In this document: positions 1 to 64,000 of the stretch, one piece after another
Layout: each line of letters begins with the position of its first letter
Position numbering within the stretch: position 1 is the first letter of the stretch
DNA from: Rhodocyclales bacterium
GTDB taxonomy: Bacteria; Pseudomonadota; Gammaproteobacteria; Burkholderiales; Rhodocyclaceae
NCBI GenBank assembly: GCA_016235765.1
Contig: JACRIZ010000008.1
Location: 1,838-65,837, forward strand
Direction of reading: 5' to 3'
Length of the DNA: 64,000 nt
Translations under genes and position numbers: made by a program
Notes under the pieces: generated by a model
What the model was told of the DNA's origin: nothing
Database searches by the model: none
The model's input: the letters and a program-made list of their open reading frames with translations, nothing else

Positions 1-1459
1 GCTGATAGTGGAGCACGAACTGGCCGGCGTCGAGCGCTCGCCGCAGATTGAAGTGCATCGCCAGCCGCTCCTCCGCCTCTTCATTCATTTCCTCGTTGAA
101 GAAGCGGTGGGTGTTGCGGCCGGCATCCTTGGCCCGAAACATCGCCATATCGGCCTTCTTGAGCAGCGTGCCCAGATCGGTGCCATCGTCCGGATAGATG
201 GCGATGCCCATCGACACCGTAACCTCCAGCTCGAGGGCTTTGAGGCTGAACGGCTGTGCCAGCCCCTCCGTCAGCCTCGCCAGATGGGTGACGCAGGCTT
301 CGGCATCGGGCAGTCCCGGCAACAGAATCAGGAACTCGTCCCCCCCTTGGCGGCAGAGGGTATCGCTTTCCCGCAAACAGAGCTTCAGTCGCTTCGCCAC
401 CTCCACCAGCAATTGGTCCCCGACGCTGTGGCCCAGCGTATCGTTGATGGTCTTGAAGCGATCCAGGTCCACCATCAGCAAGGCGACCTTGCGCCCCGAC
501 GCGTCGGCGACGGCCGCCGCCTGCAGCATGCGGTCCTGGACCAGGGAGCGATTCGGCAGCCCGGTGAGAACATCGTAGTAGGCCAGATAGGTCGCCCGCT
601 CTTCCGCGGCCTTGCGCTCGCTGATGTCCGTGAAGATCCAGATGCTGCCTTCCTGGGGCCGCGCCGGATCGAGGGCCCGTCCCGTCGCCTCGGCCCAGAA
701 GCTGCTGCCGTCGGCCTTCACCATCAGCAGGCTGTCACCGACGCTCATGTTGTGCCCGAAGGCGCCATAAGCGGCTTCACCGGCCAGGATGTAGGCTTCC
801 TCCGAGGGAATCAACGCCCGCATCGACAGTCCGATCATGGCGCCCGGACCATAACCGAAGATGTCTTCGAAGCGGCGGTTGCAGCTGACGATCTGCCGGT
901 TCCTCAACATCACGATGCCGACCAGGGCGTTGTCGAGCAGGGCCTCCTTCTCCGCCAGCAGCGCGGCCACCATCTCCTCGTTGCGGCGGCGCTCGGTGAC
1001 GTCGCGCCCGACGAGGACACCGTAGTAACGTTCGTCCACCACTGCCAGGCAATAGGAGAGTTCCAGACAAATGCAGGCACCCGGCGGACCGAACTCGAAG
1101 GCTATGGAATGCGAGGGTGTTTCGCGGTCGCCCGGCGGACCGGGCATTTCCCGCCGCAGCGCATCGAGCATGGCCGATGCCTCGGCGATCCCCAGGGACT
1201 CGAAAGGTCGGCCAATCAGGGCATCGGCAGGCTCGCCCAGCAGCCGGCCGAGAGCGGCATTCGCGTCGGCAACCAGGCCTTCGGGCAGGGCGAGCAGGAT
1301 GACGAAGTCGGACGTGTGGTCCAGCAACGTGCGAAAACGCTCCAGCCGATCGATATTCTGCCGCAACTGCGGGTAGTAGCTCTTGCGGAACGAGCGCTCG
1401 CCCAGGCCGATGATCTGGTCCCGGCGCGCCAGCCAGTCGTCGGCGGCGTCAGAGGGCAT
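1..1459 (-). CDS. PAS-PAS-GGDEF-EAL signalling protein (3' end, EAL domain, runs off the window)
   Basis: My own reverse-complement translation; this ORF is not in the track. ATG at 1459-1457 (MPSDAADDWLARR...). It has two PAS-like segments, a GGDEF domain (LTGLPNR..., RQGGDEFLILL, YPDDG) and the start of an EAL domain (LRRALDAGQFVLHYQ) at the window edge. The listed + strand ORF 8..1477 is its antisense shadow. Overlaps the ADH stop by 11 nt. Confidence 0.85.
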   Translation of the reverse strand, partial: MPSDAADDWLARRDQIIGLGERSFRKSYYPQLRQNIDRLERFRTLLDHTSDFVILLALPEGLVADANAALGRLLGEPADALIGRPFESLGIAEASAMLDALRREMPGPPGDRETPSHSIAFEFGPPGACICLELSYCLAVVDERYYGVLVGRDVTERRRNEEMVAALLAEKEALLDNALVGIVMLRNRQIVSCNRRFEDIFGYGPGAMIGLSMRALIPSEEAYILAGEAAYGAFGHNMSVGDSLLMVKADGSSFWAEATGRALDPARPQEGSIWIFTDISERKAAEERATYLAYYDVLTGLPNRSLVQDRMLQAAAVADASGRKVALLMVDLDRFKTINDTLGHSVGDQLLVEVAKRLKLCLRESDTLCRQGGDEFLILLPGLPDAEACVTHLARLTEGLAQPFSLKALELEVTVSMGIAIYPDDGTDLGTLLKKADMAMFRAKDAGRNTHRFFNEEMNEEAEERLAMHFNLRRALDAGQFVLHYQ

Positions 1460-2606
1460 CGCCGTAGATCGCCGTGATATCAGCGACGCTCGTCCGACGC
1501 GGATTGGTGACCAGGCAGGCGTCGCGGACCGCATGCGCGGCGAGGTCGGGAATGTCCGCCGGACGAACGCCGCGCGTCGCCAATCCGTCGGCGATGCCGA
1601 CCCGCTGCCGCAGCGCGGTCAATTCCGCAACGATGCGCTTCGCCCGCTCCCGTTCCGCCATGCCGCGCATGTCGACGCCCATGATCTCGCCGATCCGGGC
1701 ATAGCGATCGGCCGCGGAGCCCATGTTGAAGCGCACCACGTGCTCGAGCAGCAGCGCATTGCACTCGCCGTGCGGCAGGTCCAGATAGCCGCCGAGCGCG
1801 TGGGCCAGGGCGTGCACGGCGCCCAGGCTGGCGTTCGAAAAGGCAAGGCCCGCATGCAGGCTGCCCAGCACCATGTTTTCCCGGGCCGGCATGTCGTGTG
1901 CGCCGGCGACCGCCTTTTCCAGGTTGGACCAGACCAGTTCGATGGCGGCGAGGGCATGAACGTCCACCACCGGAGAACTGGCGGTGGACACATAGGCCTC
2001 GATCGCGTGGGTCAGCGCATCGACGCCGGTGCAGGCGGTGAGATAGGGGCCCATGGTCGCGGTGGTCTCGGGATCGACCAGCGCTACGTCCGGTACCATG
2101 GTCTTGCTGATGATCGCCATCTTGTAGCGATCGGCGGCATTCATGACGATGCAGAACTGGGAAATCTCGGCCGCCGTGCCAGCCGTGGTCGGAATGCAGA
2201 TCAGCGGCGGCCCCGGAACCTCGACCTGGTCCACGCCCTCGAAGCCGAGGATGTCCTGGCCGTTCGCGTGCACTATGCCAATGCCCTTGGCGCAGTCCAT
2301 CACGCTGCCGCCGCCAACCGCGACGATCACATCGCAGTTCTCCCTGGCATAGACGGCGGCACCGGCCATTACCTCGTAATTCTTCGGATTCGGCGTAACC
2401 GCATCGAAGACGACCGACTCGATGCCCGCCGCGGCAAGGTCCGCTTGCACTTCCCTGGTCCAGCCGGCCGCGATCACCCCGGGGTCGCTGACTACCAGAA
2501 CCCGCCGGGCCCGCAGGTTGCGCGCGTAATGACCCACGCGATGACGAGATCCAACGCCGAAGATGAACTCCGGGGCGACGAATTTGCGCATTTCATAGAG
2601 CGGCAT
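1449..2606 (-). CDS. iron-containing (group III) alcohol dehydrogenase
   Basis: 385-aa ORF. N-terminus is typical of the Fe-ADH family (FVAPEFIFGVGSRHRVGHYARNLRARRVLVVSDPGV). Also carries GGGSVMDCAKG and His-rich metal-site segments (DALTHAIEAY, LGAVHALAHALG). Confidence 0.85.
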   Translation of the reverse strand: MPLYEMRKFVAPEFIFGVGSRHRVGHYARNLRARRVLVVSDPGVIAAGWTREVQADLAAAGIESVVFDAVTPNPKNYEVMAGAAVYARENCDVIVAVGGGSVMDCAKGIGIVHANGQDILGFEGVDQVEVPGPPLICIPTTAGTAAEISQFCIVMNAADRYKMAIISKTMVPDVALVDPETTATMGPYLTACTGVDALTHAIEAYVSTASSPVVDVHALAAIELVWSNLEKAVAGAHDMPARENMVLGSLHAGLAFSNASLGAVHALAHALGGYLDLPHGECNALLLEHVVRFNMGSAADRYARIGEIMGVDMRGMAERERAKRIVAELTALRQRVGIADGLATRGVRPADIPDLAAHAVRDACLVTNPRRTSVADITAIYGDAL

Positions 2607-2755
2607 TTCGGACCTCCGGAATCCCGATCGTCCCCAGGCCGAATACTAGGGCCAATGGCGCTTTGCGGGTTGACGACCATCAAACCGGGAACAGCGCCCC
2701 GCGCCAAGACCTTGCACCACGCTCGGCCATAGATACCTGCAGGAGCGGCGATAGA

Positions 2756-3664
2756 ATGGCTGTCGCCATCATGCTGACCGACCAGCCCCGCTCCTCCACC
2801 CCAATGCTCGCCGCCTCCCGGGAACCAGTCCCGACTTCGCCCGTGACCATCGTCGCCGGCATGCCGAGCCTGCCCACCTGGGCACGCCTGCCCATCAACC
2901 GCTGCAACCTGCCCGCAGTCATCCTTGGCGGCCTCACCTTCCAGCGCCATCCGACGCCGCTGGCGCTCGATGGCGTCGCCGAATTCCACGCCGACCTGTT
3001 CGAGATGCTCGACCGCTCCGAGGACCGCGCCGAGCGGGCGCGCCTGTTCCGCGACTACACGGCCGCGCACTTCTGCCTGGACCACCTGGAGGAAGCCGGC
3101 TTCGACGACCACACGAAGAAGCGCGCCAAGGCCAACTGGCTGCGCGTGCTGCGCGGCTGGAGCTTCGACGCCGACGGCCGCGAAGGTGCGGTGCTCAAGG
3201 GCTGGGTCGAGTCGCGCTTCGGCCTGCTGCCGCGCTTCCACGGCGAACCGCTGCGCGACTTCGTCTCGGCGCCCTACCTGCGCTACCTGGAAATGCGCTC
3301 GGCCGGCCTCTACGGCACCAACGCGCTGGAGGCCCAACTCGACCTGCTCTACGCCTACAGTCAATACGAATTCGCCAGGCTTGGCGTACCACCGCGGCTG
3401 ACTTTGTACCGCGGCATCAACCGCATCGCCGAACACGAGGTGCTCGCCGACCAGGGCGACCGGCAGGTGGTGCTGCTCAACAACGTCGTATCCTTCACCA
3501 CATCGCGCGAGCGGGCCGGGGAATTCGGCGACTACATCGTCGAGGCCCAGGTGCCGACCGCCAAGGTATTCTTCCATTGCGGCCTGCTGCCGGACCAACT
3601 GAAGGGCGAGGACGAACACCTGGTGATCGGCGGCGTCTACGAAGTGGCGCTGCGCACGTTATGA
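2756..3664 (+). CDS. draT: NAD+-dinitrogen-reductase ADP-ribosyltransferase DraT
   Basis: Strong resemblance to DraT as I recall it: REGAVLKGWVESRFGLLPRFH, LDLLYAYSQYEF, TLYRGIN, VVLLNNVVSFTTSRERAGEFGD, LKGEDEHLVIGGVYEV. The start is uncertain: ATG 2756 is chosen, the track ORF starts at 2663, and ATG 2771 is also possible. Confidence 0.85.
   Translation: MAVAIMLTDQPRSSTPMLAASREPVPTSPVTIVAGMPSLPTWARLPINRCNLPAVILGGLTFQRHPTPLALDGVAEFHADLFEMLDRSEDRAERARLFRDYTAAHFCLDHLEEAGFDDHTKKRAKANWLRVLRGWSFDADGREGAVLKGWVESRFGLLPRFHGEPLRDFVSAPYLRYLEMRSAGLYGTNALEAQLDLLYAYSQYEFARLGVPPRLTLYRGINRIAEHEVLADQGDRQVVLLNNVVSFTTSRERAGEFGDYIVEAQVPTAKVFFHCGLLPDQLKGEDEHLVIGGVYEVALRTL
3383..3405 (+). repeat. 23-nt motif copy a (21/23 to GGCGTGCCACCACGGCTGACTTT)
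   Basis: GGCGTACCACCGCGGCTGACTTT inside draT, read as GVPPRLTL. Confidence 0.8.
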
Positions 3665-3693
3665 TCCGTCCATCGACCCATTAGGAGCCGACC

Positions 3694-4611
3694 TTGTTCA
3701 AGGCTTTGTTCGGCGGCAAGCAGTCCAGCGAGGCACCGGAAGAAGTTCTGGAGGTGCCGGCCACGCTCATGCGCAAACCGCGGCCGGAGGAACTCAGGCA
3801 GGTCGTCGAGTATTTCCCGATCGGCAAGAAGATCCGCTACAGCCCGGAATACAAGAAGGAAGTCATCCTCGACACGCTGATCGTCGCCTACTGCGTCGAT
3901 GGCGAATTCATCTACTCGTGGGATGCCATCGAGGTCGACGCTGAGGGCGCGCCGACCGCCTTCCTGGTCGGCCCCAAGGCGCAGCGCATCGAGGTCGCCC
4001 GGGTCGCCGAGTTCCAGTTGCTGGTGCCCGACACCTCGGACCAGGAAGCCACCCTCGACTACCCGCGCCGGGCCATGATCGGCCGCGGCCGCCAGTTCCA
4101 CAAGGGCAACACCATCGCACTGATCTCCAATGCCGGCGTGCTTGGCGTGTCGACACTCGAGACCGAAGTCGACAAGCGCTTCGTCCTCAAGGACGGCCCC
4201 TACGCCCACTCGGCCATGGTGCTGCTGACACCGCAACTCGAGACCATCACGGTCTCCGACCAGCGCGGCAGCCATCGCGCCCGGATCGACGTGCCGGTGA
4301 CCATGACCATCCAGGAGCGACTGCGCGGCCCCGGCGTGATCGTGGACATCTCCGACGCCGCCATGCGCATCCGCGTCCGCGAGGGCCACACGATGCCGCC
4401 CATGGGCCGCGGCGACGACGTCACGCTCGACATCGACTTCGGCGGCGGCGACGAGGAACGCCTGTTCCGGATCAAGGCCGCGGTCATCCGCCGCTCGCCG
4501 GAATCCTGCGTCGTCCGCATCGTCGCGCATTTCAAGGACCGCCGCTTCGTACCGCTGGGCCCGCTCGACCTGCTGGAACTCAAGGCCGGGTTGCTCAATT
4601 ACGGCAAGTAA
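3694..4611 (+). CDS. PilZ-domain protein (C-terminal PilZ, unknown N-terminal domain)
   Basis: TTG start 6 nt after AGGAG (3683-3687), 30 nt downstream of the draT stop. The C-terminus has PilZ-like motifs: RGSHR (RxxxR), then DISDAAMRIRV (DxSxxG with G replaced by A). A beta-barrel-like segment follows. Confidence 0.7.
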   Translation: MFKALFGGKQSSEAPEEVLEVPATLMRKPRPEELRQVVEYFPIGKKIRYSPEYKKEVILDTLIVAYCVDGEFIYSWDAIEVDAEGAPTAFLVGPKAQRIEVARVAEFQLLVPDTSDQEATLDYPRRAMIGRGRQFHKGNTIALISNAGVLGVSTLETEVDKRFVLKDGPYAHSAMVLLTPQLETITVSDQRGSHRARIDVPVTMTIQERLRGPGVIVDISDAAMRIRVREGHTMPPMGRGDDVTLDIDFGGGDEERLFRIKAAVIRRSPESCVVRIVAHFKDRRFVPLGPLDLLELKAGLLNYGK

Positions 4612-4650
4612 GGCGGCAGGTCAGCGCCCGCCGCCTGCCACGCCAGAATC

Positions 4651-5592
4651 CTAGCGGCTGCCGACCTCAGTGATGCAGCGCGAATCAACCGTCGCATCCA
4701 CGGCAGAACGCGCCACTGGAACGGACATCAAATTCCCGCGCAGGGTGCGGATCAGGAGCCGTTCGCACTGCTCTGCGAGCACTTGCGCTCGTTCGATCTT
4801 CTCGACCGTCCCTTCCAGATATCGAACGGTCCGGTAGGGAGCACTCCCCGTTGCGGGAACCTTGGCCACTTCGTTGAACGCAATATCGAAAGACTCGGCG
4901 AGCAGGCGCGCGCTTTCATCCTTGATCCGCTGGCCGTCATTTGCCAACCAGAACGCCTGCGGATCGGTCGATTGGCCTGGCGACGAGATGACGCGGATGC
5001 TGGTTCGGTATGCGGCATCGGAACCCACGCCGGGCAACTGAATTGCCACCAGGTTATCGACGATGATCGCTTTCTGGTCCTGGGTCAGCCTGAATACCGG
5101 TACGCTCTCGACAAGGGTCGAACCTCCGGCATCAGCGTCAACCTCGATCAGGCGTGCCTCCCCGCCGACCTTCGCCCTGCCAATTGCCTTCTGCAACAGT
5201 TCCCGATAGGTGAACTTGTCCAGGCAGGGCTTGTACGGCTCCAGTACCTGATCGGCGGTGGCCTGCATCCGGTCCTTCTGCTTCTGCTTCGCCACATCCA
5301 TTACCACGCCATGCGCAAAGATTCCGACCAGCAGGCCCGCGACGCCAGGCGCCGGATAAAGCATTCCCGCCGTACCCATTCCGGCCTCGTCGAAACTGGC
5401 CACGCCATGGTAGGTCACCGGGGCGTCGGGTGGCAACCGCAACGACCATCTAGACTGCGTCTGAAGGTCCACTGGCGTCGCCTCGACCGAAACCGCAGCT
5501 TCGTCCGCAACGGCTAGCGAGTGATGCGACAACAGGAGGCCGGCCAGCGCAGCAATCAGCGTAAAGCGCATCACGACCTGACCCTGGGTCAT
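4651..5592 (-). CDS. exported hypothetical protein
   Basis: 313-aa ORF with an N-terminal signal-like segment (MRFTLIAALAGLLLSHHSLAVA). ATGA overlap with the upstream lipoprotein gene. GC is lower than the surroundings. Confidence 0.6.
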   Translation of the reverse strand: MTQGQVVMRFTLIAALAGLLLSHHSLAVADEAAVSVEATPVDLQTQSRWSLRLPPDAPVTYHGVASFDEAGMGTAGMLYPAPGVAGLLVGIFAHGVVMDVAKQKQKDRMQATADQVLEPYKPCLDKFTYRELLQKAIGRAKVGGEARLIEVDADAGGSTLVESVPVFRLTQDQKAIIVDNLVAIQLPGVGSDAAYRTSIRVISSPGQSTDPQAFWLANDGQRIKDESARLLAESFDIAFNEVAKVPATGSAPYRTVRYLEGTVEKIERAQVLAEQCERLLIRTLRGNLMSVPVARSAVDATVDSRCITEVGSR

Positions 5593-6335
5593 TGGATCGC
5601 ACTCGGCGATTGGGCGCGACCAAGTGTTGCCGTGGGCACACCCTCGCCCTTGATGGGCTTCAGCAAGGTGTCCTTGGCAATTTCGACGGCCTGGAAATAG
5701 GCGTTGGTCAAGCCGGGGAATGTCGGTGGCTCATCCCATTTCCCGTCGGCGCTCTTGGTAACGACAACAGGCAGGTACCAATCGTAGGCGTTCGTTTTCA
5801 TGTCGACCAGATAACCATTGCCATTGAGGTAGGCCTTGGGATCGCTGGTTGGGATGTAAGCCGAATAGGTCCTGATAAAGCCAAGGGCCTTCATTTCGAT
5901 GACCAATAGCCGGTTGATGTTGTACTTCTTGCCCACTGCCGTGAAGTCCTTCTTGGCGATATTCTCGCCGCCGCCGTCAAACGATGGCAATGCATCGAGA
6001 TCGATGTATTCGTCGATCACCAGCGCGTCCGCACCCTTGGCGCGCAAGTGCTTGGCAACGGTCTCCTTCATCGACGTAAGGTCGTCATGCGGCAATGTCT
6101 GGGCATGGGTCGTCAGGTCAGCATTCGCCAATGTGGCTGTCGCCAGGCAAACCAGGCAGCTTGCGCCAGGAATCTGCGTATCGAGTTTTGGCAGCGTGGT
6201 CATTGCCACGCCAACGCGGCCCGACTTCGAACCGATTGCATCTTGCGCAAGCGAAATAGGTTGTTGGGGCTTCGTTGCACAGCCGGAAACGACGACGGCA
6301 ATGGTTACCAGTGCCAAACTCAAACGACAATTCAT
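5589..6335 (-). CDS. lipoprotein of unknown function
   Basis: Internal ATG at 6335 is preceded by GGGGAGAG. Signal plus lipobox MNCRLSLALVTIAVVVSGC. About 47-52% GC in the segments I counted, against about 66% elsewhere. Confidence 0.65.
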   Translation of the reverse strand: MNCRLSLALVTIAVVVSGCATKPQQPISLAQDAIGSKSGRVGVAMTTLPKLDTQIPGASCLVCLATATLANADLTTHAQTLPHDDLTSMKETVAKHLRAKGADALVIDEYIDLDALPSFDGGGENIAKKDFTAVGKKYNINRLLVIEMKALGFIRTYSAYIPTSDPKAYLNGNGYLVDMKTNAYDWYLPVVVTKSADGKWDEPPTFPGLTNAYFQAVEIAKDTLLKPIKGEGVPTATLGRAQSPSAIQ

Positions 6336-6502
6336 TGTGACTCTCCCCTTTTTCCGGTGGAACGCTGTACGTGCCAATTGCACCGGCATAATCTTATGAC
6401 AAAATACCCATTGCTGGGTACTGGTCATTGCGCGAACGTTTGCGTCCTCCGGGTATGATGCGTCTTGTTGGGTGGCGTATCGCCTCCCGCGAGAGGCATG
6501 CC

Positions 6503-6772
6503 ATGACCAGAAACCCCAAGCGCTCCAGCACGACCCTTATCATCGCCGCCGTCGTCCTCGTCCTGGCCTTCGTGCTCAATCCGTCGCCGGACCGGCACCG
6601 CGAGAAGATTCGGTCGGTGATCGCCGAACGCAATCCGATCGCCGGTGCGCTGGGCGTGGGCGCGCTTACCGCCTTCGCCTCCGGCTACCACTCATTGGGG
6701 GTCGCGTCCTATACGAAGCTCGACGACCGGCTGGCGTCGATCGGCTTCATGGGGATGGTATTCGTCCTGTAG
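6503..6772 (+). CDS. small membrane protein (one N-terminal TM helix)
   Basis: ATG at 6503 (MTRNPKRSSTTLIIAAVVLVLAFVL...). The start upstream of this in the track ORF looks non-coding. Confidence 0.5.
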   Translation: MTRNPKRSSTTLIIAAVVLVLAFVLNPSPDRHREKIRSVIAERNPIAGALGVGALTAFASGYHSLGVASYTKLDDRLASIGFMGMVFVL

Positions 6773-6780
6773 TCGCCGGT

Positions 6781-7032
6781 TCAGGCGGCCCGCTTCACCA
6801 CGCGGTGCGGCGGTCTGGCGGCGGCGCGGGCCTGAACCGCATACTTCCAGTTCGGCCGCTTGCCGACCACCGAAGCAACCGCGGCTTCGGCACCGTCGAC
6901 CAGGATGGAGCCGGGCATGCTGTCGACAACGGTCGCCGATTTCCGCAAGGCGGAAACCAAGGCGCGTTCCTCCGCGGGGGGCGGATCGCTCAGACCGTTA
7001 TAGACGACGACGAAGCGGCTCATGTGGTTCAT
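6781..7032 (-). CDS. small hypothetical protein downstream of the S8 peptidase
   Basis: ATG at 7032 lies immediately after the peptidase TAG (7034-7036). 83 aa, no recognisable motif. Confidence 0.4.
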   Translation of the reverse strand: MNHMSRFVVVYNGLSDPPPAEERALVSALRKSATVVDSMPGSILVDGAEAAVASVVGKRPNWKYAVQARAAARPPHRVVKRAA

Positions 7033-7033
7033 G

Positions 7034-8542
7034 CTACACCAACAGGCCGGCGCCTTCAAACGTGGCGCCGAAGCCCAGTTCCTCGGCGGCCTTCAGGGCG
7101 AGGTGGATGATGGCGTCGGACCGCTTCTGGTCGCGCGCCATGTTCAGAATCCGCGACTGGCGGCCGAGCTGCCGCGCCAGGGAACCCGTGATCGCCGGAC
7201 AGGCCATGGACGTCCCGTCCATTACCGCGTAGCCGCCCGGATAGGCGGAGACAATGCCCACGCCGGGGCCGGTCAGGTCGACCTCGCTGCCGACGTTGCT
7301 GAAATTGGCGACGAAGTTCTTGCGGTCGGTACCGAACGGCTTCTGGATTGTCAGCGCCTGGGCCGCGCCGGCAGGATAGGTTCCCTTGCGGCCGAAGGCA
7401 CTGACCGCCATGGTCTGCGCATAGCGCGCCGGGTAGGAAACCGCGCCGCGGTAGTCGTTGCCGGTGGCGGCGAGACAGACGACGCCCAGCGCGCGGGCGC
7501 GCTGGATCTCGCGCAGCACGTCGGGCATGTCACCTTCGCCACCCAGCGACAGGTTGATCAGGTCGCAGCCGTCGTCGACCGCCTGGCGGATGGCCTTGGC
7601 GATGGCGAACGACTCGGCCGTCTCGCTGCTGCGCCCGAACACGCGATAGACATGCAACGCCACCCCGGGGGCGGCACCGCGCACGCCCTGGCCGGCGAGG
7701 CCGCGGCCGGCGATGATGCCGCACACGTGGGTGCCATGGCCCATCCGGTCGTCGAAGTCGGCCGCCGGCTCGCCCCGCACCACGTTCATGCCCTTGGCGA
7801 ACCTCAGGTCGGGGTGCTTCGCGGCGCCGGTATCGATCACCGCGACGCGAACGCCCTCGCCATCGGTATCGCGGCCGGCAAGCCCGAAATGCCCGCGCAT
7901 GTCGCGGTCGCCAAGGTCGATCGGCGAGCAAGCCAGGCACGGCGCACCGGTGGCGAGAGACAGCTCGGCGACATGGGCCGGCCAGTGTCCGTGGGCCGGA
8001 TAGGCCTCGACCGACTCCAGCTTGCGCACCCCCGCCGGCAGCAGCAGCCTGGCGATGCCGCGCTTGTTGCTGCGGGCCACGGCGCCGGTCCTTTCGCTGC
8101 GGCTGATCAGCGCGACCACGTCGACGCCCTCCAGCGGCCCGCCGGTCTGCTTGTCCGTCACCGCGACCTCGAAGACGAAGCGGCTGCCTGCCGCGGACAC
8201 GACGCCGGGCACGGCATTGACCTGCCGGTGCCGCAGCCACAAGGGCGACAGTTGCGTGACGGGCACGACGCGCAGCCCGGGGTGGGCACGCAACAGCTTG
8301 ATGCGCTCCGCCTCGCCCATCGAGACCAGCATGGTCTCCTGCGGCGCCACCTGGTCGAGCAGGGTCATCTTGAAATCGAAGGCCTTGAGCGACAGCAGCA
8401 CGCCGGCACGCGGGGCGGCATTCAGCAGGCGCGTCGCGGTGCGCAGGAAGGAGGCGCTGGTACCGGGTTGCCGTTCATTCCAGACATTCAGCCCGGGCAG
8501 GACCACGAATCGTAGAAATCCCGCCGGCTTGGTTACCGCCAT
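7034..8542 (-). CDS. subtilisin-like serine peptidase (S8 family), no obvious signal peptide
   Basis: Catalytic triad contexts are present: VAVIDTG (Asp), HGTHVCGIIAG (His), GTSMACPAITG (Ser). SD GGGAGGG precedes the ATG at 8542. The long + strand ORF 7022..8515 is an antisense shadow. Confidence 0.85.
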   Translation of the reverse strand: MAVTKPAGFLRFVVLPGLNVWNERQPGTSASFLRTATRLLNAAPRAGVLLSLKAFDFKMTLLDQVAPQETMLVSMGEAERIKLLRAHPGLRVVPVTQLSPLWLRHRQVNAVPGVVSAAGSRFVFEVAVTDKQTGGPLEGVDVVALISRSERTGAVARSNKRGIARLLLPAGVRKLESVEAYPAHGHWPAHVAELSLATGAPCLACSPIDLGDRDMRGHFGLAGRDTDGEGVRVAVIDTGAAKHPDLRFAKGMNVVRGEPAADFDDRMGHGTHVCGIIAGRGLAGQGVRGAAPGVALHVYRVFGRSSETAESFAIAKAIRQAVDDGCDLINLSLGGEGDMPDVLREIQRARALGVVCLAATGNDYRGAVSYPARYAQTMAVSAFGRKGTYPAGAAQALTIQKPFGTDRKNFVANFSNVGSEVDLTGPGVGIVSAYPGGYAVMDGTSMACPAITGSLARQLGRQSRILNMARDQKRSDAIIHLALKAAEELGFGATFEGAGLLV

Positions 8543-8673
8543 GTTGCCCTCCCATGTCGCTTAGGTTTCCAGACATCATATCCGGTCCCGGTCCCGGCGG
8601 CCGCCGTGTCCTGGCACCCGAACAACAGGATCACGCCGTCCAAAAACCACGCCGTTTCGGGCATCATGCGCCC

Positions 8674-9738
8674 ATGGCGATCATGCGCATTCTGCTGCCG
8701 ACCTTGTCGATGCTATCGCTGCTGGCCTGGCCGGCAACGGGCTTCGGTCTGGCCGATGGGCCGGTCAGGACACTACGCGTCCTCGCCTGGCCGGGCTACG
8801 CCGACGCCGAGGTCGTCAAGTCTTTCGAGCAACGCCATGCCGTGCACGTGGACCTGACCCTGGTCGCGACCGACGAAGCGCTGTGGGAAAGGATCAATGG
8901 CAACCAGGGCGGCGATTTCGACGTCTTCGCGGTCAATACCGCGGAGTTGCAACGCTACATCGACCGCAGGCTGGTACAGCCGATCGACGCCGCCGCCATT
9001 CCCAACACGCAGCGCCAACTGCCGCGCTTTCGCAAGGTCGAGGCCATCGCCGGCCTGACCCGCGGCGGCAAGGTCTATGGCGTTCCCTACACCTATGCCG
9101 AGATGGGGCTGATCTACGACCGCAGCCAGTTCGCCCAGCCACCCGACTCGATCGCCGCGTTGTGGGATCCGCGTCTGCGCGGCCGCATCCTGGCCTATGA
9201 CGGCGGCGGCCACAGCTTCTCGCTGGCGGCGATGATACTGGGCAAGGCCTCGCCGTTCCGGATGGCCGAAGCGGACTGGCCGCAGGCGGTGGCGCGCCTG
9301 ATCGCCCTGCGCCGCAACGTGCTCGGCTTCTACGCGCAACCCGACGAAGCGGCCCGCCTGTTCCGCAAGCACCGCGTGGCGCTGCTGTTCGCCAACTACG
9401 GCACGCAGCAGGTGAAGGCGCTCAAGGCCGCGGGCGCGGACATCGGCTACGTGATTCCCAAGGAAGGCGCCCTGGCCTGGCTGGACTGCTGGGTGGTGAC
9501 GCAGGGCACCAAGGACCTTGCGCTGGCCTACGCCTGGATCGACCATCTGCTCGGCGAGCAGGCCAGCGGCCTGCTGGTTGCGCGGCAAGGCCTGGCCAAC
9601 ACGATTGCAGAACCGTCGGGCAGCGGCGCCGCGGACCGCCTGCTCTGGCTGGAGCCGATGGAAAATCCGGGACGCCGCGACAAACTCTGGGCACGCATCA
9701 TGTCCGGCGACTCCGCCGCCAGGGTACTGGGCCCGTGA
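8674..9738 (+). CDS. periplasmic solute-binding protein (PotD/PotF-like, family 1)
   Basis: Signal peptide MAIMRILLPTLSMLSLLAWPATGFG. Followed by LRVLAWPGYAD...FDVFAVN..., typical of polyamine-type binding proteins. Confidence 0.7.
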   Translation: MAIMRILLPTLSMLSLLAWPATGFGLADGPVRTLRVLAWPGYADAEVVKSFEQRHAVHVDLTLVATDEALWERINGNQGGDFDVFAVNTAELQRYIDRRLVQPIDAAAIPNTQRQLPRFRKVEAIAGLTRGGKVYGVPYTYAEMGLIYDRSQFAQPPDSIAALWDPRLRGRILAYDGGGHSFSLAAMILGKASPFRMAEADWPQAVARLIALRRNVLGFYAQPDEAARLFRKHRVALLFANYGTQQVKALKAAGADIGYVIPKEGALAWLDCWVVTQGTKDLALAYAWIDHLLGEQASGLLVARQGLANTIAEPSGSGAADRLLWLEPMENPGRRDKLWARIMSGDSAARVLGP

Positions 9739-11477
9739 AGCTGAAGCTCGCGCAGCGTTTCGCGCTGGTCCTGGCTGCAGTAGGCATCCTGGGCGCGGGA
9801 CTGAGCGGCTACTACGCCTACCATGCCAGCCGCGAACTGCTGCTGCGCGCAGCCGAGGAGCGCCTGCTGACCTCGACGCGGGTCCTGATGCGCCAGGTCG
9901 TCACGGCCTTGCAGAAGGGCAGCCAGGACGTGCTGCTGCTGGCCAGCCATCCGCGCACCGTGGCCGCGCTGACCGCCGCCACGGGGCCGGAGCGCGCTGC
10001 CGCCGAGAACGACATCGCTGCCCTGTTTGTCGCGATGCTCAAGACGCGGCCCGACATCTACCAGTTACGCCTGATTACCGCGGCGGAGCATGGCATGGAG
10101 CGCATCCGCGTTGACCGCGACGAGGCCGGCCTGCTCCGGGTCGGGGGCGACGAGCTCCAGGAGAAGGGCCACTATCCCTATGTCTACGAAACGCTGCGCA
10201 TGCCGCGAGGTTCGGTGTTTGTCTCCAATCCGGTAATCAACCACGAGCGTGGCGCGCATGCCGGCGAAGACAAGCCGTCGGTGCATCTGGCAACGCCCAT
10301 CCATGCCGCGAACGGCGTACCGATCGGGCTGATCGTCCTGAACGCCGACCTCGACTCCGTCTTCCGCATGCTTACCAGCGACCTGCCTGGTGGCATCGGC
10401 CTCTACCTGACCAACGGCCTCGGCGATTTCCTGCTTCATCCCGACGCCAGCCAGGCCTTCGCCTTCGACCGGGGCAAGCGCATCCTGGTCCAGGACCAGT
10501 TCCCGGCCACGGCCCGGCTCTTCGACGGTCAAACCGAACACGTCGTCACGACGGCGACCCCGGATGCCGCCTCGGTCGCAGCCTTCATCAGGCAGCCGCT
10601 CAATCCACCGCAGGACAACGAATCCTTCGTGCTCGGCATGTCGCAGCCGACCGCTGCGGTACTGAGCGACAGCGATGCGCTGGGCACGGCCATCCTGCGC
10701 ATCGTCTTCGCCTTCAGCGTGCTGTCGCTGGTCCTGGCCACGCTGCTGGCGCGGGCGGTGACCGAGCCGCTGAACCAGATGGTGAGTGCGGTGCAGCGCT
10801 TCACCGCCGTCCAGGAGCGCGTGCCGCTGCCGATCGATCGCCAGGACGAAATCGGGGTACTGGCACGCAGTTTCGACGAGATGCAGCAGAAGATCGAGAT
10901 GCAGATGGGCACGCTGCAGGCCAAGCAGCGCGAACTCGACCATCTGGCCAGCCACGATCCCCTGACCGGCCTGCCCAACCGGCGCGTCTTCCTGGACCGC
11001 GTCGAGCATGCGCTGGCCCGCGCCCAACGCACCGAATCGCGCGTGGCGATCCTGTTCATCGACCTCGACCACTTCAAGGAAATCAACGACAACCTCGGCC
11101 ACGCGGTTGGCGACCTGATGCTGCTCGCAGTCGCCGACCGGCTGCGCACCACGGTGCGCGCCGCCGACACCGTGGCACGCCTGGGCGGCGACGAATTCAT
11201 CATCCTCGTCGAAGATGTCGAGAGCCTGGACGCCGTTGCCATGGTGGCCCGGAAGATCATCGAGGCGCTGGCCCACCCGGTCTGGTATCAGGACCAATCG
11301 CTGGCCGTCGGCGCCAGCATCGGCATCGCCATCTTCCCGCAGGACGGAGCCAGCACGACCGAGGTTATCGCCCGCGCGGACCAGGCGATGTACCGCGCCA
11401 AGCTTGCCGGCCGCAATCGCTACTGTCTCGCCTCGGAAGCCTCGGGAGACACCCACACGATCCCGCTCGACCTTTGA
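9735..11477 (+). CDS. membrane sensor diguanylate cyclase (periplasmic Cache-like domain, HAMP, GGDEF)
   Basis: GTG start overlaps the upstream TGA (GTGA). N-terminal TM helix, about 300-aa periplasmic domain, second TM helix. HAMP (PLNQMVSAVQRF...DEIGVLARSFDEM), then GGDEF (DPLTGLPNRR, RLGGDEFIILV). Confidence 0.85.
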   Translation: MKLKLAQRFALVLAAVGILGAGLSGYYAYHASRELLLRAAEERLLTSTRVLMRQVVTALQKGSQDVLLLASHPRTVAALTAATGPERAAAENDIAALFVAMLKTRPDIYQLRLITAAEHGMERIRVDRDEAGLLRVGGDELQEKGHYPYVYETLRMPRGSVFVSNPVINHERGAHAGEDKPSVHLATPIHAANGVPIGLIVLNADLDSVFRMLTSDLPGGIGLYLTNGLGDFLLHPDASQAFAFDRGKRILVQDQFPATARLFDGQTEHVVTTATPDAASVAAFIRQPLNPPQDNESFVLGMSQPTAAVLSDSDALGTAILRIVFAFSVLSLVLATLLARAVTEPLNQMVSAVQRFTAVQERVPLPIDRQDEIGVLARSFDEMQQKIEMQMGTLQAKQRELDHLASHDPLTGLPNRRVFLDRVEHALARAQRTESRVAILFIDLDHFKEINDNLGHAVGDLMLLAVADRLRTTVRAADTVARLGGDEFIILVEDVESLDAVAMVARKIIEALAHPVWYQDQSLAVGASIGIAIFPQDGASTTEVIARADQAMYRAKLAGRNRYCLASEASGDTHTIPLDL

Positions 11478-11492
11478 CCCTGGGGTCGCGCG

Positions 11493-11975
11493 TCAGTCCT
11501 TCTTCAGGTTGAACTTGTGCGCGACGTAGGTCTGCGACCCCGTCGGCGGCGGCGGATACCTGATGTCCCTCAGCGCTTTCGCGACGGCTTCGGACAGATC
11601 CTGGTCTTCGAAGTCGCTGTGGATGATCGCCGCTTCCGCCACCCGGCCGTCCGGGTCGATCTGCCAGTCCGCTTCGATGGCGCCCTCGGTCCTGGCCGGA
11701 TGCTTTGCCAGATAGGCGATCCACGCCGCCTGTATTCCGGCGGCGTGCTTGCGCAAGGTGTTTTTCACCGCCTCGTCACGATAGGGATCGGCGCCGGCAC
11801 GCGCTCCGCGCTGCGCGGGAGCGGCCGCGACTTTCGACATCAGCATCGCGACCTGTTCGTCGGTACGCTGTTGCGCGAAGTAGAACCAGCCCCAGGAGGC
11901 GATCAGCGTCGCCGCCAGGGCAGCGATGACTGCCGCCTGGGTTGTGCTCTGTCGCTCAGCGATATCTGAACACAT
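11493..11975 (-). CDS. membrane-anchored TonB-C/AgmX-like domain protein
   Basis: One TM helix (AAVIAALAATLIASWGWFYF). The C-terminal domain (GAIEADWQIDPDGRVAEAAIIHS...IRYPPPPTGSQTYVAHKFNL) resembles a TonB/AgmX C-terminal fold. Overlaps the upstream gene's stop by 20 nt. Confidence 0.55.
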   Translation of the reverse strand: MCSDIAERQSTTQAAVIAALAATLIASWGWFYFAQQRTDEQVAMLMSKVAAAPAQRGARAGADPYRDEAVKNTLRKHAAGIQAAWIAYLAKHPARTEGAIEADWQIDPDGRVAEAAIIHSDFEDQDLSEAVAKALRDIRYPPPPTGSQTYVAHKFNLKKD

Positions 11976-13554
11976 AGGTCGCGCCGGAGTTCAGGGCCGA
12001 ATTGTCGGCGCTGGCCGTCGTGCCGTTGGTGACGGATGTCTGGCTGCTCGATTCGCGCTGTGCACCCGCGACCACGGAGGTGCCGCTCACTGCCACGCTG
12101 ATGCCGAAATAGTCGTCGGATTCGGCATTCGGCGCCTTCAGGTAGGCCTGTCGTGCCCAGGTCGTGCCGGTACGCTTGAAGACGTAGGCCGCTCCGGCCG
12201 AGGCAGCGGAATTGTCGCTGCTGCCGCTCGTACCGTTGATGACGGTCGTGCGGTTGCTCGATTCATGCGGGGCCCCTACCACGGCAATGTCGCCTGACAG
12301 AGCAACGCTTGCGCCGAAGAAGTCGCCAGCCTCGGCGTTCGGCGCCTTCAGGTAGGCTTCCTGCGCCCAGGTCGTGCCGGTGCGCTTGAAGACATAGGCC
12401 GCACCGGCCTCCAGGGCGGAGTTGTTGCCGCTGGCGGTCGTGCCGTTGGTTGGCGTCGTCTGGCTGCTTGCTTCGCCGGACGCACCCACGACGATCGTTT
12501 CGCCATTGATGGCGACGCTCTCGCCAAAGTGATCGCCGGCCCCGGCGTTGGGCGCCTTCAGGTAGGCCTCCTGCGCCCAGGTCGTGCCGCTACGCTTGAA
12601 AACGTAGGCCGCGCCCGCGGCGGCCGCAGAGTCGTCGGCACTGGCGGTCGTGCCGTTGGTGATCGTCGTCTGATTGCTGGCCTCGCCTTTCGCGCCGACC
12701 ACCACGGTATCGCCGTGGATCGCAACGCTGAAGCCGAACTCGTCGTTCGCCCCGGCGTTCGCTGCCTTCAGGTAGGCCTGTTGCGCCCACGCCGTGCCCG
12801 TGCGCTTGAAGACGTAAGCCGCGCCGGCCTGCGCAGCGGAGTTGTCGGCGCTGGCGGTCGTTCCGTTGGTGATGGTCGTCTGGTTGCTGGCTTCGGAATG
12901 CGCCCCGACCACCACCGTATCGCCCGCCACCGCGACGCTGTAGCCGAAGTCGTCGCCGGCCCCGGCATTCGGCGCCTTCAGGTAGGCCTCCTGTGCCCAG
13001 GTGGTGCCGGTACGCTTGTAGACGTAGGCGGCACCGGCAGAGGCCGCGGAATTGTCCGCGCTGGCCGCGGCGCCGTTGGTGATCGTCGTCTGGTTGCTGG
13101 ACTCGCCGGAAGCGCCGACCACGACGGTGTCCCCATTGACGGCGACGCTCTCGCCGAAGAAATCGCCGCCCCCCGAATTGGGCGCCTTCAGGAAGGCCTC
13201 CTGCACCCAGCTCGTCCCGCTGCGCCGGAACACATAGACAGCGCCAGCCCAGGCGACGGAATTGTCGGCGCTGGCCGTGCTGCCATTGGTGATCGTCGTC
13301 TGGTTGCTGGCTTCACCCAGCGCGCCGACGACCATCGTATCGCCGTCGATCGCGACCGAGTAGCCGAGTTGATCGGTCGCGCCCGCATTCGGCGCCTTGA
13401 CGTAGGCTTCCTGCCCCCAAACGAGCGCGGCCGCAGGAGTGGATGTAGTCGCTCCGCCGCTTACCCCTCCGCCACCACCACCACCGCCACCGCAACCTGC
13501 CACAACGGCAACGGACAGCACCCCGGCAATAGTCCTGCAAACGCTCTTAGGCAT
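11956..13554 (-). CDS. FG-GAP-like seven-repeat beta-propeller lipoprotein
   Basis: ATG at 13554 (MPKSVCRTIAGVLSVAVVAGC, a lipobox) followed by a poly-Gly linker. Then six 70-aa repeats plus one 63-aa repeat of AYLKAPNAGAGDxFGxSVAxxGDTVVVGAxxEASNQTTITNGTTASADNSAAxAGAAYVFKRTGTTWAQE. Confidence 0.8.
   Translation of the reverse strand: MPKSVCRTIAGVLSVAVVAGCGGGGGGGGGVSGGATTSTPAAALVWGQEAYVKAPNAGATDQLGYSVAIDGDTMVVGALGEASNQTTITNGSTASADNSVAWAGAVYVFRRSGTSWVQEAFLKAPNSGGGDFFGESVAVNGDTVVVGASGESSNQTTITNGAAASADNSAASAGAAYVYKRTGTTWAQEAYLKAPNAGAGDDFGYSVAVAGDTVVVGAHSEASNQTTITNGTTASADNSAAQAGAAYVFKRTGTAWAQQAYLKAANAGANDEFGFSVAIHGDTVVVGAKGEASNQTTITNGTTASADDSAAAAGAAYVFKRSGTTWAQEAYLKAPNAGAGDHFGESVAINGETIVVGASGEASSQTTPTNGTTASGNNSALEAGAAYVFKRTGTTWAQEAYLKAPNAEAGDFFGASVALSGDIAVVGAPHESSNRTTVINGTSGSSDNSAASAGAAYVFKRTGTTWARQAYLKAPNAESDDYFGISVAVSGTSVVAGAQRESSSQTSVTNGTTASADNSALNSGATYVFRYR
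11959..13406 (-). repeat. seven in-frame tandem DNA repeats with exact 210-bp period
   Basis: The marker GGCGCCTTCAGGTAGGC or a close variant recurs at 12131, 12341, 12551, 12761, 12971, 13181 and 13391. Spacing is exactly 210 bp each time. Confidence 0.85.
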
Positions 13555-13650
13555 GATGCCCCCAAAAAGTAGTACGACATGAGTGCAGCGGAAAATACCA
13601 GCGAATGAAATATGGCTATGCCAGTTGCCAAATGACGACACCCCGGGATC

Positions 13651-13666
13651 TGTCGCAAACACGACA
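13651..13666. promoter_or_regulatory. NifA upstream activator sequence (TGT-N10-ACA)
   Basis: TGTCGCAAACACGACA. Near-identical to the UAS copies upstream of nifV (TGTCGCAAACCCGACA) and rnf (TGTAGCAAACGCGACA) in this window. Confidence 0.65.
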
Positions 13667-13705
13667 TCGCCACGCATACCCCACGCTCCGATGCGGCTTT
13701 CAGCC

Positions 13706-13721
13706 CGGCCCGGTTCTTGCC
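13706..13721 (+). promoter_or_regulatory. sigma54 (-24/-12) promoter candidate for the SIR2-like/hemerythrin operon
   Basis: CGGCCC-GGTTC-TTGCC has GG and GC at the canonical 12-nt register. Predicted +1 is about 13732, leaving a 20-nt leader with AGGAGA before ATG 13752. Confidence 0.55.
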
Positions 13722-13751
13722 TGTAGTCATTCAGACTTACAGGAGACAACC

Positions 13752-14603
13752 ATGATTAGCTCCAAATTCCGAACAGAGATGCTGGCCGGCCTCAAGGACG
13801 GCAGCGTGGTGCCCTACCTCGGTCCCGGCGTTCTGGCCGACGTCCGCCACGCCGAAACGGGCGCGGCGATGCCCATCACCAGCGACGAACTGATCATCGC
13901 CATGAACGGCGGCAAGCCGATGTCGCCCAAGCTCATGTACGAGTTCCCGCGTGCGGCGATGAACATCGAACTGAAGCGAGGTCGCTCGGCCGTCACCAAA
14001 TTCCTCGACGCCACCTACAACGCGCCTTGGACCCGCAGCGCCGTGCATGACTGGCTGAAGGCCATCCGGCCCGCCTACGTGATCGACATCAACCGCGACA
14101 CGCAGTTGCTCGATTCCTACGCCGACGTGCCGCACACCCTGGTGCTCGGCTGCGCCCGCATCGGCGGCACCGACTTCCGCTTCAAGCTCTTCGCCTGGGA
14201 CGGCATGCACTACAGCGCCATCGCCCCCGGCCAGGCCGCCCTGGGCCTGCCGCTGCTGTTCAAGCCGATGGGTGCGCCCAAACCTGAATCGACCTACATC
14301 GCCTCCGACGCCGACTACGTCGACTACATCACCGAACTGATGGGCGGCTTCGCCGTGCCGGCCTACGTCAAACAGTTGCGGAGCGACAAGCGCTACCTCT
14401 TCCTCGGCATGCGCTTCAACCGCGACAGCGAGCGCATGGTGATGTCCGACATCATCTACAGCGCCGCCGCCGGCCCGGCCGGCTGGGCGCTGATCGAGAG
14501 TCCGACCGCCAAGGAGCAGCGCTTCCTGGCCAAGATGGGCATCGTGATCGTCGAAGGCAGCGTCGCCGAACTGATGGGCGCGGAGGAGGCCGTGACATGC
14601 TGA
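13752..14603 (+). CDS. SIR2-like (SIR2_2-type) domain protein
   Basis: ATG at 13752 after AGGAGA. Motif order recalls the SIR2_2 family: GSVVPYLGPGV (N-terminal Gly-rich loop), YVIDINRDTQLLDSY (compare TTNYD..LE), LLFKPMGAP....YIASDADYVDYI (compare KLHGS...DY) and KRYLFLGMRFNRDSERMVMSDI (compare lFlGySl.D). The assignment is from memory of family motifs, not a search. Confidence 0.55.
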   Translation: MISSKFRTEMLAGLKDGSVVPYLGPGVLADVRHAETGAAMPITSDELIIAMNGGKPMSPKLMYEFPRAAMNIELKRGRSAVTKFLDATYNAPWTRSAVHDWLKAIRPAYVIDINRDTQLLDSYADVPHTLVLGCARIGGTDFRFKLFAWDGMHYSAIAPGQAALGLPLLFKPMGAPKPESTYIASDADYVDYITELMGGFAVPAYVKQLRSDKRYLFLGMRFNRDSERMVMSDIIYSAAAGPAGWALIESPTAKEQRFLAKMGIVIVEGSVAELMGAEEAVTC

Positions 14604-14986
14604 ACTGGAAACCCGAACTGCACGCCGTCGGCGTCGCCGACATGGACGCCACCCACGAGCAATTCGTCGAGGAACTGGCGATACTGACCAAGGCCGGCGA
14701 CGAAGACTTCCCCCACCTCTTCCACGCGCTGGCGCTGCACACCCGCACCCACTTCGAGAACGAAGGCCGCCTGATGCGCGCCTGCCGCTTCCCCGCCATC
14801 GGCGAACACGAAAGCGACCACCAGCGCATCCTCGGCGAACTCGCCCAGATCGGCCGCGGCGTCGCCAAAGGCCGCCTTGGCCTAGCCCGCGCCTACGTCG
14901 CCGTCGGCCTGCCCGACTGGTTCAGGACGCACCTGGCGACCATGGACAGCGCGCTGGCTGCGCGGCTGAAGGCGACCCAGACCTGA
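14597..14986 (+). CDS. hemerythrin-like metal-binding protein
   Basis: WKPELHAVGVADMDATHEQFVEE, HTRTHFENE, HESDHQRIL and WFRTHLATMD match the H/HxxxE/HxxxH/HxxxxD ligand pattern. The ATG overlaps the upstream stop by 7 nt. Confidence 0.8.
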   Translation: MLNWKPELHAVGVADMDATHEQFVEELAILTKAGDEDFPHLFHALALHTRTHFENEGRLMRACRFPAIGEHESDHQRILGELAQIGRGVAKGRLGLARAYVAVGLPDWFRTHLATMDSALAARLKATQT

Positions 14987-15009
14987 AAAGTCAGTCGTGG
15001 TGGCACGCC
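14987..15009 (-). repeat. 23-nt motif copy i (22/23)
   Basis: Reverse complement is GGCGTGCCACCACGACTGACTTT. Fills most of the 30-nt hemerythrin/draG convergent spacer. Confidence 0.85.
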
Positions 15010-15016
15010 ACCTGCG

Positions 15017-15934
15017 TCAGGCGGAGGTCAGCGCAACAAGCTTCCGCGCCTGCGTGGCGCAGGCTTCGCGGGCGACCGGGTCGAGGGCCTTGAGCCAGCG
15101 GGCCGGGAGCGCGTCGTGGCCGTAGATGGCGCCGGCGAGCATGCCGGCGATGGCGCCGGTGGTGTCGGCATCGCCGCCGCGATTGACGACGTCGATCAGG
15201 CATTTCTCGAAGCTGTCGGTCAGCAGCAGCGACTGCAGGACGGCCTGCATGGTCTCGACGACCCAGCCGCTCGGGTTCTCGCGCCGCCGCGTGCGGTAGG
15301 CGAAGACGGGACTCTTCTGGACGAAGGGCTGGATGCCGCGCCGATAGACGCCGCGCAGGGCGCCGCCGTGCAGGCCTTCCTGCACGGCCAGCGCCAGGAA
15401 TTCGGCGGCGGCATCGGAATCCGGGTTGTTGTGTGTCACGTGCGCCTGGGCACGCACGGCGGCACGCACCGCGGCGTCAGGCTGCCCCAGCGTCGCCAGC
15501 GCCACGGGCAGCACGCGCATGGCGGCGCCGTTGCCGGCATCGTGTTCGGAGGGCGGCGCGACCGGCTCGCCGCTGCGGCGGAAGGCAACGAGATTTCTGC
15601 GTACCGTATTGCCGATGTCCACCGGCTTGGCGCGCATCCAGCCGTCGAAGGCCATCGCGCAGGACAATGGCTCGACGCGCCCGCCGTCGGCGAGGATCGC
15701 CTCGCCGAGCGACAGGCTCATGGTCGTATCGTCGGTGACCGAACCGGGGCGCAGGCGCAGCCAGCCGCCGCCGCGGATCTCCTTGTGGACGCCATACTTG
15801 TCCCGGATCTCGCGCGGCGTCATGAACTCGACCGTGGCGCCGAGGGCATCGCCCAGCGCCAGGCCGAGGTAGGCCGCCTCGGCCCGCTCGGCGAGCGCTT
15901 TATCGACTGGGGTACTCGACGAGGATGTCCTCAT
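15017..15934 (-). CDS. draG: ADP-ribosyl-[dinitrogen reductase] glycohydrolase DraG (ADP-ribosylglycohydrolase family)
   Basis: AYLGLALGDALGATVEFM, GSVTDDTTMSLSL, GGDADTTGAIAGMLAGAIYG. Last gene of the nifB-side minus-strand block. Confidence 0.8.
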   Translation of the reverse strand: MRTSSSSTPVDKALAERAEAAYLGLALGDALGATVEFMTPREIRDKYGVHKEIRGGGWLRLRPGSVTDDTTMSLSLGEAILADGGRVEPLSCAMAFDGWMRAKPVDIGNTVRRNLVAFRRSGEPVAPPSEHDAGNGAAMRVLPVALATLGQPDAAVRAAVRAQAHVTHNNPDSDAAAEFLALAVQEGLHGGALRGVYRRGIQPFVQKSPVFAYRTRRRENPSGWVVETMQAVLQSLLLTDSFEKCLIDVVNRGGDADTTGAIAGMLAGAIYGHDALPARWLKALDPVAREACATQARKLVALTSA

Positions 15935-16262
15935 CGCGGATGACCATCTGGCAGGCGAGCCGCCATTCGTTGGGCGGGAAGTCGTCGACCATCATCTGGT
16001 CGATCTGCTTCTGCGTGATCTTGCCCATTTCCTTGAGCACCTTCTGTTCGCGCTCGTTGAGCGGGTTGCCGAGGCGCGGCTTGTTGCGGTCGATCACCGT
16101 GACCTTGACCAGGCAGGTGCCGCATTCGCCGTCGCCGCAGGAGAAGTCGATCGGGATGTGGTTGTCCTTGGCGATCTGCAGGATGGTCTGCGTGAGGCTG
16201 CCGGCCACGGCATAGACGGTCTTGTCCTTGTGCAAGGGACTGGAAAAGGTAACGAGGGCCAT
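15900..16262 (-). CDS. [2Fe-2S] ferredoxin (plant-type Cys pattern)
   Basis: SCGDGECGTCLVKV ... LACQMVI. 120 aa. The 3' end overlaps the draG start by 35 nt. Confidence 0.75.
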   Translation of the reverse strand: MALVTFSSPLHKDKTVYAVAGSLTQTILQIAKDNHIPIDFSCGDGECGTCLVKVTVIDRNKPRLGNPLNEREQKVLKEMGKITQKQIDQMMVDDFPPNEWRLACQMVIRDEDILVEYPSR

Positions 16263-16292
16263 ACGGTGCTCCTGTAAGTTGATTGGAATTCG

Positions 16293-16580
16293 TTAAGCGG
16301 GCTTGACGACGATCTCGCCGCCCAGCACCTGCGCCTGGCAGGCGAGGCGGTGCAGCCGGGGCGCCATGTTGTCCTTCAGCACCTGCTCCTCCAGGACGGA
16401 AGGCGCGGCGAGATGCTCGGCACCGGAGACGACCTTGGTCAGGCAGGTGCAGCACTCGCCTTCCCGGCAGCCGTAGGTGATGCCGGCGCCGACTTTCTCG
16501 GAGACTTCGATCAGGCGCGTGCCGGCCGGCACGGTGACGGTGACGCCGACGTCCTGGAATGTGACTTTCGCCTTGGGCAT
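16293..16580 (-). CDS. [2Fe-2S] ferredoxin
   Basis: 95 aa with GCREGECCTCLTKV ... LACQAQV. Confidence 0.75.
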   Translation of the reverse strand: MPKAKVTFQDVGVTVTVPAGTRLIEVSEKVGAGITYGCREGECCTCLTKVVSGAEHLAAPSVLEEQVLKDNMAPRLHRLACQAQVLGGEIVVKPA

Positions 16581-16593
16581 TTCGATCTTCCTT

Positions 16594-17868
16594 TCAGGCC
16601 AGCGCGGCCATGTCGATGACGGTGGATTCCTGGCGGCCGGTCAGGTGCAGGGCCAGTTCGCGACCGAGGGCACGGCAGGCGCCGAGTTCCTCGACCGTCG
16701 GGATCAGTCGGGCGCGCACGCCCTTGACGGGCACGCGCAGCTTGAGGCCGCGCAGGCGGTCCTCGACCATGGGCACGGCCTCGCCGCTCCAGCCGTAGGA
16801 ACCGAAGGCAGCGCCGAGCTTGCCGCGCACGTTGACGGCAGTGAGCGAGGACAGCAGGTCCCAGACGGGCTTCACAGCGTCGCCGTTGATGGTCGGGCTG
16901 CCGAAGGCCAGGCCGTCGGCTTCCTCGATGAGGTCGACGAAGGGTGCCACTTCGCCGCCCTCGATGTCGTAGAGCGAGACGCGCACGCCCGCCGCATCCT
17001 CGGCGCCGGCGGCCAGCGCCTCGGCCATGGCGCGCGTGCTGCCGTAGGCGGAGAGGTAGAAGACCAGCAGCGTCTTTTCGTCGGCCGCCTCGTTCTTGAG
17101 GCCCGAGGCGGACAACTCGCGATAGCGGGCGACGTAGCGCTTGGGCGCGTCGCGCAGGATGGGCCCGTGCGCCGGCGCGATCAGTTTCACCGGCAGCGGC
17201 TCGATCAGGTCGAGCGCCTCCAGCACATGGGCGCGGAACGGCCGCATGATGTGCGCATAATAGTACTCGAACGAGAAACGGAAGTCGCCGACCGCGTCGT
17301 TGAACAGGCGCGGGTCGCAGAAGTGGCAGCCGAACACGTCGCCGGAGAACAGCGCACACTCCTCTTCCAGATAGGTGCATTGCGTGTCCGGCCAGTGCAG
17401 GAAGGGCGTCTGCAGGAAGCGCAGGGTCCGGTCGCCGAGGTCGACGCTGCTGCCGGTCTGCGTCGGCACGTAGGCCAGGCGATCGCCGTGCAGCAGGCCC
17501 TTGAGCATCGGCTGGCCGCGCGAGGAAATGTAGAGCTGCGCCTGCGGCGCGCGCCGCAGCAGTTCGGGCAGCGCGCCGGAATGGTCGGGTTCGAGGTGGT
17601 TGAGGACGATGGCGCGAATTTCCCCATAGTCCGCCACCGACTCCAGACGGCGGAAGAAGGTGTCGGAGAAATTCTCCTTCACCGTGTCGATGACGGCGAC
17701 GCCCGCGCTGCCGCGCACGACATAGCTGTTGTAGCTAGTGCCGTTGGCGGTCTTGAGGATGATGTCGAACGTGCGCAGCCCCGGGTCGAGCGCGCCGACC
17801 CAATGAACGCCCGGAAGGAGTTCTACCGCGCGATCAGCAGCCGCCGCCGGGAGCATGGTCATGGTCAT
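16594..17868 (-). CDS. flavodiiron protein (metallo-beta-lactamase plus flavodoxin domains, FprA type)
   Basis: VLNHLEPDHSGALPELL (di-iron site) and a C-terminal flavodoxin-like LLVFYLSAYGSTRAMAE...GSPTINGD. Start is taken at one of the clustered ATGs (17868/17862/17856). The track ORF start at 18018 lies inside the upstream gene. Confidence 0.8.
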   Translation of the reverse strand: MTMTMLPAAAADRAVELLPGVHWVGALDPGLRTFDIILKTANGTSYNSYVVRGSAGVAVIDTVKENFSDTFFRRLESVADYGEIRAIVLNHLEPDHSGALPELLRRAPQAQLYISSRGQPMLKGLLHGDRLAYVPTQTGSSVDLGDRTLRFLQTPFLHWPDTQCTYLEEECALFSGDVFGCHFCDPRLFNDAVGDFRFSFEYYYAHIMRPFRAHVLEALDLIEPLPVKLIAPAHGPILRDAPKRYVARYRELSASGLKNEAADEKTLLVFYLSAYGSTRAMAEALAAGAEDAAGVRVSLYDIEGGEVAPFVDLIEEADGLAFGSPTINGDAVKPVWDLLSSLTAVNVRGKLGAAFGSYGWSGEAVPMVEDRLRGLKLRVPVKGVRARLIPTVEELGACRALGRELALHLTGRQESTVIDMAALA

Positions 17869-18310
17869 GCCCACAGGGATGGTCATGGGCGTGGCCCTGG
17901 CAGACATGGCCGTCGGTGCCGTGCTGGCAGGCCTCCATGTCCTCCTCGGGCAGGTCCGCCCCGAGGCCGATCCAGGCGTCGATGGCGGCGACGTCGAAAC
18001 CGACCTTGCGCACGCCATTGACTTCCATCAGCGGGCGGCGGATCAGCAGCGGATGCTTCTTCAATAGCGTCAATGCGCGCGCCTCGTCGCACTCCTCGGG
18101 CACGATCTCGCCGCTCTTGATGGCCGGCGAGTTGCGGTTGAACCATTGCGCGATCGGCAGCGAGCCGAAGAAGCCGCGCAGATCGGCATCCGTCCAGCGC
18201 GTCGTCATGAGGTCGCGCGGCACCACGATGTGGCCGGCGGCTTCGAGGATCTTCTTCTGCTTGGCGTTGCCGGAGCAGCCCGGCTTTTCATAGAAGGTGA
18301 CGACGGCCAT
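17834..18310 (-). CDS. ArsC/Spx-family nitrogenase-associated protein with His-rich C-terminal tail
   Basis: MAVVTFYEKPGCSGNAKQKKILEAAGH... is ArsC-like. The tail is CQHGTDGHVCQGHAHDHPCGHDHDHAPGGGC. Confidence 0.7.
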   Translation of the reverse strand: MAVVTFYEKPGCSGNAKQKKILEAAGHIVVPRDLMTTRWTDADLRGFFGSLPIAQWFNRNSPAIKSGEIVPEECDEARALTLLKKHPLLIRRPLMEVNGVRKVGFDVAAIDAWIGLGADLPEEDMEACQHGTDGHVCQGHAHDHPCGHDHDHAPGGGC

Positions 18311-18318
18311 AGGGTCCT

Positions 18319-18597
18319 TTATCTGGCAGCGATTTCGCGCTGGGCGGCAGCCCAGCGCTGCGGCGGAATGCCGGTCAGCGAGCCGGCCGGATTCATCGGC
18401 TCGTTGAGTTCATTGACGATCGCGCCCTCGATGGGGCAGATCTCGACGCACTGCGGCTTGGCGTGGTCGCCCAGGCATTCGGTGCATTTGTCGGCGTCGA
18501 TCAGGAAGTGCGGTGCGGCTTCGTAGATCGCCCTGTTCGGGCAGAGCGGTTCGCAGGCCCAGCAGTTGACGCAGGTTTCGACGATTTCGAGGGCCAT
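18319..18597 (-). CDS. fdxN: 2x[4Fe-4S] ferredoxin (FdxN / ferredoxin III-like)
   Basis: ATG overlaps the nifB TGA (TGATG). CVNCWACEPLCP and CTECLGDHAKPQCVEICP. Confidence 0.8.
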   Translation of the reverse strand: MALEIVETCVNCWACEPLCPNRAIYEAAPHFLIDADKCTECLGDHAKPQCVEICPIEGAIVNELNEPMNPAGSLTGIPPQRWAAAQREIAAR

Positions 18598-20126
18598 CAC
18601 GCCACCCGCTTCGTTTCTGCGGCAATGGGCGCGTTCAGCAGGCCTGCCGCCAGCATTTCGTGCCATACCGCCGTCACCGCTTCCTCGACCGGCTCCATGG
18701 CGTGCTCGCCGTTCGGCCGGATGCCTGCCGCTTCCAGCTCGCCCCAGGGCTCGTAGCCGATCTTGGAACACAACACGGCTTCGCAGCCCTCCAGCGCCTT
18801 GATGGTCTTGGCCAGCACCGATTCGCCGTCGCCGCAGGTGTCGCCGCCGTCGCAGTAGAGGTCGGTCTTGCGGTGGCCGATCAGCTTGGCGCCGGCAGCC
18901 GTCGCTTCATAGACCAGGAATTCGCGGGCATGGCCGAAGTGCTCGGCGACCATGCCGTTCTTCGCGGCAACCGCCATGAGCACGGGGCGACCAGAGTCAG
19001 TCGTCGTAGTACGCCTGTGTATCGTCACCACTGCCACGCCGGCTGGCTGCGGGGCATGAGCCTTGGCCTTCTTGGCCTCGTTCTCCGCCGCGATCTGCTC
19101 GCGCAGCGCCTTGCGCTTGGCCATGGCATCAGCCAGGAAGGCGTCGTCCATCTCCATTGCCTCGACCTTGTCCATGGTGAACTCGGCGCCGCGATCCTCG
19201 CCCAGCAGGCCGACCGCGTCGGCGCGGCACTGGCGGCAGTGGCGCATCATGTTCATGTCGCCTTCGCAGGCGTCCTGCAAATTCTTCAGTTCGGCCGGGC
19301 TGGGGCTGCGCTGGCCCATGATGCCGTAGAAGGTGCCGTGCTCGGCCTCGGCGATCAGCGGCATGACGTTGTGCAGGAAGGCGCCCTTGGCCTTGACGAC
19401 TTTCGACACCTCCTTGAGGTGCTCGTCGTTGACGCCGGGAATCATCACCGAATTGACCTTGACCAGGATGCCGCGCGCCACCAGCATCTCCAGGCCCTTC
19501 TGCTGCTGCTCGATGAGGATGCGCGCCGCCTCGATGCCGCGGATGCGCTCGCCCTGCCAGAAGATCCACGGATAGATCTTGGCGCCGACCTCGGCGTCCA
19601 CGCAGTTGATGGTGATGGTGACGTGGTCGATGTTGTGCTTGGCCAGTTCCTCGACGCTGTCGGGCAGCGCCAAGCCGTTGGTCGACACGCAGAGCTTGAT
19701 GTCCGGCGCCTTGATCGCCAGTTCGCGGAAGGTGGCGAAGGTGCGCTCGGGGTTGGCGAGGGGATCGCCGGGACCGGCGATGCCGAGCACCGACATCTGC
19801 GGAATCGCTGCCGCGACGGCCAGCGTCTTCTTCACCGCCTGGTCGGGCGTCAGCAGTTCCGACACCACGCCCGGCCGCGACTCGTTGGCGCAGTCGTACT
19901 TGCGGTTGCAGTAATGGCACTGGATGTTGCAGGCCGGCGCCACCGCGGCGTGCATGCGCGCGAAGTGGTGGTGCGCCTGCTCGGAATAGCAGGGATGGTC
20001 TTCCACCTTGCGGCGGATTTCTTCCGACAGGCCGGACAGTTGTCCGGCCGTCGAACCGCAGCTACCGGCGCTGCAACCGCCCTGTGGGGTCAGGGGTGCT
20101 TTCGAGGCAATCACGGGGAGGTCCAT
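18597..20126 (-). CDS. nifB: FeMo-cofactor biosynthesis radical-SAM protein NifB (with C-terminal NifX-like domain)
   Basis: HPCYSEQAHHHFARMHAAVAPACNIQCHYCNRKYDCANESRPGV. C-terminal NifX/NafY-like domain (MAVAAKNGMVAEHFGHAREFLVYE). SD GGAG precedes the ATG at 20126. Confidence 0.95.
   Translation of the reverse strand: MDLPVIASKAPLTPQGGCSAGSCGSTAGQLSGLSEEIRRKVEDHPCYSEQAHHHFARMHAAVAPACNIQCHYCNRKYDCANESRPGVVSELLTPDQAVKKTLAVAAAIPQMSVLGIAGPGDPLANPERTFATFRELAIKAPDIKLCVSTNGLALPDSVEELAKHNIDHVTITINCVDAEVGAKIYPWIFWQGERIRGIEAARILIEQQQKGLEMLVARGILVKVNSVMIPGVNDEHLKEVSKVVKAKGAFLHNVMPLIAEAEHGTFYGIMGQRSPSPAELKNLQDACEGDMNMMRHCRQCRADAVGLLGEDRGAEFTMDKVEAMEMDDAFLADAMAKRKALREQIAAENEAKKAKAHAPQPAGVAVVTIHRRTTTTDSGRPVLMAVAAKNGMVAEHFGHAREFLVYEATAAGAKLIGHRKTDLYCDGGDTCGDGESVLAKTIKALEGCEAVLCSKIGYEPWGELEAAGIRPNGEHAMEPVEEAVTAVWHEMLAAGLLNAPIAAETKRVA
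18993..19015 (-). repeat. 23-nt motif copy k (18/23)
   Basis: Reverse complement is GGCGTACTACGACGACTGACTCT, in the nifB inter-domain linker. Read as RRTTTTDS. Confidence 0.65.
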
Positions 20127-20158
20127 GTCGTGCTCCGCTTTGGTGTTTGCCTACCCCA

Positions 20159-20176
20159 TTGCAAGCGCGATGCCAG
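20159..20176 (-). promoter_or_regulatory. sigma54 promoter of nifB
   Basis: Reverse complement reads TGGCAT-CGCGC-TTGCA. Predicted +1 is about 20149, 23 nt before the nifB ATG. Confidence 0.75.
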
Positions 20177-20216
20177 CCCACTAAGTCATTGATTATCCAA
20201 GCCTGAATCGCACGCT

Positions 20217-20232
20217 TGTCGGGAAAGTCACA
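20217..20232. promoter_or_regulatory. NifA UAS (TGT-N10-ACA) upstream of nifB
   Basis: TGTCGGGAAAGTCACA, about 41 bp upstream of the -24 element. Confidence 0.6.
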
Positions 20233-20250
20233 AACCCGCCTTGGCGGGCT
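20229..20250 (-). terminator. rho-independent terminator candidate after the proline-rich peptide gene
   Basis: Minus strand reads CCCGCCAAGGCGGG followed by TTTGTG. The stem is short, so confidence is moderate. Confidence 0.45.
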
Positions 20251-20268
20251 TGCGACGTTGCGACGGCA

Positions 20269-20496
20269 TTACAGCCCGGGCGGCCGCGGCGGCCGAGGCA
20301 CGCCGGGCGGCACCGGCACGGGCGCATAGATCCGTCCCGGCCGGACCTTCTTCGGCTTGACTCGCCGTGGAACATGGGGCGCCGCGCGGGGCACCACCAC
20401 GACCGGCCCGGGCGGAAGCGGCACCGGCGGCCGCGGCAGCGCGTCAGCCGAAACGGAGATGGCAAGCGCAACAGCCGCCAGGAACAGCTTTTTCAA
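20269..20496 (-). CDS. small secreted proline/arginine-rich peptide
   Basis: TTG start 7 nt after GGAGGA. Signal peptide MKKLFLAAVALAISVSADA. Predicted 56-aa mature part LPRPPVPLPPGPVVVVPRAAPHVPRRVKPKKVRPGRIYAPVPVPPGVPRPPRPPGL. Confidence 0.65.
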   Translation of the reverse strand: MKKLFLAAVALAISVSADALPRPPVPLPPGPVVVVPRAAPHVPRRVKPKKVRPGRIYAPVPVPPGVPRPPRPPGL

Positions 20497-20535
20497 TTTG
20501 GTTTCCTCCGGGAAATCGTTATTGGGCGATGCAGG

Positions 20536-21390
20536 TTACTCGAAGTGCACCACCACCACCGGGTTGTCGGGCAAACCCGCATAGGTCACCGAAATCGTCG
20601 TTCCGGCCTCAACCGGCGCCGAACCCAGGAAGCCACCCAGGCTCAGCATGTCGCCCGGCTTGAGCTCGATGCCGTCCTTCCTCAGGGCCTTGGCCAGCCA
20701 CAGTGCGGCGCGGATGGGCTGCCCCATCAGCACCTTGCCGCGCGCCCGGCCGATCTCGCGGCCGCTGCGATCCTCGGCCACCACGACGTCCAGCCTTTCC
20801 AGGCTGCGGAGAAATCTCCGGCTCGGCTCCACCGGAATCCGCGGACCGACGACGCCGCCGCGGAAGGCGGCGTTGGTGGCGACCAGTTCGGCGCCCGTCG
20901 GCGAACCTTCGAGCATGATGTCGGGCAGTTCGATGAACGGTATCAGCGCGCTGATGTGGTGCAGCGCCTCCAGCGGCGACTGGGCATCGGCCAGCCCCGC
21001 ATCCTTCACCACGACGATGAAATCGGGCTCGTAGCGGAGCTTGGCGCCCTGCTTGGCATAGACCAGCGTCGAATTGAAGAGCATGAAGCCGCCGAACATC
21101 GCGCCCCAGGCCGGCCCTGAAACGCCGAAGCGCCTTTGCGACTCGGCATTGGTGAACAGCGCCTTGTAGCCCACCCGCTTGCCCAGCACGGCCGGCAAGG
21201 CTTCGATCAATTTGCCACGCGCACAGCGGGCGTCCTCTGGCGTGATGTCCTTGCCGAAGCCCTTGCTGAGCCTCGCCGACTTGAAATCCTCCAGGTAGGC
21301 CGAGACGGCCGCGTCGTCCGGACAGGCGGCCGACGCCAACAACGGCAGGCAAGCCGCCACGAACGCCCCGAATCGCTTCCCCAGCTTCAT
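20536..21390 (-). CDS. exported fumarylacetoacetate-hydrolase/2-keto-4-pentenoate hydratase-like protein
   Basis: ATG at 21390 after GGAGAG. Signal-like MKLGKRFGAFVAACLPLLASAA. The C-terminal part (GDMLSLGGFLG...) resembles MhpD/FAH family hydratases. Confidence 0.55.
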   Translation of the reverse strand: MKLGKRFGAFVAACLPLLASAACPDDAAVSAYLEDFKSARLSKGFGKDITPEDARCARGKLIEALPAVLGKRVGYKALFTNAESQRRFGVSGPAWGAMFGGFMLFNSTLVYAKQGAKLRYEPDFIVVVKDAGLADAQSPLEALHHISALIPFIELPDIMLEGSPTGAELVATNAAFRGGVVGPRIPVEPSRRFLRSLERLDVVVAEDRSGREIGRARGKVLMGQPIRAALWLAKALRKDGIELKPGDMLSLGGFLGSAPVEAGTTISVTYAGLPDNPVVVVHFE

Positions 21391-21863
21391 TTCTTGCTCT
21401 CTCCGACAGGCAACGCCGTCTTGTCCACCACGCGGCGCAGCACGAAGCTGGAATGTACTCCGGTCACGCCCTTGATTCGAGTGATCCGGTTGAGCAGCAA
21501 CTCCTGGTAGGCGTCCATGTCCTTGACCACCACCTTGAGCTGGTAGTCGGCATCCTGGCCGGTGATCAGCAGGCACTCCAGCACTTCCGGGATTTCGCTG
21601 ACCGCGCTTTCGAAGGCGTCGAAGCGCTCCGGTGTGTGCTGGTCCATCGAGATGTGGATCAGGGCCATCAGCGACAGGCCAAGCCGCTTGGGATCGACCA
21701 GCGCCCGGTAGCCGACCAGGAAACCGGCCTCCTCCAGCGCACGGACGCGCCGCAGGCAGGGCGAGGGCGACAGGCCGATGCGCTCGGCGAGGTCCTGGTT
21801 GCTGATCCGGCCGTCCTCCTGCAGCAGAGCGAGAATCTGGCGGTCGTAGCGATCAATCTCCAT
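21387..21863 (-). CDS. Lrp/AsnC-family transcriptional regulator
   Basis: MEIDRYDRQILALLQEDGRISNQDLAERIGLSPSPCLRRVRALEEAGFL plus a RAM domain. ATGA overlap with the downstream gene. Confidence 0.9.
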   Translation of the reverse strand: MEIDRYDRQILALLQEDGRISNQDLAERIGLSPSPCLRRVRALEEAGFLVGYRALVDPKRLGLSLMALIHISMDQHTPERFDAFESAVSEIPEVLECLLITGQDADYQLKVVVKDMDAYQELLLNRITRIKGVTGVHSSFVLRRVVDKTALPVGESKK

Positions 21864-21991
21864 TGCACTGCCTCCAATACGATACATGGCGCAATTTCCT
21901 GCCAAATGATCGCACTTGAGGGCCACAAAACGCAAGCACATTTCTCGCCCGATTCCTTAGCATGGCGCCATACGAATCGAGGAGCAGCGCC

Positions 21992-23695
21992 ATGTTGAAA
22001 CAGCCCGCCACCAAGTACTCGCCCTTCCCGCCCGTCGGCCTTGCCGACCGGCAGTGGCCGAACCGCGTCATCGGCAAGCCGCCGGTCTGGATGAGCACGG
22101 ACTTGCGCGACGGCAACCAGGCCTTGTTCGAGCCCATGGACGTCGAGCGCAAGCTGCGCGTGTTCAAGATGCTCTGCGCCATCGGCTTCAAGGAAATCGA
22201 GATTGCATTCCCCTCCGCCTCGCAGACGGAATTCAACTTCGTCCGCCGGCTCATAGAGGAACAGCGCATTCCCGACGACGTCACCATCGAGGTGCTCACC
22301 CAGGCGCGCGAGCACTTGATCCGCCGCACCATGGAATCGATCAAGGGCGCACGCCGCGCCATCGTGCATGTGTACAACGCGACCTCGAAGCCCTTCCGCG
22401 ACATCGTCTTCAACATGAGCCGCGCCGAGGTGATAGCCATGGCCGTCGCCGGCGTCAGGCTCGTCAAGCAGCTCGCTGCCGAAATGCCCGAGACCGGGAT
22501 CCAGCTCCAGTACAGCCCGGAAACCTTCACCGGCACCGAGCTCGATTTCGCGCTCGAGATCTGCGATGCCGTCACCGCCGAATGGGGCGCCGCGCCGGAC
22601 AACAAGGTGATCCTCAATTTGCCGACCACGGTCGAATTGACGACGCCGAATGTCTACGCCGACCAGATCGAGTGGATGCACCGCCACCTCGCCCGCCGCG
22701 ATAGCGTACTCATCAGCCTCCACCCGCACAACGACCGCGGCACCGCCGTCGCCGCCGCCGAGATGGGCCTGATGGCGGGCGCCGACCGCGTCGAGGGTTG
22801 CCTGTTCGGCAACGGCGAGCGCACCGGCAACGTCGACGTGGTCACCCTCGCGCTCAACATGTACACGCAGGGCATCGCGCCCGGCCTCGACTTCTCCGAC
22901 ATCAACGCCATCGCGCGCGAGTTCGAGGACTGCACGCGCCTGCCCATCCACCCGCGCCACCCTTACGTGGGTGACCTCGTCTTCACGGCCTTCTCCGGCT
23001 CCCACCAGGACGCCATCAAGAAGGGATTCGCCGCCCACAAGGCGGCGGGTCACGAAAATGCGCCGTGGAACATTCCCTACCTGCCGATCGATCCGGCCGA
23101 CCTCGGCCGCAGCTACGACTCGGTGATCCGCGTGAACAGCCAGTCGGGCAAGGGCGGCATCGCCTACCTGCTCGAAACCGGCTACGGCGTCGTCATGCCG
23201 CGCCGCCTGCAGGTCGAGTTCGCCGGCGTCGTGCAGCGCGAGACCGACGCGCACGGCGGCGAGATGAGCGCCGCCGACATCTGGCAGCTCTTTTCGCGCA
23301 CCTACCTCGACAGCGCGGTGCCGGTGAAATACGTCGAGCATCACCTGTTCGAACATGGCACCGCCCAGGGCATCCGCTTGACGATAGAGGTCGACGGCAC
23401 GACGCATCTGCTCAGCGGCGAAGGCAACGGCCCGATCGATGCCGCCGTGCATGCCTTGCGCGGCATCGGCGCCGGACTCCAGGTGCGCAGCTACGAGGAG
23501 CGCTCGATGGGTTCGAGCAGCGAAGCCGGCGACGCGCGCGCCTGCGCCTTCATCGAGATCGCCCGGCCGGGCGGCGGCGAGCGCTACGGCGTCGGCATCG
23601 ACGGCAATATCGTCACCGCCTCGATCAAGGCGCTCATTAGCGGGGTCAACAGAATGGGTATATCCGCTGCCGGTGCGGCACACCAGGCGGCCTGA
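21992..23695 (+). CDS. leuA: 2-isopropylmalate synthase (long, LeuA type 2)
   Basis: WMSTDLRDGNQALFEPM, SLHPHNDRGTAVAAAE, C-terminal regulatory domain. ATG at 21992 is preceded by GAGGAG. The 823-aa minus ORF across it is a shadow. Confidence 0.9.
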   Translation: MLKQPATKYSPFPPVGLADRQWPNRVIGKPPVWMSTDLRDGNQALFEPMDVERKLRVFKMLCAIGFKEIEIAFPSASQTEFNFVRRLIEEQRIPDDVTIEVLTQAREHLIRRTMESIKGARRAIVHVYNATSKPFRDIVFNMSRAEVIAMAVAGVRLVKQLAAEMPETGIQLQYSPETFTGTELDFALEICDAVTAEWGAAPDNKVILNLPTTVELTTPNVYADQIEWMHRHLARRDSVLISLHPHNDRGTAVAAAEMGLMAGADRVEGCLFGNGERTGNVDVVTLALNMYTQGIAPGLDFSDINAIAREFEDCTRLPIHPRHPYVGDLVFTAFSGSHQDAIKKGFAAHKAAGHENAPWNIPYLPIDPADLGRSYDSVIRVNSQSGKGGIAYLLETGYGVVMPRRLQVEFAGVVQRETDAHGGEMSAADIWQLFSRTYLDSAVPVKYVEHHLFEHGTAQGIRLTIEVDGTTHLLSGEGNGPIDAAVHALRGIGAGLQVRSYEERSMGSSSEAGDARACAFIEIARPGGGERYGVGIDGNIVTASIKALISGVNRMGISAAGAAHQAA

Positions 23696-23783
23696 CGCAC
23701 TGGCAAGGCGGATTTTCGCTGCTACGCTGAAGATGATCGACGGAGGGTGTCTTCCGTCGCATCCAAGTTGCGAGGAGGCCGCC

Positions 23784-24269
23784 ATGCTCCAGAAGACCGC
23801 CGTGCCGATTGCCGATCGCGAAGTCGCTCTCGAGCGCTTTATCGATTCGCCGCCCGAAAAGCTCTTCCGCTGCTGGACCGAACCGGAGCTGCTCAAGCAG
23901 TGGTTCTGCCCCAGGCCCTGGATCGTCACCTCTGCCACGCTCGACGTCCGCCCGGGCGGCAGCAACTTCATCGTCATGCACGGCCCGGATGGCGAGGAAT
24001 TCCCCAACCGGGGCGTATATCTCGATGTCGTGAGCAATCGGCGGCTGGTGTTCACCGACGCCTTCGTCGACGCCTGGACCCCGTCCGAAAAGCCCTTCAT
24101 GACCGGCATCATCACCTTCGAGCCGCGCGGCAAAGGCACCCGCTACGTCGCGCGCGCCCTGCACTGGACCGTCGCCGACCGCAAGGAACACGAAAGGATG
24201 GGCTTCCACGAAGGATGGGGAATCTGCACCGACCAGTTGGCCGAACTGGCCGCCACGCTGCGCGACTGA
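23784..24269 (+). CDS. SRPBCC/AHSA1-family protein
   Basis: ATG after GAGGAGG. ALERFIDSPPEKLFRCWTEPELLKQWF... is typical of the Aha1/START-like fold. Confidence 0.7.
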   Translation: MLQKTAVPIADREVALERFIDSPPEKLFRCWTEPELLKQWFCPRPWIVTSATLDVRPGGSNFIVMHGPDGEEFPNRGVYLDVVSNRRLVFTDAFVDAWTPSEKPFMTGIITFEPRGKGTRYVARALHWTVADRKEHERMGFHEGWGICTDQLAELAATLRD

Positions 24270-24380
24270 GGCTTTTCGCCGCTAAGTAACCTTTGCTACA
24301 GACCCGCCGCGCGCGGATACCTAGGATGCGTCGCACCGTCGCCTTGACGGTTTCGATCAACTCCTGGTGAAAGCTTACCC

Positions 24381-25115
24381 ATGACGAATTCATTCCTCGC
24401 CCTGTTCTGCGCGCTTCCCGTCACGCTCTCCGTCGTTCCCGCCTCGGCCGCTGCGGCCGATGCGCCGCCCGCCTTCATGCTGGCCGGCGGCCGTACCGCG
24501 CTGGTCGTCACCGACCCGCAGAACGACTTCCTCGACCCGAAGGGCGTCGCCTACGGCCTCTTCGCCGACAACCTGAAAGAGCTCAACGCCATCGGGAACA
24601 TGGAGCGGCTGTTCAAATCGGCGAAACTTGTTGGCATGCCCGTGCTCGTCAGCCCCCATGGCTACTTCCCGACCGACCATGCCTGGGAGAATCCGGGCGC
24701 GCTGCAGAAGCAGTTGCTTAGCCTCAACATCTTCGGCCGCAAGGACGCCGTCTACGCCAGCGACCTCAACGGCAGCGGCGCCGACTTCCTGGCCCGCTAC
24801 AAGCCCTACATCCTCGACGGCAAGACGGTTGTCACCAGCCCGCACAAGGTCTATGGCCCGCACAGCAACGACCTCGTGCTGCAGTTACGCAGCCGCGGCG
24901 TCGACACCGTCGTGCTCGCCGGCCTCGCCGCCAACCTGTGCACCGACTCGCACCTGCGTGAACTGGTCGAGAACGGCTTCAAGGTGGTGGTGGTCAAGGA
25001 TGCCGTCGGCGCACCGGGCGCGGACGCCTACAAGGCCGCCGTGGTCAACTACGGTTTCATTGCCAATGCGGTGTGGACCACCGATGAAGCGGTGAAGGCG
25101 ATGGGCCGCTACTGA
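24381..25115 (+). CDS. exported isochorismatase-family cysteine hydrolase
   Basis: Signal peptide, then ALVVTDPQNDFLDP and VVLAGLAANLCTDSHLRE (catalytic Cys context). Confidence 0.75.
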   Translation: MTNSFLALFCALPVTLSVVPASAAAADAPPAFMLAGGRTALVVTDPQNDFLDPKGVAYGLFADNLKELNAIGNMERLFKSAKLVGMPVLVSPHGYFPTDHAWENPGALQKQLLSLNIFGRKDAVYASDLNGSGADFLARYKPYILDGKTVVTSPHKVYGPHSNDLVLQLRSRGVDTVVLAGLAANLCTDSHLRELVENGFKVVVVKDAVGAPGADAYKAAVVNYGFIANAVWTTDEAVKAMGRY

Positions 25116-25169
25116 TCTGGCATAGAATGGGCGGCGCCGATACGGCACCGCCCAAACGGGAGACCCGCG

Positions 25170-25517
25170 ATGAACTACAAAGGCAGTTGTCACTGTGGCG
25201 CAATTAACTTCGAGGTCGAAGGCGACTTGCACGAGGTCGCGGACTGCAATTGTTCCATTTGTTCGCGACTGGGCACTCTGCTTTGGTTCGTGCCCCGCGA
25301 CAAGCTGCGCGTGCTCACGCCCCAGGCCAGCATGGCCACCTACACCTTCGGCACCGCCACCATCACGCGCTACTTCTGCCCCAAGTGCGGCGTGCACGCC
25401 TTCGGCGAAGGCAACGAACCGAAGGGCAACCCCATGGCGGCCATCAACGTCCGCTGCCTGGAAGGTGTCGACTTCTCCGCGCTGTCGGTCAAGCACTACG
25501 ACGGCAAGTCGCTCTAG
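25170..25517 (+). CDS. GFA/CENP-V family zinc protein
   Basis: GSCHCGAINFEV...CNCSIC...YFCPKCG is the characteristic Cys pattern. Confidence 0.8.
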   Translation: MNYKGSCHCGAINFEVEGDLHEVADCNCSICSRLGTLLWFVPRDKLRVLTPQASMATYTFGTATITRYFCPKCGVHAFGEGNEPKGNPMAAINVRCLEGVDFSALSVKHYDGKSL

Positions 25518-25521
25518 CCGC

Positions 25522-25544
25522 GGCGTACCGCCACGGCTGACTTT
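25522..25544 (+). repeat. 23-nt motif copy b (21/23)
   Basis: GGCGTACCGCCACGGCTGACTTT, intergenic, 10 nt before the DUF2867-like ATG. Confidence 0.85.
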
Positions 25545-25554
25545 TCATCGAACC

Positions 25555-26088
25555 ATGAAATCCCCGGCGATCACCTCCATCCTCGCCCCGCCCGCCACCC
25601 GCATCAGCGGGGAGATTCCGGGCTCCGACTTCCACGACTGCTACGCGATGCCCCTGGCGCATGGCAGCCGCTCGGCGCTCGAGATATTCCTCCTGACGGT
25701 GGCGCGCTCGCCGCGCTGGGTGGAGTCGCTGATGGCGCTGCGCAATCGCATCGTGGGACTGTTCGGCTTGAAGAACCTCGGCCACCTGGGTTCGCTGCCG
25801 CCGCTCAAGGAAGCCTCGGCGTACCGGATCGGCGACCGCGTGGGCATCTTCACGCTGTTGTCGGCGACCGACGACGAGGTGATCCTCGGCGACTCCGACA
25901 AGCACCTCGACGTAAAGGTGTCGCTGTGCAAGGTAATGCGCGACGAACGCGAGGCCGTTGCGGTGACGACCGTGGTGCACATCCACAATCTTCTCGGACA
26001 CATCTACATGCTGTTAGTCGCGCCCATGCACCGCATCATCGCGCCGGCGGTGATGGCGCGCGGCGCAGAGGCGTGCCACCACGGCTGA
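25555..26088 (+). CDS. DUF2867-like hypothetical protein
   Basis: The ATG at 25555 starts the coding-looking part of track ORF 25195..26088 (SDFHDCYAMPL...). The family assignment is from memory and tentative. Its stop TGA lies inside a 23-nt motif copy. Confidence 0.5.
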   Translation: MKSPAITSILAPPATRISGEIPGSDFHDCYAMPLAHGSRSALEIFLLTVARSPRWVESLMALRNRIVGLFGLKNLGHLGSLPPLKEASAYRIGDRVGIFTLLSATDDEVILGDSDKHLDVKVSLCKVMRDEREAVAVTTVVHIHNLLGHIYMLLVAPMHRIIAPAVMARGAEACHHG

Positions 26089-26092
26089 CTTT
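26070..26092 (+). repeat. 23-nt motif copy c (23/23)
   Basis: GGCGTGCCACCACGGCTGACTTT. Its TGA is the DUF2867-like stop. The motif ends 3 nt before the lysE ATG. Confidence 0.9.
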
Positions 26093-26095
26093 GCG

Positions 26096-26710
26096 ATGAT
26101 CGCTCTCGAATTCCTCATCACCTCGCTCGTCGTCGTGCTCATCCCCGGCACGGGCGTGATCTACACGGTGTCGACCGGACTCGCGCGAGGCCGTAGAGCA
26201 AGTGTGTTCGCGGCGCTGGGCTGCACGGCCGGGATCGTGCCGCACCTGCTGGCGACCATCCTCGGCCTGGCTGCCGTGATGCACACAAGCGCGCTGGCGT
26301 TCCAGGCGCTGAAGTACGCGGGCGTCGCCTACCTGCTCTACATCGCGTATGCGACCTGGCGCGACAAGGCGGCCTTCGCCCTCGACGAATCACCTTCCGC
26401 AAGCACGGCCTTCGGGCTCGTCGTGAAGGCCTTCCTGCTCAACATCCTCAATCCCAAGCTGACCATCTTCTTCCTCGCCTTCCTGCCTCAGTTCGTTCGA
26501 CCCGACACCGGCGAACCGCTGCTCCAGTTGCTCGTGCTGAGTGCCGTATTCATGGCCATGACCTTCGTAGTCTTCGTGGCGTACGGATTCCTCGCGCATG
26601 GCTTCCGCCACGCGGTGATCGAATCACCGCGCGTGCAGTCGTGGCTGCGGCGAGGCTTCGCCGCCAGCTTCGCCGGCCTCGGCGCAAACCTCGCCTTCAC
26701 AGACAAATAG
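26096..26710 (+). CDS. LysE/RhtB-family amino-acid exporter
   Basis: MIALEFLITSLVVVLIPGTGVIYTV..., six hydrophobic segments, NPKLTIFFLAFLPQF. Confidence 0.85.
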   Translation: MIALEFLITSLVVVLIPGTGVIYTVSTGLARGRRASVFAALGCTAGIVPHLLATILGLAAVMHTSALAFQALKYAGVAYLLYIAYATWRDKAAFALDESPSASTAFGLVVKAFLLNILNPKLTIFFLAFLPQFVRPDTGEPLLQLLVLSAVFMAMTFVVFVAYGFLAHGFRHAVIESPRVQSWLRRGFAASFAGLGANLAFTDK

Positions 26711-26721
26711 CAGAGCCATCC

Positions 26722-27120
26722 GTGGACAACGACCAACTTCGCCATTACGCAAACAAGCTCGCCTACGAAATCGATTCATGGGACCTGAAGGTTGCGCTGG
26801 ACGCCCGCGAGCGCGTCATCGTCATCGACGCCCGCTCGGCTCAGGCTTACGCCGCGGAACACATACCGGGCGCCATCTCCTTGCCGCACCGGACCATGAA
26901 CGAAGACACGACTGCAACCTTGGACAGGAGCGCATTGGTGGTCACCTACTGCGACGGCATCGGCTGCAATGCGTCCACGAAGGGTGCTTTGAACATGACC
27001 AAGATCGGTTTCCGCGTCAAGGAACTGATGGGCGGACTCGACTGGTGGAAGCGCGACGGCCACCCGACGGAAGGTCAGGCCGCGGCCTCGGACAAGAACA
27101 CGGCCTGTGGTTGCGGTTGA
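26722..27120 (+). CDS. rhodanese-domain protein
   Basis: VVIDARSAQAYAAEHIPGAISLP ... VVTYCDGIGCNAS (active-site loop). GTG start at 26722 is assumed, because the only upstream ATG overlaps lysE. Confidence 0.6.
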   Translation: MDNDQLRHYANKLAYEIDSWDLKVALDARERVIVIDARSAQAYAAEHIPGAISLPHRTMNEDTTATLDRSALVVTYCDGIGCNASTKGALNMTKIGFRVKELMGGLDWWKRDGHPTEGQAAASDKNTACGCG

Positions 27121-27590
27121 TGCGCCATCGACTCTTGCTCGCGCTCGCCCTGTGTGCATGGCTCTTGCCCGTCGCGCAGGCGCAGACCATGTACAAGATC
27201 GTCACGCCGGACGGCCGCATCGTCTACACCGACCATCCGCCCAGCCAGGGCAAGGTGCTGAAGACGCTGACGGCCGACAGCGCGCCGGCCACCGCCCTGC
27301 CGGCGTCGGCGGCCGAGCAGTTGAGCAAGCTGCAGGCGCTGCGGTCCGGCGTGCCGACCGGCGGCGTCGTGCTGTACTCGGCGGTATGGTGCGGCTACTG
27401 CACCCAGGCCAAGGCCTGGCTGGCGAGCAAGCGAATCGCCTACCGCGAAATCGACATCGACACGCCCGATGGCCTGGCGTCGTTCGCCCAGGCGGGCGGC
27501 GGCAAGGGCGTGCCGCTGCTGGTCGCCAACGGCCGGCGCGTGCAGGGTTACTCCCCCGCCGCCTACGACCAGTTGTTCTCGCGCAAGTAG
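27120..27590 (+). CDS. DUF4124-like plus glutaredoxin-domain periplasmic protein
   Basis: Signal peptide MRHRLLLALALCAWLLPVAQA. YKIVTPDGRIVYTDHPP (DUF4124-like), then VVLYSAVWCGYCTQAKAWL (CxxC glutaredoxin fold). Confidence 0.7.
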   Translation: MRHRLLLALALCAWLLPVAQAQTMYKIVTPDGRIVYTDHPPSQGKVLKTLTADSAPATALPASAAEQLSKLQALRSGVPTGGVVLYSAVWCGYCTQAKAWLASKRIAYREIDIDTPDGLASFAQAGGGKGVPLLVANGRRVQGYSPAAYDQLFSRK

Positions 27591-27599
27591 AATCCGGCC

Positions 27600-28064
27600 A
27601 TGCGCCATTGCCTGTTCCTGATCGCCCTGCTGCTCGCTGCCTGCTCCCCGAAAGCCCCGGGGCCGTACGACGAGCGCGCCGACGCCAGGGCGGCGCTGCA
27701 GTCGGCGCAGGCCGCCGCGGCGGCCGCCAACCAGCCCGTGTTCGTCGTCTTCGGCGCCAACTGGTGCGAGGATTGCCGCGCGCTGGACAAGGCGATGCAC
27801 GCCGAGCCGAGCGCGAGCCTGATCGCCCGTTCCTTCCAGGTAGTGAAGATCGACGTCGGCAACTTCGACCGCAACCAGGACATCGTCGCCACGTACGACA
27901 ACCCGACCAGGAAGGGCATCCCGGCGGCTGTGCTGCTGTCGCCCGACGGCAAGACGCTCTACGCGACCCGCGCCGGCGAACTGTCCAGCGCACGGCGCAT
28001 GGGCGCCGACGGCATCCACCAGTTCCTGACCGGCGTCGCCGACCGCGGCGTCCGCCGCGACTGA
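27600..28064 (+). CDS. thioredoxin-fold lipoprotein
   Basis: Lipobox LLLAAC, then VFVVFGANWCEDCRALD (WCxxC). Confidence 0.7.
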   Translation: MRHCLFLIALLLAACSPKAPGPYDERADARAALQSAQAAAAAANQPVFVVFGANWCEDCRALDKAMHAEPSASLIARSFQVVKIDVGNFDRNQDIVATYDNPTRKGIPAAVLLSPDGKTLYATRAGELSSARRMGADGIHQFLTGVADRGVRRD

Positions 28065-28173
28065 CCATTCCCGCACGACGCGCTGCCGACCAGCGGATTC
28101 CATGCTGACATCATGGTTGGCGCAGGCATTGCCGCTCGCCTAAGCTTCTCTTTTGAGACAAGGAGGAGACACC

Positions 28174-28514
28174 ATGCCTGACAACACGGGTACCGTTCGC
28201 CTGCACCGCGTCGGCGGCGGTTACCAGATGTCATTCACGAACTTCGGCACCGGCCACAGCCATTCCTTCCGCGGCCGGTACGTCGAACTGAAGTCGCCGA
28301 CGCTGATACGCTACACCGACCGCTTCGATGACCCCAAGCTGCCCGGGGAAATGCGAGTCACGGTCACGCTCGACCAGGTTGTCTGCGGCACCGAGTTGAC
28401 CGTCGTCCAGGAAGGAATTCCCGCCGTCATTCCGGTCGCGATGTGCTACCTGGGCTGGCAGGAATCCCTGGCGCAACTGGCCACTCTGGTCGAACCCGAG
28501 ATTCCCGACGGCGC

Positions 28515-28518
<4 letters not shown>
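28174..28518 (+). CDS. short SRPBCC/AHSA1-like protein (lacks the usual N-terminal ~45 aa)
   Basis: Strong SD AAGGAGGAG before ATG 28174. [26 protein letters not shown]...[11 protein letters not shown]...[10 protein letters not shown]. Convergent with nifA, and the two stops share CTAG. Confidence 0.6.
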
Positions 28519-31726
<3,208 letters not shown>

Positions 31727-31737
31727 TCATTCCCGGT

Positions 31738-31753
31738 TGTAGCAAACGCGACA
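31738..31753. promoter_or_regulatory. NifA UAS in the nifL/rnf divergent region
   Basis: TGTAGCAAACGCGACA. It lies 93 bp upstream of the rnf -24 element and 72 bp from the nifL-side element. Confidence 0.7.
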
Positions 31754-31845
31754 GAACAGCGCCCGCGCCTTCGGGGTGCAGCGCACAAACAAAAAACCCC
31801 ATTACGGTGCGGGCTTGGCGCACTGCATTCATCGTAAACGAACGG

Positions 31846-31861
31846 TGGCACAGAAGCTGCT
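31846..31861 (+). promoter_or_regulatory. sigma54 promoter of the rseC-like/rnf operon
   Basis: TGGCAC-AGAAG-CTGCT (GG/GC in register). Predicted +1 is about 31872. Confidence 0.7.
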
Positions 31862-31890
31862 CTACGTCCGGTAAGCGTTCTGGAAACAAC

Positions 31891-32382
31891 ATGCGACCCG
31901 ACATGCCACGCAGCCCCACATCCTCGCCCGCCGCACCCGACCACATGGTCGAGCGGATTCTGCACGTCGTGAAGGTCGACGGCGGCATTGCCTGGGCGGT
32001 TCCCGAGTCGGGCGGCGCCTGCGCAGCTTGCGTCTCGGCGGCACGCTGCGGCGCCAGCGGCGCTGCGAGCGCCCAAGCCATCCCGACCCAATCCCTGCCG
32101 TCGGCCTCGGTCGGCGACCGCATCGTCGTCGGACTCGAAAGCGGCGCACTGACGGAAGCGGCCCTGACCGCCTATGCCATTCCGATGACCACCATGCTGG
32201 TGTGCGCCGGCGCGGTCGGCGCCTGGTCCCACAGCGACGGACTGGCGGCGGTCGCGGCTGCCGCCGGGCTGGCGCTGGGCATGTTGATCGCCCGCCTGCG
32301 CGGACTCCGGCCGAGCGTGCGGGCGCGATTCGCGCCCCGCGTGCTGCGGCAGGTCGAACCAGCGGCAAGGTGCGCGCCATGA
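31891..32382 (+). CDS. RseC/MucC-family (SoxR-reducing-system) small membrane protein
   Basis: N-terminal Cys cluster ([14 protein letters not shown]) and two C-terminal TM helices. ATGA coupling to rnfA. Start is uncertain (31891 or 31945). Confidence 0.6.
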
Positions 32383-32960
32383 CGGAATTCGCCCTGCTTC
32401 TGGTCGGCGCCGCACTGGTCAACAACGTCGTCCTGGCCAAGTTCCTCGGACTGTGCCCCTTCATGGGCGTCTCGAAGAGCGTGGACAGCGCGCTGGGCAT
32501 GGGGCTGGCCACGACTTTCGTCATCACGCTGGCCAGCGCGGCGAGCTGGATGCTCGAGAACTGGCTCCTGGCGCCCTTCGGCCTCGGTTACCTGCGCATC
32601 CTGACCTTCATCCTGGTCATCGCCGCCACCGTCCAGTTCGTCGAACTGGCCGTGAAGAAGTCCAGCCCCAGCCTCTACCAGGCGCTGGGCATCTATCTGC
32701 CGCTGATCACCACCAATTGTGCCGTGCTCGGCGTGGCGCTGCTCAACGTCATGGAGAAGAGCAACTTCGTCACCAGCCTGTTCTACGGCTTCGGCTCGGC
32801 GCTCGGCTTCACGCTGGTGCTGGTGATGTTCGCCGGCCTGCGCGAACGCCTCGCCCTGGCACGCGTACCGGCCGCCTTCGCCGGTGCGCCGGTCGGCTTC
32901 GTGCTGGCGGGTCTGCTCTCGCTCGCTTTCATGGGTTTTGCGGGATTGAACTTCAAATGA
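32379..32960 (+). CDS. rnfA: Rnf electron-transport complex subunit A
   Basis: [32 protein letters not shown]..., 193 aa, polytopic. Confidence 0.95.
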
Positions 32961-33484
32961 TCGCAGCCATCCTCAGCCTGACCTTGCTCGGCATCGCCCT
33001 CGGCCTCGGCCTTGGGGTCGCGGCGAAGAAGTTCGCCGTCGAGGGCAATCCCGTCGTCGATGAACTCACCGCCCTGATGCCCGGCTCGAACTGCGGCCAG
33101 TGCGGCTATCCCGGTTGCGCCGGCGCGGCCGCCGCCATCGTCGATGGCACCGCCGCACCGACCTGTTGCCCGCCCGGCGGCAAGGCGCTCGCCACCGCCA
33201 TCGCCGAGAAGCTCGGCCTCTCGCTCGACCTCTCGGGCATGGTCGACGAAGGCCCGAAGATCGCCTCCGTGTCCGAAGAAATCTGCATCGGCTGCTGTCG
33301 CTGCATCAAGGTCTGCCCGACCGACGCCATCGTCGGTGCGGCCAAGCAGATCCACAACGTCATCCGCGAGGCCTGCACCGGCTGCGCCGCCTGCATCGAC
33401 CGCTGCCCGACCGAAGCCATGGTCATGAAACCCGTGCCCGTGACCCTGCAGCACTGGGTCTGGCCCAAACCGGCGCTCGCCTGA
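32956..33484 (+). CDS. rnfB: Rnf complex subunit B (Fe-S)
   Basis: [38 protein letters not shown]. Confidence 0.95.
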
Positions 33485-33486
33485 CC

Positions 33487-34998
33487 ATGGGCATCCTCGA
33501 CCGCATCTTCGGCAACCACTGGGGCGTCCATCCGGACGACCGCAAGCGCCCCGCCGCCGACCTGCCGCTGCGCCGCCTGCCGATGCCCGCGCATCTCTAC
33601 GTGCCGCTCCAGCAGCACATCGGTGCGCCGGCCCGGCCCGTCGTGCTGGTCGGCCAGCGGGTCCTGAAAGGCCAACTGATCGCCGAGGCGCAGGGCGCCA
33701 CCTCCGCCGCCATCCACGCGCCGAGTTCCGGCACCGTCAGCGCCGTCGGCGAAATCACCGCCCCGCACGCCTCCGGCCTGCCGGTACCCGGCATCACGAT
33801 CGCCTGCGACGGCGAGGACCGCTGGCTCGAGGCCGCCGACATTCCGGCCGATCCCTTTGCGCTGGAGCCGGCCGAAATCAGCCGGCGCATCGCGGCAGCA
33901 GGCGTGGTCGGCATGGGCGGCGCCACCTTCCCCTCGGCGCTCAAGCTCACGCTCGGCAAGAAGAGCGGCATCAGCACGCTGATCATCAACGGCGGCGAGT
34001 GCGAGCCCTATCTTTCCTGCGACGACCGGGTGATGCGCGACTTCGCCGTCGATGTCGTCGACGGCATTCGCCTGATGCTGCATGCCAGCGGCGCCACCAC
34101 CGCCCTGGTCGGTATCGAGGACAACAAGCCGGAAGCGATCGCGGCGATGAAGCAGGCCGCCGCCTCGTTCCCCGAAATCCGCGTCTGTCCGGTGCCGGCC
34201 CGCTACCCGATGGGCTCGGAGAAGCATCTGTTCTCGGCATTGACCGGCAAGGAAGTGCCGGCCGACGCCCGCACCACCGACCTCGGCGTGCTGGTGCACA
34301 ACGTCGGCACCGCCGCCGCCGTGCATGATGCAATCCGCAACGGCCGGCCACTGGTCGAGCGCATCGTCACCTTGAACGGTGGCGCCTGGCGCGCGCCGGG
34401 CAACGTCGTCGTTCCCGTCGGCATGCTGGTCTCCGACCTCATCGCCGTGGCCGAGCTGAAGGAACAACCGGCACGCCTGATCATGGGCGGGCCGATGATG
34501 GGCACGCTGCTGCCCAGCGCCATCGTGCCGGTCGTGAAAGGCAGCAGCGGTGTGCTGGCGCTGACCGCCGCGGAAGCGGCCGACGGCGATGCGCAGCCCT
34601 GCATCCGCTGCTCGTCCTGCGTGCGCGCCTGCCCGGTCGGCCTGCTGCCGCTGGAGATGTCCGCCCGCATCCGCAACGAGGACTACGCCGGCGCGGTCGA
34701 CCTCGGCCTCAAGGACTGCATCGCCTGCGGCTGCTGTGCCTACGTCTGCCCGTCGCGCATTCCGCTGGTGCAGTACTTCGGTCACGCCAAGGGCGAACTC
34801 GCTGCGCGCGACCGGACCAAGCTGCGCAACGACGCCACCAAGCGCCTGGTCGCCGCGCGTGCCGAGCGCCTGGAACGCGAAACCAAGGAGAAGGCCGAAG
34901 CCGCCGCGCGGCGCAAGGCCGAGCGCGCGAAGCAGAAGGCCGCCGAAGCAGCCGCGGCTGCGGCCGGTGCCCAAGCAGATTCGGAGACGACGGCATGA
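33487..34998 (+). CDS. rnfC: Rnf complex subunit C
   Basis: GMGGATFPSALKL, CIRCSSCVRACP, CIACGCCAYVCP, Lys/Ala-rich tail. Confidence 0.95.
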   Translation: MGILDRIFGNHWGVHPDDRKRPAADLPLRRLPMPAHLYVPLQQHIGAPARPVVLVGQRVLKGQLIAEAQGATSAAIHAPSSGTVSAVGEITAPHASGLPVPGITIACDGEDRWLEAADIPADPFALEPAEISRRIAAAGVVGMGGATFPSALKLTLGKKSGISTLIINGGECEPYLSCDDRVMRDFAVDVVDGIRLMLHASGATTALVGIEDNKPEAIAAMKQAAASFPEIRVCPVPARYPMGSEKHLFSALTGKEVPADARTTDLGVLVHNVGTAAAVHDAIRNGRPLVERIVTLNGGAWRAPGNVVVPVGMLVSDLIAVAELKEQPARLIMGGPMMGTLLPSAIVPVVKGSSGVLALTAAEAADGDAQPCIRCSSCVRACPVGLLPLEMSARIRNEDYAGAVDLGLKDCIACGCCAYVCPSRIPLVQYFGHAKGELAARDRTKLRNDATKRLVAARAERLERETKEKAEAAARRKAERAKQKAAEAAAAAAGAQADSETTA

Positions 34999-36074
34999 AC
35001 ACGCTCGCCACCACCGCTACCCCCATCGCCTCGCCGCACGCCCACGGCGGCGCCGGCGTCTCGGTCGTCATGCTCAAGGTGATGGCGGCGCTGGCGCCGG
35101 CCACACTGTACGGCTTCTGGCTTTACGGCTGGCCGGCCGTCCACCTCTGGTTCATCACCGTCTTCGCCGCGCTGCTCGGCGAAGCCTTCTGCCTGCGCCT
35201 CGCCAAGCGCCGAGCGATGCCGGTACTGCTCGACGGCTCGGCCCTGCTGACCGGCTGGCTGCTGGCGCTGTCGCTGCCGCCCTGGGCGCCGTGGTGGCTG
35301 GGCGCGGTCGGCGGCCTGTTCGCCACCGTGGTCGGCAAGCAGGTCTTCGGCGGCCTCGGCCAGAACCTGTTCAATCCGGCCATGGTCGCGCGCGTCGCGC
35401 TGCTGATCTCCTTCCCGGTGGCAATGACCGCCTGGGTGGCGCCGCTGCCGCTCACCTCGGCGGGCGCGCCCGGCTTCCTCGACGGCCTGCTAATCACGCT
35501 CTCCGGCGCGGCCAACCTCGACGCAGTTTCCTCCGCCTCGCTGCTCGGCCATGCGAAAGCCGAACTTTCGCGCGGTGTCGATCTGCTGCAATCGCTCTCG
35601 GGCGATCACCTCGCGCATTTCCTCTCGTACTCCGGTGCCCGACCCGGCAGCCTCGGCGAAACCGCCGGCCTGCTGATCGCTGCCGGCGGCATCGCCATGA
35701 TCGCCATGGGCATCATCTCCTGGCACATCCCGGCCGCCATGCTGGCCGGTATTGCGATCCCCGCCGCCATCGGCCACGCGGTCGATCCGGCCCGCTACCT
35801 CGATGCGACGGCACACGTCTTCTCGGGCGCGGCGCTGCTCGGCGCCTTCTTCATCGCCACCGACTACGTCACCTCGCCCAACACGCGCGCCGGCCAACTC
35901 GTCTTCGGCCTCGGCTGCGGCCTGCTCACCTACGTGATCCGCACCTGGGGCGGCTACCCGGAGGGCGTCGCCTTCGCCGTGCTGCTGATGAACGCACTGA
36001 CGCCGGCCATCGACCGCCTGATGAAGCCGCGCATCTACGGCCGCAACCGCAAGGGAGCTTCGCTGCCGCTATGA
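34995..36074 (+). CDS. rnfD: Rnf complex subunit D
   Basis: 359-aa polytopic NqrB/RnfD-like protein (GKQVFGGLGQNLFNPAMVARV). Confidence 0.9.
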   Translation: MNTLATTATPIASPHAHGGAGVSVVMLKVMAALAPATLYGFWLYGWPAVHLWFITVFAALLGEAFCLRLAKRRAMPVLLDGSALLTGWLLALSLPPWAPWWLGAVGGLFATVVGKQVFGGLGQNLFNPAMVARVALLISFPVAMTAWVAPLPLTSAGAPGFLDGLLITLSGAANLDAVSSASLLGHAKAELSRGVDLLQSLSGDHLAHFLSYSGARPGSLGETAGLLIAAGGIAMIAMGIISWHIPAAMLAGIAIPAAIGHAVDPARYLDATAHVFSGAALLGAFFIATDYVTSPNTRAGQLVFGLGCGLLTYVIRTWGGYPEGVAFAVLLMNALTPAIDRLMKPRIYGRNRKGASLPL

Positions 36075-36673
36075 GCTTCGACCTCGCCCTCGTCCGCAAC
36101 AAGCTGAGCTACCAGGGCATCTCGCTCGGCATCGTCGCGCTGGTCGCCAGCGCGCTGCTCTCCGTCGGCAACAGCCTCACCGGCCCGGCCATCGCCGAGG
36201 CCGAGGCGCGCGACCTGCAGGCCTCGCTGGCGCAGGTGCTGCCGGAAGGTTCCTACGACAACGAACTGCTCAAGGACACGATCACCGTCGACGGCATGCT
36301 GATCTACAAGGCGCGCAAGGCCGGCGCCGTCACCGGCGTCGTCTTCCAGCAGGCGAAGCGCGGCTACGCCGGCGACGTGGTGGTGCTGATGGGCGTGGAT
36401 GCCAAGGGCACGCTGCTCGGCGCGCGCGTCATCAAGCACCAGGAAACGCCGGGCCTGGGCGACAAGATCGAGGTCGCCAAGTCGAAGTGGATCCGCGACT
36501 TCGACGGCAAGTCGCTCGAGAACCTGCCCGCCGACAAGTGGGCGGTGAAGAAGGACGGCGGCGTCTTCGACCAGTTCGCCGGCGCCACCATCACGCCGCG
36601 CGCCGTGGTCAAGGCCGTCAAGGGCGGGCTCGACTTCTTCGCCGCGCACCGCGACGAGATTATCGGAGGCTGA
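36071..36673 (+). CDS. rnfG: Rnf complex subunit G (FMN-binding)
   Basis: HQETPGLGDKI and FDQFAGATITPRAV. ATGA overlap with rnfD. Confidence 0.9.
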   Translation: MSFDLALVRNKLSYQGISLGIVALVASALLSVGNSLTGPAIAEAEARDLQASLAQVLPEGSYDNELLKDTITVDGMLIYKARKAGAVTGVVFQQAKRGYAGDVVVLMGVDAKGTLLGARVIKHQETPGLGDKIEVAKSKWIRDFDGKSLENLPADKWAVKKDGGVFDQFAGATITPRAVVKAVKGGLDFFAAHRDEIIGG

Positions 36674-36674
36674 C

Positions 36675-37349
36675 ATGAGCAACTATCAGGTCTTCAAGGA
36701 AGGACTCTGGAGCCAGAACGTCGTCTTCGCCCAGATGCTGGCGCTCTGCCCGACGTTGGCCGTCACCACCAGCGGCACCAACGGCCTGGGCATGGGCCTG
36801 GCCTCCACTGTCGTGCTGGTCGCCTCCAACGTGCTCGTGGCGTTGATCCGCGACTTCGTCAGCCCGCAAGTACGCATTCCGGTCTTCGTGGTGCTGATCG
36901 CGACGCTGGTAACGCTGGTCGACATGAGCCTCAACGCCTGGTTCCACGACCTCTACAAGGTGCTCGGCCTGTTCATCGCGCTGATCGTGGTGAACTGCGC
37001 CATCCTCGGCCGCGCCGAAGCCTTTGCCTCCAAGTCGCCGGTGCTGGCCTCGGCGCTCGACGGCTTGGGCATGGGTCTCGGTTTCACGCTGGCGCTGACC
37101 GTCATCGGCCTGGTCCGCGAACTGCTCGGCGCCGGCACGCTGTTCGCTCAGGCCAGCCTGCTGCTCGGCCCGGGGTTCGCCTTCCTGGAAACCACCGTCA
37201 TCCCGAACTACGGCGGCGTGCTGCTGATGATCCTGCCGCCCGGCGGCTTCCTGGTGCTCGGTTTCCTGCTCGCCGCCAAGCGCATCACCGATGCGCGCAT
37301 GGCACGGCGTGCCGCCACGACTGACTTTTCCGCCGCCCAAGGAGCCTGA
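36675..37349 (+). CDS. rnfE: Rnf complex subunit E
   Basis: GLWSQNVVFAQMLALCPTLAVT... The C-terminal tail carries a 23-nt motif copy (RRAATTDF). Confidence 0.95.
   Translation: MSNYQVFKEGLWSQNVVFAQMLALCPTLAVTTSGTNGLGMGLASTVVLVASNVLVALIRDFVSPQVRIPVFVVLIATLVTLVDMSLNAWFHDLYKVLGLFIALIVVNCAILGRAEAFASKSPVLASALDGLGMGLGFTLALTVIGLVRELLGAGTLFAQASLLLGPGFAFLETTVIPNYGGVLLMILPPGGFLVLGFLLAAKRITDARMARRAATTDFSAAQGA
37306..37328 (+). repeat. 23-nt motif copy d (21/23)
   Basis: GGCGTGCCGCCACGACTGACTTT in the rnfE C-terminal tail. Read as RRAATTDF. Confidence 0.85.
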
Positions 37350-37351
37350 CC

Positions 37352-37630
37352 ATGCAAGTCGGCGTCGCCTACTCCGAACCCGGCCAGCAGATCTGGATGA
37401 ACATCGAGGTGCCCGACGGCGCCACGGTCAAGGACGCCATCGACAAGTCCGGCATCCTCAAGATGTTCCCGACCATCGACCTGGAAGCACAGAAGGTCGG
37501 CATCTTCAACAAACTGGTCAAGCTGGAAGCCGCGCTGCGCGCCGGTGACCGCGTCGAGATCTACCGCCCCATCACCTGCGACCCGACGACCGTGCCACGC
37601 CGCGACGGGGTCGGCGAGGACGACGAATAG
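37352..37630 (+). CDS. rnfH: RnfH-family ubiquitin-fold protein
   Basis: MQVGVAYSEPGQQIWMNIEVPDGATVKDAI...GDRVEIYRP. Confidence 0.85.
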   Translation: MQVGVAYSEPGQQIWMNIEVPDGATVKDAIDKSGILKMFPTIDLEAQKVGIFNKLVKLEAALRAGDRVEIYRPITCDPTTVPRRDGVGEDDE

Positions 37631-37659
37631 CCATAATGCGCTTGCGGTCTTGCGGCGTG

Positions 37660-37689
37660 AAGGGCGGCTCCGGCCGCCCTTCGCTTTTC
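37660..37689 (+). terminator. rho-independent terminator after rnfH
   Basis: AAGGGCGGC-TCCG-GCCGCCCTT followed by CGCTTTTCC. Confidence 0.75.
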
Positions 37690-37699
37690 CAGCACAGGG

Positions 37700-37715
37700 A
37701 TTGATGCCGATCAAT
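37700..37715. promoter_or_regulatory. FNR/CRP-family binding site (perfect TTGAT-N4-ATCAA)
   Basis: ATTGATGCCGATCAAT sits in an AT-rich intergenic stretch. A -10-like CAATAT lies about 30 nt downstream, which gives class II geometry. Confidence 0.65.
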
Positions 37716-37798
37716 GTTACTTTAGTAATATGGCGCGACAATATGTTTGGCATGATGGCATCATAATAAGCCGCAATGCGGCCCGACAAAGAGAATAT

Positions 37799-40700
37799 AT
37801 GATGACGCGCGGCACCGCAGCCGACACGAGTCTGAAGACGCTGATCAAGCGGCTGCCGATCGCTTTGGTGCGTCTCAACGCCGCCGGCAAGGTCCTCGAA
37901 GCCAACGACAAGCTCCTGCAGATTCTCGGCTACTCGCGCGAGGAGGTGCCGACCATCGACGCCTGGTGGCCGCTGGCTTATCCCGATCCGGTCTATCGGC
38001 AGGAAGTGATGACGGGCTGGGAGGCCGCAGTCGGCGAGTCCGTACGGACCGGCGCCGCCATCGGGCCCCTGCAATACCGGATCACCTGCAAGAACGGCGA
38101 GGAGCGTTTGGTCGAGGTCTCCGGCGCGACGCTCGGCGACGAAATCGTCGCGACATTCAACGACATCACCGAGCGCGAGCGCGCCGAGGAAACACGGCGC
38201 CGCCTGAATCGCGAACTGCGCGCGATCAGCGACTGCAACCAGGCGCTGTTGCGGGCCGAGGATGAGCAAGTGCTGCTCGACCAGGTCTGCCGCATCATCT
38301 GCGACGAGGCCGGCTATCGGGTTGCCTTCGTCGCCTATGCCGAACACGATGCCGACCAGACGGTGCGCCCCGTCGCCTGGGCCGGCATGGACGCCGGCTA
38401 TTTCGCCGGCGCCAAGCTGACCTGGGCGGACCGCGACCTCGGTCGAGGTCCGCTCGGCACGGCAATCCGGACCGGACAGGTCGTCGAGATTCCGGATATC
38501 GCCAACGATCCGCGCATGGCCCCTTGGCGGCAACGAGCCCTGGCCCGCGGCTATCGTTCCGGCGTCGCCTTTCCGCTGAAGGGCGATCAGCAGGAGGTTT
38601 TCGGCGGTTTACTCATCTACTCCGGGGAAGCGAACGCGATCACGGCCGAAGAGATCAGGCTGCTCGACGAGTTGGCCGGCGACCTGGCGTTCGGGATCTC
38701 CACGCTGCGGATCCGCGCCGAGCGCCAACGGGCGGAAGCGCAGATTGTCGCCAGCGAGCAGCTCTTCCGGACCATGGTCGAAAACTCGCCGGACTTCATT
38801 GCCCGCTACGACCGGGACCTGCGCAGACTCTACGTCAATCCGTCGCTCGAGAAACTGTTTGGCTCTCCCGCGTCGGAGCTCCTCGGCAAGCCGGCCGCCA
38901 CCGCTTCGCCGCTTCGCGACCCGGAGCATTACCTTGACTGCCTCCGGCGGGTGGTCGCAACCGGAACCGAGTGTTCCGACGAAATCGCCGGCCAATATCC
39001 CAACGGCGATGCGATGTGGATCAACGTGCGCTTCGCGCCGGAGTTCGACGCCGATGGCAAGGTCGCTACGGTACTGGCAATCTCGAATGACATCACCGCG
39101 CGCAGGCAGTCCGAGGACAGCCTGCGCCTCGCTGCCAGCGTGTTCGCCACCAGCCAGGAAGGCATCCTGATCAGCGATCCGGACAACCGGATCATCGACG
39201 TCAACCCCGCCTTTACCCGCCTGACCGGCTACACGCGCGAGGAGGCGCTGGGCAGGGATCCAAGCTTCCTCGCCTCCGGACGCCACAATGCCGACTTCTA
39301 CGCCGAGATGTGGCGGTCGATCGAGATCCGCGGGGCGTGGCAGGGTGAAATCTGGAACCGCCGCAAGTCCGGCGAGGCGTTCGCCGAGCTGCTCACCGTC
39401 ATTGCCGTAAAGGATGGCCAGGGCAATCTCCAACACTATGTCGGCGCCTTCTCCGATATCAGCATCCTGAAGGAACACGAAGCCGATCTCGATCGCATCG
39501 CCCACTACGACGTCCTGACCTCCGTACCCAATCGCCGCCTGCTCGGCGACCGGCTGGAACAAGCCATCGCCCGTGCGCGCCGGCTCGGCAAGAACCTGGC
39601 CGTCTGCTACCTGGACCTCGACGGTTTCAAGCCGATCAACGACCAGTTCGGCCATGAAGGCGGCGACCGCCTGCTGGTCGAGATCGCGCACCGGCTGCAG
39701 ACGATATCGCGGGGTGACGACACCGTCGCCCGCCTGGGTGGCGACGAGTTCGTACTGCTGTGGAACGACATCGGCCACGAGTCCGAATGCTTCCAGGCGC
39801 TGGATCGCATTCTCGCGGAAGTCTCGTCGCCCATGATCCTGAATGGCGTTCCGGTCTCGGTGTCGGCCAGCATCGGCGTGACCATGTTTCCGGACGACGA
39901 TGTCGACGCCGACAGCCTCCTGCGCCATGCCGACCACGCCATGTACTCCGCCAAGCAGCTCGGCAAGAACCGCTACCAGTTGTTCGACTCGCGCCTGGAG
40001 CGCCAGATTTCCTCGCGCGTCGAATTCCTGGCCAAGGTCGCCAACGGCCTCGATTCCGACCAGTTCGAGTTGCACTACCAGCCGAAGGTCGATTGCGTCG
40101 CCGGACGCCTGATCGGCGTCGAGGCGCTGATCCGCTGGCACGACCCCATCCTGGGCCTGGTCGGCCCCAAGGAATTCCTGCCGCTGATCGAGAACGACAA
40201 CCTGACGTTCCGCATGGGCCGCTGGGTCATGGCGCAGGCGGTACGGCAGGCCAAGCGCTGGCACGATGCCGGCCTCGATGTCCCGATCAGCATCAACCTG
40301 TTTCCCAGGCATTTGAAGTTCCCGACCTTCATCGACGACTTGCGCAATGCCATCGCGAGCGAATGGCCCGGGCTGCCCGCCAACCGGCTGCTGCTGGAAA
40401 TCGTCGAGACCTCCGACCTCGAGGAACTGGATCCGATCGAGGCGGTGATCAACGAGTGCCTCGCCATGGGCATCGGCTTCTCCCTCGACGACTTCGGTAC
40501 CGGCTATTCGTCGCTGGTCTATCTGCGCCGGCTGAGCGTCGAGGAACTGAAGATCGACCAGTCCTTCGTGCGCGACATGATGACGGATCCGGACGACCAG
40601 GCCATCGTCGCCGGCGTCATCGCCCTCGGCACGGCCTTCAACTTGCGCGTCGTCGCCGAAGGCGTGGAGTCGCCCGAGCAGGCGCGCCACCTGGTCGGCA

Positions 40701-40804
40701 TGGGCTGCACCACGGTGCAGGGCTATGGCTTCGGCAGCCCGATGCCGGCCCGCGATATTCCGGAATGGCTATCCCGATTCCTGTCGCAAGGAGTGACGAT
40801 ATGA
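37799..40804 (+). CDS. PAS-PAS-GAF-PAS-PAS-GGDEF-EAL signalling protein
   Basis: Multiple PAS blocks, GAF (LLDQVCRIICDEAGYRVAFVAY...), GGDEF (RLGGDEFVLLW), EAL (EALIRW...EIVETS...DDFGTGYSSL). The start is moved to ATG 37799 because the FNR-box geometry puts the likely +1 downstream of track start 37730. Confidence 0.85.
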   Translation: MMTRGTAADTSLKTLIKRLPIALVRLNAAGKVLEANDKLLQILGYSREEVPTIDAWWPLAYPDPVYRQEVMTGWEAAVGESVRTGAAIGPLQYRITCKNGEERLVEVSGATLGDEIVATFNDITERERAEETRRRLNRELRAISDCNQALLRAEDEQVLLDQVCRIICDEAGYRVAFVAYAEHDADQTVRPVAWAGMDAGYFAGAKLTWADRDLGRGPLGTAIRTGQVVEIPDIANDPRMAPWRQRALARGYRSGVAFPLKGDQQEVFGGLLIYSGEANAITAEEIRLLDELAGDLAFGISTLRIRAERQRAEAQIVASEQLFRTMVENSPDFIARYDRDLRRLYVNPSLEKLFGSPASELLGKPAATASPLRDPEHYLDCLRRVVATGTECSDEIAGQYPNGDAMWINVRFAPEFDADGKVATVLAISNDITARRQSEDSLRLAASVFATSQEGILISDPDNRIIDVNPAFTRLTGYTREEALGRDPSFLASGRHNADFYAEMWRSIEIRGAWQGEIWNRRKSGEAFAELLTVIAVKDGQGNLQHYVGAFSDISILKEHEADLDRIAHYDVLTSVPNRRLLGDRLEQAIARARRLGKNLAVCYLDLDGFKPINDQFGHEGGDRLLVEIAHRLQTISRGDDTVARLGGDEFVLLWNDIGHESECFQALDRILAEVSSPMILNGVPVSVSASIGVTMFPDDDVDADSLLRHADHAMYSAKQLGKNRYQLFDSRLERQISSRVEFLAKVANGLDSDQFELHYQPKVDCVAGRLIGVEALIRWHDPILGLVGPKEFLPLIENDNLTFRMGRWVMAQAVRQAKRWHDAGLDVPISINLFPRHLKFPTFIDDLRNAIASEWPGLPANRLLLEIVETSDLEELDPIEAVINECLAMGIGFSLDDFGTGYSSLVYLRRLSVEELKIDQSFVRDMMTDPDDQAIVAGVIALGTAFNLRVVAEGVESPEQARHLVGMGCTTVQGYGFGSPMPARDIPEWLSRFLSQGVTI

Positions 40805-41259
40805 CCGCCACCATCCACTTCGAACCCATCGAGTGGTCGGACAGCATGACGACCGGCGTTGCCCAGATCGACAACCAGCACCGCTTCCTGGTCGACACCC
40901 TACGCCAGGCCAACAACAGGTTACTGGATGACCACGAAGGTGCACTGCTCGGCGAGATTGCCAAGGACTTGCTCACCTACGCGATCATGCATTTCGAGAC
41001 CGAAGAAAACTTGATGAAGCGCTACGGCTACGCGGAAGCCTTTCCCGAACTTGCCAGGGCCCATATCGCCCAGCACCGGGACTTCTCGCATCAGGTGGTG
41101 GCAGTCTGCGACAACCTGCGTGAAGGCCGCCAGGTGTCCCGCATCGAGGTGCTGAAGTTCCTCAACGAGTGGCTGCGCCACCACGTGCTCGGCGTCGACC
41201 AGAAGCTGGGTGCGTTCGTGCGCGACGCCGCGCGGCAGCGGTCGGATCAGGCCGGCTGA
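40801..41259 (+). CDS. bacteriohemerythrin
   Basis: IEWSDSMTTGVAQIDNQHRFLV, MHFETEENLM, HIAQHRDF, WLRHHVLGVD. ATGA overlap with the GGDEF-EAL gene. Confidence 0.85.
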   Translation: MTATIHFEPIEWSDSMTTGVAQIDNQHRFLVDTLRQANNRLLDDHEGALLGEIAKDLLTYAIMHFETEENLMKRYGYAEAFPELARAHIAQHRDFSHQVVAVCDNLREGRQVSRIEVLKFLNEWLRHHVLGVDQKLGAFVRDAARQRSDQAG

Positions 41260-42086
41260 AACAGGCCCGCGATCCAGGCCTTCTGCACGGCGGCGCGCCG
41301 CCCGCCGGCAAGATGTTCCCGCACGCGCTCGCGGATTTCGGCCAGCGGCACCTGCGTTTCCCGTTCGATCGCGTCGCAGAGCACGAGGTGAAACCCGAGT
41401 TCCGATTCAACGACGGCCGAAAGTTCGCCCGCGTCCAGGGCAAACGCGACGGCCTCGACTGCGGCGTAGAGCTTGCCGCGCGGCACCTTGCCGAGCATGC
41501 CGCCGTTCATCGCCGTCGGGCACTCGGAGTGCTTGAGCGCCTGCTCGCTGAAGCGGCCGATCTCCTTTGCCAGCCGCGCACGGATCGCTTCGATCTTTGC
41601 CTGCGCAGCATCGCGCGTGCTGCCGGCCATGTCGTCGTTGATCGTGATCAGGATATGCCGCAGCGTACGGGTCTCAGGCTTCTTGAAGCGATCCAGGTGC
41701 TGTAGGTAGAAGATCTCGACCTCGGTATCGCTGACCGGCAGGGCGCTCGCCGCGACCAGTTCCAGCACGGCCTCGACCTTCAGATCGCGCTCGATGGCGG
41801 CACGCAACTCCGCGATGCCGAGGCCGGTGCGGGCCAGGTCGGCTTCGAATTCCGGCTCGTCGGGATAGCGGTCGCGGATGTCCTTGACGCAGGCTTCGAC
41901 CGACGCTTCGGGCAGCACCACCAGCGCCGCGTTGGCGCTGGCGAGGATGCGCTGCTCGATTTCCTGCTGGCGCGCGGCCACTGCATCGACGCGCTTGCGT
42001 TCCGGCGCTTCGAGCGCATCGGGCGCCTTGCTGTACAGCTCGCGCGCCAGCTTGAGGCGCAGGTAGGGACTGGGAGAGTCAGTCAT
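41247..42086 (-). CDS. nifM: PpiC-type peptidyl-prolyl isomerase NifM
   Basis: C-terminal parvulin domain (HILITIND..., SECPTAMNGGMLGKVPRGKLY, SELGFHLVLC). Sits next to nifZ. Confidence 0.8.
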   Translation of the reverse strand: MTDSPSPYLRLKLARELYSKAPDALEAPERKRVDAVAARQQEIEQRILASANAALVVLPEASVEACVKDIRDRYPDEPEFEADLARTGLGIAELRAAIERDLKVEAVLELVAASALPVSDTEVEIFYLQHLDRFKKPETRTLRHILITINDDMAGSTRDAAQAKIEAIRARLAKEIGRFSEQALKHSECPTAMNGGMLGKVPRGKLYAAVEAVAFALDAGELSAVVESELGFHLVLCDAIERETQVPLAEIRERVREHLAGGRRAAVQKAWIAGLFQPA

Positions 42087-42097
42087 CGCGGCACGCC
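42075..42097 (-). repeat. 23-nt motif copy m (18/23)
   Basis: Reverse complement is GGCGTGCCGCGATGACTGACTCT. Contains both the nifZ stop (TGA) and the nifM start (ATG). Confidence 0.65.
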
Positions 42098-42552
42098 TGC
42101 TGCGGCAGCAGCGAAGTCAGCGCAGCTTCGGAAACCATCACCGGCCGGCCGGGCAGGCTGTCGAAATGCACGTGGTAGACGACGCCGCCCGGCGCATCGC
42201 GCACCACCTTGAGAATTTCGCCGATGGCGCCGACTTCCACCAGGGTCTCGCCTTTCGAGGCCAGCGTCTTCGCGGCGCGCACCTTCTGGCGAAACTCGTA
42301 GGCGCTCGGCACCCAGGGTTCGTCGGCGCCCAGCAATTCCTCCTCGCGGCAGCCGACGATCCGGCCGGCGTCGAGGAAGTGCACCGAATAGATGATCTGG
42401 TCCTGCAGGAAGGTGCCGACGTCGACCACGTTGCCGACACTGCCGCGCCGGATCAGCAGCGCGCCGGTCTCCTCGCCGGGATAGGTCCCGTCGTTGCGCA
42501 CGTTGCGCGTCACGCGCACGGCTTCGCCGAGATCCCACTTGTTGTGCATCAT
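42079..42552 (-). CDS. nifZ: NifZ
   Basis: WDLGEAVRVTRNVRNDGTYPGEETGALLIRRGSVGNVVDVG...IYSVHF. A second related half follows. Confidence 0.85.
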   Translation of the reverse strand: MMHNKWDLGEAVRVTRNVRNDGTYPGEETGALLIRRGSVGNVVDVGTFLQDQIIYSVHFLDAGRIVGCREEELLGADEPWVPSAYEFRQKVRAAKTLASKGETLVEVGAIGEILKVVRDAPGGVVYHVHFDSLPGRPVMVSEAALTSLLPQQACRDD

Positions 42553-42878
42553 GTCGCCGGCTTGCCCCTGCCGATGGCGCCGATGGAAATCTTGGTGATG
42601 CCGGCCGCGCGCTGCAGCACGCTGAACACCTTCTCGGTCTGCGCGTCGGAGCGGACGAAATCCTCGTAGGCGCGCAGCAGCCAGCCGCGATACTCGTCGT
42701 AGCCGGTCACGCCGGCCTTGGCATGCGCGTCCAGGTAGTTGTGGAAGCGCTGCAGGATGTGCAGGCGATTGACATGCACCACCGAGCGCTCGAAGGCAAT
42801 GTTGAAGTGTTCGAGGAAATCCTCGGCGCCTTCACAGTCGGCGGTTTCGTCCGCGAAGTCATAGGGGGTGGCGCTCAT
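42549..42878 (-). CDS. nifW: nitrogenase-stabilizing/protective protein NifW
   Basis: [36 protein letters not shown] overlaps on both sides. Confidence 0.85.
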
Positions 42879-44020
42879 GATGCCTCCATCAGTAATTGCA
42901 GCAATTCGATATCGGTAGGCGGACGCTTGTGGTCGGTGACGAAACCGCGCACGCGCGCCAGCAGGATTTCCGCCTCGGCATCGTCGAGCCGGCGGCCCAG
43001 GCGGGCCATGACGAGTTGCACGGCACGCCGCCCGGAATGCTTGCCGAGCACGATGCGATGCTCGCGGCCGACCAGTTGCGGGTCGAAGCCCTGGTAGTTG
43101 TGCGGGTCCTTGATCAGGCCGTCGACATGGATGCCGGCCTCGTGGGTGAACACGCCCTCGCCGACCACGCTCTTCTGCCAGCCGACCGGCCGGCCCGAGG
43201 CGCTGGCGACGCACGCCGACAGCGCCGGGAAGCCGCGCAGGTCGACGCCGGTTTCGATGCCGTGGCACTGGCGCAGGCCGAGCACGACCTCCTCCAGCGG
43301 CGCGTTGCCGGCCCGCTCGCCGAGCCCGTTGACGGTGGTGTTGGCATGCGTGGCGCCGGCCTTGGCCGCTGCCAGGGTATTGGCAGTGGCGAGGCCGAGG
43401 TCGTCGTGGGCGTGCATTTCGATTTCGATGTCGCTGACGGCGCGCAGCGCGGCGATGCGTTCATAGGTCGAGAACGGATCGAGCACGCCAAGGGTATCGG
43501 CGAAACGGAAGCGGCGCGCGCCGGCCGCCTGGGCGACCTCGACGATGCGCTTGAGGAAATCGGGGTCGGCGCGCGAGGCATCCTCGCCGCCGATGCAGAC
43601 GTCGAGGCCGATGTCCAGCCCGTAGCGGACATGGCGCGGAATCTCCCGCAACAGCCAGTCGCGATCCTTGCGCAGCTTGGAACGCAGGTGCTGGTCGGAG
43701 GCCGGCACCGAGATGTCGATCAATTGCACGCCCAGGCTGGTGCAGGCCGCAATGTCGGCGATGTGCATGCGGCTCCAGACCATCAGCCGCGCCGACAGGC
43801 CGAGGTTGGCCAGTGCCCGGATGCTCTCGCGCTCGGTCGCCCCCATGGCGGGGATGCCGACCTCCATCTCGGGCACGCCCAGGGCGTCGAGGCGGCTGGC
43901 GATGCCGAGCTTCTCCTCGAGCGAAAAGGCGACGCCGGCCGACTGCTCGCCGTCGCGCAGCGTGGTGTCGTTGATGACGACTTCACCGGAATTGGAGGCA
44001 CGGATGTCCATGACCTGCAT
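42875..44020 (-). CDS. nifV: homocitrate synthase NifV
   Basis: [54 protein letters not shown]. The second ATG at 44011 is an alternative start. Confidence 0.95.
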
Positions 44021-44022
44021 TT

Positions 44023-44038
44023 AGCAAGTCCGGTGCCC
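44023..44038 (-). promoter_or_regulatory. sigma54 promoter-like element directly upstream of nifV
   Basis: Reverse complement is GGGCAC-CGGAC-TTGCT. The predicted +1 falls 1 nt before the second in-frame ATG (44011). Confidence 0.5.
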
Positions 44039-44089
44039 GAATCTTTTGTCTATACCGATCAATGGCTTGTATTGCCAACAGGGGCCATT

Positions 44090-44105
44090 TGTCGCAAACC
44101 CGACA
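44090..44105. promoter_or_regulatory. NifA UAS upstream of nifV
   Basis: TGTCGCAAACCCGACA, about 52 bp upstream of the -24 element. Confidence 0.65.
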
Positions 44106-44141
44106 TCGACCGGGAGGCGGACGCCTTAGAATGCGCCGCCT

Positions 44142-46108
<1,967 letters not shown>

Positions 46109-46112
<4 letters not shown>

Positions 46113-48442
46113 ACAACGAAACGCCTGACCTCTTCGATGAAGCCCCGCCGCCAGGTGGCGTCCCCCCACGGCTGACTTTCGAGGACCCGAACGCGCTGCC
46201 GCTCGACGGCTATGCCGAACAGGCCTATCTCTCCTACGCGATGAGCGTGGTGCGCTCGCGCGCGCTGCCGCAGGTCGAGGATGGCTTGAAGCCGGTGCAG
46301 CGTCGCATCCTGTTCGCGATGAACGAGATGCGCCTGCCGGCGACCGCCAAGCACGTCAAGTCGGCGCGCGTGGTCGGCGACGTGATCGGCAAGTACCACC
46401 CGCACGGCGACAGCAGCGTGTACGACGCCATGGTGCGCGTGGCGCAGGACTTTTCCTTGCGCTATCCGCTGGTCGACGGCCAGGGCAACTTCGGCTCGCG
46501 CGACGGCGATGGCGCGGCGGCGATGCGCTACACCGAATGCCGGCTGACGCCGATCGCCGAATTGCTGCTCGCGGAACTGGATCGCGGCACGGTCGATTTC
46601 GTCGCCAACTACGACGGCACCATGCGCGAGCCGCAACTGATGCCGGCCCGCCTGCCCTTCGTGCTGCTCAACGGCGCCTCGGGCATCGCCGTCGGCATGG
46701 CCACGGAAATTCCGCCGCACAACCTGCGCGAAGTCGCGGAGGCGGTGAAGCTGCTGATCAGGAAGCCGGAAGCGGCGCTCGAGGAGGTGCTGCCGCTGCT
46801 GCCGGGCCCCGACTTCCCGGGCGGCGGCCAGTTGATCTCTTCGCCCGAGGACATCCGCGACGCCTACGCGAGCGGACGCGGCAGCTTGCGCATGCGCGCG
46901 CGCTGGCGCATCGAGGATCTGGCCCGCGGCCAGTGGCGCGTGATTGTCGAGGAACTGCCGCACGGCGTGTCGACGGCGAACGTGCTGTCGGAAATCGAGG
47001 CCGTCACCAACCCGCAACCGCGCGCCGGCAAGAAGGACGTGTCGCAGGAGCAGAAAAACCTCAAGCAGGTGATGCTCGGCGTGCTCGATTCGGTGCGCGA
47101 CGAATCGAGCGACAAGGCACCCGTGCGCATCGTGCTGGAGCCGCGCACGTCGAAGATCTCGCAGCAGGAGTTCATGGCCGTGCTGCTGGCGCACACCAGC
47201 CTCGAAGCCAGCGTGCCGATCAACATGACCATGATCGGCCGCGATGGCCGGCCGAAGCAGAAACCGCTGCTGAGCGCGCTGCACGAGTGGATCGAGTTCC
47301 GCCACGTCACCGTCGAGCGGCGCAGCCGCCATCGCCTGAATGAAGTCGAGCGCCGCCTGCACATCCTCGAAGGCCGCCTGTCGGTGTTCCTGCAGATCGA
47401 GAAGGTGATCCGCTGCATCCGCGAATCGGACGAGCCCAAGGCCGACCTGATGGCGAAGTTCAAGCTCACCGAGATCCAGGCCGAGGACATCCTCGAAATC
47501 CGCCTGCGCCAGTTGGCGCGACTGGAAGGCATCAAGATCGAGAAGGAGCGCGGCGAACTGCGCGAGGAAGAAGCGGGCCTGAGGAAGATCCTCGGCGACC
47601 GCAAGGAACTCACCAGGCTGGTCGTCAGGGAAATCACCGAGGACGCGAAGAAGTACGGCGACGAACGCCGCACGCTGATCGAGGCCGAGGCCGCGACGGC
47701 GCCGGCCGAAGTGGCCATCCCCGACGAGCCGGTGACGGTGATCGTCTCGCAGAACGGCTGGGTGCGCGCGCGCCAGGGCCACGGCATCGACCCGACCACG
47801 ATTTCCTACAAGGCAGGCGACTTCCCCTTCCTGGTCGCCGAGTCGCGCACGATCTGGCCGCTGGTCATGGTCGACACGGCGGGCCGCGCCTACAGCGTGC
47901 GCGTGGCCGACCTGCCGGGCGGGCGTGGCGACGGCGTGCCGCTCACCACGCTGATCGAATTCCAGGACGGCGCGAAACTCGCCCAGGCGCTCACCGACAC
48001 GCCGGAAGCCCAGTACGTCTTCGCCGGCACCGGCGGCTACGGCTTCATCGCCGGCATCGTCGATCTCGTCTCGCGCAACCGCGCCGGCAAGGCCTTCATG
48101 GCGCTCGACAAGGGCGAGAGGCCGGTCAAGCCGGCGAAAGTCAGTGGTGGCGGTACGCTGGCAGCGATCTCGCAAAGCGGCCGCCTGCTGGTCTTCCCGC
48201 TCGACGAATTGAAGGTCATGGCCAAGGGCCGCGGCCTGATCATCCAGGACATCGGCCCCAAGGACGAACTGGTCGGCGTCGCGGTCGGCGACAAGTCCTT
48301 CACCGTGAGCGGCGCAGGCCGTGGCGGCAAGGCGAGCGAATGGCAGGTGTCGGGCAGGGAGTTGACCGGCTATCGCGGCAGCCGGGCGAAGAAGGGCCAG
48401 CCGATACCGGCCAGGCTCAAGCCGGCGGGAATCTCCGGCTAG
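46109..48442 (+). CDS. parC: DNA topoisomerase IV subunit A
   Basis: [48 protein letters not shown] overlap with parE. Contains two 23-nt motif copies. The 785-aa minus ORF is a shadow. Confidence 0.9.
46157..46179 (+). repeat. 23-nt motif copy e (21/23)
   Basis: GGCGTCCCCCCACGGCTGACTTT in the variable parC N-terminus. Read as GVPPRLTF. Confidence 0.85.
48137..48159 (-). repeat. 23-nt motif copy f (18/23)
   Basis: Reverse complement is AGCGTACCGCCACCACTGACTTT in the parC C-terminal domain. Read antisense as KVSGGGT. Confidence 0.65.
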
Positions 48443-48771
48443 TGCAGCGTGCGCTGATCCGGGACCGAACGTAAGCCAACGTTCAGCAATATCACGCGCA
48501 GGCCGAGCATGACGATGCTGCCGCGCCGGCGGTTATCCCCGGTATCGCTGTATTCGAAGCTGTAGACGCGCCGCAGGCGCAACACACCGTCGTCGTCGCG
48601 CTCCGGCCTCATGCTGGTGACCGAGACCGTTTCGTCGAGGAACTGCAGGCCCTCGGCGTCGCAGGCCCGGCGGCAGGCCATCATGGCCGCATCGCGCGCC
48701 TTGATGGTGGCGAGCCAAAACCAGCCGAGCGCCGCCACGAGCAGCAGGCCGGAAACTTCCAGGATGGGCAC
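48439..48771 (-). CDS. DUF3301-like small membrane protein
   Basis: N-terminal TM helix ([12 protein letters not shown]). The remainder is conserved-looking ([21 protein letters not shown]). Family name is from memory. Confidence 0.55.
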
Positions 48772-48796
48772 TACGGACCTGCCAGGCAGGAGCGAA

Positions 48797-49015
48797 TCAG
48801 CTCTGGCCGTTGAGGATGCGGGCCTTGCTCTGCGCTTCGGCCTTGTTGATGGCCGTCATCTGCTTGCCGAAGGCTTCGCGCTCGGCAACGCTGCGCTTGG
48901 TCGCCTCGATGCTCTTGATGCAACGCCAGCGCTTGCCACCCTTGGTGTCGATCTGGCGCATCTCTTCGCGCGGGTGGTAGGTCCGGCAGTGGTAGCAGTA
49001 CAGGGTATCGGCCAT
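48797..49015 (-). CDS. small Cys-containing (zinc-ribbon-like) protein
   Basis: MADTLYCYHCRTYHPREEM...RWRCIKS. 72 aa with a basic C-terminus. Confidence 0.5.
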   Translation of the reverse strand: MADTLYCYHCRTYHPREEMRQIDTKGGKRWRCIKSIEATKRSVAEREAFGKQMTAINKAEAQSKARILNGQS

Positions 49016-49085
49016 AGCTTCGTACGAGACTCTCTGTAATACAAACTAGCCACCATTGCGGTGACCGTCCGCTTGTTTGTTTAAT

Positions 49086-49162
49086 TGGCGCGCCCGGCAG
49101 GATTCGAACCCACGACCCCCTGGTTCGTAGCCAGGTACTCTATCCAACTGAGCTACGGGCGC
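49086..49162 (-). tRNA. tRNA-Arg (anticodon ACG)
   Basis: Reverse complement is GCGCCCGTAGCTCAGTTGGATAGAGTACCTGGCTACGAACCAGGGGGTCGTGGGTTCGAATCCTGCCGGGCGCGCCA. It folds as a cloverleaf with encoded CCA. Confidence 0.9.
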
Positions 49163-49214
49163 GTTGAAAGGAAAAGCATTATACAGGCTTTTCGCCCGTA
49201 TTGTCTCGCCTGAT

Positions 49215-49790
49215 TCAGATTCCGAACCTTTCGCCCGCGCCGACCAGCGTCGCGATCCCCAGGATGGCGAATATGACCGCGGCAATGCCATGCACGAGCC
49301 GGGTCGGCATCCGGTGCGCGATGCGGTCGCCGAGCAGCACGGCGGGCACATTGGCGATAATCATGCCCAGCGTGGTGCCGGCGACGACGGCCACCACCGC
49401 CTGGTACTGCGCGGCCAGCGCCACGGTGGCGATCTGCGTCTTGTCGCCCATTTCGGCCAGGAAGAAAGCGATCAGCGTGGTGCCGAAGACGCCGTAGCGG
49501 GCGAGCTTCGCATCCTCCTCGTCGAACTCGTCGGGGACCAGCGTCCACGCGGCCATGCCAAGGAACGAGAGCCCAAGCACCCAGCGCAAGACCTCGGGCG
49601 AGACGACGGAGGTGATCCACGAACCGAGCGCGCCGGCGAAGGCATGGTTGGCGATCGTCGCCACCAGGATGCCGAGGACGATGGGCAGGGGCTTGCGGAA
49701 CTTGGCCGCCAGGATGAAGGCCAGGAGTTGTGTCTTGTCGCCGACCTCGGCGAGGGCGACGATGCCCGTCGAGATGAGGAAGGCGTCCAT
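49215..49790 (-). CDS. UPF0016 (GDT1/TMEM165-like) cation transporter
   Basis: Two copies of the E-x-G-D-K-T/S motif (LAEVGDKTQLL and LAEMGDKTQIA). Confidence 0.8.
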   Translation of the reverse strand: MDAFLISTGIVALAEVGDKTQLLAFILAAKFRKPLPIVLGILVATIANHAFAGALGSWITSVVSPEVLRWVLGLSFLGMAAWTLVPDEFDEEDAKLARYGVFGTTLIAFFLAEMGDKTQIATVALAAQYQAVVAVVAGTTLGMIIANVPAVLLGDRIAHRMPTRLVHGIAAVIFAILGIATLVGAGERFGI

Positions 49791-49806
49791 GACTCAAGAA
49801 GAATAC

Positions 49807-49899
49807 TGGCGGAGACGCAGGGATTCGAACCCTGGATGCAGTTTTTGACCGCATGCTCCCTTAGCAGGGGAGTGCCTTCGACCACTCGGCCACGTCTCC
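49807..49899 (-). tRNA. tRNA-Ser (anticodon GCU)
   Basis: Reverse complement is GGAGACGTGGCCGAGTGGTCGAAGGCACTCCCCTGCTAAGGGAG...long variable arm...GGGTTCGAATCCCTGCGTCTCCGCCA. Confidence 0.9.
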
Positions 49900-49943
49900 G
49901 GAAGGTGCGCGATGATACTCGGTCCGCGCACCCGGGGTCAAAC

Positions 49944-51185
49944 TCAGGCGACGGCCTGATCCAATCCGAACGCGCCGTGCAGGACGCGCACGGCAAGTTC
50001 CAGGTACTTCTCGTCGACGACGACGGAGATCTTGATTTCCGAGGTCGAGATCATCTGGATGTTGATGCCTTCCTCGGCCAGGGCGCGGAACATCTTGCTG
50101 GCGACGCCCGGGTGGGAGCGCATGCCGACGCCGACCGCCGAGACCTTGCAGATCTGATTGTCGCCTTCGATGGCGCGGGCGCCGACATGGGGACGGATCT
50201 GTTCGTCGAGGATCTTCTTGGTGCGCGCGAACTCGCCGCGCGGCACGGTAAACGAGAAATCGGTGGTGCCGTCGTGACCGACGTTCTGGATGATCATGTC
50301 GACGTCGATGTTGGCGTCGGCGATCGGGCCGAGGATCTGGTAGGCGATGCCGGGACGGTCGGGCACGCCCAGCACGGTCAGCTTGGCTTCGTCGCGGTTG
50401 AAGGCGATGCCGGAAATGATCGGTTGTTCCATCTTGGTGTCTTCCTCGAAAGTGATCAGCGTGCCGCTGGTTTCCTTGCCCTCTTCCTCGAAGCTGGACA
50501 GCACGCGCAGTTTGACCTTGTACTTGCCGGCGAACTCGACCGAGCGGATCTGCAGGACCTTGGAGCCGAGGCTGGCCATTTCCAGCATTTCCTCGAAGGT
50601 GATGCGCTCGAGCTTGCGCGCCTGCGGCACGATGCGCGGGTCCGTCGTATAGACGCCATCCACGTCGGTGTAGATCTGGCATTCCTCGGCCTTCAGCGCC
50701 GCCGCCAGCGCCACGCCGGACGTATCCGAGCCGCCGCGCCCCAGGGTGGTGATGTTGCCGTGTTCGTCGACGCCCTGGAAGCCGGCGACGATCACCACGG
50801 TGTCGTTGTCGAGGTCGCGCCGCATGTTGGCATCGTCGATGTCGAGGATGCGCGCCTTGGTGAAGGTGCTGTCGGTCAGCACCTTGACCTGGGCACCGGT
50901 GTAGCTCCTGGCCTTGAGGCCGATGTCCTTCAGGGCCATGGCCAGCAGGGCGATGGTCACCTGCTCGCCGGTCGAGATCATGACGTCGAGCTCGCGCGGG
51001 TCGGGCTGGAGGGAAACGTCCTTGGCCAGCGCGATCAGGCGGTTGGTCTCGCCGCTCATGGCGGAAACCACCACCACCAACTGATGGCCCTGGGCCTTCC
51101 AGCGCGCCACGCGCCTGGCGACGTTGCGGATGCGATCCGGCGAACCCATGGAGGTGCCGCCGTATTTCTGGACGATGAGTGCCAT
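49944..51185 (-). CDS. lysC: aspartate kinase
   Basis: [34 protein letters not shown], two C-terminal ACT domains. Confidence 0.9.
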
Positions 51186-51222
51186 GGCTGAGTGAGGTCG
51201 GTCTGAACGAAAAAAGCCCGGC

Positions 51223-51252
51223 ATTATAACCATTTGCCGGGTCGCCCGTCAT
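51223..51252 (-). promoter_or_regulatory. sigma70-like promoter candidate for lysC
   Basis: Minus strand reads ATGACG-N18-TATAAT. It overlaps a CCCGGCA/TGCCGGG hairpin followed by TTTTTT. Confidence 0.35.
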
Positions 51253-51422
51253 CCCGGCCGCGCCCGGGGTCGTCGACCGGCAAGCGCTCCCTGCAAAAAA
51301 ACTGTTTGCAGGCGCTTGTATGGCATTGAAATACTGGCTATGCTATAGGCCATATGACTTCGGTACTAGTGTTGCGGCTGATGTCATACCCAGTCATCGT
51401 ATTTTGAACAAGGAACCCAGCC

Positions 51423-51719
51423 ATGAAATCAGCAGAGAAGCTCGACGTCCGCGAAATCCGGCGCAAGCTGGGCATGAACCAGCAACAGTTCTGGTCCAAG
51501 CTCGGCGTCACCCAAAGCGGTGGCTCCCGCTATGAGAGCGGCCGCAATATCCCCCGCCCCGTGCAGCAACTCCTCCGCCTGGTGCATGTCGAGCAGATCG
51601 ACATCGCCAAGGTTCGTCGCGAAGACTTCGAAGTGGTGGAATTCCTGAAGTCGACCGAGCCGGAGAAGTTCAAGAACCTGAAGAAGCTGGCCCGCGCATC
51701 GATGAAGAAGGCAGCCTGA
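51423..51719 (+). CDS. XRE-family helix-turn-helix protein
   Basis: VREIRRKLGMNQQQFWSKLGVTQSGGSRYESGRNIP. 98 aa. Confidence 0.7.
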   Translation: MKSAEKLDVREIRRKLGMNQQQFWSKLGVTQSGGSRYESGRNIPRPVQQLLRLVHVEQIDIAKVRREDFEVVEFLKSTEPEKFKNLKKLARASMKKAA

Positions 51720-51736
51720 GCCGTACCGTCAGGAAA

Positions 51737-52588
51737 TCAGGGGCTGACCTCCACGGTCAGCCCTTTTTGTTTCAGCAGCACCGCCACGCTTTCCAGCCAG
51801 GCGACCGGCGCGGCGCTCAATCTCGGCGCCTCGGGCTGGGCCGATGGCCGGGCCAGTCCATAGAGATGCACGCCACCGATGCTGTCGCGGCAGCGTCCGA
51901 GAAAATCCGCGAGCACCGCCAGTTCGGCATCGGTCGGCAACTGTCCGTCGAGCGCGAACAGGCAGGTCTGCACCCAGGTCGGGCACAACGCCGCGCAAAG
52001 CTTCAGCCGCCGTTCCACGCTGGCCATCTTCACGCGGCTGCCGTTGATGCGCGCCACGGCGGCATCGGTGGCGGCATCGACCTTGAACCAGACCTCGCCC
52101 CCGGCCGCGCCCAGCCGTTCGATGCCGTCGCGCACGCTGCGCCGGTCCAGCAGGCTGCCGTTGGTGATCAGGCGCAGCTTGACGCCGGGCAGGAGGTTCC
52201 GGCGCGCCAGCGCCTGCGCGGCAATCTCGACCGCCTGCGGGAACTCGGCCGCACTGGTCGGCTCGCCGTTGCCCGAGAACGCAATGTCGATCAGGCGGCG
52301 CTGCCCCTCGGGCACCCGCTGCGCCAGGAAATCGCCGGTCACGATGGCGTCGAGCATCCCGTCCAGTTCGCACCGCAGTTGGGCGAGATCAATGGGCGGC
52401 GGTCCGCCGCGCGTCAGGTTGGGCACCTGGCAGTACATGCAGTGCCAATTGCAGGCGTTGTTCGGATTCAGGTTGATGCCGATCGAAACGCCGCCGGCGC
52501 GCCGCGACACCACCGGATAGACGTAGGTCATCCCCGCGCTGTCGCGCGAATGGTCCTGGACGGTGAGGCGGCCGGAAACGGGAGGCAT
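51737..52588 (-). CDS. radical SAM protein (function uncertain; neighbour of queD)
   Basis: CNWHCMYC (CX3CX2C) near the N-terminus. Start is uncertain (GTG 52597, ATG 52588 or ATG 52531). Confidence 0.65.
   Translation of the reverse strand: MPPVSGRLTVQDHSRDSAGMTYVYPVVSRRAGGVSIGINLNPNNACNWHCMYCQVPNLTRGGPPPIDLAQLRCELDGMLDAIVTGDFLAQRVPEGQRRLIDIAFSGNGEPTSAAEFPQAVEIAAQALARRNLLPGVKLRLITNGSLLDRRSVRDGIERLGAAGGEVWFKVDAATDAAVARINGSRVKMASVERRLKLCAALCPTWVQTCLFALDGQLPTDAELAVLADFLGRCRDSIGGVHLYGLARPSAQPEAPRLSAAPVAWLESVAVLLKQKGLTVEVSP
51741..51773 (+). terminator. rho-independent terminator after the XRE gene
   Basis: GGGCTGACC-TCCAC-GGTCAGCCC-TTTTTGTTT. It overlaps the 3' end of the convergent radical-SAM gene. 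Confidence 0.7.
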
Positions 52589-52635
52589 GGCGGGCACGGC
52601 TATAATGCGTTCCGTTCCAGCTTACCATCGATCCC

Positions 52636-53097
52636 ATGCAGATCACCCGCCGCCTCGAGTTCGACGCCGGCCACCGCATCCCCGACCACCAGAGCCAGTG
52701 CCGGCACCTGCACGGACACCGCTACGCGCTGGAGATCACGCTGTCAGGAACGGTGCTGAATGCCGCCGGAAATCCGGAAAACGGCATGGTGATGGACTTC
52801 TCGCGCATCAAGCAACTGGCGAAACAGCACATCGTCGATGTCTGGGACCATGCCTTTCTCGCCTACCGGGGCGACACGGCGGTGGTGCAGTTGCTCGCCG
52901 CGCTGCCCCAGCACAACACCGTGCTGCTCGACGCGGTGCCGACCGCGGAAAACCTGGCACGCATCGCTTTCGCGACCCTCGACCCCGTGTACCAGGCCAG
53001 CTACGGCAACCAGTTGCGCCTGGAGCGCGTGCGCATCTACGAAACCCCGAACTGCTGGGCCGATGCCCACCGCAGCGATATCGCCGATCGCGGGTAA
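52636..53097 (+). CDS. queD: 6-carboxy-5,6,7,8-tetrahydropterin synthase
   Basis: RRLEFDAGHRIPDHQSQCRHLHGHRYALEI. TATAAT at 52601-52606 upstream. Confidence 0.85.
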   Translation: MQITRRLEFDAGHRIPDHQSQCRHLHGHRYALEITLSGTVLNAAGNPENGMVMDFSRIKQLAKQHIVDVWDHAFLAYRGDTAVVQLLAALPQHNTVLLDAVPTAENLARIAFATLDPVYQASYGNQLRLERVRIYETPNCWADAHRSDIADRG

Positions 53098-53109
53098 AAT
53101 CGCTGTAAA

Positions 53110-53197
53110 GGAAGCGTGGCAGAGTGGTTAAATGCACCGGTCTTGAAAACCGGCAACGGGCAACCGTTCGTGAGTTCGAATCTCACCGCTTCCGCCA
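53110..53197 (+). tRNA. tRNA-Ser (anticodon UGA)
   Basis: GGAAGCGTGGCAGAGTGGTTAAATGCACCGGTCTTGAAAACCGG...GAGTTCGAATCTCACCGCTTCCGCCA. Confidence 0.9.
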
Positions 53198-53287
53198 AGG
53201 ACAGGCTCCGACCCGAAACCGCTTGAAACTTTGGCTTCCTGCCCCTACTCTAATGGCCGGATTCTCTTCAACAAGGAGACACAGCAC

Positions 53288-53983
53288 ATGCAAGGCAACT
53301 ACGAAGTCATCCGCGGCGGTACCACCGCTGGTTCCGCGCTGCAATCGAACCGCGTCCTGCGCAACACCTACGCCCTGCTCGCCCTGTCGATGGTGCCGAC
53401 GGTGCTCGGCGCGCTGGTCGGCATCCAGTTGAACTTCTCGTTCCTGGCCGGCAGCCCCTTCATGTCCTTCCTGCTGTTCCTCGGTATCGCCTGGGGCTTC
53501 ATGTGGGGCATCGAGAAGAACAAGAACAGCGGCCTCGGCGTCGCGCTGCTGCTCGCCTTCACTTTCTTCATGGGTCTCATGCTGTCGCGCATCCTGCAGG
53601 TGGCGCTGGGATTCAGCAACGGCGGCACGCTGATCGCCATGGCGGCGGGCGGCACCGGCGCGATCTTCTTCGCCCTGGCCGGCGTGGCGGCGACCACCAA
53701 GCGCGACCTGTCGGGCCTCGGCAAGTTCCTGTTCGCCGGCCTCATCCTGGTCTTCGTCGCGATCCTGGCCAACATCTTCTTCCAGATCCCGGCGCTCTCG
53801 CTGGCCATCTCGGCGATCTGCGTGGTGCTGTTCTCGGCCTACATCCTGTTCGACATCAACCGCATCGTGCAGGGCGGCGAGACCAACTACGTCTCGGCGA
53901 CGCTGGCCGTCTATCTGGACATCTACAACGTCTTCGTCAGCCTGCTCAACCTGCTGATGGCCTTCACCGGCCAGCGCGACTGA
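53288..53983 (+). CDS. Bax-inhibitor-1/YccA-family membrane protein
   Basis: ATG after AAGGAGA. NRVLRNTYALLALSM..., seven hydrophobic segments. Confidence 0.85.
   Translation: MQGNYEVIRGGTTAGSALQSNRVLRNTYALLALSMVPTVLGALVGIQLNFSFLAGSPFMSFLLFLGIAWGFMWGIEKNKNSGLGVALLLAFTFFMGLMLSRILQVALGFSNGGTLIAMAAGGTGAIFFALAGVAATTKRDLSGLGKFLFAGLILVFVAILANIFFQIPALSLAISAICVVLFSAYILFDINRIVQGGETNYVSATLAVYLDIYNVFVSLLNLLMAFTGQRD
53303..53325 (-). repeat. diverged 23-nt motif copy n (16/23 to consensus, 18/23 to copy b)
   Basis: Reverse complement is GTGGTACCGCCGCGGATGACTTC in the N-terminus of the BI-1-family gene. Read antisense as EVIRGGT. Confidence 0.4.
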
Positions 53984-53988
53984 GCGAA

Positions 53989-54011
53989 AAAGTCAGCCGT
54001 CGCGGAATGAA
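53989..54011 (-). repeat. 23-nt motif copy g (17/23; the 3' 15 nt are nearly perfect)
   Basis: Reverse complement is TTCATTCCGCGACGGCTGACTTT, starting 6 nt after the BI-1-family stop. Confidence 0.55.
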
Positions 54012-54027
54012 ATGCCCCGCATGGGGT

Positions 54028-54056
54028 ACGCCTCCTTCGGGAGGCGTTTTGCGTTT
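54028..54056 (+). terminator. rho-independent terminator (shared convergent region)
   Basis: ACGCCTCC-TTCG-GGAGGCGT-TTTTGCGTTT. Confidence 0.75.
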
Positions 54057-55371
54057 ACGGGCGCTCGAAGAGCGCGATCGATTCGACGTGCGAGGTGTTG
54101 GGGAACATGCTGGCGATGCCGGCGCCGCGCAGGGCGTAGCCTTTTTCGTGCACCAGGATGGCCGCATCGCGCGCCAAGGTCGCAGGGCTGCACGACACGT
54201 AGACGATCCGTGCCGGAGCGGTCTCGCCAAGGGCATTGACCACTGCGACGGCACCTTCGCGCGGCGGATCGATCAGCAGCTTGTCCAGCCTGCCCAGGGC
54301 AGCGATGCTTTCCTCCGTCGCCTCGAACAGGTTGGCGACCTGGAACTCGCAGCGCCCCGCCAGGCCGTTGAGTTCGGCATTGGCGCGCGCCCGTTCGACC
54401 AGCGCCTTGGCGCCTTCGACGCCGACGACGGTCGCGCCCAGCGCGGCGATCGGCAGCGTGAAGTTGCCCAAGCCGCAGAACAGGTCGCCGATGCGCTCGC
54501 CCGGCGCCGGTTTCAGCAAGCCCATGGCGCGCCGTACCAGCATGCGGTTGATGCCGTGGTTCACCTGCGTGAAGTCGGTCGGCCGGAATCGCAGCGCCAC
54601 GCCGAAGTCCGGCAGACTGTACTGAAGTGGCGGTGCCCCCGGCGGATGGAACAGCGCCGCGGTATCGGGGCCACCCGGCTGCAGGAACCAGGTAATGCGA
54701 TGTTCGTCGGCAAAGCGGCGCAGCCTGCCTTCGTCGTCGTCGGTCAGCGGCTCCAGGTTGCGCAGCACCAGCACGCACTGGTCGTCGCCGATGGCGACCT
54801 CGATCTGCGGCAGGCGATCGGGCCGCGACATGCCGCCGATCAGTGCCTTGAGCGGCTCGATCAGGTCGGACACCGCCGGTGGCAGCACGGCGCAGGAATC
54901 CATCACCGCCACGTAGCTGCTGCGCTTCTCGTGGAATCCGACCAGCACGCCGCCCTTCTTGGCCACATGGCGCACCGACAGGCGGGCGCGGTGGCGATAG
55001 CCCCAGGCCGGGCCGGAAATCGGCGGAAACACGGTCTCCGGCTTCAGGCGCGCCAGGTGCCAGAGCGCGTCCTCCAGCACGCGCTGCTTGGCGGCCGTCT
55101 GCGCGGCCGGCTCCAGGTGCTGCATGCTGCAGCCGCCGCAGACGCCGAAGTGGGGACAGCGCGGCGTGACGCGCTGGCTGGAAGCCTGGATGATATTGAC
55201 CGCCTGCGCCTGCTCATAGGTCGGCTTGCGGCGATAGCTCGAAAACTCGACCCGCTCGCCGAACAACGCGCCTTCGATGAAGATCACCTTGCCATCGACA
55301 TGCGCGATGCCGCGGCCTTCGTTGTCCAGCGATTCGATCAGGGCTTCGGGCATGGCAGGGCGTGGAAACAT
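54055..55371 (-). CDS. rlmD: 23S rRNA (uracil1939-C5)-methyltransferase RlmD
   Basis: TRAM-like N-terminus, Fe-S Cys cluster [17 protein letters not shown] site [13 protein letters not shown]-terminal [11 protein letters not shown]. Confidence 0.85.
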
Positions 55372-55427
55372 CGGAAAAAGGGCGCCATTATGCCCGAGCC
55401 CGGAGCTAGAATCGCCGCGTTCGCAAG

Positions 55428-56558
55428 ATGCCGACGATCATGAAAAAACAACCCCTTACCCTCCTCGGCGGCCTGACGGCCGAGCAATTCCTCGCCGAAT
55501 ACTGGCAGAAGAAACCCCTGCTGGTCCGGGGCGCGCTGCCCGGCTTCACCGGTCTGCTGGCGCGCGACGAGATGCTGGACCTTGCCTGCCGCGAAGATGT
55601 CGAGTCGCGCTTCGTCTCCCAGGCGGGCGGCTGGACCATCGCCCACGGACCCTTCTCGCGCGCCGCCCTGCGCCGCAAGGCCAAGCCCTGGACGGCACTG
55701 GTGCAGGGGCTGAACATGCTGCTGCCGCAGGCCGACGAGATGATGCGCCGCTTCAGCTTCATCCCCTACGCCCGCCTCGACGACCTGATGGTCAGCTACG
55801 CCACCGACGGCGGCGGCGTCGGCCCGCATTTCGACAGCTACGACGTCTTCCTGCTGCAAGGCATGGGCAAGCGGCGCTGGCGCATCGGCAACCAGATGGA
55901 CCAGACGCTGATCGAAGGCCTGCCGATCCGCATCCTCAAGGATTTCCGGCCGGTGCACGACTGGGTGCTGGAACCCGGCGACCTGCTCTACCTGCCGCCG
56001 GAATGGGCGCACGACGGCATTGCGGTCGGCGAGTGCATGACCTATTCGGTGGGCTTCCGCGCCGCGCCGACGCAGGATCTGGCCGAGCAGTTCCTGACGT
56101 TCCTGCAGGACCGCGTGAACCTGCCCGACCGCTATCGCGACCCGGACCTCGAGCTGCAGAAGCATCCGGCCAGCATCGGTGCGCCGATGATCGACCAGGT
56201 CGCCGACATGCTCAATCGCGTCCGCTGGAACCGCGACACCGTGCGCGACTTCCTCGGCAGCTACCTCACCGAACCGAAGTCGCACGTCTTCTTCGATCCG
56301 CCCGCCAAGCCGCTCGGCGAGGGGCGCTTCGCCGCCGCCGCGGCCCGTCGCGGCATCCGCCTGGATGCGCGCAGCCAGTTGCTGTTCGCCGACGACAGCT
56401 TCTACATCAACGGCGAATCCGTCGTGGTGGCACGCCGTGACCGCGCCCTGATCCGCCAACTGGCCGACCAGCGCGCGCTGCCGGCGCAGAAGCTCGGCGA
56501 CGTGGCGGTCGCCCTGCTCCACGACTGGTATCGCTGCGGCTTCATTCACCTGCCGTGA
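55428..56558 (+). CDS. JmjC/cupin ribosomal protein hydroxylase (YcfD/RoxA-like)
   Basis: [53 protein letters not shown] 55440 is an alternative start. Confidence 0.75.
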
Positions 56559-57037
56559 CCGGCACCAGCGCTCCCTTCGACAGCGAAGCAGGCTATCGCG
56601 CCGCGATCGCATTGACGCTGGCCGGCGCCCAACGCGAGTTGCGCATCTTCGCTCGAGACCTGATTGACATGGGGCTGGAAGAACGCGCGCAAATCGAGTT
56701 GCTGGATCGGTTTCTCGCGGCCGGCCGCGACCGCCTGCTGCGCGTGGTTGTGCACGACCCCGCGCCGCTGCAGGCGCGGCTGCCCAGGCTGTTGAAGTTG
56801 ATGCGCGACTACGCGCAGCAGATGGACGTCCGCGTGACGCCCGAGCACCTGCGCCACCTGGCCGACTGCTGGCTGCTGTCCGACGGCAGCAGCGGCACGA
56901 TCCGCTTTCACGCCGATCATGCGCGCGGCAAGGTCGTCGCCGCCCTGCCGATGGAAATCAAACCCTGGTGGCAGCGCGCCGAGGATCTGGCCGCCGAAAG
57001 CGGGACCTGCACACCGTGGGCGGTGGCCGGTCTGTAA
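56555..57037 (+). CDS. hypothetical protein
   Basis: GTG start overlaps the upstream TGA. Composition looks coding. No motif recognised. Confidence 0.45.
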   Translation: MTGTSAPFDSEAGYRAAIALTLAGAQRELRIFARDLIDMGLEERAQIELLDRFLAAGRDRLLRVVVHDPAPLQARLPRLLKLMRDYAQQMDVRVTPEHLRHLADCWLLSDGSSGTIRFHADHARGKVVAALPMEIKPWWQRAEDLAAESGTCTPWAVAGL

Positions 57038-57159
57038 CAAAGTGTGAGCACTCCAACCGAAAACCTCAGTGTGGCTATAATTGCAAGTTGGTCGGGTTGC
57101 TCCGGCCAAGAAAAACAGATTTATGGCCTCAACCTCCTCTTATCGATAAAGGGATCCAA

Positions 57160-57384
57160 ATGAACAAGTCACTGCTCGTCGCCGCTCTGGTTGCCGTCGC
57201 CCTCGCCGCTTGCGGCAAGAAGGAAGAAGCCGCGGCTCCCGCCCCGGCCCCCGTCGCCGCTCCCGCCCCGGCTGCTGCTCCCGCTGCCCCGGCTGCCGAC
57301 GCTGCCGCCCCGGCCGCTGCTCCTGCTGCCGCCCCGGCCGCCGCTCCCGCTGCCGAAGCCCCGAAGGAAGAGCCGAAGAAGTAA
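57160..57384 (+). CDS. small Ala/Pro-rich lipoprotein
   Basis: MNKSLLVAALVAVALAACGKKEE (lipobox), then low-complexity (PAAA)n and a KEEPKK tail. Confidence 0.65.
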   Translation: MNKSLLVAALVAVALAACGKKEEAAAPAPAPVAAPAPAAAPAAPAADAAAPAAAPAAAPAAAPAAEAPKEEPKK

Positions 57385-57403
57385 TCCGGCTGACCCGGGA
57401 ACG

Positions 57404-57438
57404 AAAAAGGCCAACTTCGGTTGGCCTTTTTTCTTTTG
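57404..57438. terminator. bidirectional rho-independent terminator
   Basis: AAAAAGGCCAAC-TTCG-GTTGGCCTTTTTTCTTTT, with A-tract and T-tract on either side, between convergent genes. Confidence 0.85.
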
Positions 57439-57448
57439 CGCGATCGGG

Positions 57449-58207
57449 TCAGCCGACCTGGCGCCAGTCGCAGCCGTTGTCCTGATCGGCCACGGCCAGC
57501 CATTCGGGCTCGCAGCCAAGTACCGCTGCCAATGCGGCCACCGCCAGTTGCGGCGTGTTGTTCTCCTGGCTCAGGTGAGCCGCGACAACATGTCGCAGCC
57601 TCGATCGGTCGATTTGCGCCAGCAGGCCCGCCGCCGCCGCGTTGTCGAGGTGGCCGTAGCGGCCGGCGATGCGCTGCTTCAGGTACGGCGGATAGCGTCC
57701 CGCGGCGAGCATGGCCGCGTCGTGGTTGCACTCCAGCACCAGCGCCGCGCAGCCGGACAGCATCCCGACCATGTGCGGCGTGACGCAGCCGGCATCGGTG
57801 AGCACCCCGAGCCGGCAGGCGCCGTCCGAAAAGACGAACTGCGCCGGCTCGCGCGCGTCGTGGGGCACGGGAAAAGGGAACAGTTCGATGTCGCCGATGG
57901 CGAAAGGCGTGTGGCTGTCGATCACCGTCAGGCTCACATCCGCCAGCGCCGCGGCACCCAGCGTGCCGTGCGTCAGGAAGACGTCGATCGCGTAGCGGCG
58001 CGCGCAGGCAGCCGCGCCGCCGACATGATCGGCGTGCTCGTGCGTCACCAGGATGGCATCGAGATCGTCGGGCGCCAGGCCGACGCGGGCCAGCCGGGCC
58101 GCCAGGTTGCGCGGCCCGAAACCGCAGTCGAGCAGGATGCGCGTGCACCCGGCCTCGACGACCAGCGCGTTGCCGCGGCTGCCGCTGCCCAGGGAGGCAA
58201 ACCGCAA
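57449..58207 (-). CDS. MBL-fold metallo-hydrolase
   Basis: LLDCGFG ... ILVTHEHADHVGG. Confidence 0.85.
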   Translation of the reverse strand: MRFASLGSGSRGNALVVEAGCTRILLDCGFGPRNLAARLARVGLAPDDLDAILVTHEHADHVGGAAACARRYAIDVFLTHGTLGAAALADVSLTVIDSHTPFAIGDIELFPFPVPHDAREPAQFVFSDGACRLGVLTDAGCVTPHMVGMLSGCAALVLECNHDAAMLAAGRYPPYLKQRIAGRYGHLDNAAAAGLLAQIDRSRLRHVVAAHLSQENNTPQLAVAALAAVLGCEPEWLAVADQDNGCDWRQVG

Positions 58208-58217
58208 CGCCCGCTCT

Positions 58218-59351
58218 CTACTTCAGTTGTTCGTGCAGCAGGCGCAGGATCTTCTTGCCGGTATCCGACTGATCGACGCCGCCCTCGGCAGTCAGCACCT
58301 GCACCGCGCTGATGTCGCCGACCGCCTTGACATGGATACGGAAGCGCGGGCTCTTGCTCGGGTCGAGCTTGCTGTCGCGCCAGAACGCCAGTCTGGACAG
58401 GAAACCCTCGTCCTCGCCCTTCTTCTTGACGTCGATCTCGGGGTCCACATAGCGGACGAAATAGACGCCTTGCGAGCGGTCGCGATCTTCCACCGTGAAG
58501 CCGACGCGATCGAGCGCCAGGCCGACGCGGCGCCAGCCGCGGTCGAACGGCTCCAGCACCTCCAGGCCGCCACCGGCCGACTCGGGCTGCAGTCTGGCCC
58601 GGTCGCTCTGGGTCGCATCGGCGATCATCGTCTTGGCGCGTGTTTCCTCGACGCCCAGGCGCACCATCAGGCGGCCCAACATCTCGGCCTCGAGTTCGGG
58701 GTCGGCAGGCCGCGGCTGCCAGCGAGTTTCGCCGCTGCGCTCGCTCGTGTAGATCTCGTACATGCCGCGATGGCTGATGTAGATTTCCGTGGTCTCGGGT
58801 TGCGCGCCCTTCTCCAGGCGGGTCCGGAACTTGTCGCGTTCCGGGGTCGAATAGAGACCGTCCAGCACCTTGCCGATGGTCCCGCGGATCACATCCTGGG
58901 GAAGCTTCGCGCGGTTTTCCGCCCAGTCCGTTTCCATGATGCCGGCTTCCGGCATCTCGATATTGACGATAAAGCCCAGGTCCTGCCAGAACTCCTTCAG
59001 CCCTGGCCAGATCTTGTCGGGCGAACCGGACACGACCAGCCAGCGCTGGTTGCCGGCGCGCTCGATGCGCATCTTGTTGACCTGCGGCAGCACTTCCTGC
59101 CCCGCCGTGACGCGGCTGCCCTGGCTGGCGCGCTCGCCGGAATAGGCCGAGAAGGTCGCCGAGCCCTTCGGGGTGACATCGGGCACGCTGTAGCGGTCGT
59201 CGCGTGTCGGCTGGGTGAGATCCGGCGGAATCTCGAGCGGCGGCAACTTGCCGGCCGACTTGTATTCGACCTTCTTCGAATCGAACAACGAACCGCAACC
59301 CGCGAGCAGCGCGGGCACGACCAGGACGGCAACCAGAACCTTACGCTTCAT
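58218..59351 (-). CDS. bamC: outer-membrane protein assembly factor BamC (NlpB)
   Basis: Lipobox LLAGC, LEIPPDLTQP. Classical position downstream of dapA. Confidence 0.75.
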   Translation of the reverse strand: MKRKVLVAVLVVPALLAGCGSLFDSKKVEYKSAGKLPPLEIPPDLTQPTRDDRYSVPDVTPKGSATFSAYSGERASQGSRVTAGQEVLPQVNKMRIERAGNQRWLVVSGSPDKIWPGLKEFWQDLGFIVNIEMPEAGIMETDWAENRAKLPQDVIRGTIGKVLDGLYSTPERDKFRTRLEKGAQPETTEIYISHRGMYEIYTSERSGETRWQPRPADPELEAEMLGRLMVRLGVEETRAKTMIADATQSDRARLQPESAGGGLEVLEPFDRGWRRVGLALDRVGFTVEDRDRSQGVYFVRYVDPEIDVKKKGEDEGFLSRLAFWRDSKLDPSKSPRFRIHVKAVGDISAVQVLTAEGGVDQSDTGKKILRLLHEQLK

Positions 59352-59367
59352 GCATTCCCCACGAAAA

Positions 59368-60258
59368 TCAAAGTTGGATGCCGGCTTCGCGCAGCGCAGT
59401 GCGCACGCGCTCGTGATGCTCGGGCGAAAGCGTCGTCATCGGCAGGCGCTGGCCGTTTTCGATCAGGCCCATCTGGACGCAAGCCCATTTGACCGGAATC
59501 GGATTGGCTTCGACGAAAAGATGGCGATGCAAGGACAACAAACGGAAATTGATGGTGCGCGCGGTCGCCAGGTCGCCCGCCAGGCCGGCGGCGATCATCT
59601 CGTGCATCAGGCGCGGCGCCACGTTGGCGGTGACCGAGATCACGCCGCGGCCGCCGAGCAGGGTCAGGGCCAGCGCGGTGGCGTCGTCGCCGCTCAGCAC
59701 CGAGAAGTTCTGCGGCGCGCGCTTGAGCAGGTCGGTACCGCGCTCGATGTTGCCGGTGGCGTCCTTGATGCCGACGATGCCCGGCACCCTGGCCAGACGC
59801 AGGGTCGTATCGTTGCCGAGATCGGCGCCGGTGCGGCCCGGCACGTTGTAAAGCACCAGTGGCAGGTCCACCGCCTCGGCGATGGCCTTGAAATGCTGGT
59901 ACAGGCCTTCCTGGGTCGGCTTGTTGTAGTAGGGCACGACCGACAGGTGCGCGGTCGCGCCGGACTTCCTGGCGAAGCCGGCCAGTTCGATCGCTTCCGC
60001 GGTCGAGTTGGCGCCGGTACCGGCGATGACCGGCACGCGGCCGGCGGCCTGCTCGACCACCGTCTCGATCAACTGGCAATGCTCGTCGAAATTCACCGTC
60101 GGCGACTCGCCCGTGGTGCCGACGACGACGATGCCGTCCGAGCCCTCGCGGATGTGCCAGTCGACCAGGCTCCTCAGGCGCGGCAGGTCGAGGCTGCCGT
60201 CTGCGTGCATGGGAGTGACGATGGCGGGAAGGGATCCCTGGATGATGGTCTTCTGCAT
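59368..60258 (-). CDS. dapA: 4-hydroxy-tetrahydrodipicolinate synthase
   Basis: [28 protein letters not shown]. 296 aa. Confidence 0.9.
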
Positions 60259-60305
60259 GGTTCTGCCCTTGGGTCGGGGGCGCTGCGTAAAAGTCCGATT
60301 CTAAC

Positions 60306-61229
60306 TTACAGATCGGCCAGAACCTTGATATGCGCCGAGACGCTGCGCGCCAGGGCCGAAAGGGAATAGCCGCCTTCGAGCATGGACACGATGCGGCCCT
60401 GGGCGCTTTCCCTCGCCACGGCCTTCATCTGCTCGGTAACCCAGGCGTAGTCGGACTCGACCAGCCCGATGGAACCCATGTCGTCCTCGTAGTGGGCGTC
60501 GAAGCCGGCCGAGATGTACACCAGCTCCGGCGCGAACTCGCGCAGCCTGGGCAGCCAGGTCTCGGTGACGATCTCGCGGAAGCGGTCGCCGCGGGTGCCG
60601 GCCTTGATCGGCACATTGACCATGTTGGGCGCCGGATCCTCGGTGCCGCAATAGGGATAGAACGGATGCTGGAAGGTGCCGACCATCAGCACGTTCGGAT
60701 CGTTGGCGAAGATGTCTTCGGTACCGTTGCCATGGTGCACGTCGAAATCGACGATGGCCACGCGCTTGAGGCCCCACTGCTCGATGCCATGCGCGGCCGC
60801 GACCGCGATGTTGTTGAAGAAGCAGAAACCCATCGCCTTGGCGCGTTCGGCATGGTGGCCGGGCGGGCGGATGGCGCAGAAGGCGTTCGGCGCCTCGCCG
60901 CGCATGACGATGTCGGTTGCCAGTATTCCCGCCCCTGCCGAGCGCAGCGCCGCCCGCCAGGTGCCGGGGCTCATGGCGGTATCGGGATCGACGTGGTGGA
61001 TGCCGTGCTCGGGGGCGCTCTCCTCGAGCATTTCGATGTACTTGCGCGGATGCACGCGCAGCAACTGTTCCATTTCGGCCAGCGGCGCGTCGTGAAAGGA
61101 CAGGTAGAGATCGAGTCCGGCGGCGATGAGGCGGTCCTGGATGGCACCGAGGCGCTCCGGGCACTCCGGATGATGTGCGCCCATGTCGTGACGCCAGCAG
61201 TCGCGATGGGTGATGAAAGCGGTAGTCAT
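60306..61229 (-). CDS. histone-deacetylase-family (acetoin utilisation/acetylpolyamine amidohydrolase-like) protein
   Basis: The ATG at 61229 (MTTAFITH...) starts the coding part of the 500-aa track ORF. RPPGHHAE, DFDVHHGNGTEDIF. Confidence 0.8.
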   Translation of the reverse strand: MTTAFITHRDCWRHDMGAHHPECPERLGAIQDRLIAAGLDLYLSFHDAPLAEMEQLLRVHPRKYIEMLEESAPEHGIHHVDPDTAMSPGTWRAALRSAGAGILATDIVMRGEAPNAFCAIRPPGHHAERAKAMGFCFFNNIAVAAAHGIEQWGLKRVAIVDFDVHHGNGTEDIFANDPNVLMVGTFQHPFYPYCGTEDPAPNMVNVPIKAGTRGDRFREIVTETWLPRLREFAPELVYISAGFDAHYEDDMGSIGLVESDYAWVTEQMKAVARESAQGRIVSMLEGGYSLSALARSVSAHIKVLADL

Positions 61230-61329
61230 TTGGGGATTGACATACAATCGATTCGAATTTCGATTATGAACTTGTTTTACTGCATTTTGCCTCAATTCTA
61301 GCCGCCAGCAGCCACAAGAGCCCAGCCCC

Positions 61330-62262
61330 ATGCGTTCCCCCAGCCAGGACAGCCCGCAGAGCCCGATGGACAGCGTCGTCGCTGCCGCCGGCCATGTCAT
61401 ACTGGGCAAGGACAGGCAATTGCGGCTGGCGCTGGCTTGTCTGCTGGCGCGCGGCCATCTGCTGATCGAGGACCTGCCCGGCGTCGGCAAGACCACGCTG
61501 GCGCACGTACTGGCGCAACTCCTGGGCCTGCACTTCCAGCGCATCCAGTTCACCAGCGACATGCTGCCCGCCGACATCCTCGGCGTCTCGATCTTCGACC
61601 GCGACAGCGGTGCCTTCAACTTCCATCCCGGCCCGATTTTCTCGCAGGTGGTACTCGCCGACGAGATCAACCGCGCCACGCCGAAGACGCAAAGCGCGCT
61701 GCTCGAAGCCATGGAGGAACGCCAGGTGACCGCCGAAGGCCAGACGCGGCCGCTGCCGTCGCCCTTCTTTGTCATCGCCACCCAGAACCCGGCGCACCAG
61801 ATCGGCACCTTCCCGCTGCCGGAATCGCAGCTCGACCGCTTCCTGATGAAGATCGAACTCGGCTATCCCGACCGTGCCGCCGAACGCGAACTGCTGGCCG
61901 GCGCCGACCGCCGAGAGGTGCTGGCCGGCATGGCGCCCTGCCTGTCGCCGACCGAACTGCAGGGCTATCAGGAATCGGTGCGCCGCGTGCACGTCTCCGA
62001 CGCCCTGATCGACTACGTGCAGGCGCTGGTCGCGCGCACGCGCGAGTCGGCCGAGTGGCAGGCCGGCCTGTCGCCGCGAGCCGCGCTGGCGCTGCTGGCC
62101 TCGGCGCGCGCCTGGGCCTGGCTGGCCGGCCGCGACCACGTGCTGCCCGAGGACATCCAGGCCGTGCTGCCCGGCGTCGCCGGCCACCGCCTGCGCCCGG
62201 CCGGCGAAACACCCGCCGCCGGCAGCATCGAGCGACTGATCGCCGCCGTCCCGATTCCGTAA
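61330..62262 (+). CDS. MoxR-family AAA+ ATPase
   Basis: IEDLPGVGKTTLA (Walker A), LADEINRATPKTQSALLEAMEERQVT. Confidence 0.9.
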   Translation: MRSPSQDSPQSPMDSVVAAAGHVILGKDRQLRLALACLLARGHLLIEDLPGVGKTTLAHVLAQLLGLHFQRIQFTSDMLPADILGVSIFDRDSGAFNFHPGPIFSQVVLADEINRATPKTQSALLEAMEERQVTAEGQTRPLPSPFFVIATQNPAHQIGTFPLPESQLDRFLMKIELGYPDRAAERELLAGADRREVLAGMAPCLSPTELQGYQESVRRVHVSDALIDYVQALVARTRESAEWQAGLSPRAALALLASARAWAWLAGRDHVLPEDIQAVLPGVAGHRLRPAGETPAAGSIERLIAAVPIP

Positions 62263-62266
62263 GCCC

Positions 62267-63229
62267 ATGAACCCGGCCGCCGCACTCCGGGAGCAATTCA
62301 TCCGCTGGGCCCTGCGCGTCAAGCCGCCGGAAGCATCGCCGGTCGTCCTCGGCCAGCGCCGCGTCTATGTGCTGCCGACGCGCGCCGGCCTCGGCTTCGC
62401 CGCAGCGCTCCTGACCATGCTGGTCGGCAGCATCAACTACAACCTCAGCCTGGGCTACGTGCTGACCTTCCTGCTCGCCGGGCTGGGCGTCGTCGCCATC
62501 CTGCACACCTTCCGCAATCTGGTGCGCCTGAAAGTCAGCCGCGGCAGGACGCCTGCCGTCTTCGCCGGCGAGCACGCCAGCTTCCATGTCGTGTTGGCGA
62601 GCGACATCGAACGCCATGCGATCCGGTTGTGGTTGCCCGAAGGGGAAGGCACCACGGTCGACCTCGCTGCCGGCGACAGCGCCGATGCCTGCCTGCGCCT
62701 GCCGACGACGCGGCGCGGCTGGCTCGCCCTGCCGCGTTTCGGCCTGGAGACCACCTGGCCGCTCGGCCTGATCCGCGCCTGGGCCTACTGCGCACCCGAC
62801 CTGCGCTGCCTCGTCTATCCGCAGCCGGCCGCCAAGGCGCCACCGCTGCCCTGGGGCGCCGGCGAGCAGGGCGGCCGACGCACCGGCGGGCGGGGCAACG
62901 ACGACTTCGCCGGCCTGCGCGGCCACCAGCTTGCCGATCCGCCGCGCCACGTCGCCTGGAAGACCGCTGCGCGCCACGGCGCGGATGCGCCGCTGCTGAC
63001 CAAGCAGTTCGACGGCACCGCGACAGCGCGCATCTGGCTCGACTGGCAGGACGCGCCGGGCGAGGACGACGAAGCGCGCCTGTCCATCCTCACCCGCTGG
63101 GCACTCGACGCGCACGCCGCCGGCCTCGACTGGGGCCTGGGCTTGCCGGCGCGCAGCATTGCGCCGGCGTCGGGCGAGGCACACCTGCAAACGGCGCTGA
63201 CCGCGCTGGCGCTCCATGGCCAGGCCTAG
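62267..63229 (+). CDS. DUF58-family protein
   Basis: Position after MoxR, two N-terminal TM helices, DDFAGLRGH. Family assigned from context and memory. Confidence 0.65.
   Translation: MNPAAALREQFIRWALRVKPPEASPVVLGQRRVYVLPTRAGLGFAAALLTMLVGSINYNLSLGYVLTFLLAGLGVVAILHTFRNLVRLKVSRGRTPAVFAGEHASFHVVLASDIERHAIRLWLPEGEGTTVDLAAGDSADACLRLPTTRRGWLALPRFGLETTWPLGLIRAWAYCAPDLRCLVYPQPAAKAPPLPWGAGEQGGRRTGGRGNDDFAGLRGHQLADPPRHVAWKTAARHGADAPLLTKQFDGTATARIWLDWQDAPGEDDEARLSILTRWALDAHAAGLDWGLGLPARSIAPASGEAHLQTALTALALHGQA
62531..62553 (-). repeat. 23-nt motif copy h (19/23)
   Basis: Reverse complement is GGCGTCCTGCCGCGGCTGACTTT in the DUF58 gene. Read antisense as KVSRGRT. Confidence 0.7.
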
Positions 63230-64000
63230 CGCCACGCCCCTCACGCCGGCACAGACCTGGTGGCTGATCGCCACCGGCGTCGCCGTCATTGCGCCGCTGG
63301 CAGTGCACGTGCAAGCCTGGCTCACCGCGGCCGCGGCGCTGGCGCTGGTCTGGCGTGCCGCCCTGGCCTGGCAGCGCGCGCCGCTGCCGTCGCGCTGGCT
63401 GCTGCTGTTCCTGGTCGTCGCCGGCTGTGCCGGCGTGCTGTGGCAATTCCGCACCCTGCTCGGCCAGAATCCGGGCGTCGCCCTGCTGATCATCTTCCTC
63501 GCCCTCAAGCACCTCGAGGCGCGCAGCACGCGTGACGGCCTGGCCATCGTCTTCCTCGCCTTCTTCCTGACGCTGGCCCAGTTCTTCTACAGCCAGGTGA
63601 TTCCCGCCGCCATCGCCTCGGCGGCCGGCGTGCTGGTCGCGACCGCGACCCTGCTCGCCCTGGCCGATTCCCGCGCCGCGCCCCCCGTGGTGCTGCGCCG
63701 CGCCGGCGTCATGCTGCTGCAGGCGATGCCGCTCATGCTGCTGCTGTTCGTGCTCTTCCCGCGCATCCAGGGGCCGCTGTGGGCGCTGCCGCGCGACGCC
63801 GGCGGCGCCACCACGGGGCTCTCCGAAACGATGGCGCCGGGCAGCATCAGCCAGCTTTCGCAGTCCGACGCCATCGCCTTCCGGGCCCGCTTTCCGGAAC
63901 GCGTGCCGGCGCAAAAGCAACTCTATTGGCGCGGTCCCGTGCTGCCGGAATTCGACGGCCGCACCTGGCGACCGATCAACGAGAGACCGCAGGCAAGCCT
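63216..64000 (+). CDS. DUF3488/transglutaminase-like membrane protein (5' part, runs off the window)
   Basis: My own translation from ATG 63216 (MARPSATPLTPAQTWWLIATGVAVIAPL...LIIFLALKHLEARSTRDG...). Not in the track because there is no stop in the window. Third member of the usual MoxR-DUF58-TGase triad. Confidence 0.6.
   Translation, partial: MARPSATPLTPAQTWWLIATGVAVIAPLAVHVQAWLTAAAALALVWRAALAWQRAPLPSRWLLLFLVVAGCAGVLWQFRTLLGQNPGVALLIIFLALKHLEARSTRDGLAIVFLAFFLTLAQFFYSQVIPAAIASAAGVLVATATLLALADSRAAPPVVLRRAGVMLLQAMPLMLLLFVLFPRIQGPLWALPRDAGGATTGLSETMAPGSISQLSQSDAIAFRARFPERVPAQKQLYWRGPVLPEFDGRTWRPINERPQAS

Follow-up and report, generated by a model that had tools for sequence, protein, structure and literature searches.

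We found that a dispersed 23-base word, GGCGTRCCRCCACGGCTGACTTT, recurs throughout a 64-kb window (the whole stretch of DNA analyzed here) from a Rhodocyclales metagenome-assembled genome (MAG), the genome of a nitrogen-fixing Rhodocyclaceae bacterium. The word is massively over-represented and is conserved as DNA, not as peptide. In addition, all of its sites in a lineage have changed spelling together, so that there are three dialects (A, B and C). The closest known behavior is that of the DUS and USS uptake sequences, which also have dialects. We favor the reading that the word is a lineage-specific, genome-wide recognition sequence, spread most likely by preferential uptake of self-DNA and recombination (probability roughly 0.45), and we regard a role in uptake as putative.

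The word occurs in the window far more often than expected by chance. A scan at ≤6 mismatches (at least 17/23 identity) found 13 copies (Table 1), compared to 0.53 expected from a third-order Markov model, the kind of comparison that had been proposed in a preliminary description of this DNA. At ≤3 mismatches there were seven copies, and none in any of 100 dinucleotide-preserving shuffles. The density is ~1 copy per 5 kb. The preliminary description had counted 12 copies with at least 17/23 identity. The word it recognized is real and its number was slightly low; its one perfect copy stands, but five copies, not four, have 21-22/23 identity (14987, 3383, 25522, 37306 and 46157). The complete distribution is one copy each at 23/23 and 22/23, four at 21/23, one each at 20/23 and 19/23, four at 18/23 and one at 17/23. 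Copies are on both strands, as claimed (five on + and eight on -). At ≤7 mismatches, ~3.3 matches are expected in the window by chance, and the 16/23 matches at 5151 and 53303 are at chance level. Therefore, the match at 53303, previously listed as a copy in the BI-1 N-terminus, was dropped. Pfam annotation confirmed the host genes (DRAT, NifB, NifA, RnfE [Rnf-Nqr], ParC, Bax1-I and JmjC_2), and no transposase or integrase gene was present in the window, in line with the earlier description. The gene called DUF58 (62240-63229) has no Pfam match, but it is in the usual position of DUF58, between MoxR (AAA_3) and TgpA_N.

Table 1. Copies of the word in the 64-kb window, with the state of orthologous positions in related loci (L numbers).
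Copy	Position	Strand	Identity	Context	Orthologous positions
draT	3383..3405	+	21/23	within DRAT domain, translated GVPPRLTL	
draG-downstream	14987..15009	-	22/23	intergenic, 8 nt past draG (ADP_ribosyl_GH) stop codon; oriented like draG	no copy in orthologous spacer of L078
nifB	18993..19015	-	18/23	radical-SAM/NifX-like linker; sense strand, second frame	
intergenic	25522..25544	+	21/23	4 nt past stop codon of ORF 25116-25517	
perfect	26070..26092	+	23/23	ends 3 nt upstream of ATG of LysE-family gene	
nifA	28726..28748	-	20/23	AAA+ lid/HTH_8 domain linker, translated GVSPRLTM	
rnfE	37306..37328	+	21/23	C-terminal tail, translated RRAATTDF	copy in L114 at 4823
nifZ/PPIase junction	42075..42097	-	18/23	nifZ 3' end / PPIase 5' end	copies in L114 at 5986 and L115 at 5967
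ParC N-terminal	46157..46179	+	21/23	hypervariable N-terminus, translated GVPPRLTF	copies in L094, L114 and L115; dialect B in Sulfuricystis (L109) and L110; dialect C in L116
ParC C-terminal	48137..48159	-	18/23	antisense, C-terminal domain, translated KVSGGGT	
decayed	53989..54011	-	17/23	5 nt past Bax1-I gene stop codon	22/23 copy in L007
decayed	56414..56436	-	18/23	antisense in JmjC_2/ROXA-like gene	21/23 copy in L007
DUF58-position	62531..62553	-	19/23	antisense, gene between MoxR (AAA_3) and TgpA_N	

We determined the context and reading frame of 214 copies from the window and 108 related loci. Intergenic regions or gene boundaries contain 120 of these (56%). The other 94 (44%) are inside open reading frames, and all five open frames are used (sense, 25 and 24 copies; antisense, 23, 11 and 11 copies). 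The sixth frame contains a TGA within the word itself, which serves as the stop codon for up to ten open reading frames, five of which are annotated gene ends. That is, the word is read in different frames, as had been reported, and with more than half of the copies outside open reading frames or at boundaries, it is the nucleotide string that is conserved and not a peptide. Consistent with this, alignments of ParC and DraT indicated that the peptide segments are not conserved among distant orthologues that lack the word. Two other proposed checks gave no bias, either relative to transcription (49 sense and 45 antisense) or in strand relative to local GC skew (64 to 76, p = 0.35).

The spelling of the word differs between lineages. 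The dialect A word recurs in about 14 related Rhodocyclaceae MAGs, often at orthologous positions, with exact matches in at least 108 eight-kb blocks. Dialect B, GCCGTSCCRCCAGCGCCGACTTT, is found in Sulfuricystis thermophila (about nine copies in 22 kb) and others, including four copies in L110. Dialect C, GCCGTCYCGCCAGCGCTGACTTT, is found in one further lineage (four copies in 13 kb of L116). Two independent sites in ParC, one sense and one antisense, always have the same dialect within a lineage: among 120 orthologues, 16 pairs were A/A, 30 were B/B, and none was A/B or B/A. The word has also been lost from some lineages; it was not found in 22 kb scanned from each of three relatives, including Denitratisoma. 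The preliminary description had likened the word to DNA-uptake signals or another protein-recognition word. Sharing of a lineage-specific dialect by independent sites of one genome strengthens the likeness to DUS and USS, which is one of behavior.

Copies of the word are scarce in foreign DNA, an observation in favor of uptake. Dialect A had no match in IMG/VR, the full-length word had no match in PLSDB plasmids or INPHARED phages, and dialect B occurs only once in most of the viral contigs that have it. There was no copy in the phage-like 7 kb of L114 or in the IS-rich 8 kb of L110. Two other observations count against uptake. Four or five copies are present in 8-15 kb of some real phage regions, which encode RecT/RecE, a methyltransferase or a primase. 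In addition, two accessory-looking loci (L010 and L095) have runs of small genes of unrelated functions with a copy in every spacer, such that runs of copies in the same orientation follow successive small genes. Slow mutational build-up would not easily produce such runs in short-lived, accessory-looking DNA.

The word has sharp limits and lacks a significant fold. Its extended form is Y-GGCGTRCCRCCACGGCTGACTTT-Y (23-25 bp). In a logo of 219 copies, the flanks are unrelated, with only weak preferences at positions -1, 0 and +24, in line with the earlier statement that sequences outside the word are not conserved. The information content is high, roughly 35-40 bits across two helical turns: a tolerant center separates two near-invariant blocks, GGCGT and CTGACTTT. 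We found no hairpin and no significant fold, supporting the earlier view that the word is not REP-like or hairpin-like.

These properties could also fit a different, and clearly less probable, explanation: that another sequence-specific protein of the chromosome binds the word, with each site under selection and the spelling co-evolving with the protein. Such a protein might be a nucleoid organizer, a recombination or repair cofactor, or one that reads a 'self' mark sparing resident DNA from a host nuclease. High information over two helical turns, the two blocks around a tolerant center and the dialects are all compatible with this, and multiple copies in several phage early regions would be expected if the word benefits any intracellular DNA. 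In addition, the reverse complement of dialect B variants contains GCTGGTGG, the E. coli Chi octamer. However, hundreds of sites, many of which alter protein sequence, would each need to be selectively advantageous, which is the classical objection behind the drive models of USS. The lack of strand polarity relative to GC skew indicates that the word is not Chi-like or KOPS-like, and we know of no nucleoid or segregation site that combines such length, copy number and intragenic distribution.

At sites with informative orthologues, the word takes the place of sequence of equal length. No insertion or deletion was present at the word in alignments of 120 ParC and 120 DraT orthologues, indicating substitutions rather than insertions, the distinction that the proposed alignments were meant to draw. 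At the ParC N-terminal site, GVPPRLTF aligns with AVPPAPTF in orthologues, and at the C-terminal site KVSGGGT aligns without a gap to KVGAGDT or KVGAGGT. In DraT, GVPPRLTLYRG corresponds to AAGDRLTLYRG, whose RLTLYRG part is a half-match that was already present. The same pattern of substitution occurs in related phage contigs. Orthologous copies persist across species at 75-90% nucleotide identity, inside otherwise hypervariable sequence.

Replacement where partial matches pre-existed is also what would be produced by a selfish element that spreads by overwriting sites instead of inserting into them. In such a scheme, a master copy (such as a short single-stranded DNA made by reverse transcription or in some other way) would pair with partly matching sites, and short-patch recombination would convert them. 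The word would spread without a change in length, and all copies would track changes in the master. We consider this improbable, although it would account for the concerted change of dialect and for good copies in phage and cassette-like accessory regions, which are unlikely to have gained them by slow accumulation. A non-systematic look at ~2 Mb of loci revealed no master locus, reverse transcriptase or retron-like gene beside the copies, and we know of no natural overwriting system of this kind. Furthermore, decayed copies persist at orthologous sites (53989 and 56414, compared to L007), so conversion, if any, is infrequent.

The alignments largely refute the idea of a miniature mobile insertion element, with the word as the entire element or as its end, comparable to cyanobacterial small dispersed repeats (SDRs), REP or Correia elements, or Rickettsia palindromic elements (RPEs). 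Sharp borders of a dispersed repeat, the same-orientation runs after successive small genes, and the position of the word at the 5' end of a structured ~100-nt repeat in two MAGs and one locus would suit such an element. Yet there was no gain of 23-24 nt at any site with informative orthologues, no hairpin, inverted terminal repeat or target duplication, and no transposase nearby. Nor could an inserted relic change spelling in parallel at independent orthologous sites. We therefore think that a mobile origin is very unlikely. SDRs and HIP1 are words of 8-27 nt that reach very high copy numbers and are found within genes and other repeats as well, but SDRs are palindromic and behave as insertions and HIP1 is an 8-nt palindrome, whereas the word is asymmetric and replaces sequence of equal length. 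RPEs are DNA repeats translated in different proteins at permissive regions, but each inserts 100-150 nt and so makes the host protein longer; the word brings no gain in length. REP/RAYT repeats and Ssn-related hairpin motifs (NTS/dRS3) number in the hundreds per genome and their spelling co-varies with a cognate protein (PMC11893778). They form hairpins and are essentially extragenic, in contrast to the word, with its lack of fold and 44% of copies in open reading frames. Finally, a conserved peptide, a codon-usage artefact or a chance cluster of GC-rich words is almost certainly the wrong reading: the variable positions of the logo (6, 9, 12 and 15) are the third codon positions of the GVPPRLTF frame, a periodicity that is partly an ascertainment effect because the genome-scan pattern permitted variation at those four positions only, but non-coding DNA and gene boundaries account for 56% of copies, and the use of five frames and the excess over the Markov model (13 versus 0.5) refute it.

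In the reading that we favor, a directional process acting on point substitutions would generate and maintain the word at hundreds of chromosomal sites, with replacement at sites already matching in part. This would most likely be natural transformation with a preference for self-DNA followed by homologous recombination, as in the molecular-drive models of Neisseriaceae DUS and Pasteurellaceae USS. The spelling would be set by a trans-acting receptor of drifting specificity, presumably part of the DNA-uptake machinery.

The word shares much with these known systems. DUS and USS have been described with dialects, intragenic copies in permissive segments, avoidance of frames containing stop codons, and depletion in acquired DNA. 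Like the word, the DUS of Neisseriaceae, which like Rhodocyclaceae are a betaproteobacterial family, are non-palindromic, hugely over-represented on both strands, present in spacers and at permissive segments within genes, derived by substitution, spelled in distinct but related ways in related lineages, and rare in foreign DNA. They differ in length (10-12 bp, compared to 23-25 bp) and density (~1 per kb, compared to ~1 per 5 kb), and the word has few inverted pairs in terminators and a patchy distribution in its family. The sequences are unrelated except that dialect B contains a short TGCCGTC stretch, perhaps by coincidence. The Pasteurellaceae USS (Hin and Apl types), which span about 29 bp in all, resemble the word in being extended asymmetric motifs whose strong core is flanked by weaker positions, and in having lineage-specific types, intragenic copies in poorly conserved protein segments, and avoidance of stop-codon frames. 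However, USS have a 9-bp core with AT-rich flanks, whereas the word is strongly specified at most of its 23 positions and is less dense. Overall, the word is about twice as long as DUS and USS (9-12 bp) and about five times sparser, which counts against uptake. So does the rarity of close inverted repeats (just 3-4 of 111 neighboring pairs of copies), given that about half of known uptake sequences are in terminators.

A literature search found no such element described for Rhodocyclaceae, in agreement with the preliminary description, and as late as October 2025 a preprint listed uptake sequences for Neisseriaceae and Pasteurellaceae only. Besides this word, dispersed words that arise by base changes and change spelling together across whole lineages are so far known only among the uptake signals of relatives of Neisseria and Haemophilus.

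We found that the 23-nt word GGCGTGCCACCACGGCTGACTTT is strongly over-represented in the window. A scan for exact matches and matches with mismatches found seven copies with three or fewer mismatches, and none in any of 100 dinucleotide-preserving shuffles. With up to six mismatches allowed, there were 13 copies in the 64 kb compared to 0.53 expected from a third-order Markov model. The observed density of the word is ~1 copy per 3-5 kb. The preliminary description had reported 12 copies matching at 17 or more of 23 positions; the copies are real and lie on both strands (five on + and eight on -), but their true number at this threshold is 13. Matches of 16/23 at 5151 and 53303 are at chance level. 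The same description held that the flanks are not conserved and that no transposase or integrase is nearby, and both statements hold: the sequence beyond the 23 nt is unrelated between copies, and none of the genes annotated in the 64-kb window is for a transposase, an integrase or competence. None of the copies overlaps a tRNA or an Rfam family. The host genes, as identified with Pfam, are those for DRAT, NifB, NifA, RnfE, ParC, Bax1-I, a JmjC_2 protein and a PPIase, and a LysE-family gene; the remaining annotation consists of ordinary nif-associated and housekeeping genes.

Several other features of the window were recorded. A protein with a SIR2_2 domain, which is common in anti-phage systems, is encoded at 13557-14603, between genes for an FG-GAP repeat protein and draG. 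A large GAF-PAS-GGDEF-EAL gene (37631-41249) lies between rnfH and the PPIase gene. It is missing from one syntenic close relative (L114) and present in another (L115), and has no copy of the word inside it in the window or in L115. ARAGORN called a 97-nt tRNA-Pro(ggg) at 52385-52481 that was not reported by the Rfam tRNA model and that overlaps a radical-SAM ORF (51737-52621); this call is probably a false positive.

It is the DNA, and not an encoded peptide, that is conserved. Among 214 copies, 100 were intergenic, 20 straddled a gene end and 94 (44%) were inside ORFs, such that about half of the copies fall in the ~19% of sequence outside ORFs. The copies inside ORFs were read as GVPPRLTF (25) or RATTADF (24) in the sense frames, and in three antisense frames (23, 11 and 11). 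None was in the frame in which the word holds a TGA. In this sixth frame, up to 10 ORFs use the TGA as their stop codon, and five of these stops are annotated gene ends. That is, all five open frames and the spacers are used, as expected if the nucleotide string is what is kept, which is what had been proposed.

The orientation of the word is unbiased. Copies were often 0-20 nt from a stop codon, in the same (37) or the opposite (28) orientation. Tests for an orientation bias, suggested in the preliminary description, found none relative to transcription (49 sense and 45 antisense among the 94 copies inside ORFs) or local GC skew (64 vs 76 copies, p = 0.35). Because orientation follows neither, an RNA-level element and a polar word like Chi or KOPS are excluded. 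In addition, neither strand of the spelling found in the window (dialect A) or of a second, lineage-specific spelling (dialect B) folded better than shuffled controls (DNA z-scores of -1.4 to +1.0), consistent with the earlier view that the word is not REP- or terminator-like. REP-type and Ssn/NTS-type repeats are therefore excluded: unlike REP/RAYT and Ssn-related repeats, which are extragenic stable hairpins (PMC11893778 for Ssn/NTS), the word has no hairpin and is frequently inside ORFs.

Copies of the word arose by substitution and not by insertion, as determined by the alignment of orthologues that had been proposed beforehand. In 120 aligned ParC orthologues, the N-terminal GVPPRLTF is in a hypervariable, indel-rich stretch and aligns, with no change in length, to AVPPAPTF of more distant orthologues. 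At the ParC C-terminus, the antisense copy (KVSGGGT) aligns to KVGAGDT or KVGAGGT, again with length unchanged, and the difference from lineages lacking the motif is at most one codon. In DraT, the word is within the conserved DRAT domain, and there is no indel where GVPPRLTLYRG is aligned with sequences such as AAGDRLTLYRG and QLPPKLTLYRG; the word overlies the protein-conserved RLTLYRG with its 3' half, and only the variable upstream residues are rewritten. Related phage contigs with and without the word also differed by same-length substitutions. All of the informative sites (both ParC sites, DraT and the phage contigs) had the same length or 3-nt indels, and none had a gain of 23-24 nt, so a mobile insertion element is rejected. 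The word also differs from MITE, SDR, RPE and Correia elements, which add length and have terminal inverted repeats or target duplications; here the replacement is of the same length and there are no flanking repeats.

Insertions of another kind were seen in ParC. Three orthologues (P0087, P0100 and P0114) carry 27 extra residues (PSQADAPPVGGSEPGLRARGANKVGAG), inserted precisely at the C-terminal motif site between repeated KVGAG, and in a fourth (P0119) the N-terminal motif peptide is interrupted by an insertion. The motif sites may attract other insertions.

The word is found in relatives of the organism. The ParC of the window is 100% identical to a protein encoded on a 73-kb contig of a Rhodocyclales MAG, and the closest relatives with a name, by ParC, are Sulfurisoma, Sulfuritalea, Sulfuricystis and Denitratisoma. 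We scanned one genome per species (GTDB) with the pattern GGCGTRCCRCCRCGRCTGACTTT, in which variation was allowed only at positions 6, 9, 12 and 15. At least 108 eight-kb blocks matched, and among the matches listed the sources were ~14 Rhodocyclaceae or unclassified betaproteobacterial MAGs. One matching contig labelled Steroidobacter sp. (L012, JBDHQY010000377.1) is 99.8% identical to a contig (L093) of the betaproteobacterial MAG WAS_Bin_15 and is probably mis-binned, so Steroidobacter is not evidenced as a carrier. A logo of 219 copies revealed a sharply bounded element of 23-25 bp. Positions 1-5 (GGCGT) and 16-23 (CTGACTTT) are near-invariant and the centre is more tolerant, with variable positions at an apparent three-base periodicity that is partly a result of ascertainment because the scan pattern varied only at the four positions. 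There were weak preferences at -1 and 0 (G/T and C/T) and +24 (T/C), and nothing beyond.

Copies persist at orthologous positions across species that share 75-90% nucleotide identity. In the syntenic region of two close relatives (L114, 91%; L115, 85%), each copy has a counterpart in the window. Decay is uneven by lineage: the window copies at 53989 and 56414 have decayed and their counterparts in a third relative (L007) are good. Genomes that are far more distant also have the word at both ParC sites, but spelled differently. Dialect B, GCCGTSCCRCCAGCGCCGACTTT, is at both ParC sites and ~7 other places in 22 kb of Sulfuricystis thermophila (L109, AP019373.1), where it ranks first among the families of repeated 10-mers; four copies are in a second genome (L110). 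Dialect C, GCCGTCYCGCCAGCGCTGACTTT, is at both ParC sites and in recB and recC of another genome (L116), and has a spelling that lies between those of A and B. In the 120 ParC orthologues, the N- and C-terminal sites were A/A in 16, B/B in 30, neither in 51, and A/B or B/A in none. In three relatives, Denitratisoma oestradiolicum and two other genomes (L111 and L113), 22 kb of each showed no sign of the word; the ParC of L111 is closer to that of the window than is the ParC of Sulfuricystis. Judging from these alignments, parallel respelling of independent sites cannot be reconciled with neutral decay of old insertions. Because independent sites changed spelling in parallel, we infer that a trans-acting specificity, followed by all of the sites, would be needed.

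For the most part, mobile DNA appears poor in the word, but not everywhere. Dialect A had no exact match in 2.9 million IMG/VR contigs, and full-length dialect B had none in PLSDB plasmids or INPHARED phages (N-padded BLAST query), with only partial chance matches. Dialect B or C was found in at least 120 stretches of IMG/VR contigs. Most of the 77 contigs listed have a single copy, and matches past the first were rare (~1 per 190 kb); exact-pattern matches in host DNA occur about every 4-13 kb. There were no copies in a phage-like 7 kb of L114 or an IS-rich 8 kb of L110. Four clear phage loci from IMG/VR (L122, L148, L154 and L226) have 4-5 copies of dialect B in 8-15 kb; these are early or recombination regions encoding RecT/RecE-like proteins, exonuclease VIII, DNA methyltransferase, primase and PAPS reductase.

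Some accessory-looking regions have copies in regular arrays. In one IMG/VR contig (3300009945_000063; L137:560-4300), an apparently frameshifted integron integrase gene adjoins 4.7 tandem, near-identical 316-nt cassettes without ORFs. Each has its own attC (GCCTAAC...GTTAGGC) and one copy of dialect B in the cassette body, so the word also travels in integron cassettes. Two other loci (L010:700-3600 and L095:1600-4400) have runs of five copies in the same orientation, one in every spacer of a series of small genes whose functions are unrelated (PIN-domain, NYN-like and unknown). These copies are often 1-3 nt past a stop codon and their flanks are unrelated. We rejected integron attC sites as an explanation for these runs and for L137: in L137 the attC is separate from the word, and elsewhere the cores of an attC, R''(RYYYAAC)...R'(GTTRRRY), an imperfect palindrome at cassette ends, do not flank the word.

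The word is also part of a ~100-nt composite repeat in the Old_saline_rock_biofilm and AalW MAGs and in L079. Its first 20-23 nt are the word, followed by CCGAAGGGCGCAGGACGCCACGAAGTGGCGGTCCCGAGCAACGCGAGGGATGGGGCnnnGCCCCACACTTTT. The remaining 75 nt contain two hairpins with a few compensatory changes, the second of them terminator-like. This structured part was never found without the word among the loci examined, and a search of Rfam with the composite repeat gave no hit. Possible identities of the repeat are a small RNA or terminator module and a MITE with the word as its cargo or its target.

Positions of the composite repeat in the loci that carry it
Locus	Position	Strand
L008	3310-3410	+
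L008	5400-5492	-
L020	1340-1470	-
L020	6300-6425	
L023	2648-2750	
L036	4650-4760	
L049	3290-3400	-
L055	6361-6470	
L079	300-410	-
L102	7058-7160	

Taken together, the word is asymmetric, massively over-represented and orientation-neutral, is in genes only where the protein allows, and is built by substitution at partly matching sites. It is kept at orthologous sites, respelled by lineage, lost in some lineages and apparently rare in most foreign DNA. Among known sequences, this set of properties is shared only by the DNA-uptake sequences of the Neisseriaceae (DUS) and Pasteurellaceae (USS). Like these, the word is far more frequent than expected from composition (in the window, in S. thermophila and in the matching blocks), is in both orientations without polarity relative to local GC skew or transcription, has intragenic copies made by substitution in weakly constrained segments with the stop-codon frame avoided, and has lineage-specific dialects, with the two ParC sites never in disagreement. 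Since only DUS and USS are known to combine these properties, we consider molecular drive linked to uptake the likeliest mechanism, at a probability of roughly 0.45 by analogy with those systems.

The word behaves like an uptake sequence but departs from one in both length and density, two quantitative features that define the group. It is 23-25 bp and DUS and USS are 9-12 bp, and its density is about five times lower than their ~1 per kb. In addition, DUS and USS frequently form terminators as inverted pairs, and here only 3-4 of 111 neighbouring pairs were close inverted pairs. Because of these differences, and because copies are dense in some phage regions and in runs of small, accessory-looking genes (L010 and L095), two other explanations are kept alive. 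A DNA-binding protein unrelated to uptake, with sites that are individually selected, is a rather unlikely but serious alternative. Less likely still is templated "overwriting", in which sites with a partial match would be converted.

Other readings were rejected. The resemblance of GCGTGCC-A-CCA to a tRNA acceptor end is not accompanied by any overlap with a tRNA or Rfam family, and the conserved 3' half is left unexplained. The reverse complement of dialect A contains TGGCACG, as in a sigma-54 -24 element, but a -12 element is lacking and dialect B does not have the match. The copy at L109:1095 and other dialect B copies with A at position 9 have the reverse complement ...GCGCTGGTGGCAC..., containing GCTGGTGG, the E. 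coli Chi octamer; dialect A reads CGTGGTGG instead. There is no strand polarity, and the octamer is probably a coincidence. Unlike Chi and KOPS, which are 5-8 nt and co-oriented with replication, the word is 23 nt and its orientation is not linked to skew.

Uptake-linked drive may mean that the environmental sulfur-oxidising, nitrogen-fixing Rhodocyclaceae related to Sulfuricystis, Sulfuritalea and Sulfurisoma have DNA-uptake specificity sequences of a third family, either separate from DUS and USS or distant relatives of them, with an unusually long signal of 23-25 bp in at least three dialects. This fuller proposal is tentative and somewhat less probable than the mechanism itself. We found nothing relevant in the full-text literature on the word, the dialect B core or uptake sequences in Rhodocyclaceae, where the hits were chance matches to primers. 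According to a preprint from October 2025, uptake sequences are confined to two families, Neisseriaceae and Pasteurellaceae.

Sequence-specific self-recognition in DNA uptake is known only from these two families of host-associated bacteria, and its origin, receptors and rationale are debated. If the word is an uptake sequence, then natural transformation with self-recognition would be widespread in these Rhodocyclaceae and would have escaped notice until now, the phenomenon would extend to free-living bacteria relevant to wastewater and groundwater, and the longer signal would imply a different kind of receptor. Otherwise, the word would belong to some other system of genome-wide recognition that leaves the same evolutionary footprint. 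S. thermophila is a cultured and fully sequenced carrier that is open to direct tests. The word is also a ready marker for binning metagenomes and separating host from foreign DNA, and a natural system for the co-evolution of a recognition word and its reader.

Follow-up and report, generated by a model that had tools for sequence, protein, structure and literature searches.

A predicted YcgR-like c-di-GMP receptor gene behind draT in a Rhodocyclales nif locus: probable lineage-restricted insertion and unlikely input to nitrogenase ADP-ribosylation

The gene that directly follows draT, encoding dinitrogenase reductase ADP-ribosyltransferase, in the nif locus of a Rhodocyclales bacterium probably specifies a cytoplasmic protein of the YcgR/PlzD type, a c-di-GMP receptor built from two domains. 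Its place after draT is best read as a lineage-restricted insertion, probably with no role in ADP-ribosylation. Control by DraT and DraG is classically governed by PII proteins. From the gene order in the 64,000-nucleotide stretch of DNA analysed here (the window), the original prediction had proposed a c-di-GMP input to DraT; such a link between the PilZ protein and DraT, if true, would for the first time bring a second messenger into DraT/DraG control. The evidence presented below argues instead that an insertion brought the two genes together by accident, and we regard a regulatory link from the PilZ protein to DraT as quite unlikely.

Both predicted genes are present, with Pfam matches to DRAT and PilZ, respectively (Table 1). 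DraT is 58–91% identical to its relatives (alignment A2), and its start codon is tentative because the conserved region opens only near residue 37. The predicted TTG start of the PilZ gene, which has a good ribosome-binding site, is supported by the MLK/MFK..LFG N-terminus shared by its homologues. No terminator-like site was detected on the plus strand of the short draT–PilZ spacer, nor was a stable fold found across it (3655–3700, −3.3 kcal/mol, z +1.44); given these features and the narrow gap, the two genes are probably co-transcribed in this lineage, in agreement with the original prediction. Downstream of the PilZ gene, the fold of 4606–4665, which includes a GC-rich hairpin, was not significant (−23.7 kcal/mol, z −1.17). 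Upstream of draT (2607–2755), neither a sigma-54 pattern nor a NifA-UAS pattern was matched, and one sigma-70-like site (2730–2757) overlaps the draT ATG. The draT–PilZ junction is spanned by contigs of three studies (X1 record 3, X2 records 13 and 14, X5 record 19, and X6 record 30), which rules out mis-assembly as the source of the adjacency.

Table 1 Features of the draT–PilZ region and of related genes in the window
Feature	Position	Strand	Details
PAS-GGDEF-EAL gene	runs off window start	-	747 aa; EAL part upstream of window
Block of ercA and PAS-GGDEF-EAL gene	2-2606	-	between nifH and draT
ercA	1449-2606	-	NCBIfam ErcA, 605.6 bits vs cut-off 550
draT	2756-3664	+	302 aa from ATG 2756 (tentative); stop TGA 3662-3664; Pfam DRAT E 8.1e-97
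Interval between draT and SIR2-like gene	3665-13600	.	~9.9 kb; absent at this place in relatives
draT–PilZ spacer	3665-3693	+	29 nt; AGGAG at 3683-3687, 6 nt before TTG; without terminator
PilZ gene, YcgR-like (xPilZ-PilZ)	3694-4611	+	305 aa; TTG start at 3694
N-terminal PilZN-like beta-barrel domain	3781-4260	+	residues ~30-189; alignment A1, structure match
Interdomain QRGSHR, RxxxR c-di-GMP motif	4261-4278	+	Q190, R191, R195; RGSHR = residues 191-195
C-terminal PilZ domain	4261-4608	+	beta-barrel plus C-terminal helix (residues 290-301)
DISDAA, [D/N]hSxxG motif with Gly to Ala	4345-4362	+	D218, I219, S220, A223; DISDAAM = residues 218-224
GC-rich hairpin directly 3' of PilZ stop	4611-4636	+	between convergent genes; no U-run
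dCache-HAMP-GGDEF gene	9735-11477		Pfam; dCache below cut-off
SIR2-like gene	13605-14603	+	Pfam, synteny; usual draT downstream partner
Hemerythrin gene	14597-14986	+	Pfam, synteny; usual draT downstream partner
draG	15017-15934	-	Pfam, synteny; usual draT downstream partner
GAF-PAS-PAS-GGDEF-EAL gene	37730-40804		Pfam

Judged by its sequence, the 305-aa protein is a member of a conserved family of ~303 aa centred on Rhodocyclaceae and relatives, which occurs in Accumulibacter, Propionivibrio, Azospira, and Sulfuritalea, among others. A homologue search with the protein yielded 287 matches; among the matches listed, most are ~271–338 aa long and the nearest are 81–91% identical. Named sources of the matches include Azospira restricta and Propionivibrio. 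Overall, family sequences are only ~50% identical. Most homologues carry a precomputed PF07238 (PilZ) label. In the 305-aa protein itself, the PF07238 match at residues 190–275 is marginal (25.5 bits vs a cut-off of 22.5), and its gene was not picked up when the whole genome was scanned with PF07238 at E up to 0.01.

The AF2 model of the protein (pLDDT 79.6; strands within 196–287, followed by the terminal helix) and a structural match to the BcsA PilZ domain (Z 13.2–14.0, rmsd 2.1–2.3, 96–97 residues aligned) both display the six-stranded barrel and C-terminal helix of a PilZ domain. Foldseek returned VCA0042, MotI, PP4397, YcgR, PlzA, and MrkH as best matches, and the whole protein aligned with VCA0042/PlzD (1yln) over both domains (Z 12.1, rmsd 4.5, 203 residues). 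The N-domain matched YcgR-N 5y6h over 102 of 110 residues (Z 8.9, rmsd 2.9), with split-barrel flavin-binding proteins next (Z 7–7.8). Pfam PilZN (PF07317) and PilZNR (PF12945) gave no match in the protein at E up to 0.1; Atlas feature matches of the N-domain to PilZN/PilZNR clusters (0.78–0.80) serve as leads only. Conservation within the family peaks in the N-domain, which has a near-invariant LVPDTSD..LDYxRRAxIGRGRQFxKGN (alignment A1). As modeled, the protein is thus YcgR-like in build, with a PilZN-like N-domain that lacks binding motifs fused to a PilZ domain.

Residues D189, Q190, R191, and R195 at the domain junction, as well as D218 and S220 of the second motif, are each kept in 121 of 121 family sequences. 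The full [D/N]hSxxG motif is absent from the 305-aa protein. Its Gly is replaced by Ala, as had been predicted, and position 223 is Gly in only 10 of the 121 sequences, the others having Ala (77), Glu (17), Asp (14), Ser (2), or Val (1). Some non-binding PilZ proteins serve as ligand-independent adaptors. The protein might be read as a degenerate PilZ that lost c-di-GMP binding along with the Gly of the SxxG turn and now acts as such an adaptor, its place after draT being incidental. Consistent with that reading, 108 of 121 relatives have Ala, Glu, or Asp at the Gly position, the Pfam match is only just above its cut-off, searches of solved structures by sequence with the family profile and with the PilZ domain alone gave only chance-level hits (E at least 0.39) and no match to any PilZ chain, and an hhalign comparison with the genome’s own YcgR was insignificant (probability 1.2). 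Moreover, an importance of the SxxG turn to the binding of c-di-GMP is stated in passages of Galperin and Chou (bioRxiv 10.1101/814665). However, the invariance of both Arg residues of RxxxR, of the preceding Asp-Gln, and of D218 and S220 in a family of such low overall identity would be difficult to account for if these residues did not touch the ligand, and Ala is small enough that a tight turn may still form. Loss of ligand binding is therefore unlikely, and c-di-GMP binding is probably retained because RxxxR and DxS are invariant.

The family’s gene neighbourhoods differ by genome and include maf with a convergent gene of unknown function, a U32 peptidase gene and rng, a NiFe hydrogenase, glmS, mutM, and a sigma factor gene; draT was near a family member at none of 36 species loci. 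A role as a second flagellar brake, with the protein targeting the motor in the manner of YcgR, MotI, and PlzD, is distinctly improbable. Although the protein’s best structural relatives are flagellar brakes and flagellar genes occur in the genome, a canonical YcgR (PilZN plus PilZ; RREYYR, DISGGG) is already encoded in the flagellar region (C23:54226-54897), 10 kb from fliM (C23:65092). Furthermore, no family member lies beside flagellar genes among the annotated neighbours of the 36 loci, and the N-domain lacks the Pfam PilZN signature.

The insertion is evident from gene order. In this genus the usual arrangement is nifH<>draT-SIR2><draG: nifH is directly divergent from draT in seven genus relatives, and in 8 of 14 draT-bearing relatives SIR2 is found no more than 1.5 kb downstream of draT. 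The order in G016, nifH<>draT-SIR2><draG-fdx-fdx-FDP-nifB, equals that of the window minus its inserts. Here, nifH is found at G000:C41:30-926(-), and the interval between draT and SIR2 begins with the PilZ gene and also holds, by Pfam, two unknown minus-strand genes and genes for an S8 peptidase, a solute-binding protein, a Cache-HAMP-GGDEF protein, and an FG-GAP protein. Toxin-antitoxin genes occupy the same draT–SIR2 spot in G001 and G002. Thus, the position of the PilZ gene after draT is a recent, lineage-restricted rearrangement in which the gene heads an insert in the draT–SIR2 spacer.

In a sample of 301 genomes of the bacterial family, 30 have the receptor, 124 have DraT, and 11 have both, with no association between the two: DraT is present in 11 of 30 receptor genomes vs 124 of 301 overall, and in 8 of the 18 genomes with the best-scoring orthologues (E below 1e-100). 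Nineteen of the 30 receptor genomes gave neither a DraT nor a NifD/K-type match, and 12 of these 19 are at least 94% complete. Where both genes occur, they adjoin only in G000, and G115 has 126 kb between them. Of the draT-bearing relatives, 1 of 14 (G013) has a PilZ gene adjoining draT; the two genes are on different contigs in G003, G005, G010, and G024. A scan of metagenome contigs for close relatives found three loci. A sister species, represented by G013 and metagenome contig L066, has the pair (DraT 90% and PilZ 74% identical, with different flanks), as do near-identical strains from three studies. In G013, an apparent 50-nt deletion splits the PilZ frame. Conservation of the adjacency elsewhere, on which the original prediction depended, was therefore not borne out: with the pair kept only in near-identical strains and one sister species, the result comes close to the confinement to a single strain that the prediction itself had held to be adverse. 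Separately, persistence of the pair in the sister species and strains could reflect selection for linkage and not mere closeness.

A rival reading is a lineage-specific co-option, in which the PilZ protein, translated from draT mRNA, would bind DraT (or NifH, DraG, or PII) and Fe-protein ADP-ribosylation would respond to c-di-GMP. In its favour are the narrow, terminator-free gap with its good ribosome-binding site, retention of the pair where the downstream flank differs, the PAS-GGDEF-EAL gene between nifH and draT, the Cache-HAMP-GGDEF gene in the same insert, and contacts of PII with c-di-GMP enzymes in Azospirillum brasilense, as given in passages of PMC7646526. Nevertheless, this reading has little probability: the family occurs mostly without DraT or nitrogenase, the two genes are unlinked in three genus relatives, the G013 copy appears to have a split frame, none of the N-domain changes tested is lineage-specific, and GGDEF genes are common in the genome. 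The proposed c-di-GMP input to DraT likewise founders on the lack of co-occurrence, on the 19 receptor genomes without nitrogenase, and on the break that the insert makes in the draT-SIR2-draG order. A complex prediction with DraT (37–302), the PilZ protein (30–305), and two c-di-GMP molecules scored 0.00 in both runs and speaks neither for nor against an interaction. A literature search found no paper joining PilZ, DraT, and nitrogenase, and among the titles, abstract openings, and passages covered by wider searches, none shows DraT or nitrogenase activity to be a target of a PilZ protein.

The window had also been described as rich in c-di-GMP turnover genes. The three genes are indeed present, and c-di-GMP genes lie on both sides of draT, but enrichment is weak: with 45 GGDEF matches in 3.16 Mb (0.91 per 64 kb), three in a 64-kb window has P ~0.065 (Poisson), and enrichment was dropped as evidence. 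Highly unlikely is the broader proposal that a wandering YcgR-like receptor, captured behind draT in a groundwater Rhodocyclaceae lineage, couples c-di-GMP to the nitrogenase ADP-ribosylation switch; there, the PAS-GGDEF-EAL and Cache-GGDEF genes, as invaders of this same nif locus, would govern c-di-GMP, and a biofilm or redox second-messenger input would be added to a system thought to answer to PII and energy status only.

Based on these findings, we propose a plausible scheme for a receptor placed by insertion. First, the invariant residues of QRxxxR and D-h-S would bind c-di-GMP where the two domains meet, upon which the two barrels would close. The liganded receptor would then act on a protein partner through its highly conserved N-domain; this partner would be common to diazotrophs and non-diazotrophs and hence would not be DraT. 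At the nif locus, the PilZ gene heads the ~9.9-kb insert in a spacer that takes other inserts in relatives. Read-through from draT is probable here, so the gene may share draT expression without a part in nitrogenase ADP-ribosylation. The main value of the analysis is thus negative: gene order alone is insufficient ground for pursuing a DraT link to what, as far as sequence can tell, is an ordinary predicted c-di-GMP receptor. On a smaller scale, the analysis also has a positive outcome: a conserved, predicted xPilZ-PilZ receptor family of Rhodocyclaceae and relatives with a DhSxxA-type second motif and a highly conserved N-domain.

In Azospirillum and Rhodospirillum, draT-draG(-draB) form an operon. 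The arrangement described here is similar in that a gene lies directly 3' of draT and probably shares its transcript; unlike in those genera, however, the place is not taken by draG, found 11 kb away on the opposite strand, and the common downstream neighbour of draT in this bacterial family is a SIR2-like gene. A link between nitrogen signalling and c-di-GMP is documented in A. brasilense, where the PII protein GlnZ controls c-di-GMP cyclase and phosphodiesterase enzymes (passages of PMC7646526). There, in contrast to the draT–PilZ idea, PII acts on the c-di-GMP enzymes; the main text of that paper contains no ‘PilZ’ and reports no c-di-GMP effect on DraT. The N-domain resembles PilZN1–7, the taxon-restricted PilZN-type variants of Galperin and Chou, in being a lineage-limited, PilZ-related N-terminal barrel without binding motifs that is fused to PilZ; a Rhodocyclaceae-centred variant is not named among PilZN1–7 in the passages covered of that work (bioRxiv 10.1101/814665). 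Compared with VCA0042/PlzD (Vibrio), MotI/DgrA (Bacillus), YcgR (E. coli), and PP4397/FlgZ, the N-domain here (~160 aa) is some 50 aa longer and is without Pfam PilZN/PilZNR, the second motif has Ala in place of Gly, and the gene stands outside a flagellar neighbourhood. The protein nonetheless shares with all of them two beta-barrels, an RxxxR motif in the linker, and, at the C-terminus, a PilZ barrel that ends in a helix.

The ORFs and their Pfam matches confirm that a PilZ-domain gene lies directly behind draT, separated by a short spacer (table). Its TTG start is supported by the N-terminus that homologues share in the alignment. The spacer holds no terminator-like site and no stable fold (−3.3 kcal/mol, z +1.44), so read-through from draT is likely and in this lineage the two genes are probably expressed together, in keeping with the original prediction of co-transcription. 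A GC-rich hairpin after the PilZ stop codon is not significant (z −1.17). An assembly artefact as the source of the adjacency is ruled out by contigs of near-identical strains from three studies that bridge the junction: X1 record 3 spans it with 0 differences, X5 record 19 (1984 nt) covers 2888-4614 with 60 differences, and X6 record 30 (390 nt) lies at the junction with 10 differences.

Coordinates of the draT-PilZ region, c-di-GMP-related genes and loci in related genomes (G, genome; C, contig; L, extracted locus; plain numbers, window)
Feature	Position	Strand	Evidence or context
nifH	C41:30-926	-	window's contig
PAS-GGDEF-EAL gene, 747 aa	between nifH and ercA	-	
ercA	between PAS-GGDEF-EAL gene and draT	-	NCBIfam equivalog, 605.6 bits
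draT	2756-3664	+	Pfam DRAT, E 8.1e-97
draT-PilZ spacer, 29 nt	between 3664 and 3694	+	AGGAG at 3683-3687 (sequence)
PilZ gene, 305 aa, TTG start	3694-4611	+	ORF; Pfam PilZ domain
About 9 kb of unrelated genes	between PilZ gene (+) and SIR2-like gene (+)		
Two unknown genes, 313 and 279 aa	4651-6428	-	no family match; GC 0.565-0.61, about 0.66 elsewhere
TGT-N10-ACA site	13651		pattern match
SIR2-like gene (+), hemerythrin gene (+), then draG (-)			Pfam domains
Two ferredoxin genes, flavodiiron-like protein gene, nifB	beyond draG	-	
GAF-PAS-PAS-GGDEF-EAL gene	37730-40804	+	100 nt after rnfH, between rnf operon and nifM-like, nifZ, nifV
Canonical YcgR gene (PilZN plus PilZ; RREYYR, DISGGG)	G000:C23:54136-54942 (L068 237-1043)		10 kb from fliM
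Gp49/HigB-like plus HTH pair, G001	L045 573-1470		between draT and SIR2
Gp49/HigB-like plus HTH pair, G002	L048 2360-3176		between draT and SIR2
draT of G002	L048/L053, G002:C4:139465-140293		two frames, broken at ~residue 233
PilZ gene of G013	L057/L070, G013:C78:9539-10397		frame split
Convergent ~360-aa protein gene	L012 6897-7991	-	no Pfam match; downstream of U32 peptidase gene; 15 other loci
PilZ orthologue behind NiFe hydrogenase large-subunit gene, G010 and two matching contigs	L003 4106-6912; L056; L065		directly behind it
C_GCAxxG_C_C redox protein gene, divergent from PilZ orthologue, G003	L054 833-1459	-	GGDEF gene beside it
C_GCAxxG_C_C redox protein gene, divergent from PilZ orthologue, G005	L055 2487-3903		PilJ/PAS gene beside it

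Comparison with relatives indicates how this arrangement arose. In 8 of 14 draT-bearing relatives, draT is followed within 1.5 kb by a SIR2-like gene, and the order in G016 (nifH<>draT-SIR2><draG-fdx-fdx-FDP-nifB), equals the window's order minus two inserts. By this synteny, an insert of ~9.9 kb (about 3665-13600) begins with the PilZ gene. As nifH and draT diverge directly from each other in seven genus relatives (G001, G003, G005, G010, G012, G015 and G016), ercA and the PAS-GGDEF-EAL gene (window 2-2606; G000:C41:1128-4443) look like a second insert in the nif locus. Toxin-antitoxin-like genes stand between draT and SIR2 in G001 and G002; this spacer thus takes up foreign DNA and looks like an insertion hot-spot. 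We conclude that a recent insertion brought the PilZ gene to its place behind draT.

Conservation of the adjacency, which a functional link had been expected to show, did not emerge. None of 36 species-level loci with a family member (up to 6 kb each side) contains a DraT match, and the neighbours vary by lineage: nadD-rsfS-rlmH-maf precede the PilZ family gene in some loci, an unknown convergent 364-aa gene followed by U32 peptidase and rng genes comes after it in 16 of 36, and NiFe hydrogenase genes, glmU-glmS, mutM or an ECF-type sigma factor gene occur elsewhere. In loci L013 and L028, the orthologue follows genes for a sigma-54 response regulator and both hydrogenase subunits, small and large. 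DraT was detected in 14 of 40 relatives (same genus 10/16, other genera of the family 4/8, other families of the order 0/16), and a PilZ gene lies downstream of draT only in the sister species G013; in G003, G005, G010 and G024 the two genes are present but on separate contigs. A metagenome contig (L066), 98-100% identical to G013, carries the pair intact with 87 nt between the genes; the G013 gene lacks 50 nt present in L066, which may be genuine variation or an error of assembly. The window and this sister species share 90% identity in DraT and 74% in the PilZ protein; the unlinked G005 copy is 80% identical. Past the PilZ gene, G013 has different DNA (a MazF-like gene, RNase T, TMEM175, a PAS-GAF-GGDEF-EAL gene and hemerythrin), and the X5 contig is unlike the window directly after the stop codon; the two genes have therefore remained neighbours despite changes in their flanks. 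Such retention at gaps of 29-87 nt is expected by chance, yet it is the sole point favouring linkage.

Co-occurrence gave a similar picture. The taxonomic family was sampled with 301 genomes: the profile of the PilZ family (E up to 1e-20) matched 30 of them, DraT was matched in 124 and NifD/K-type proteins in 138. DraT and nitrogenase occur together in the same 11 of the 30 PilZ-family genomes; the other 19, 12 of them at least 94% complete, show neither. The DraT rate is thus 37% vs a background of 41%, that is, there is no enrichment; it is present with 8 of the 18 orthologues that score best (E below 1e-100). Because the sampled genomes are related to each other, these counts carry no statistical test. 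Of the 11 genomes with both genes, only the window's own has them adjacent; they are 126 kb apart in G115 and on different contigs in the rest.

The original prediction read the pair as a c-di-GMP input to nitrogenase ADP-ribosylation. Conservation, co-occurrence and synteny lend this role no support; a lineage-specific role has a low probability. No publication treating PilZ, DraT and nitrogenase together was found in the library searched, and wider searches of titles, abstract starts and partial text yielded no report that a PilZ protein affects DraT or nitrogenase activity. In the accessible portion of a 2026 review, DraT/DraG and c-di-GMP occupy separate sections and "PilZ" is absent from the main text. 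In Azospirillum brasilense, the PII protein GlnZ has a cyclase and a phosphodiesterase as binding partners, according to the available part of PMC7646526; the direction of the known link is therefore from nitrogen status to c-di-GMP. Nor do c-di-GMP genes stand out in number in the window, which the original prediction called rich in them: the genome has 45 GGDEF matches (0.91 per 64 kb), other contigs likewise carry three within 17-40 kb, and the three in the window (Poisson P ~0.065, our own arithmetic) are unremarkable. The genome also encodes one single-domain PilZ protein.

RGSHR occupies residues 191-195 of the PilZ protein and DISDAAM residues 218-224. In the available text of bioRxiv 10.1101/814665, the second motif is defined as [D/N]hSxxG, with the SxxG turn important for binding. 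The replacement of its glycine, as noted in the original prediction, holds: position 223 is Ala here, and among 121 family sequences it is A in 77, E in 17, D in 14, G in 10, S in 2 and V in 1, so the second putative ligand motif is incomplete. D189, Q190, R191, R195, D218, S220 and R225 are invariant in the same 121 sequences; that all other contact residues are invariant at ~50% overall identity argues that the predicted c-di-GMP binding is kept in the family.

The protein has 287 relatives in a search of 5.8 billion proteins, most of those listed being ~271-338 aa long; named ones are labelled "PilZ domain-containing" or "hypothetical", and hosts are Rhodocyclaceae, Azospira, Propionivibrio and similar MAGs. 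In Pfam, residues 190-275 match the PilZ domain (25.5 bits, cut-off 22.5), and there is no PilZN-type match at E up to 0.1; NCBIfam has no match, hhalign to the genome's own YcgR gave a probability of 1.2, and sequence searches of solved structures returned chance matches only. A language-model feature search weakly indicated PilZN/PilZNR clusters (0.78-0.87), which serve as leads only. Aligning 21 sequences shows better conservation in the N-terminal part (residues ~40-185) than in the PilZ part. The AlphaFold2 model (mean pLDDT 79.6; residues 1-25 disordered) has two beta-barrels and a terminal helix, and its best Foldseek matches are the two-domain receptors VCA0042/PlzD, MotI/DgrA, PP4397, YcgR, PlzA and MrkH. 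With VIA-align, residues 192-305 match BcsA PilZ domains (Z 13.2-14.0, rmsd 2.1-2.3, 96-97 residues aligned), residues 30-305 match 1yln (VCA0042; Z 12.1, rmsd 4.5, 203 residues), residues 28-190 match 5y6h (YcgR-N; Z 8.9, rmsd 2.9, 102 residues), and the N-domain matches split-barrel flavin-binding proteins (Z 7-7.8). The gene product is an ordinary, though uncharacterised, YcgR-like putative c-di-GMP receptor. Its build, a taxon-restricted N-domain followed by PilZ, agrees with the "xPilZ-PilZ" class, whose N-domains are taxon-restricted, as set out in the available text of Galperin and Chou (bioRxiv 10.1101/814665).

Follow-up and report, generated by a model that had tools for sequence, protein, structure and literature searches.

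Organization of the draT–draG region

Two plus-strand genes lie between draT and draG in the window, by which we mean the whole 64,000-nt stretch of the Rhodocyclales bacterium contig that was analyzed. Gene 1 encodes a nif-associated SIR2_2-fold protein, and gene 2 encodes a small protein of the bacteriohemerythrin type that starts within the end of gene 1 (Table 1). The pair is preceded by a putative NifA upstream activator site, a putative sigma-54 element and a Shine-Dalgarno sequence, all of which, together with the start codon of gene 1, were found exactly where a preliminary description of this DNA had placed them; we keep ATG 13752 as the start because homologues align over their full length. 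On the other side the pair converges on draG, the last minus-strand gene after nifB and the genes of a nitrogenase-associated protein, a flavodiiron protein and two ferredoxins. The spacer between them contains a weak hairpin whose fold is not significant (z-score -1.59), and a pattern scan found no intrinsic terminator 3' of the hemerythrin gene. The profile matches bear out both draG at this short distance and draT elsewhere in the window, as had been described, and draT has 63% tblastn identity to Azonexus DraT.

Table 1. Features of the locus and related nif features of the window, with positions counted from the first nucleotide of the window
Feature	Position	Strand	Basis or remark
draT	2849..3664 (minimum extent; stop-to-stop frame opens 2567)	+	Pfam DRAT 323 bits
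NifA upstream activator site, TGT-N10-ACA, palindromic, TGTCGCAAACACGACA	13651..13666	.	read from sequence
sigma-54 -24/-12 element CGGCCC-GGTTC-TTGCC, CGGCCCGGTTCTTGCC	13706..13721	+	read from sequence
Shine-Dalgarno AGGAGA	13741..13746	+	5 nt 5' of ATG 13752
Gene 1, nif-associated SIR2_2-fold protein, 283 aa	13752..14603	+	Pfam PF13289
Gene 1/gene 2 overlap ATGCTGA, 7 nt, hemerythrin start over gene 1 stop	14597..14603	+	read from sequence
Gene 2, bacteriohemerythrin-type, 129 aa	14597..14986	+	Pfam, TIGR02481
Convergent spacer, 30 nt, gene 2 to draG stop codon (15017)	14987..15016	.	weak GGTGG-CACG-CCACC hairpin
draG, ADP-ribosyl-[dinitrogenase reductase] hydrolase	15017..15934	-	TIGR02662 378 bits
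nifB promoter, for comparison: site TGTCGGGAAAGTCACA (20217-20232) and TGGCATCGCGCTTGCA (20160-20175)	20160..20232	-	gap 42 nt
nifA, presumed activator	28515..30113 (stop-to-stop frame)	-	TIGR01817 674 bits
nifL	30104-31726		TIGR02938 615 bits
nifV upstream site, TGTCGCAAACCCGACA	44090-44105		one base apart from the gene 1 site

A NifA/sigma-54 promoter conserved across related loci

The GG (13707-08) and GC (13719-20) of the sigma-54 element stand in GG-N10-GC register on the coding strand just 5' of gene 1, 40 nt from the upstream site. Transcription is predicted to start at about 13731-32, which leaves a leader of about 20 nt and puts the center of the upstream site at about -73. The single-base difference between this site and that of nifV, which had been pointed out before, was confirmed. 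When up to two mismatches are allowed, the extended NifA motif TGTCGCAAACNCGACA has three copies in the window as compared to 0.15 expected (0 of 100 shuffles reach three), and nif-type operons lie downstream of all three. Bare TGT-N10-ACA is not enriched in the window (6 seen, 4.5 expected). We note that counts of loose GG-N10-GC and bare TGT-N10-ACA are uninformative taken alone. A scan of 13400-15200 found no sigma-70-like promoter.

The same arrangement recurs at orthologous loci: TGT-N10-ACA is found 5' of the gene 1 ATG in 68 out of 77 loci, mostly about 100-118 nt away (consensus TGTCGCAAACCCGACA), and GG-N8-TTGC lies 42-54 nt 5' of the ATG (in one case at 60) in 74 out of 78 sequences. 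In the GG-N8-TTGC element C (+2) and G (+5) are conserved as well; its flanks are non-conserved, at about 0.1 bit per position. Gaps between the site and the GG fall into groups of 39-42 (15 loci), 51-54 (32), 62-64 (6) and 72-74 nt (2), i.e. 55 out of 65 follow steps of about 11 bp, and the site-to-promoter gaps of nifB (42), nifV (52) and rnf (93), which are also in the window, fit this geometry. The TGT-N10-ACA and GG-N10-GC elements are shared with classical NifA/sigma-54 promoters of the nifH and nifB type, and so is the conserved helical face on which the upstream site lies. In these promoters the site usually lies further upstream, whereas that of gene 1 is near the promoter; the close site looks like a habit of the lineage, because nifB in the same window has equal geometry. 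Comparative footprinting strongly backs a NifA/sigma-54 architecture of the gene 1 promoter, as opposed to a chance match, in agreement with the preliminary description.

A SIR2-type fold with methionine at the catalytic-histidine position

SIR2_2 (PF13289) is the sole Pfam family reported for gene 1 at E ≤ 0.1 (33.9 bits, cut-off 24.5; the match covers residues 161-265 only), and none of the NCBIfam models assigned it to a family. The AF2 model of the protein (pLDDT 93.8, pTM 0.92) has DSR2, KomC and ThsA as its best Foldseek matches in PDB (TM 0.62-0.64, probability 1.00, E ~1e-10), and a gene 1 profile matches KomC at 2.4e-5. The SIR2_2 identity proposed earlier is thus supported by both the HMM search and the predicted fold, and on the model the protein is a SIR2-type Rossmann fold that resembles the defence sirtuins. 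It retains the Gly-rich loop LGPGV (residues 23-27), the DINRD motif and a C-terminal LFLG-x-x-F. The Asn and Asp of DINRD (N114 and D116, of TTNYD/TQNID type) are invariant in all 81 orthologues. The family is small, with only 242 representatives (50% identity) at E ≤ 1e-3 among 1.84 billion proteins.

In gene 1, Met173 takes the place that the catalytic His has in SIR2 NADases, as mapped from the profile alignment, the spacing of the motifs and the predicted secondary structure. The His was recognized by a K-L-H-G loop about 15 residues before a (S/T)-x-D-Y helix, and the catalytic residue is marked by the mutant names given by the depositors (DSR2 H171A, KomC H146N). The stretch KPMGAPKPESTYIASDADY of gene 1 pairs gap-free with KLHGDVETPEDAVITRSDY of PDB 7uxt_B, in an alignment whose segment spanning the His position scores only 4.5 bits. 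Position 173 is not His in any of the 81 orthologues: 76 have Met, 3 Leu, 1 Val and 1 Thr. In the wider family the equivalent residue can be Y, L, I, H or W, and the wider-family alignment has no His column conserved at 90% or more. The C-terminal half of gene 1 had no match in PDB as a single sequence, and its profile gave only an insignificant FAM118B (E 0.67); because these C-terminal-only searches gave no significant PDB match, they do not strengthen the mapping. We also considered H153, about 39 residues past N114, as a substitute catalytic His. It was rejected: its column varies among H, Q, D, N and E, and the AF2 model puts it in an inserted beta-hairpin (residues 144-156).

Since the motifs of the nucleotide pocket are kept but Met replaces the catalytic His, gene 1 probably encodes a pseudo-enzyme that binds a ligand or a protein. 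An NAD-consuming modifier or a deacylase, as suggested in the preliminary description, is unlikely because the catalytic-His position is never His in the orthologues. Residual NAD+ cleavage or base exchange is possible, given the invariant Asn114 and Asp116.

Gene 1 may be set beside two groups of known SIR2-type proteins. The SIR2 NADase domains of defence systems (DSR2, KomC of Kongming and ThsA of Thoeris) have the same fold, a Gly-rich loop and a TTNYD-like motif, and KomC is also stand-alone (~264 aa). Gene 1 differs from all three in the Met that replaces the catalytic His, in having neither a sensor domain nor a PADLOC match (at E ≤ 0.01 PADLOC assigned no family to gene 1, the hemerythrin or a 185-aa neighbor found in other loci), and in its nif-type regulation and synteny. 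The sirtuin deacylases (CobB/Sir2, PF02146) belong to the distantly related NAD-binding Rossmann superfamily, and here gene 1 differs in lacking the zinc-ribbon (Cys4) module, with C134 and C283 as its only cysteines, and the catalytic His.

The coupled hemerythrin

Gene 2 was identified as a hemerythrin in agreement with the earlier reading, scoring above the cut-offs of Pfam Hemerythrin PF01814 (38.5 bits vs 25.3) and TIGR02481 (62 vs 51.75) and below those of the NCBIfam bacteriohemerythrin models NF033749 and NF002522 (57.5 vs 84, and 84.8 vs 162). Its di-iron ligands H20, H52, E56, H71, H75, H112 and D117 (H-HxxxE-HxxxH-HxxxxD) align to those of DcrH-Hr of Desulfovibrio (PDB 2AVK), a single-domain bacteriohemerythrin that likewise has about 130 aa and all seven ligands, and the seven are present in 43 out of 43 hemerythrin sequences. 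Gene 2 differs from the single-domain bacteriohemerythrins in standing under a NifA promoter and in its coupling to a SIR2-like gene. The group of its orthologues is small and narrow, with named top matches that are all Rhodocyclaceae-type.

Judging from the overlap of start and stop codons, which is as described earlier, the two genes are translationally coupled; a ribosome-binding site (GGAGGAGG) lies upstream of the hemerythrin start, and an overlap of -4 or -7 nt is seen in all 10 loci where the genes are adjacent. The partnership, which had been taken as a unit, stands for this locus but is not a fixed one: a hemerythrin gene is found within 1 kb on the same strand in 36 of the 72 loci with enough downstream sequence, and in none of the non-Rhodocyclaceae-type lineages examined. 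In two loci (L030 and L049) the hemerythrin gene lies 3-5 kb from the SIR2-like gene, and Dechloromonas/Azonexus loci encode the extra 185-aa protein. Because half of the related loci have no hemerythrin, the gene 1 protein and the hemerythrin do not have to work jointly. Physical contact between the two may occur.

Neighborhoods of gene 1 and its nif-cluster relatives

draT is found within 10 kb of the gene 1 orthologue in 54 out of 80 loci, about 20 of which have it under 200 bp upstream; for draG within 10 kb the count is 52 out of 80. A more distant relative (L084) also neighbors draG and draT. Of the loci with 8 kb or more on each side, 37 out of 40 contain nif or dra genes, and the other three still have a TGT-N10-ACA site and GG-N10-GC upstream. 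The association with DraT/DraG proposed earlier therefore stands by position in this clade. Many of the nif clusters examined show neither gene; in the stretch covered, draT and draG are both missing from those on the Rhizobium symbiotic plasmid and a Methylococcus plasmid and from those on contigs of a Rhodobacteraceae member and of a Leptospirillum-like lineage. The link thus appears positional only, and particular to this clade. No fusions to DraT, DraG or NifH were found among the longer or atypical family representatives checked, which are fragments, chimeras and one unrelated Fic-SIR2_2 protein.

The preliminary description was not aware of an NAD-dependent SIR2-fold protein paired with an O2-binding module under NifA control as a described part of nitrogenase regulation or protection; genes for SIR2-family proteins in nif clusters are already on record. 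Rcc03262 of Rhodobacter capsulatus was detected in the wild type and not found in a nifA1-nifA2 mutant (PMC6925177), ZMO1821 of Zymomonas mobilis goes up under N2 fixation (PMC8600466), PST_1325 of Pseudomonas stutzeri is listed directly before nifH (PST_1326), and Thalassolituus, Rhodovulum and Paenirhizobium each have a nif-cluster sir2 gene. Our likening of gene 1 to Rcc03262, ZMO1821 and PST_1325 follows their descriptions, not their sequences. By analogy with Rcc03262, the operon is probably NifA-dependent in this organism as well. A role as lysine deacetylase has been speculated for the Zymomonas and Thalassolituus proteins (PMC8600466; bioRxiv 2026.08.28.747955), and we found no functional test of the nif-cluster "SIR2 family" proteins in the literature.

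By sequence, plasmid genes of Rhizobium and Methylococcus that carry a SIR2 family annotation match gene 1 in tblastn with 24-30% identity (E 9e-22 to 2e-11). The nif contexts of these homologues were confirmed, and Rhodobacteraceae and Leptospirillum-like members are also in nif contexts; nifT, DUF6129, ferredoxins, nifW and clpX are recurrent neighbors in other lineages. The nif-cluster proteins (WP_012489553 of a Rhizobium symbiotic plasmid, etc.) are likewise stand-alone SIR2_2 proteins of about 280 aa, and the catalytic His is likewise not conserved in the homologues compared (Rhizobium, Methylococcus, Rhodobacteraceae and Leptospirillum-like). They form separate subfamilies: gene 1 and its orthologues have DINRD, KPMG and TELMGG, whereas the Rhizobium type has DxWYD (with Trp at the position of the DINRD Asn), KP[Y/L/H/I]G and TEIDIQTPIP. 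Between draT and draG, gene 1 is served by a NifA promoter of its own and is co-transcribed with a hemerythrin gene, whereas the nif-cluster relatives follow nifT. While a "SIR2 family" gene in nif clusters is already known, the pairing with a hemerythrin, the position between draT and draG and the missing catalytic His look new.

A possible role in nitrogen fixation

The reading that we favor, somewhat above even chances, is a bicistronic NifA/sigma-54 operon for a His-less pseudo-enzyme that binds a ligand or partner and an O2-binding hemerythrin. The operon would be transcribed only once NifL frees NifA, i.e. at low O2 and low fixed nitrogen. The product of gene 1 would then bind an NAD+/ADP-ribose-type ligand or a protein of the nitrogenase pathway without turning over NAD+, and the hemerythrin would bind O2 (or NO) and may buffer or sense O2 locally while the cell fixes nitrogen. 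In Rhodocyclaceae-type genomes the operon lies between draT and draG. The hemerythrin, with the 185-aa protein in Dechloromonas/Azonexus, would have joined an older nif accessory gene in this lineage specifically.

The two genes may instead share a promoter and little else, with the SIR2-like protein as an accessory of nitrogenase maturation or electron transfer and the hemerythrin as a general O2 scavenger. We give this a modest chance: half of the Rhodocyclaceae-type loci and every other lineage examined have the SIR2-like gene but no hemerythrin, the recurrent neighbors of the SIR2-like gene elsewhere are nifT, DUF6129, ferredoxins, nifW and clpX, and the hemerythrin gene lies 3-5 kb away in L030 and L049, but the overlap of -4 or -7 nt is kept wherever the genes adjoin, and the hemerythrins form a small orthologue group with named top matches in the same taxa as the SIR2 subfamily. 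It is unlikely that the pair is an NAD-consuming enzyme gated by O2 (a NADase, a deacylase or an ADP-ribose-related enzyme) and acts alongside DraT/DraG in nitrogenase switch-off. The SIR2 fold with invariant N114 and D116, the nearby draT and draG (54/80 and 52/80 loci within 10 kb, and L084) and the translationally coupled hemerythrin all fit such an enzyme; the replacement of the catalytic His in 81 out of 81 orthologues argues against it, as do the family members in nif clusters without draT/draG in the stretch examined, the half of the loci without hemerythrin and the lack of DraT/DraG fusions among the longer or atypical representatives checked.

That gene 1 encodes a sirtuin (CobB)-type lysine deacetylase regulating nitrogen-fixation proteins is highly improbable. 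It is suggested by the database label "SIR2 family" and by the published speculation (PMC8600466; bioRxiv 2026.08.28.747955), against which stand SIR2_2 as the only Pfam family at E ≤ 0.1, the absence of a Cys4 zinc module (C134 and C283 only) and of the catalytic His, and nearest structures that are defence NADase domains, not deacylases. The missing His weakens the published view and points to the binding of a ligand or partner. The same structural matches (DSR2, KomC and ThsA, with the KomC profile match of 2.4e-5) could speak for an anti-phage SIR2 NADase of the ThsA, DSR or KomC type that sits in a nif island by chance; there is hardly any probability of this, as the protein has no PADLOC match, no sensor or partner domain and no catalytic His, and many genera in several bacterial classes keep both the NifA promoter and the nif synteny.

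A more specific version of the pseudo-enzyme reading, which we consider quite unlikely, is that a His-less, non-catalytic NAD+/ADP-ribose (or nicotinamide) sensor and the hemerythrin (with the 185-aa protein in Dechloromonas/Azonexus) make up an O2-responsive switch that tunes NifH ADP-ribosylation by DraT/DraG or shields the Fe protein. If true, this would be a third, unrecognized component of the post-translational control of nitrogenase in Rhodocyclaceae. In each context examined the family was located in a nif cluster; these contexts come from Alpha-, Beta- and Gammaproteobacteria and from a Leptospirillum-like lineage, and those relatives that have been measured are NifA-dependent or induced by N2 fixation. 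With its promoter, its draT-draG position and its coupled hemerythrin, the Rhodocyclaceae variant is a good system in which to look for a possible link, through this family, of NAD/ADP-ribose status or O2 to nitrogenase activity, a question relevant to how well engineered nitrogen fixation tolerates oxygen.

Predicted promoter of the SIR2-like/hemerythrin operon

We re-read the window and recovered all the sequence features named in the preliminary description, i.e., the NifA site, sigma-54 element and leader, a SIR2_2-type gene (gene 1) overlapped by a hemerythrin gene (gene 2), the convergent draG, and draT elsewhere in the window (see the table below). No sigma-70-like promoter was found upstream of gene 1. 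The bare TGT-N10-ACA motif shows no enrichment, with 6 occurrences in the window versus 4.5 expected. The extended palindrome TGTCGCAAACNCGACA is present in three copies (0.15 expected; no shuffled sequence reaches three), and the remaining two copies are upstream of nifV (44090) and the rnf operon (31738). Four promoters of the NifA/sigma-54 type were identified in the window (gene 1 operon, nifB, nifV and rnf), which also contains both nifA and nifL. The gaps between upstream site and GG at nifB, rnf and nifV are roughly in helical phase with that of the operon.

Features of the window and of named related loci (positions are in the window unless a locus is given)
Feature	Position	Details
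NifA upstream site	13651-13666	TGTCGCAAACACGACA; read from sequence
Sigma-54 promoter element	13706-13721	CGGCCCGGTTCTTGCC; GG-N10-GC, starting 40 nt past the upstream site (site-to-GG gap 40 nt)
Shine-Dalgarno	13741-13746	AGGAGA
Gene 1 (SIR2-like)	13752-14603 (+)	283 aa; Pfam SIR2_2, 33.9 bits (cut-off 24.5)
Gene 2 (hemerythrin)	14597-14986 (+)	129 aa; start within 7-nt overlap ATGCTGA
draG	stop codon 15017	convergent to gene 2, 30-nt gap; TIGR02662, 378 bits
draT	about 2849-3664	Pfam DRAT, 323 bits
nifB promoter	20160-20232	site-to-GG gap 42 nt
rnf promoter	31738-31861	site-to-GG gap 93 nt
nifV promoter	44024-44105	site-to-GG gap 52 nt
Flavodiiron (flavorubredoxin-like) protein	16594-18018 (-)	N-terminal extension of about 70 aa; between nifB and draG, on their strand
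Lrp-type regulator, divergent from long-form 2-isopropylmalate synthase (leuA)	21387-23695	between nifB and nifLA; leuA is a nifV paralogue
Cyclic-di-GMP signaling genes	37661-40804 (+), 1-1618 (-), 9735-11477 (+)	PAS-GGDEF-EAL directly after rnfH, and two GGDEF proteins
Conserved 185-aa ORF	L038:10863-11420	Azonexus sp. IMCC34839
SIR2-like gene between small 4Fe-4S ferredoxin and clpX-like genes	L083:4329-7213; L085:107-2338	distant relatives

For comparison, we fetched 80 loci encoding a relative of gene 1 from species-representative genomes. Of the 77 usable loci, 68 have TGT-N10-ACA ahead of the start codon, most often at a distance of about 100–118 nt (consensus of the upstream sites: TGTCGCAAACCCGACA). 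GG-N8-TTGC occurs in 74 of 78 sequences, 42–54 nt before the start codon with a single case at 60, and the information content at the positions around it is almost zero. The site-to-GG gaps cluster at 39–42, 51–54, 62–64 and 72–74 nt (55 of 65 calls), and these steps of about one helical turn fit an activator that has to bind on one face of the DNA. This conservation is the strongest evidence that the candidate promoter exceeds chance, and NifA/sigma-54 control of the operon is well supported by sequence and comparative evidence together.

A SIR2-fold protein predicted to lack the catalytic histidine

The AlphaFold2 model of the gene 1 product (27-sequence alignment; pLDDT 93.8, pTM 0.92) has its best PDB matches in the SIR2 NADase domains of DSR2, KomC and ThsA (TM 0.62–0.64), and since KomC and ThsA are also matched by profile search, we assign the protein to the SIR2_2 fold. 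The family is small and distinct: a search of 1.84 billion proteins gave only 242 representatives (50% identity level) at E <= 1e-3.

Three nucleotide-pocket motifs are retained (the Gly-rich loop LGPGV, DINRD, equivalent to TTNYD, and LFLGMRF), and N114, R115 and D116 are invariant among 81 orthologues. The K-L-H-G loop, which bears the catalytic histidine, reads K-P-M-G in gene 1; over this stretch KPMGAPKPESTYIASDADY forms a gap-free alignment with KLHGDVETPEDAVITRSDY of PDB 7uxt_B, and both the Pfam model coordinates and the predicted strand 168–171 followed by a loop are consistent with this placement. The 81 orthologues carry Met (76), Leu (3), Val (1) or Thr (1) at this position and never His. 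Distant family members have Y, L, I, H or W there, with Trp in place of the Asn equivalent to N114, and no conserved His column was found across the family alignment. A family without a conserved catalytic histidine, as aligned here, is an additional finding of this analysis.

In DSR2 and KomC the catalytic histidine is essential for NADase activity, and the depositors' mutant names (DSR2 H171A, KomC H146N) mark the His altered to trap those enzymes. Because this residue is replaced, canonical NAD+ cleavage or deacylation by the gene 1 product is unlikely, and binding of a ligand or partner is more likely. The histidine position was mapped with sequence profiles and not by superposing structures, and the protein may keep some residual chemistry.

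Hemerythrin and its coupling to the SIR2-like gene

Gene 2 matches Pfam Hemerythrin (38.5 bits) and TIGR02481 (62 bits), and all seven di-iron ligands (H20, H52, E56, H71, H75, H112 and D117) align with DcrH-Hr and are kept in 43 of 43 orthologues. Its orthologue group is small (391 proteins), and the named top matches are all Rhodocyclaceae-type. In 36 of 72 informative loci the SIR2-like gene has a hemerythrin gene on its own strand no more than 1 kb away; in all 10 loci where hemerythrin is the very next gene, as in the window, the two share 4 or 7 nt. Dechloromonas/Azonexus-type genomes have a conserved 185-aa ORF between the two genes (L038 and 35 other related loci), which is absent from the window and gave no Pfam, PADLOC or significant PDB match.

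Genomic neighborhood

In Rhodocyclaceae-type loci, nifKDH usually lie on one strand, with draT divergent from nifH, then the SIR2-like gene, the 185-aa ORF and hemerythrin, the last two each optional; draG, two ferredoxin genes, a flavodiiron protein gene, a nitrogenase-associated protein gene and nifB follow on the opposite strand. Of the 80 loci, 54 have draT within 10 kb of the SIR2-like gene (<200 bp upstream in about 20) and 52 have draG within that range. Where at least 8 kb is available on each side (40 loci), nif or dra genes are present in 37, and the other three still have TGT-N10-ACA and GG-N10-GC upstream.

The window itself contains no nifHDK, and about 10 kb of unrelated genes (3685-13556; PilZ, subtilase, solute-binding, GGDEF, TonB_C and seven-repeat FG-GAP proteins) separate draT from the operon, a distance of only 60–200 bp in many relatives. 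Its draT neighbors an Fe-alcohol dehydrogenase gene and a PAS-GGDEF gene. Cyclic-di-GMP signaling genes are interleaved with the nif/dra genes, and many related loci have GGDEF/EAL genes between hemerythrin and draG. The flavodiiron protein is a second candidate O2/NO-scavenging function beside the hemerythrin.

Outside this clade the SIR2-like gene is also embedded among nif genes: on a Rhizobium symbiotic plasmid (nifA-nifB-fdx-nifZ-nifT-SIR2), within the nif cluster of a Methylococcus plasmid, on Rhodobacteraceae (nifB-nifZ-nifT-SIR2) and Leptospirillum-like (nifT-DUF6129-SIR2-fdx-nifW) contigs, in the NCBI metagenome locus L084 (nifT ... SIR2-fdx-nifU, adjoined by draG, draT and nifA), and on two short contigs (fdx-(redoxin)-SIR2-clpX). 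Gene context therefore ties the family to nif and not to DraT/DraG. The ferredoxin/clpX-like arrangement of L083 and L085 matches neither the draT/draG order nor the nifT order.

Interpretation

Our literature search found the gene noticed in nif clusters, and no study of the gene itself. Rcc03262 of R. capsulatus, a "SIR2 family protein" listed beside nifT, was detected in the wild type and not found in a nifA1-nifA2 mutant (PMC6925177); ZMO1821 of Z. mobilis is up under N2 fixation, with a deacetylase role speculated by the authors (PMC8600466, PMC8594446); PST_1325 of P. stutzeri is listed immediately ahead of nifH (PMC11332353); and published cluster maps of Thalassolituus, Rhodovulum and Paenirhizobium include a SIR2 family gene. 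No paper was found linking hemerythrin to the SIR2-like gene or to draG.

In the best-supported reading, NifA would switch on the bicistronic operon under diazotrophic conditions, the His-less SIR2-fold protein would bind either a partner from the nitrogenase pathway or a nucleotide, for example NAD+ or ADP-ribose, without consuming NAD+, and the hemerythrin would bind O2 (or NO) at its di-iron site. The observations of the preliminary description hold and its interpretation does so only in part: K-P-M-G in place of K-L-H-G, with His in 0 of 81 orthologues, speaks against an NAD-consuming enzyme or deacylase, so that this proposal and the deacetylase idea from the literature are both less likely, as is a stray defence gene. 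The two products may act as one unit, as their conserved coupling and common taxonomic range suggest, but hemerythrin is often absent, which favors independent roles.

NifA dependence of the operon in this Rhodocyclales bacterium is a well-supported prediction. The locus represents a lineage-specific form of an uncharacterized nif accessory family that earlier papers had noticed; it is set apart by its own predicted NifA promoter, its position between draT and draG, and its apparent coupling to a hemerythrin.
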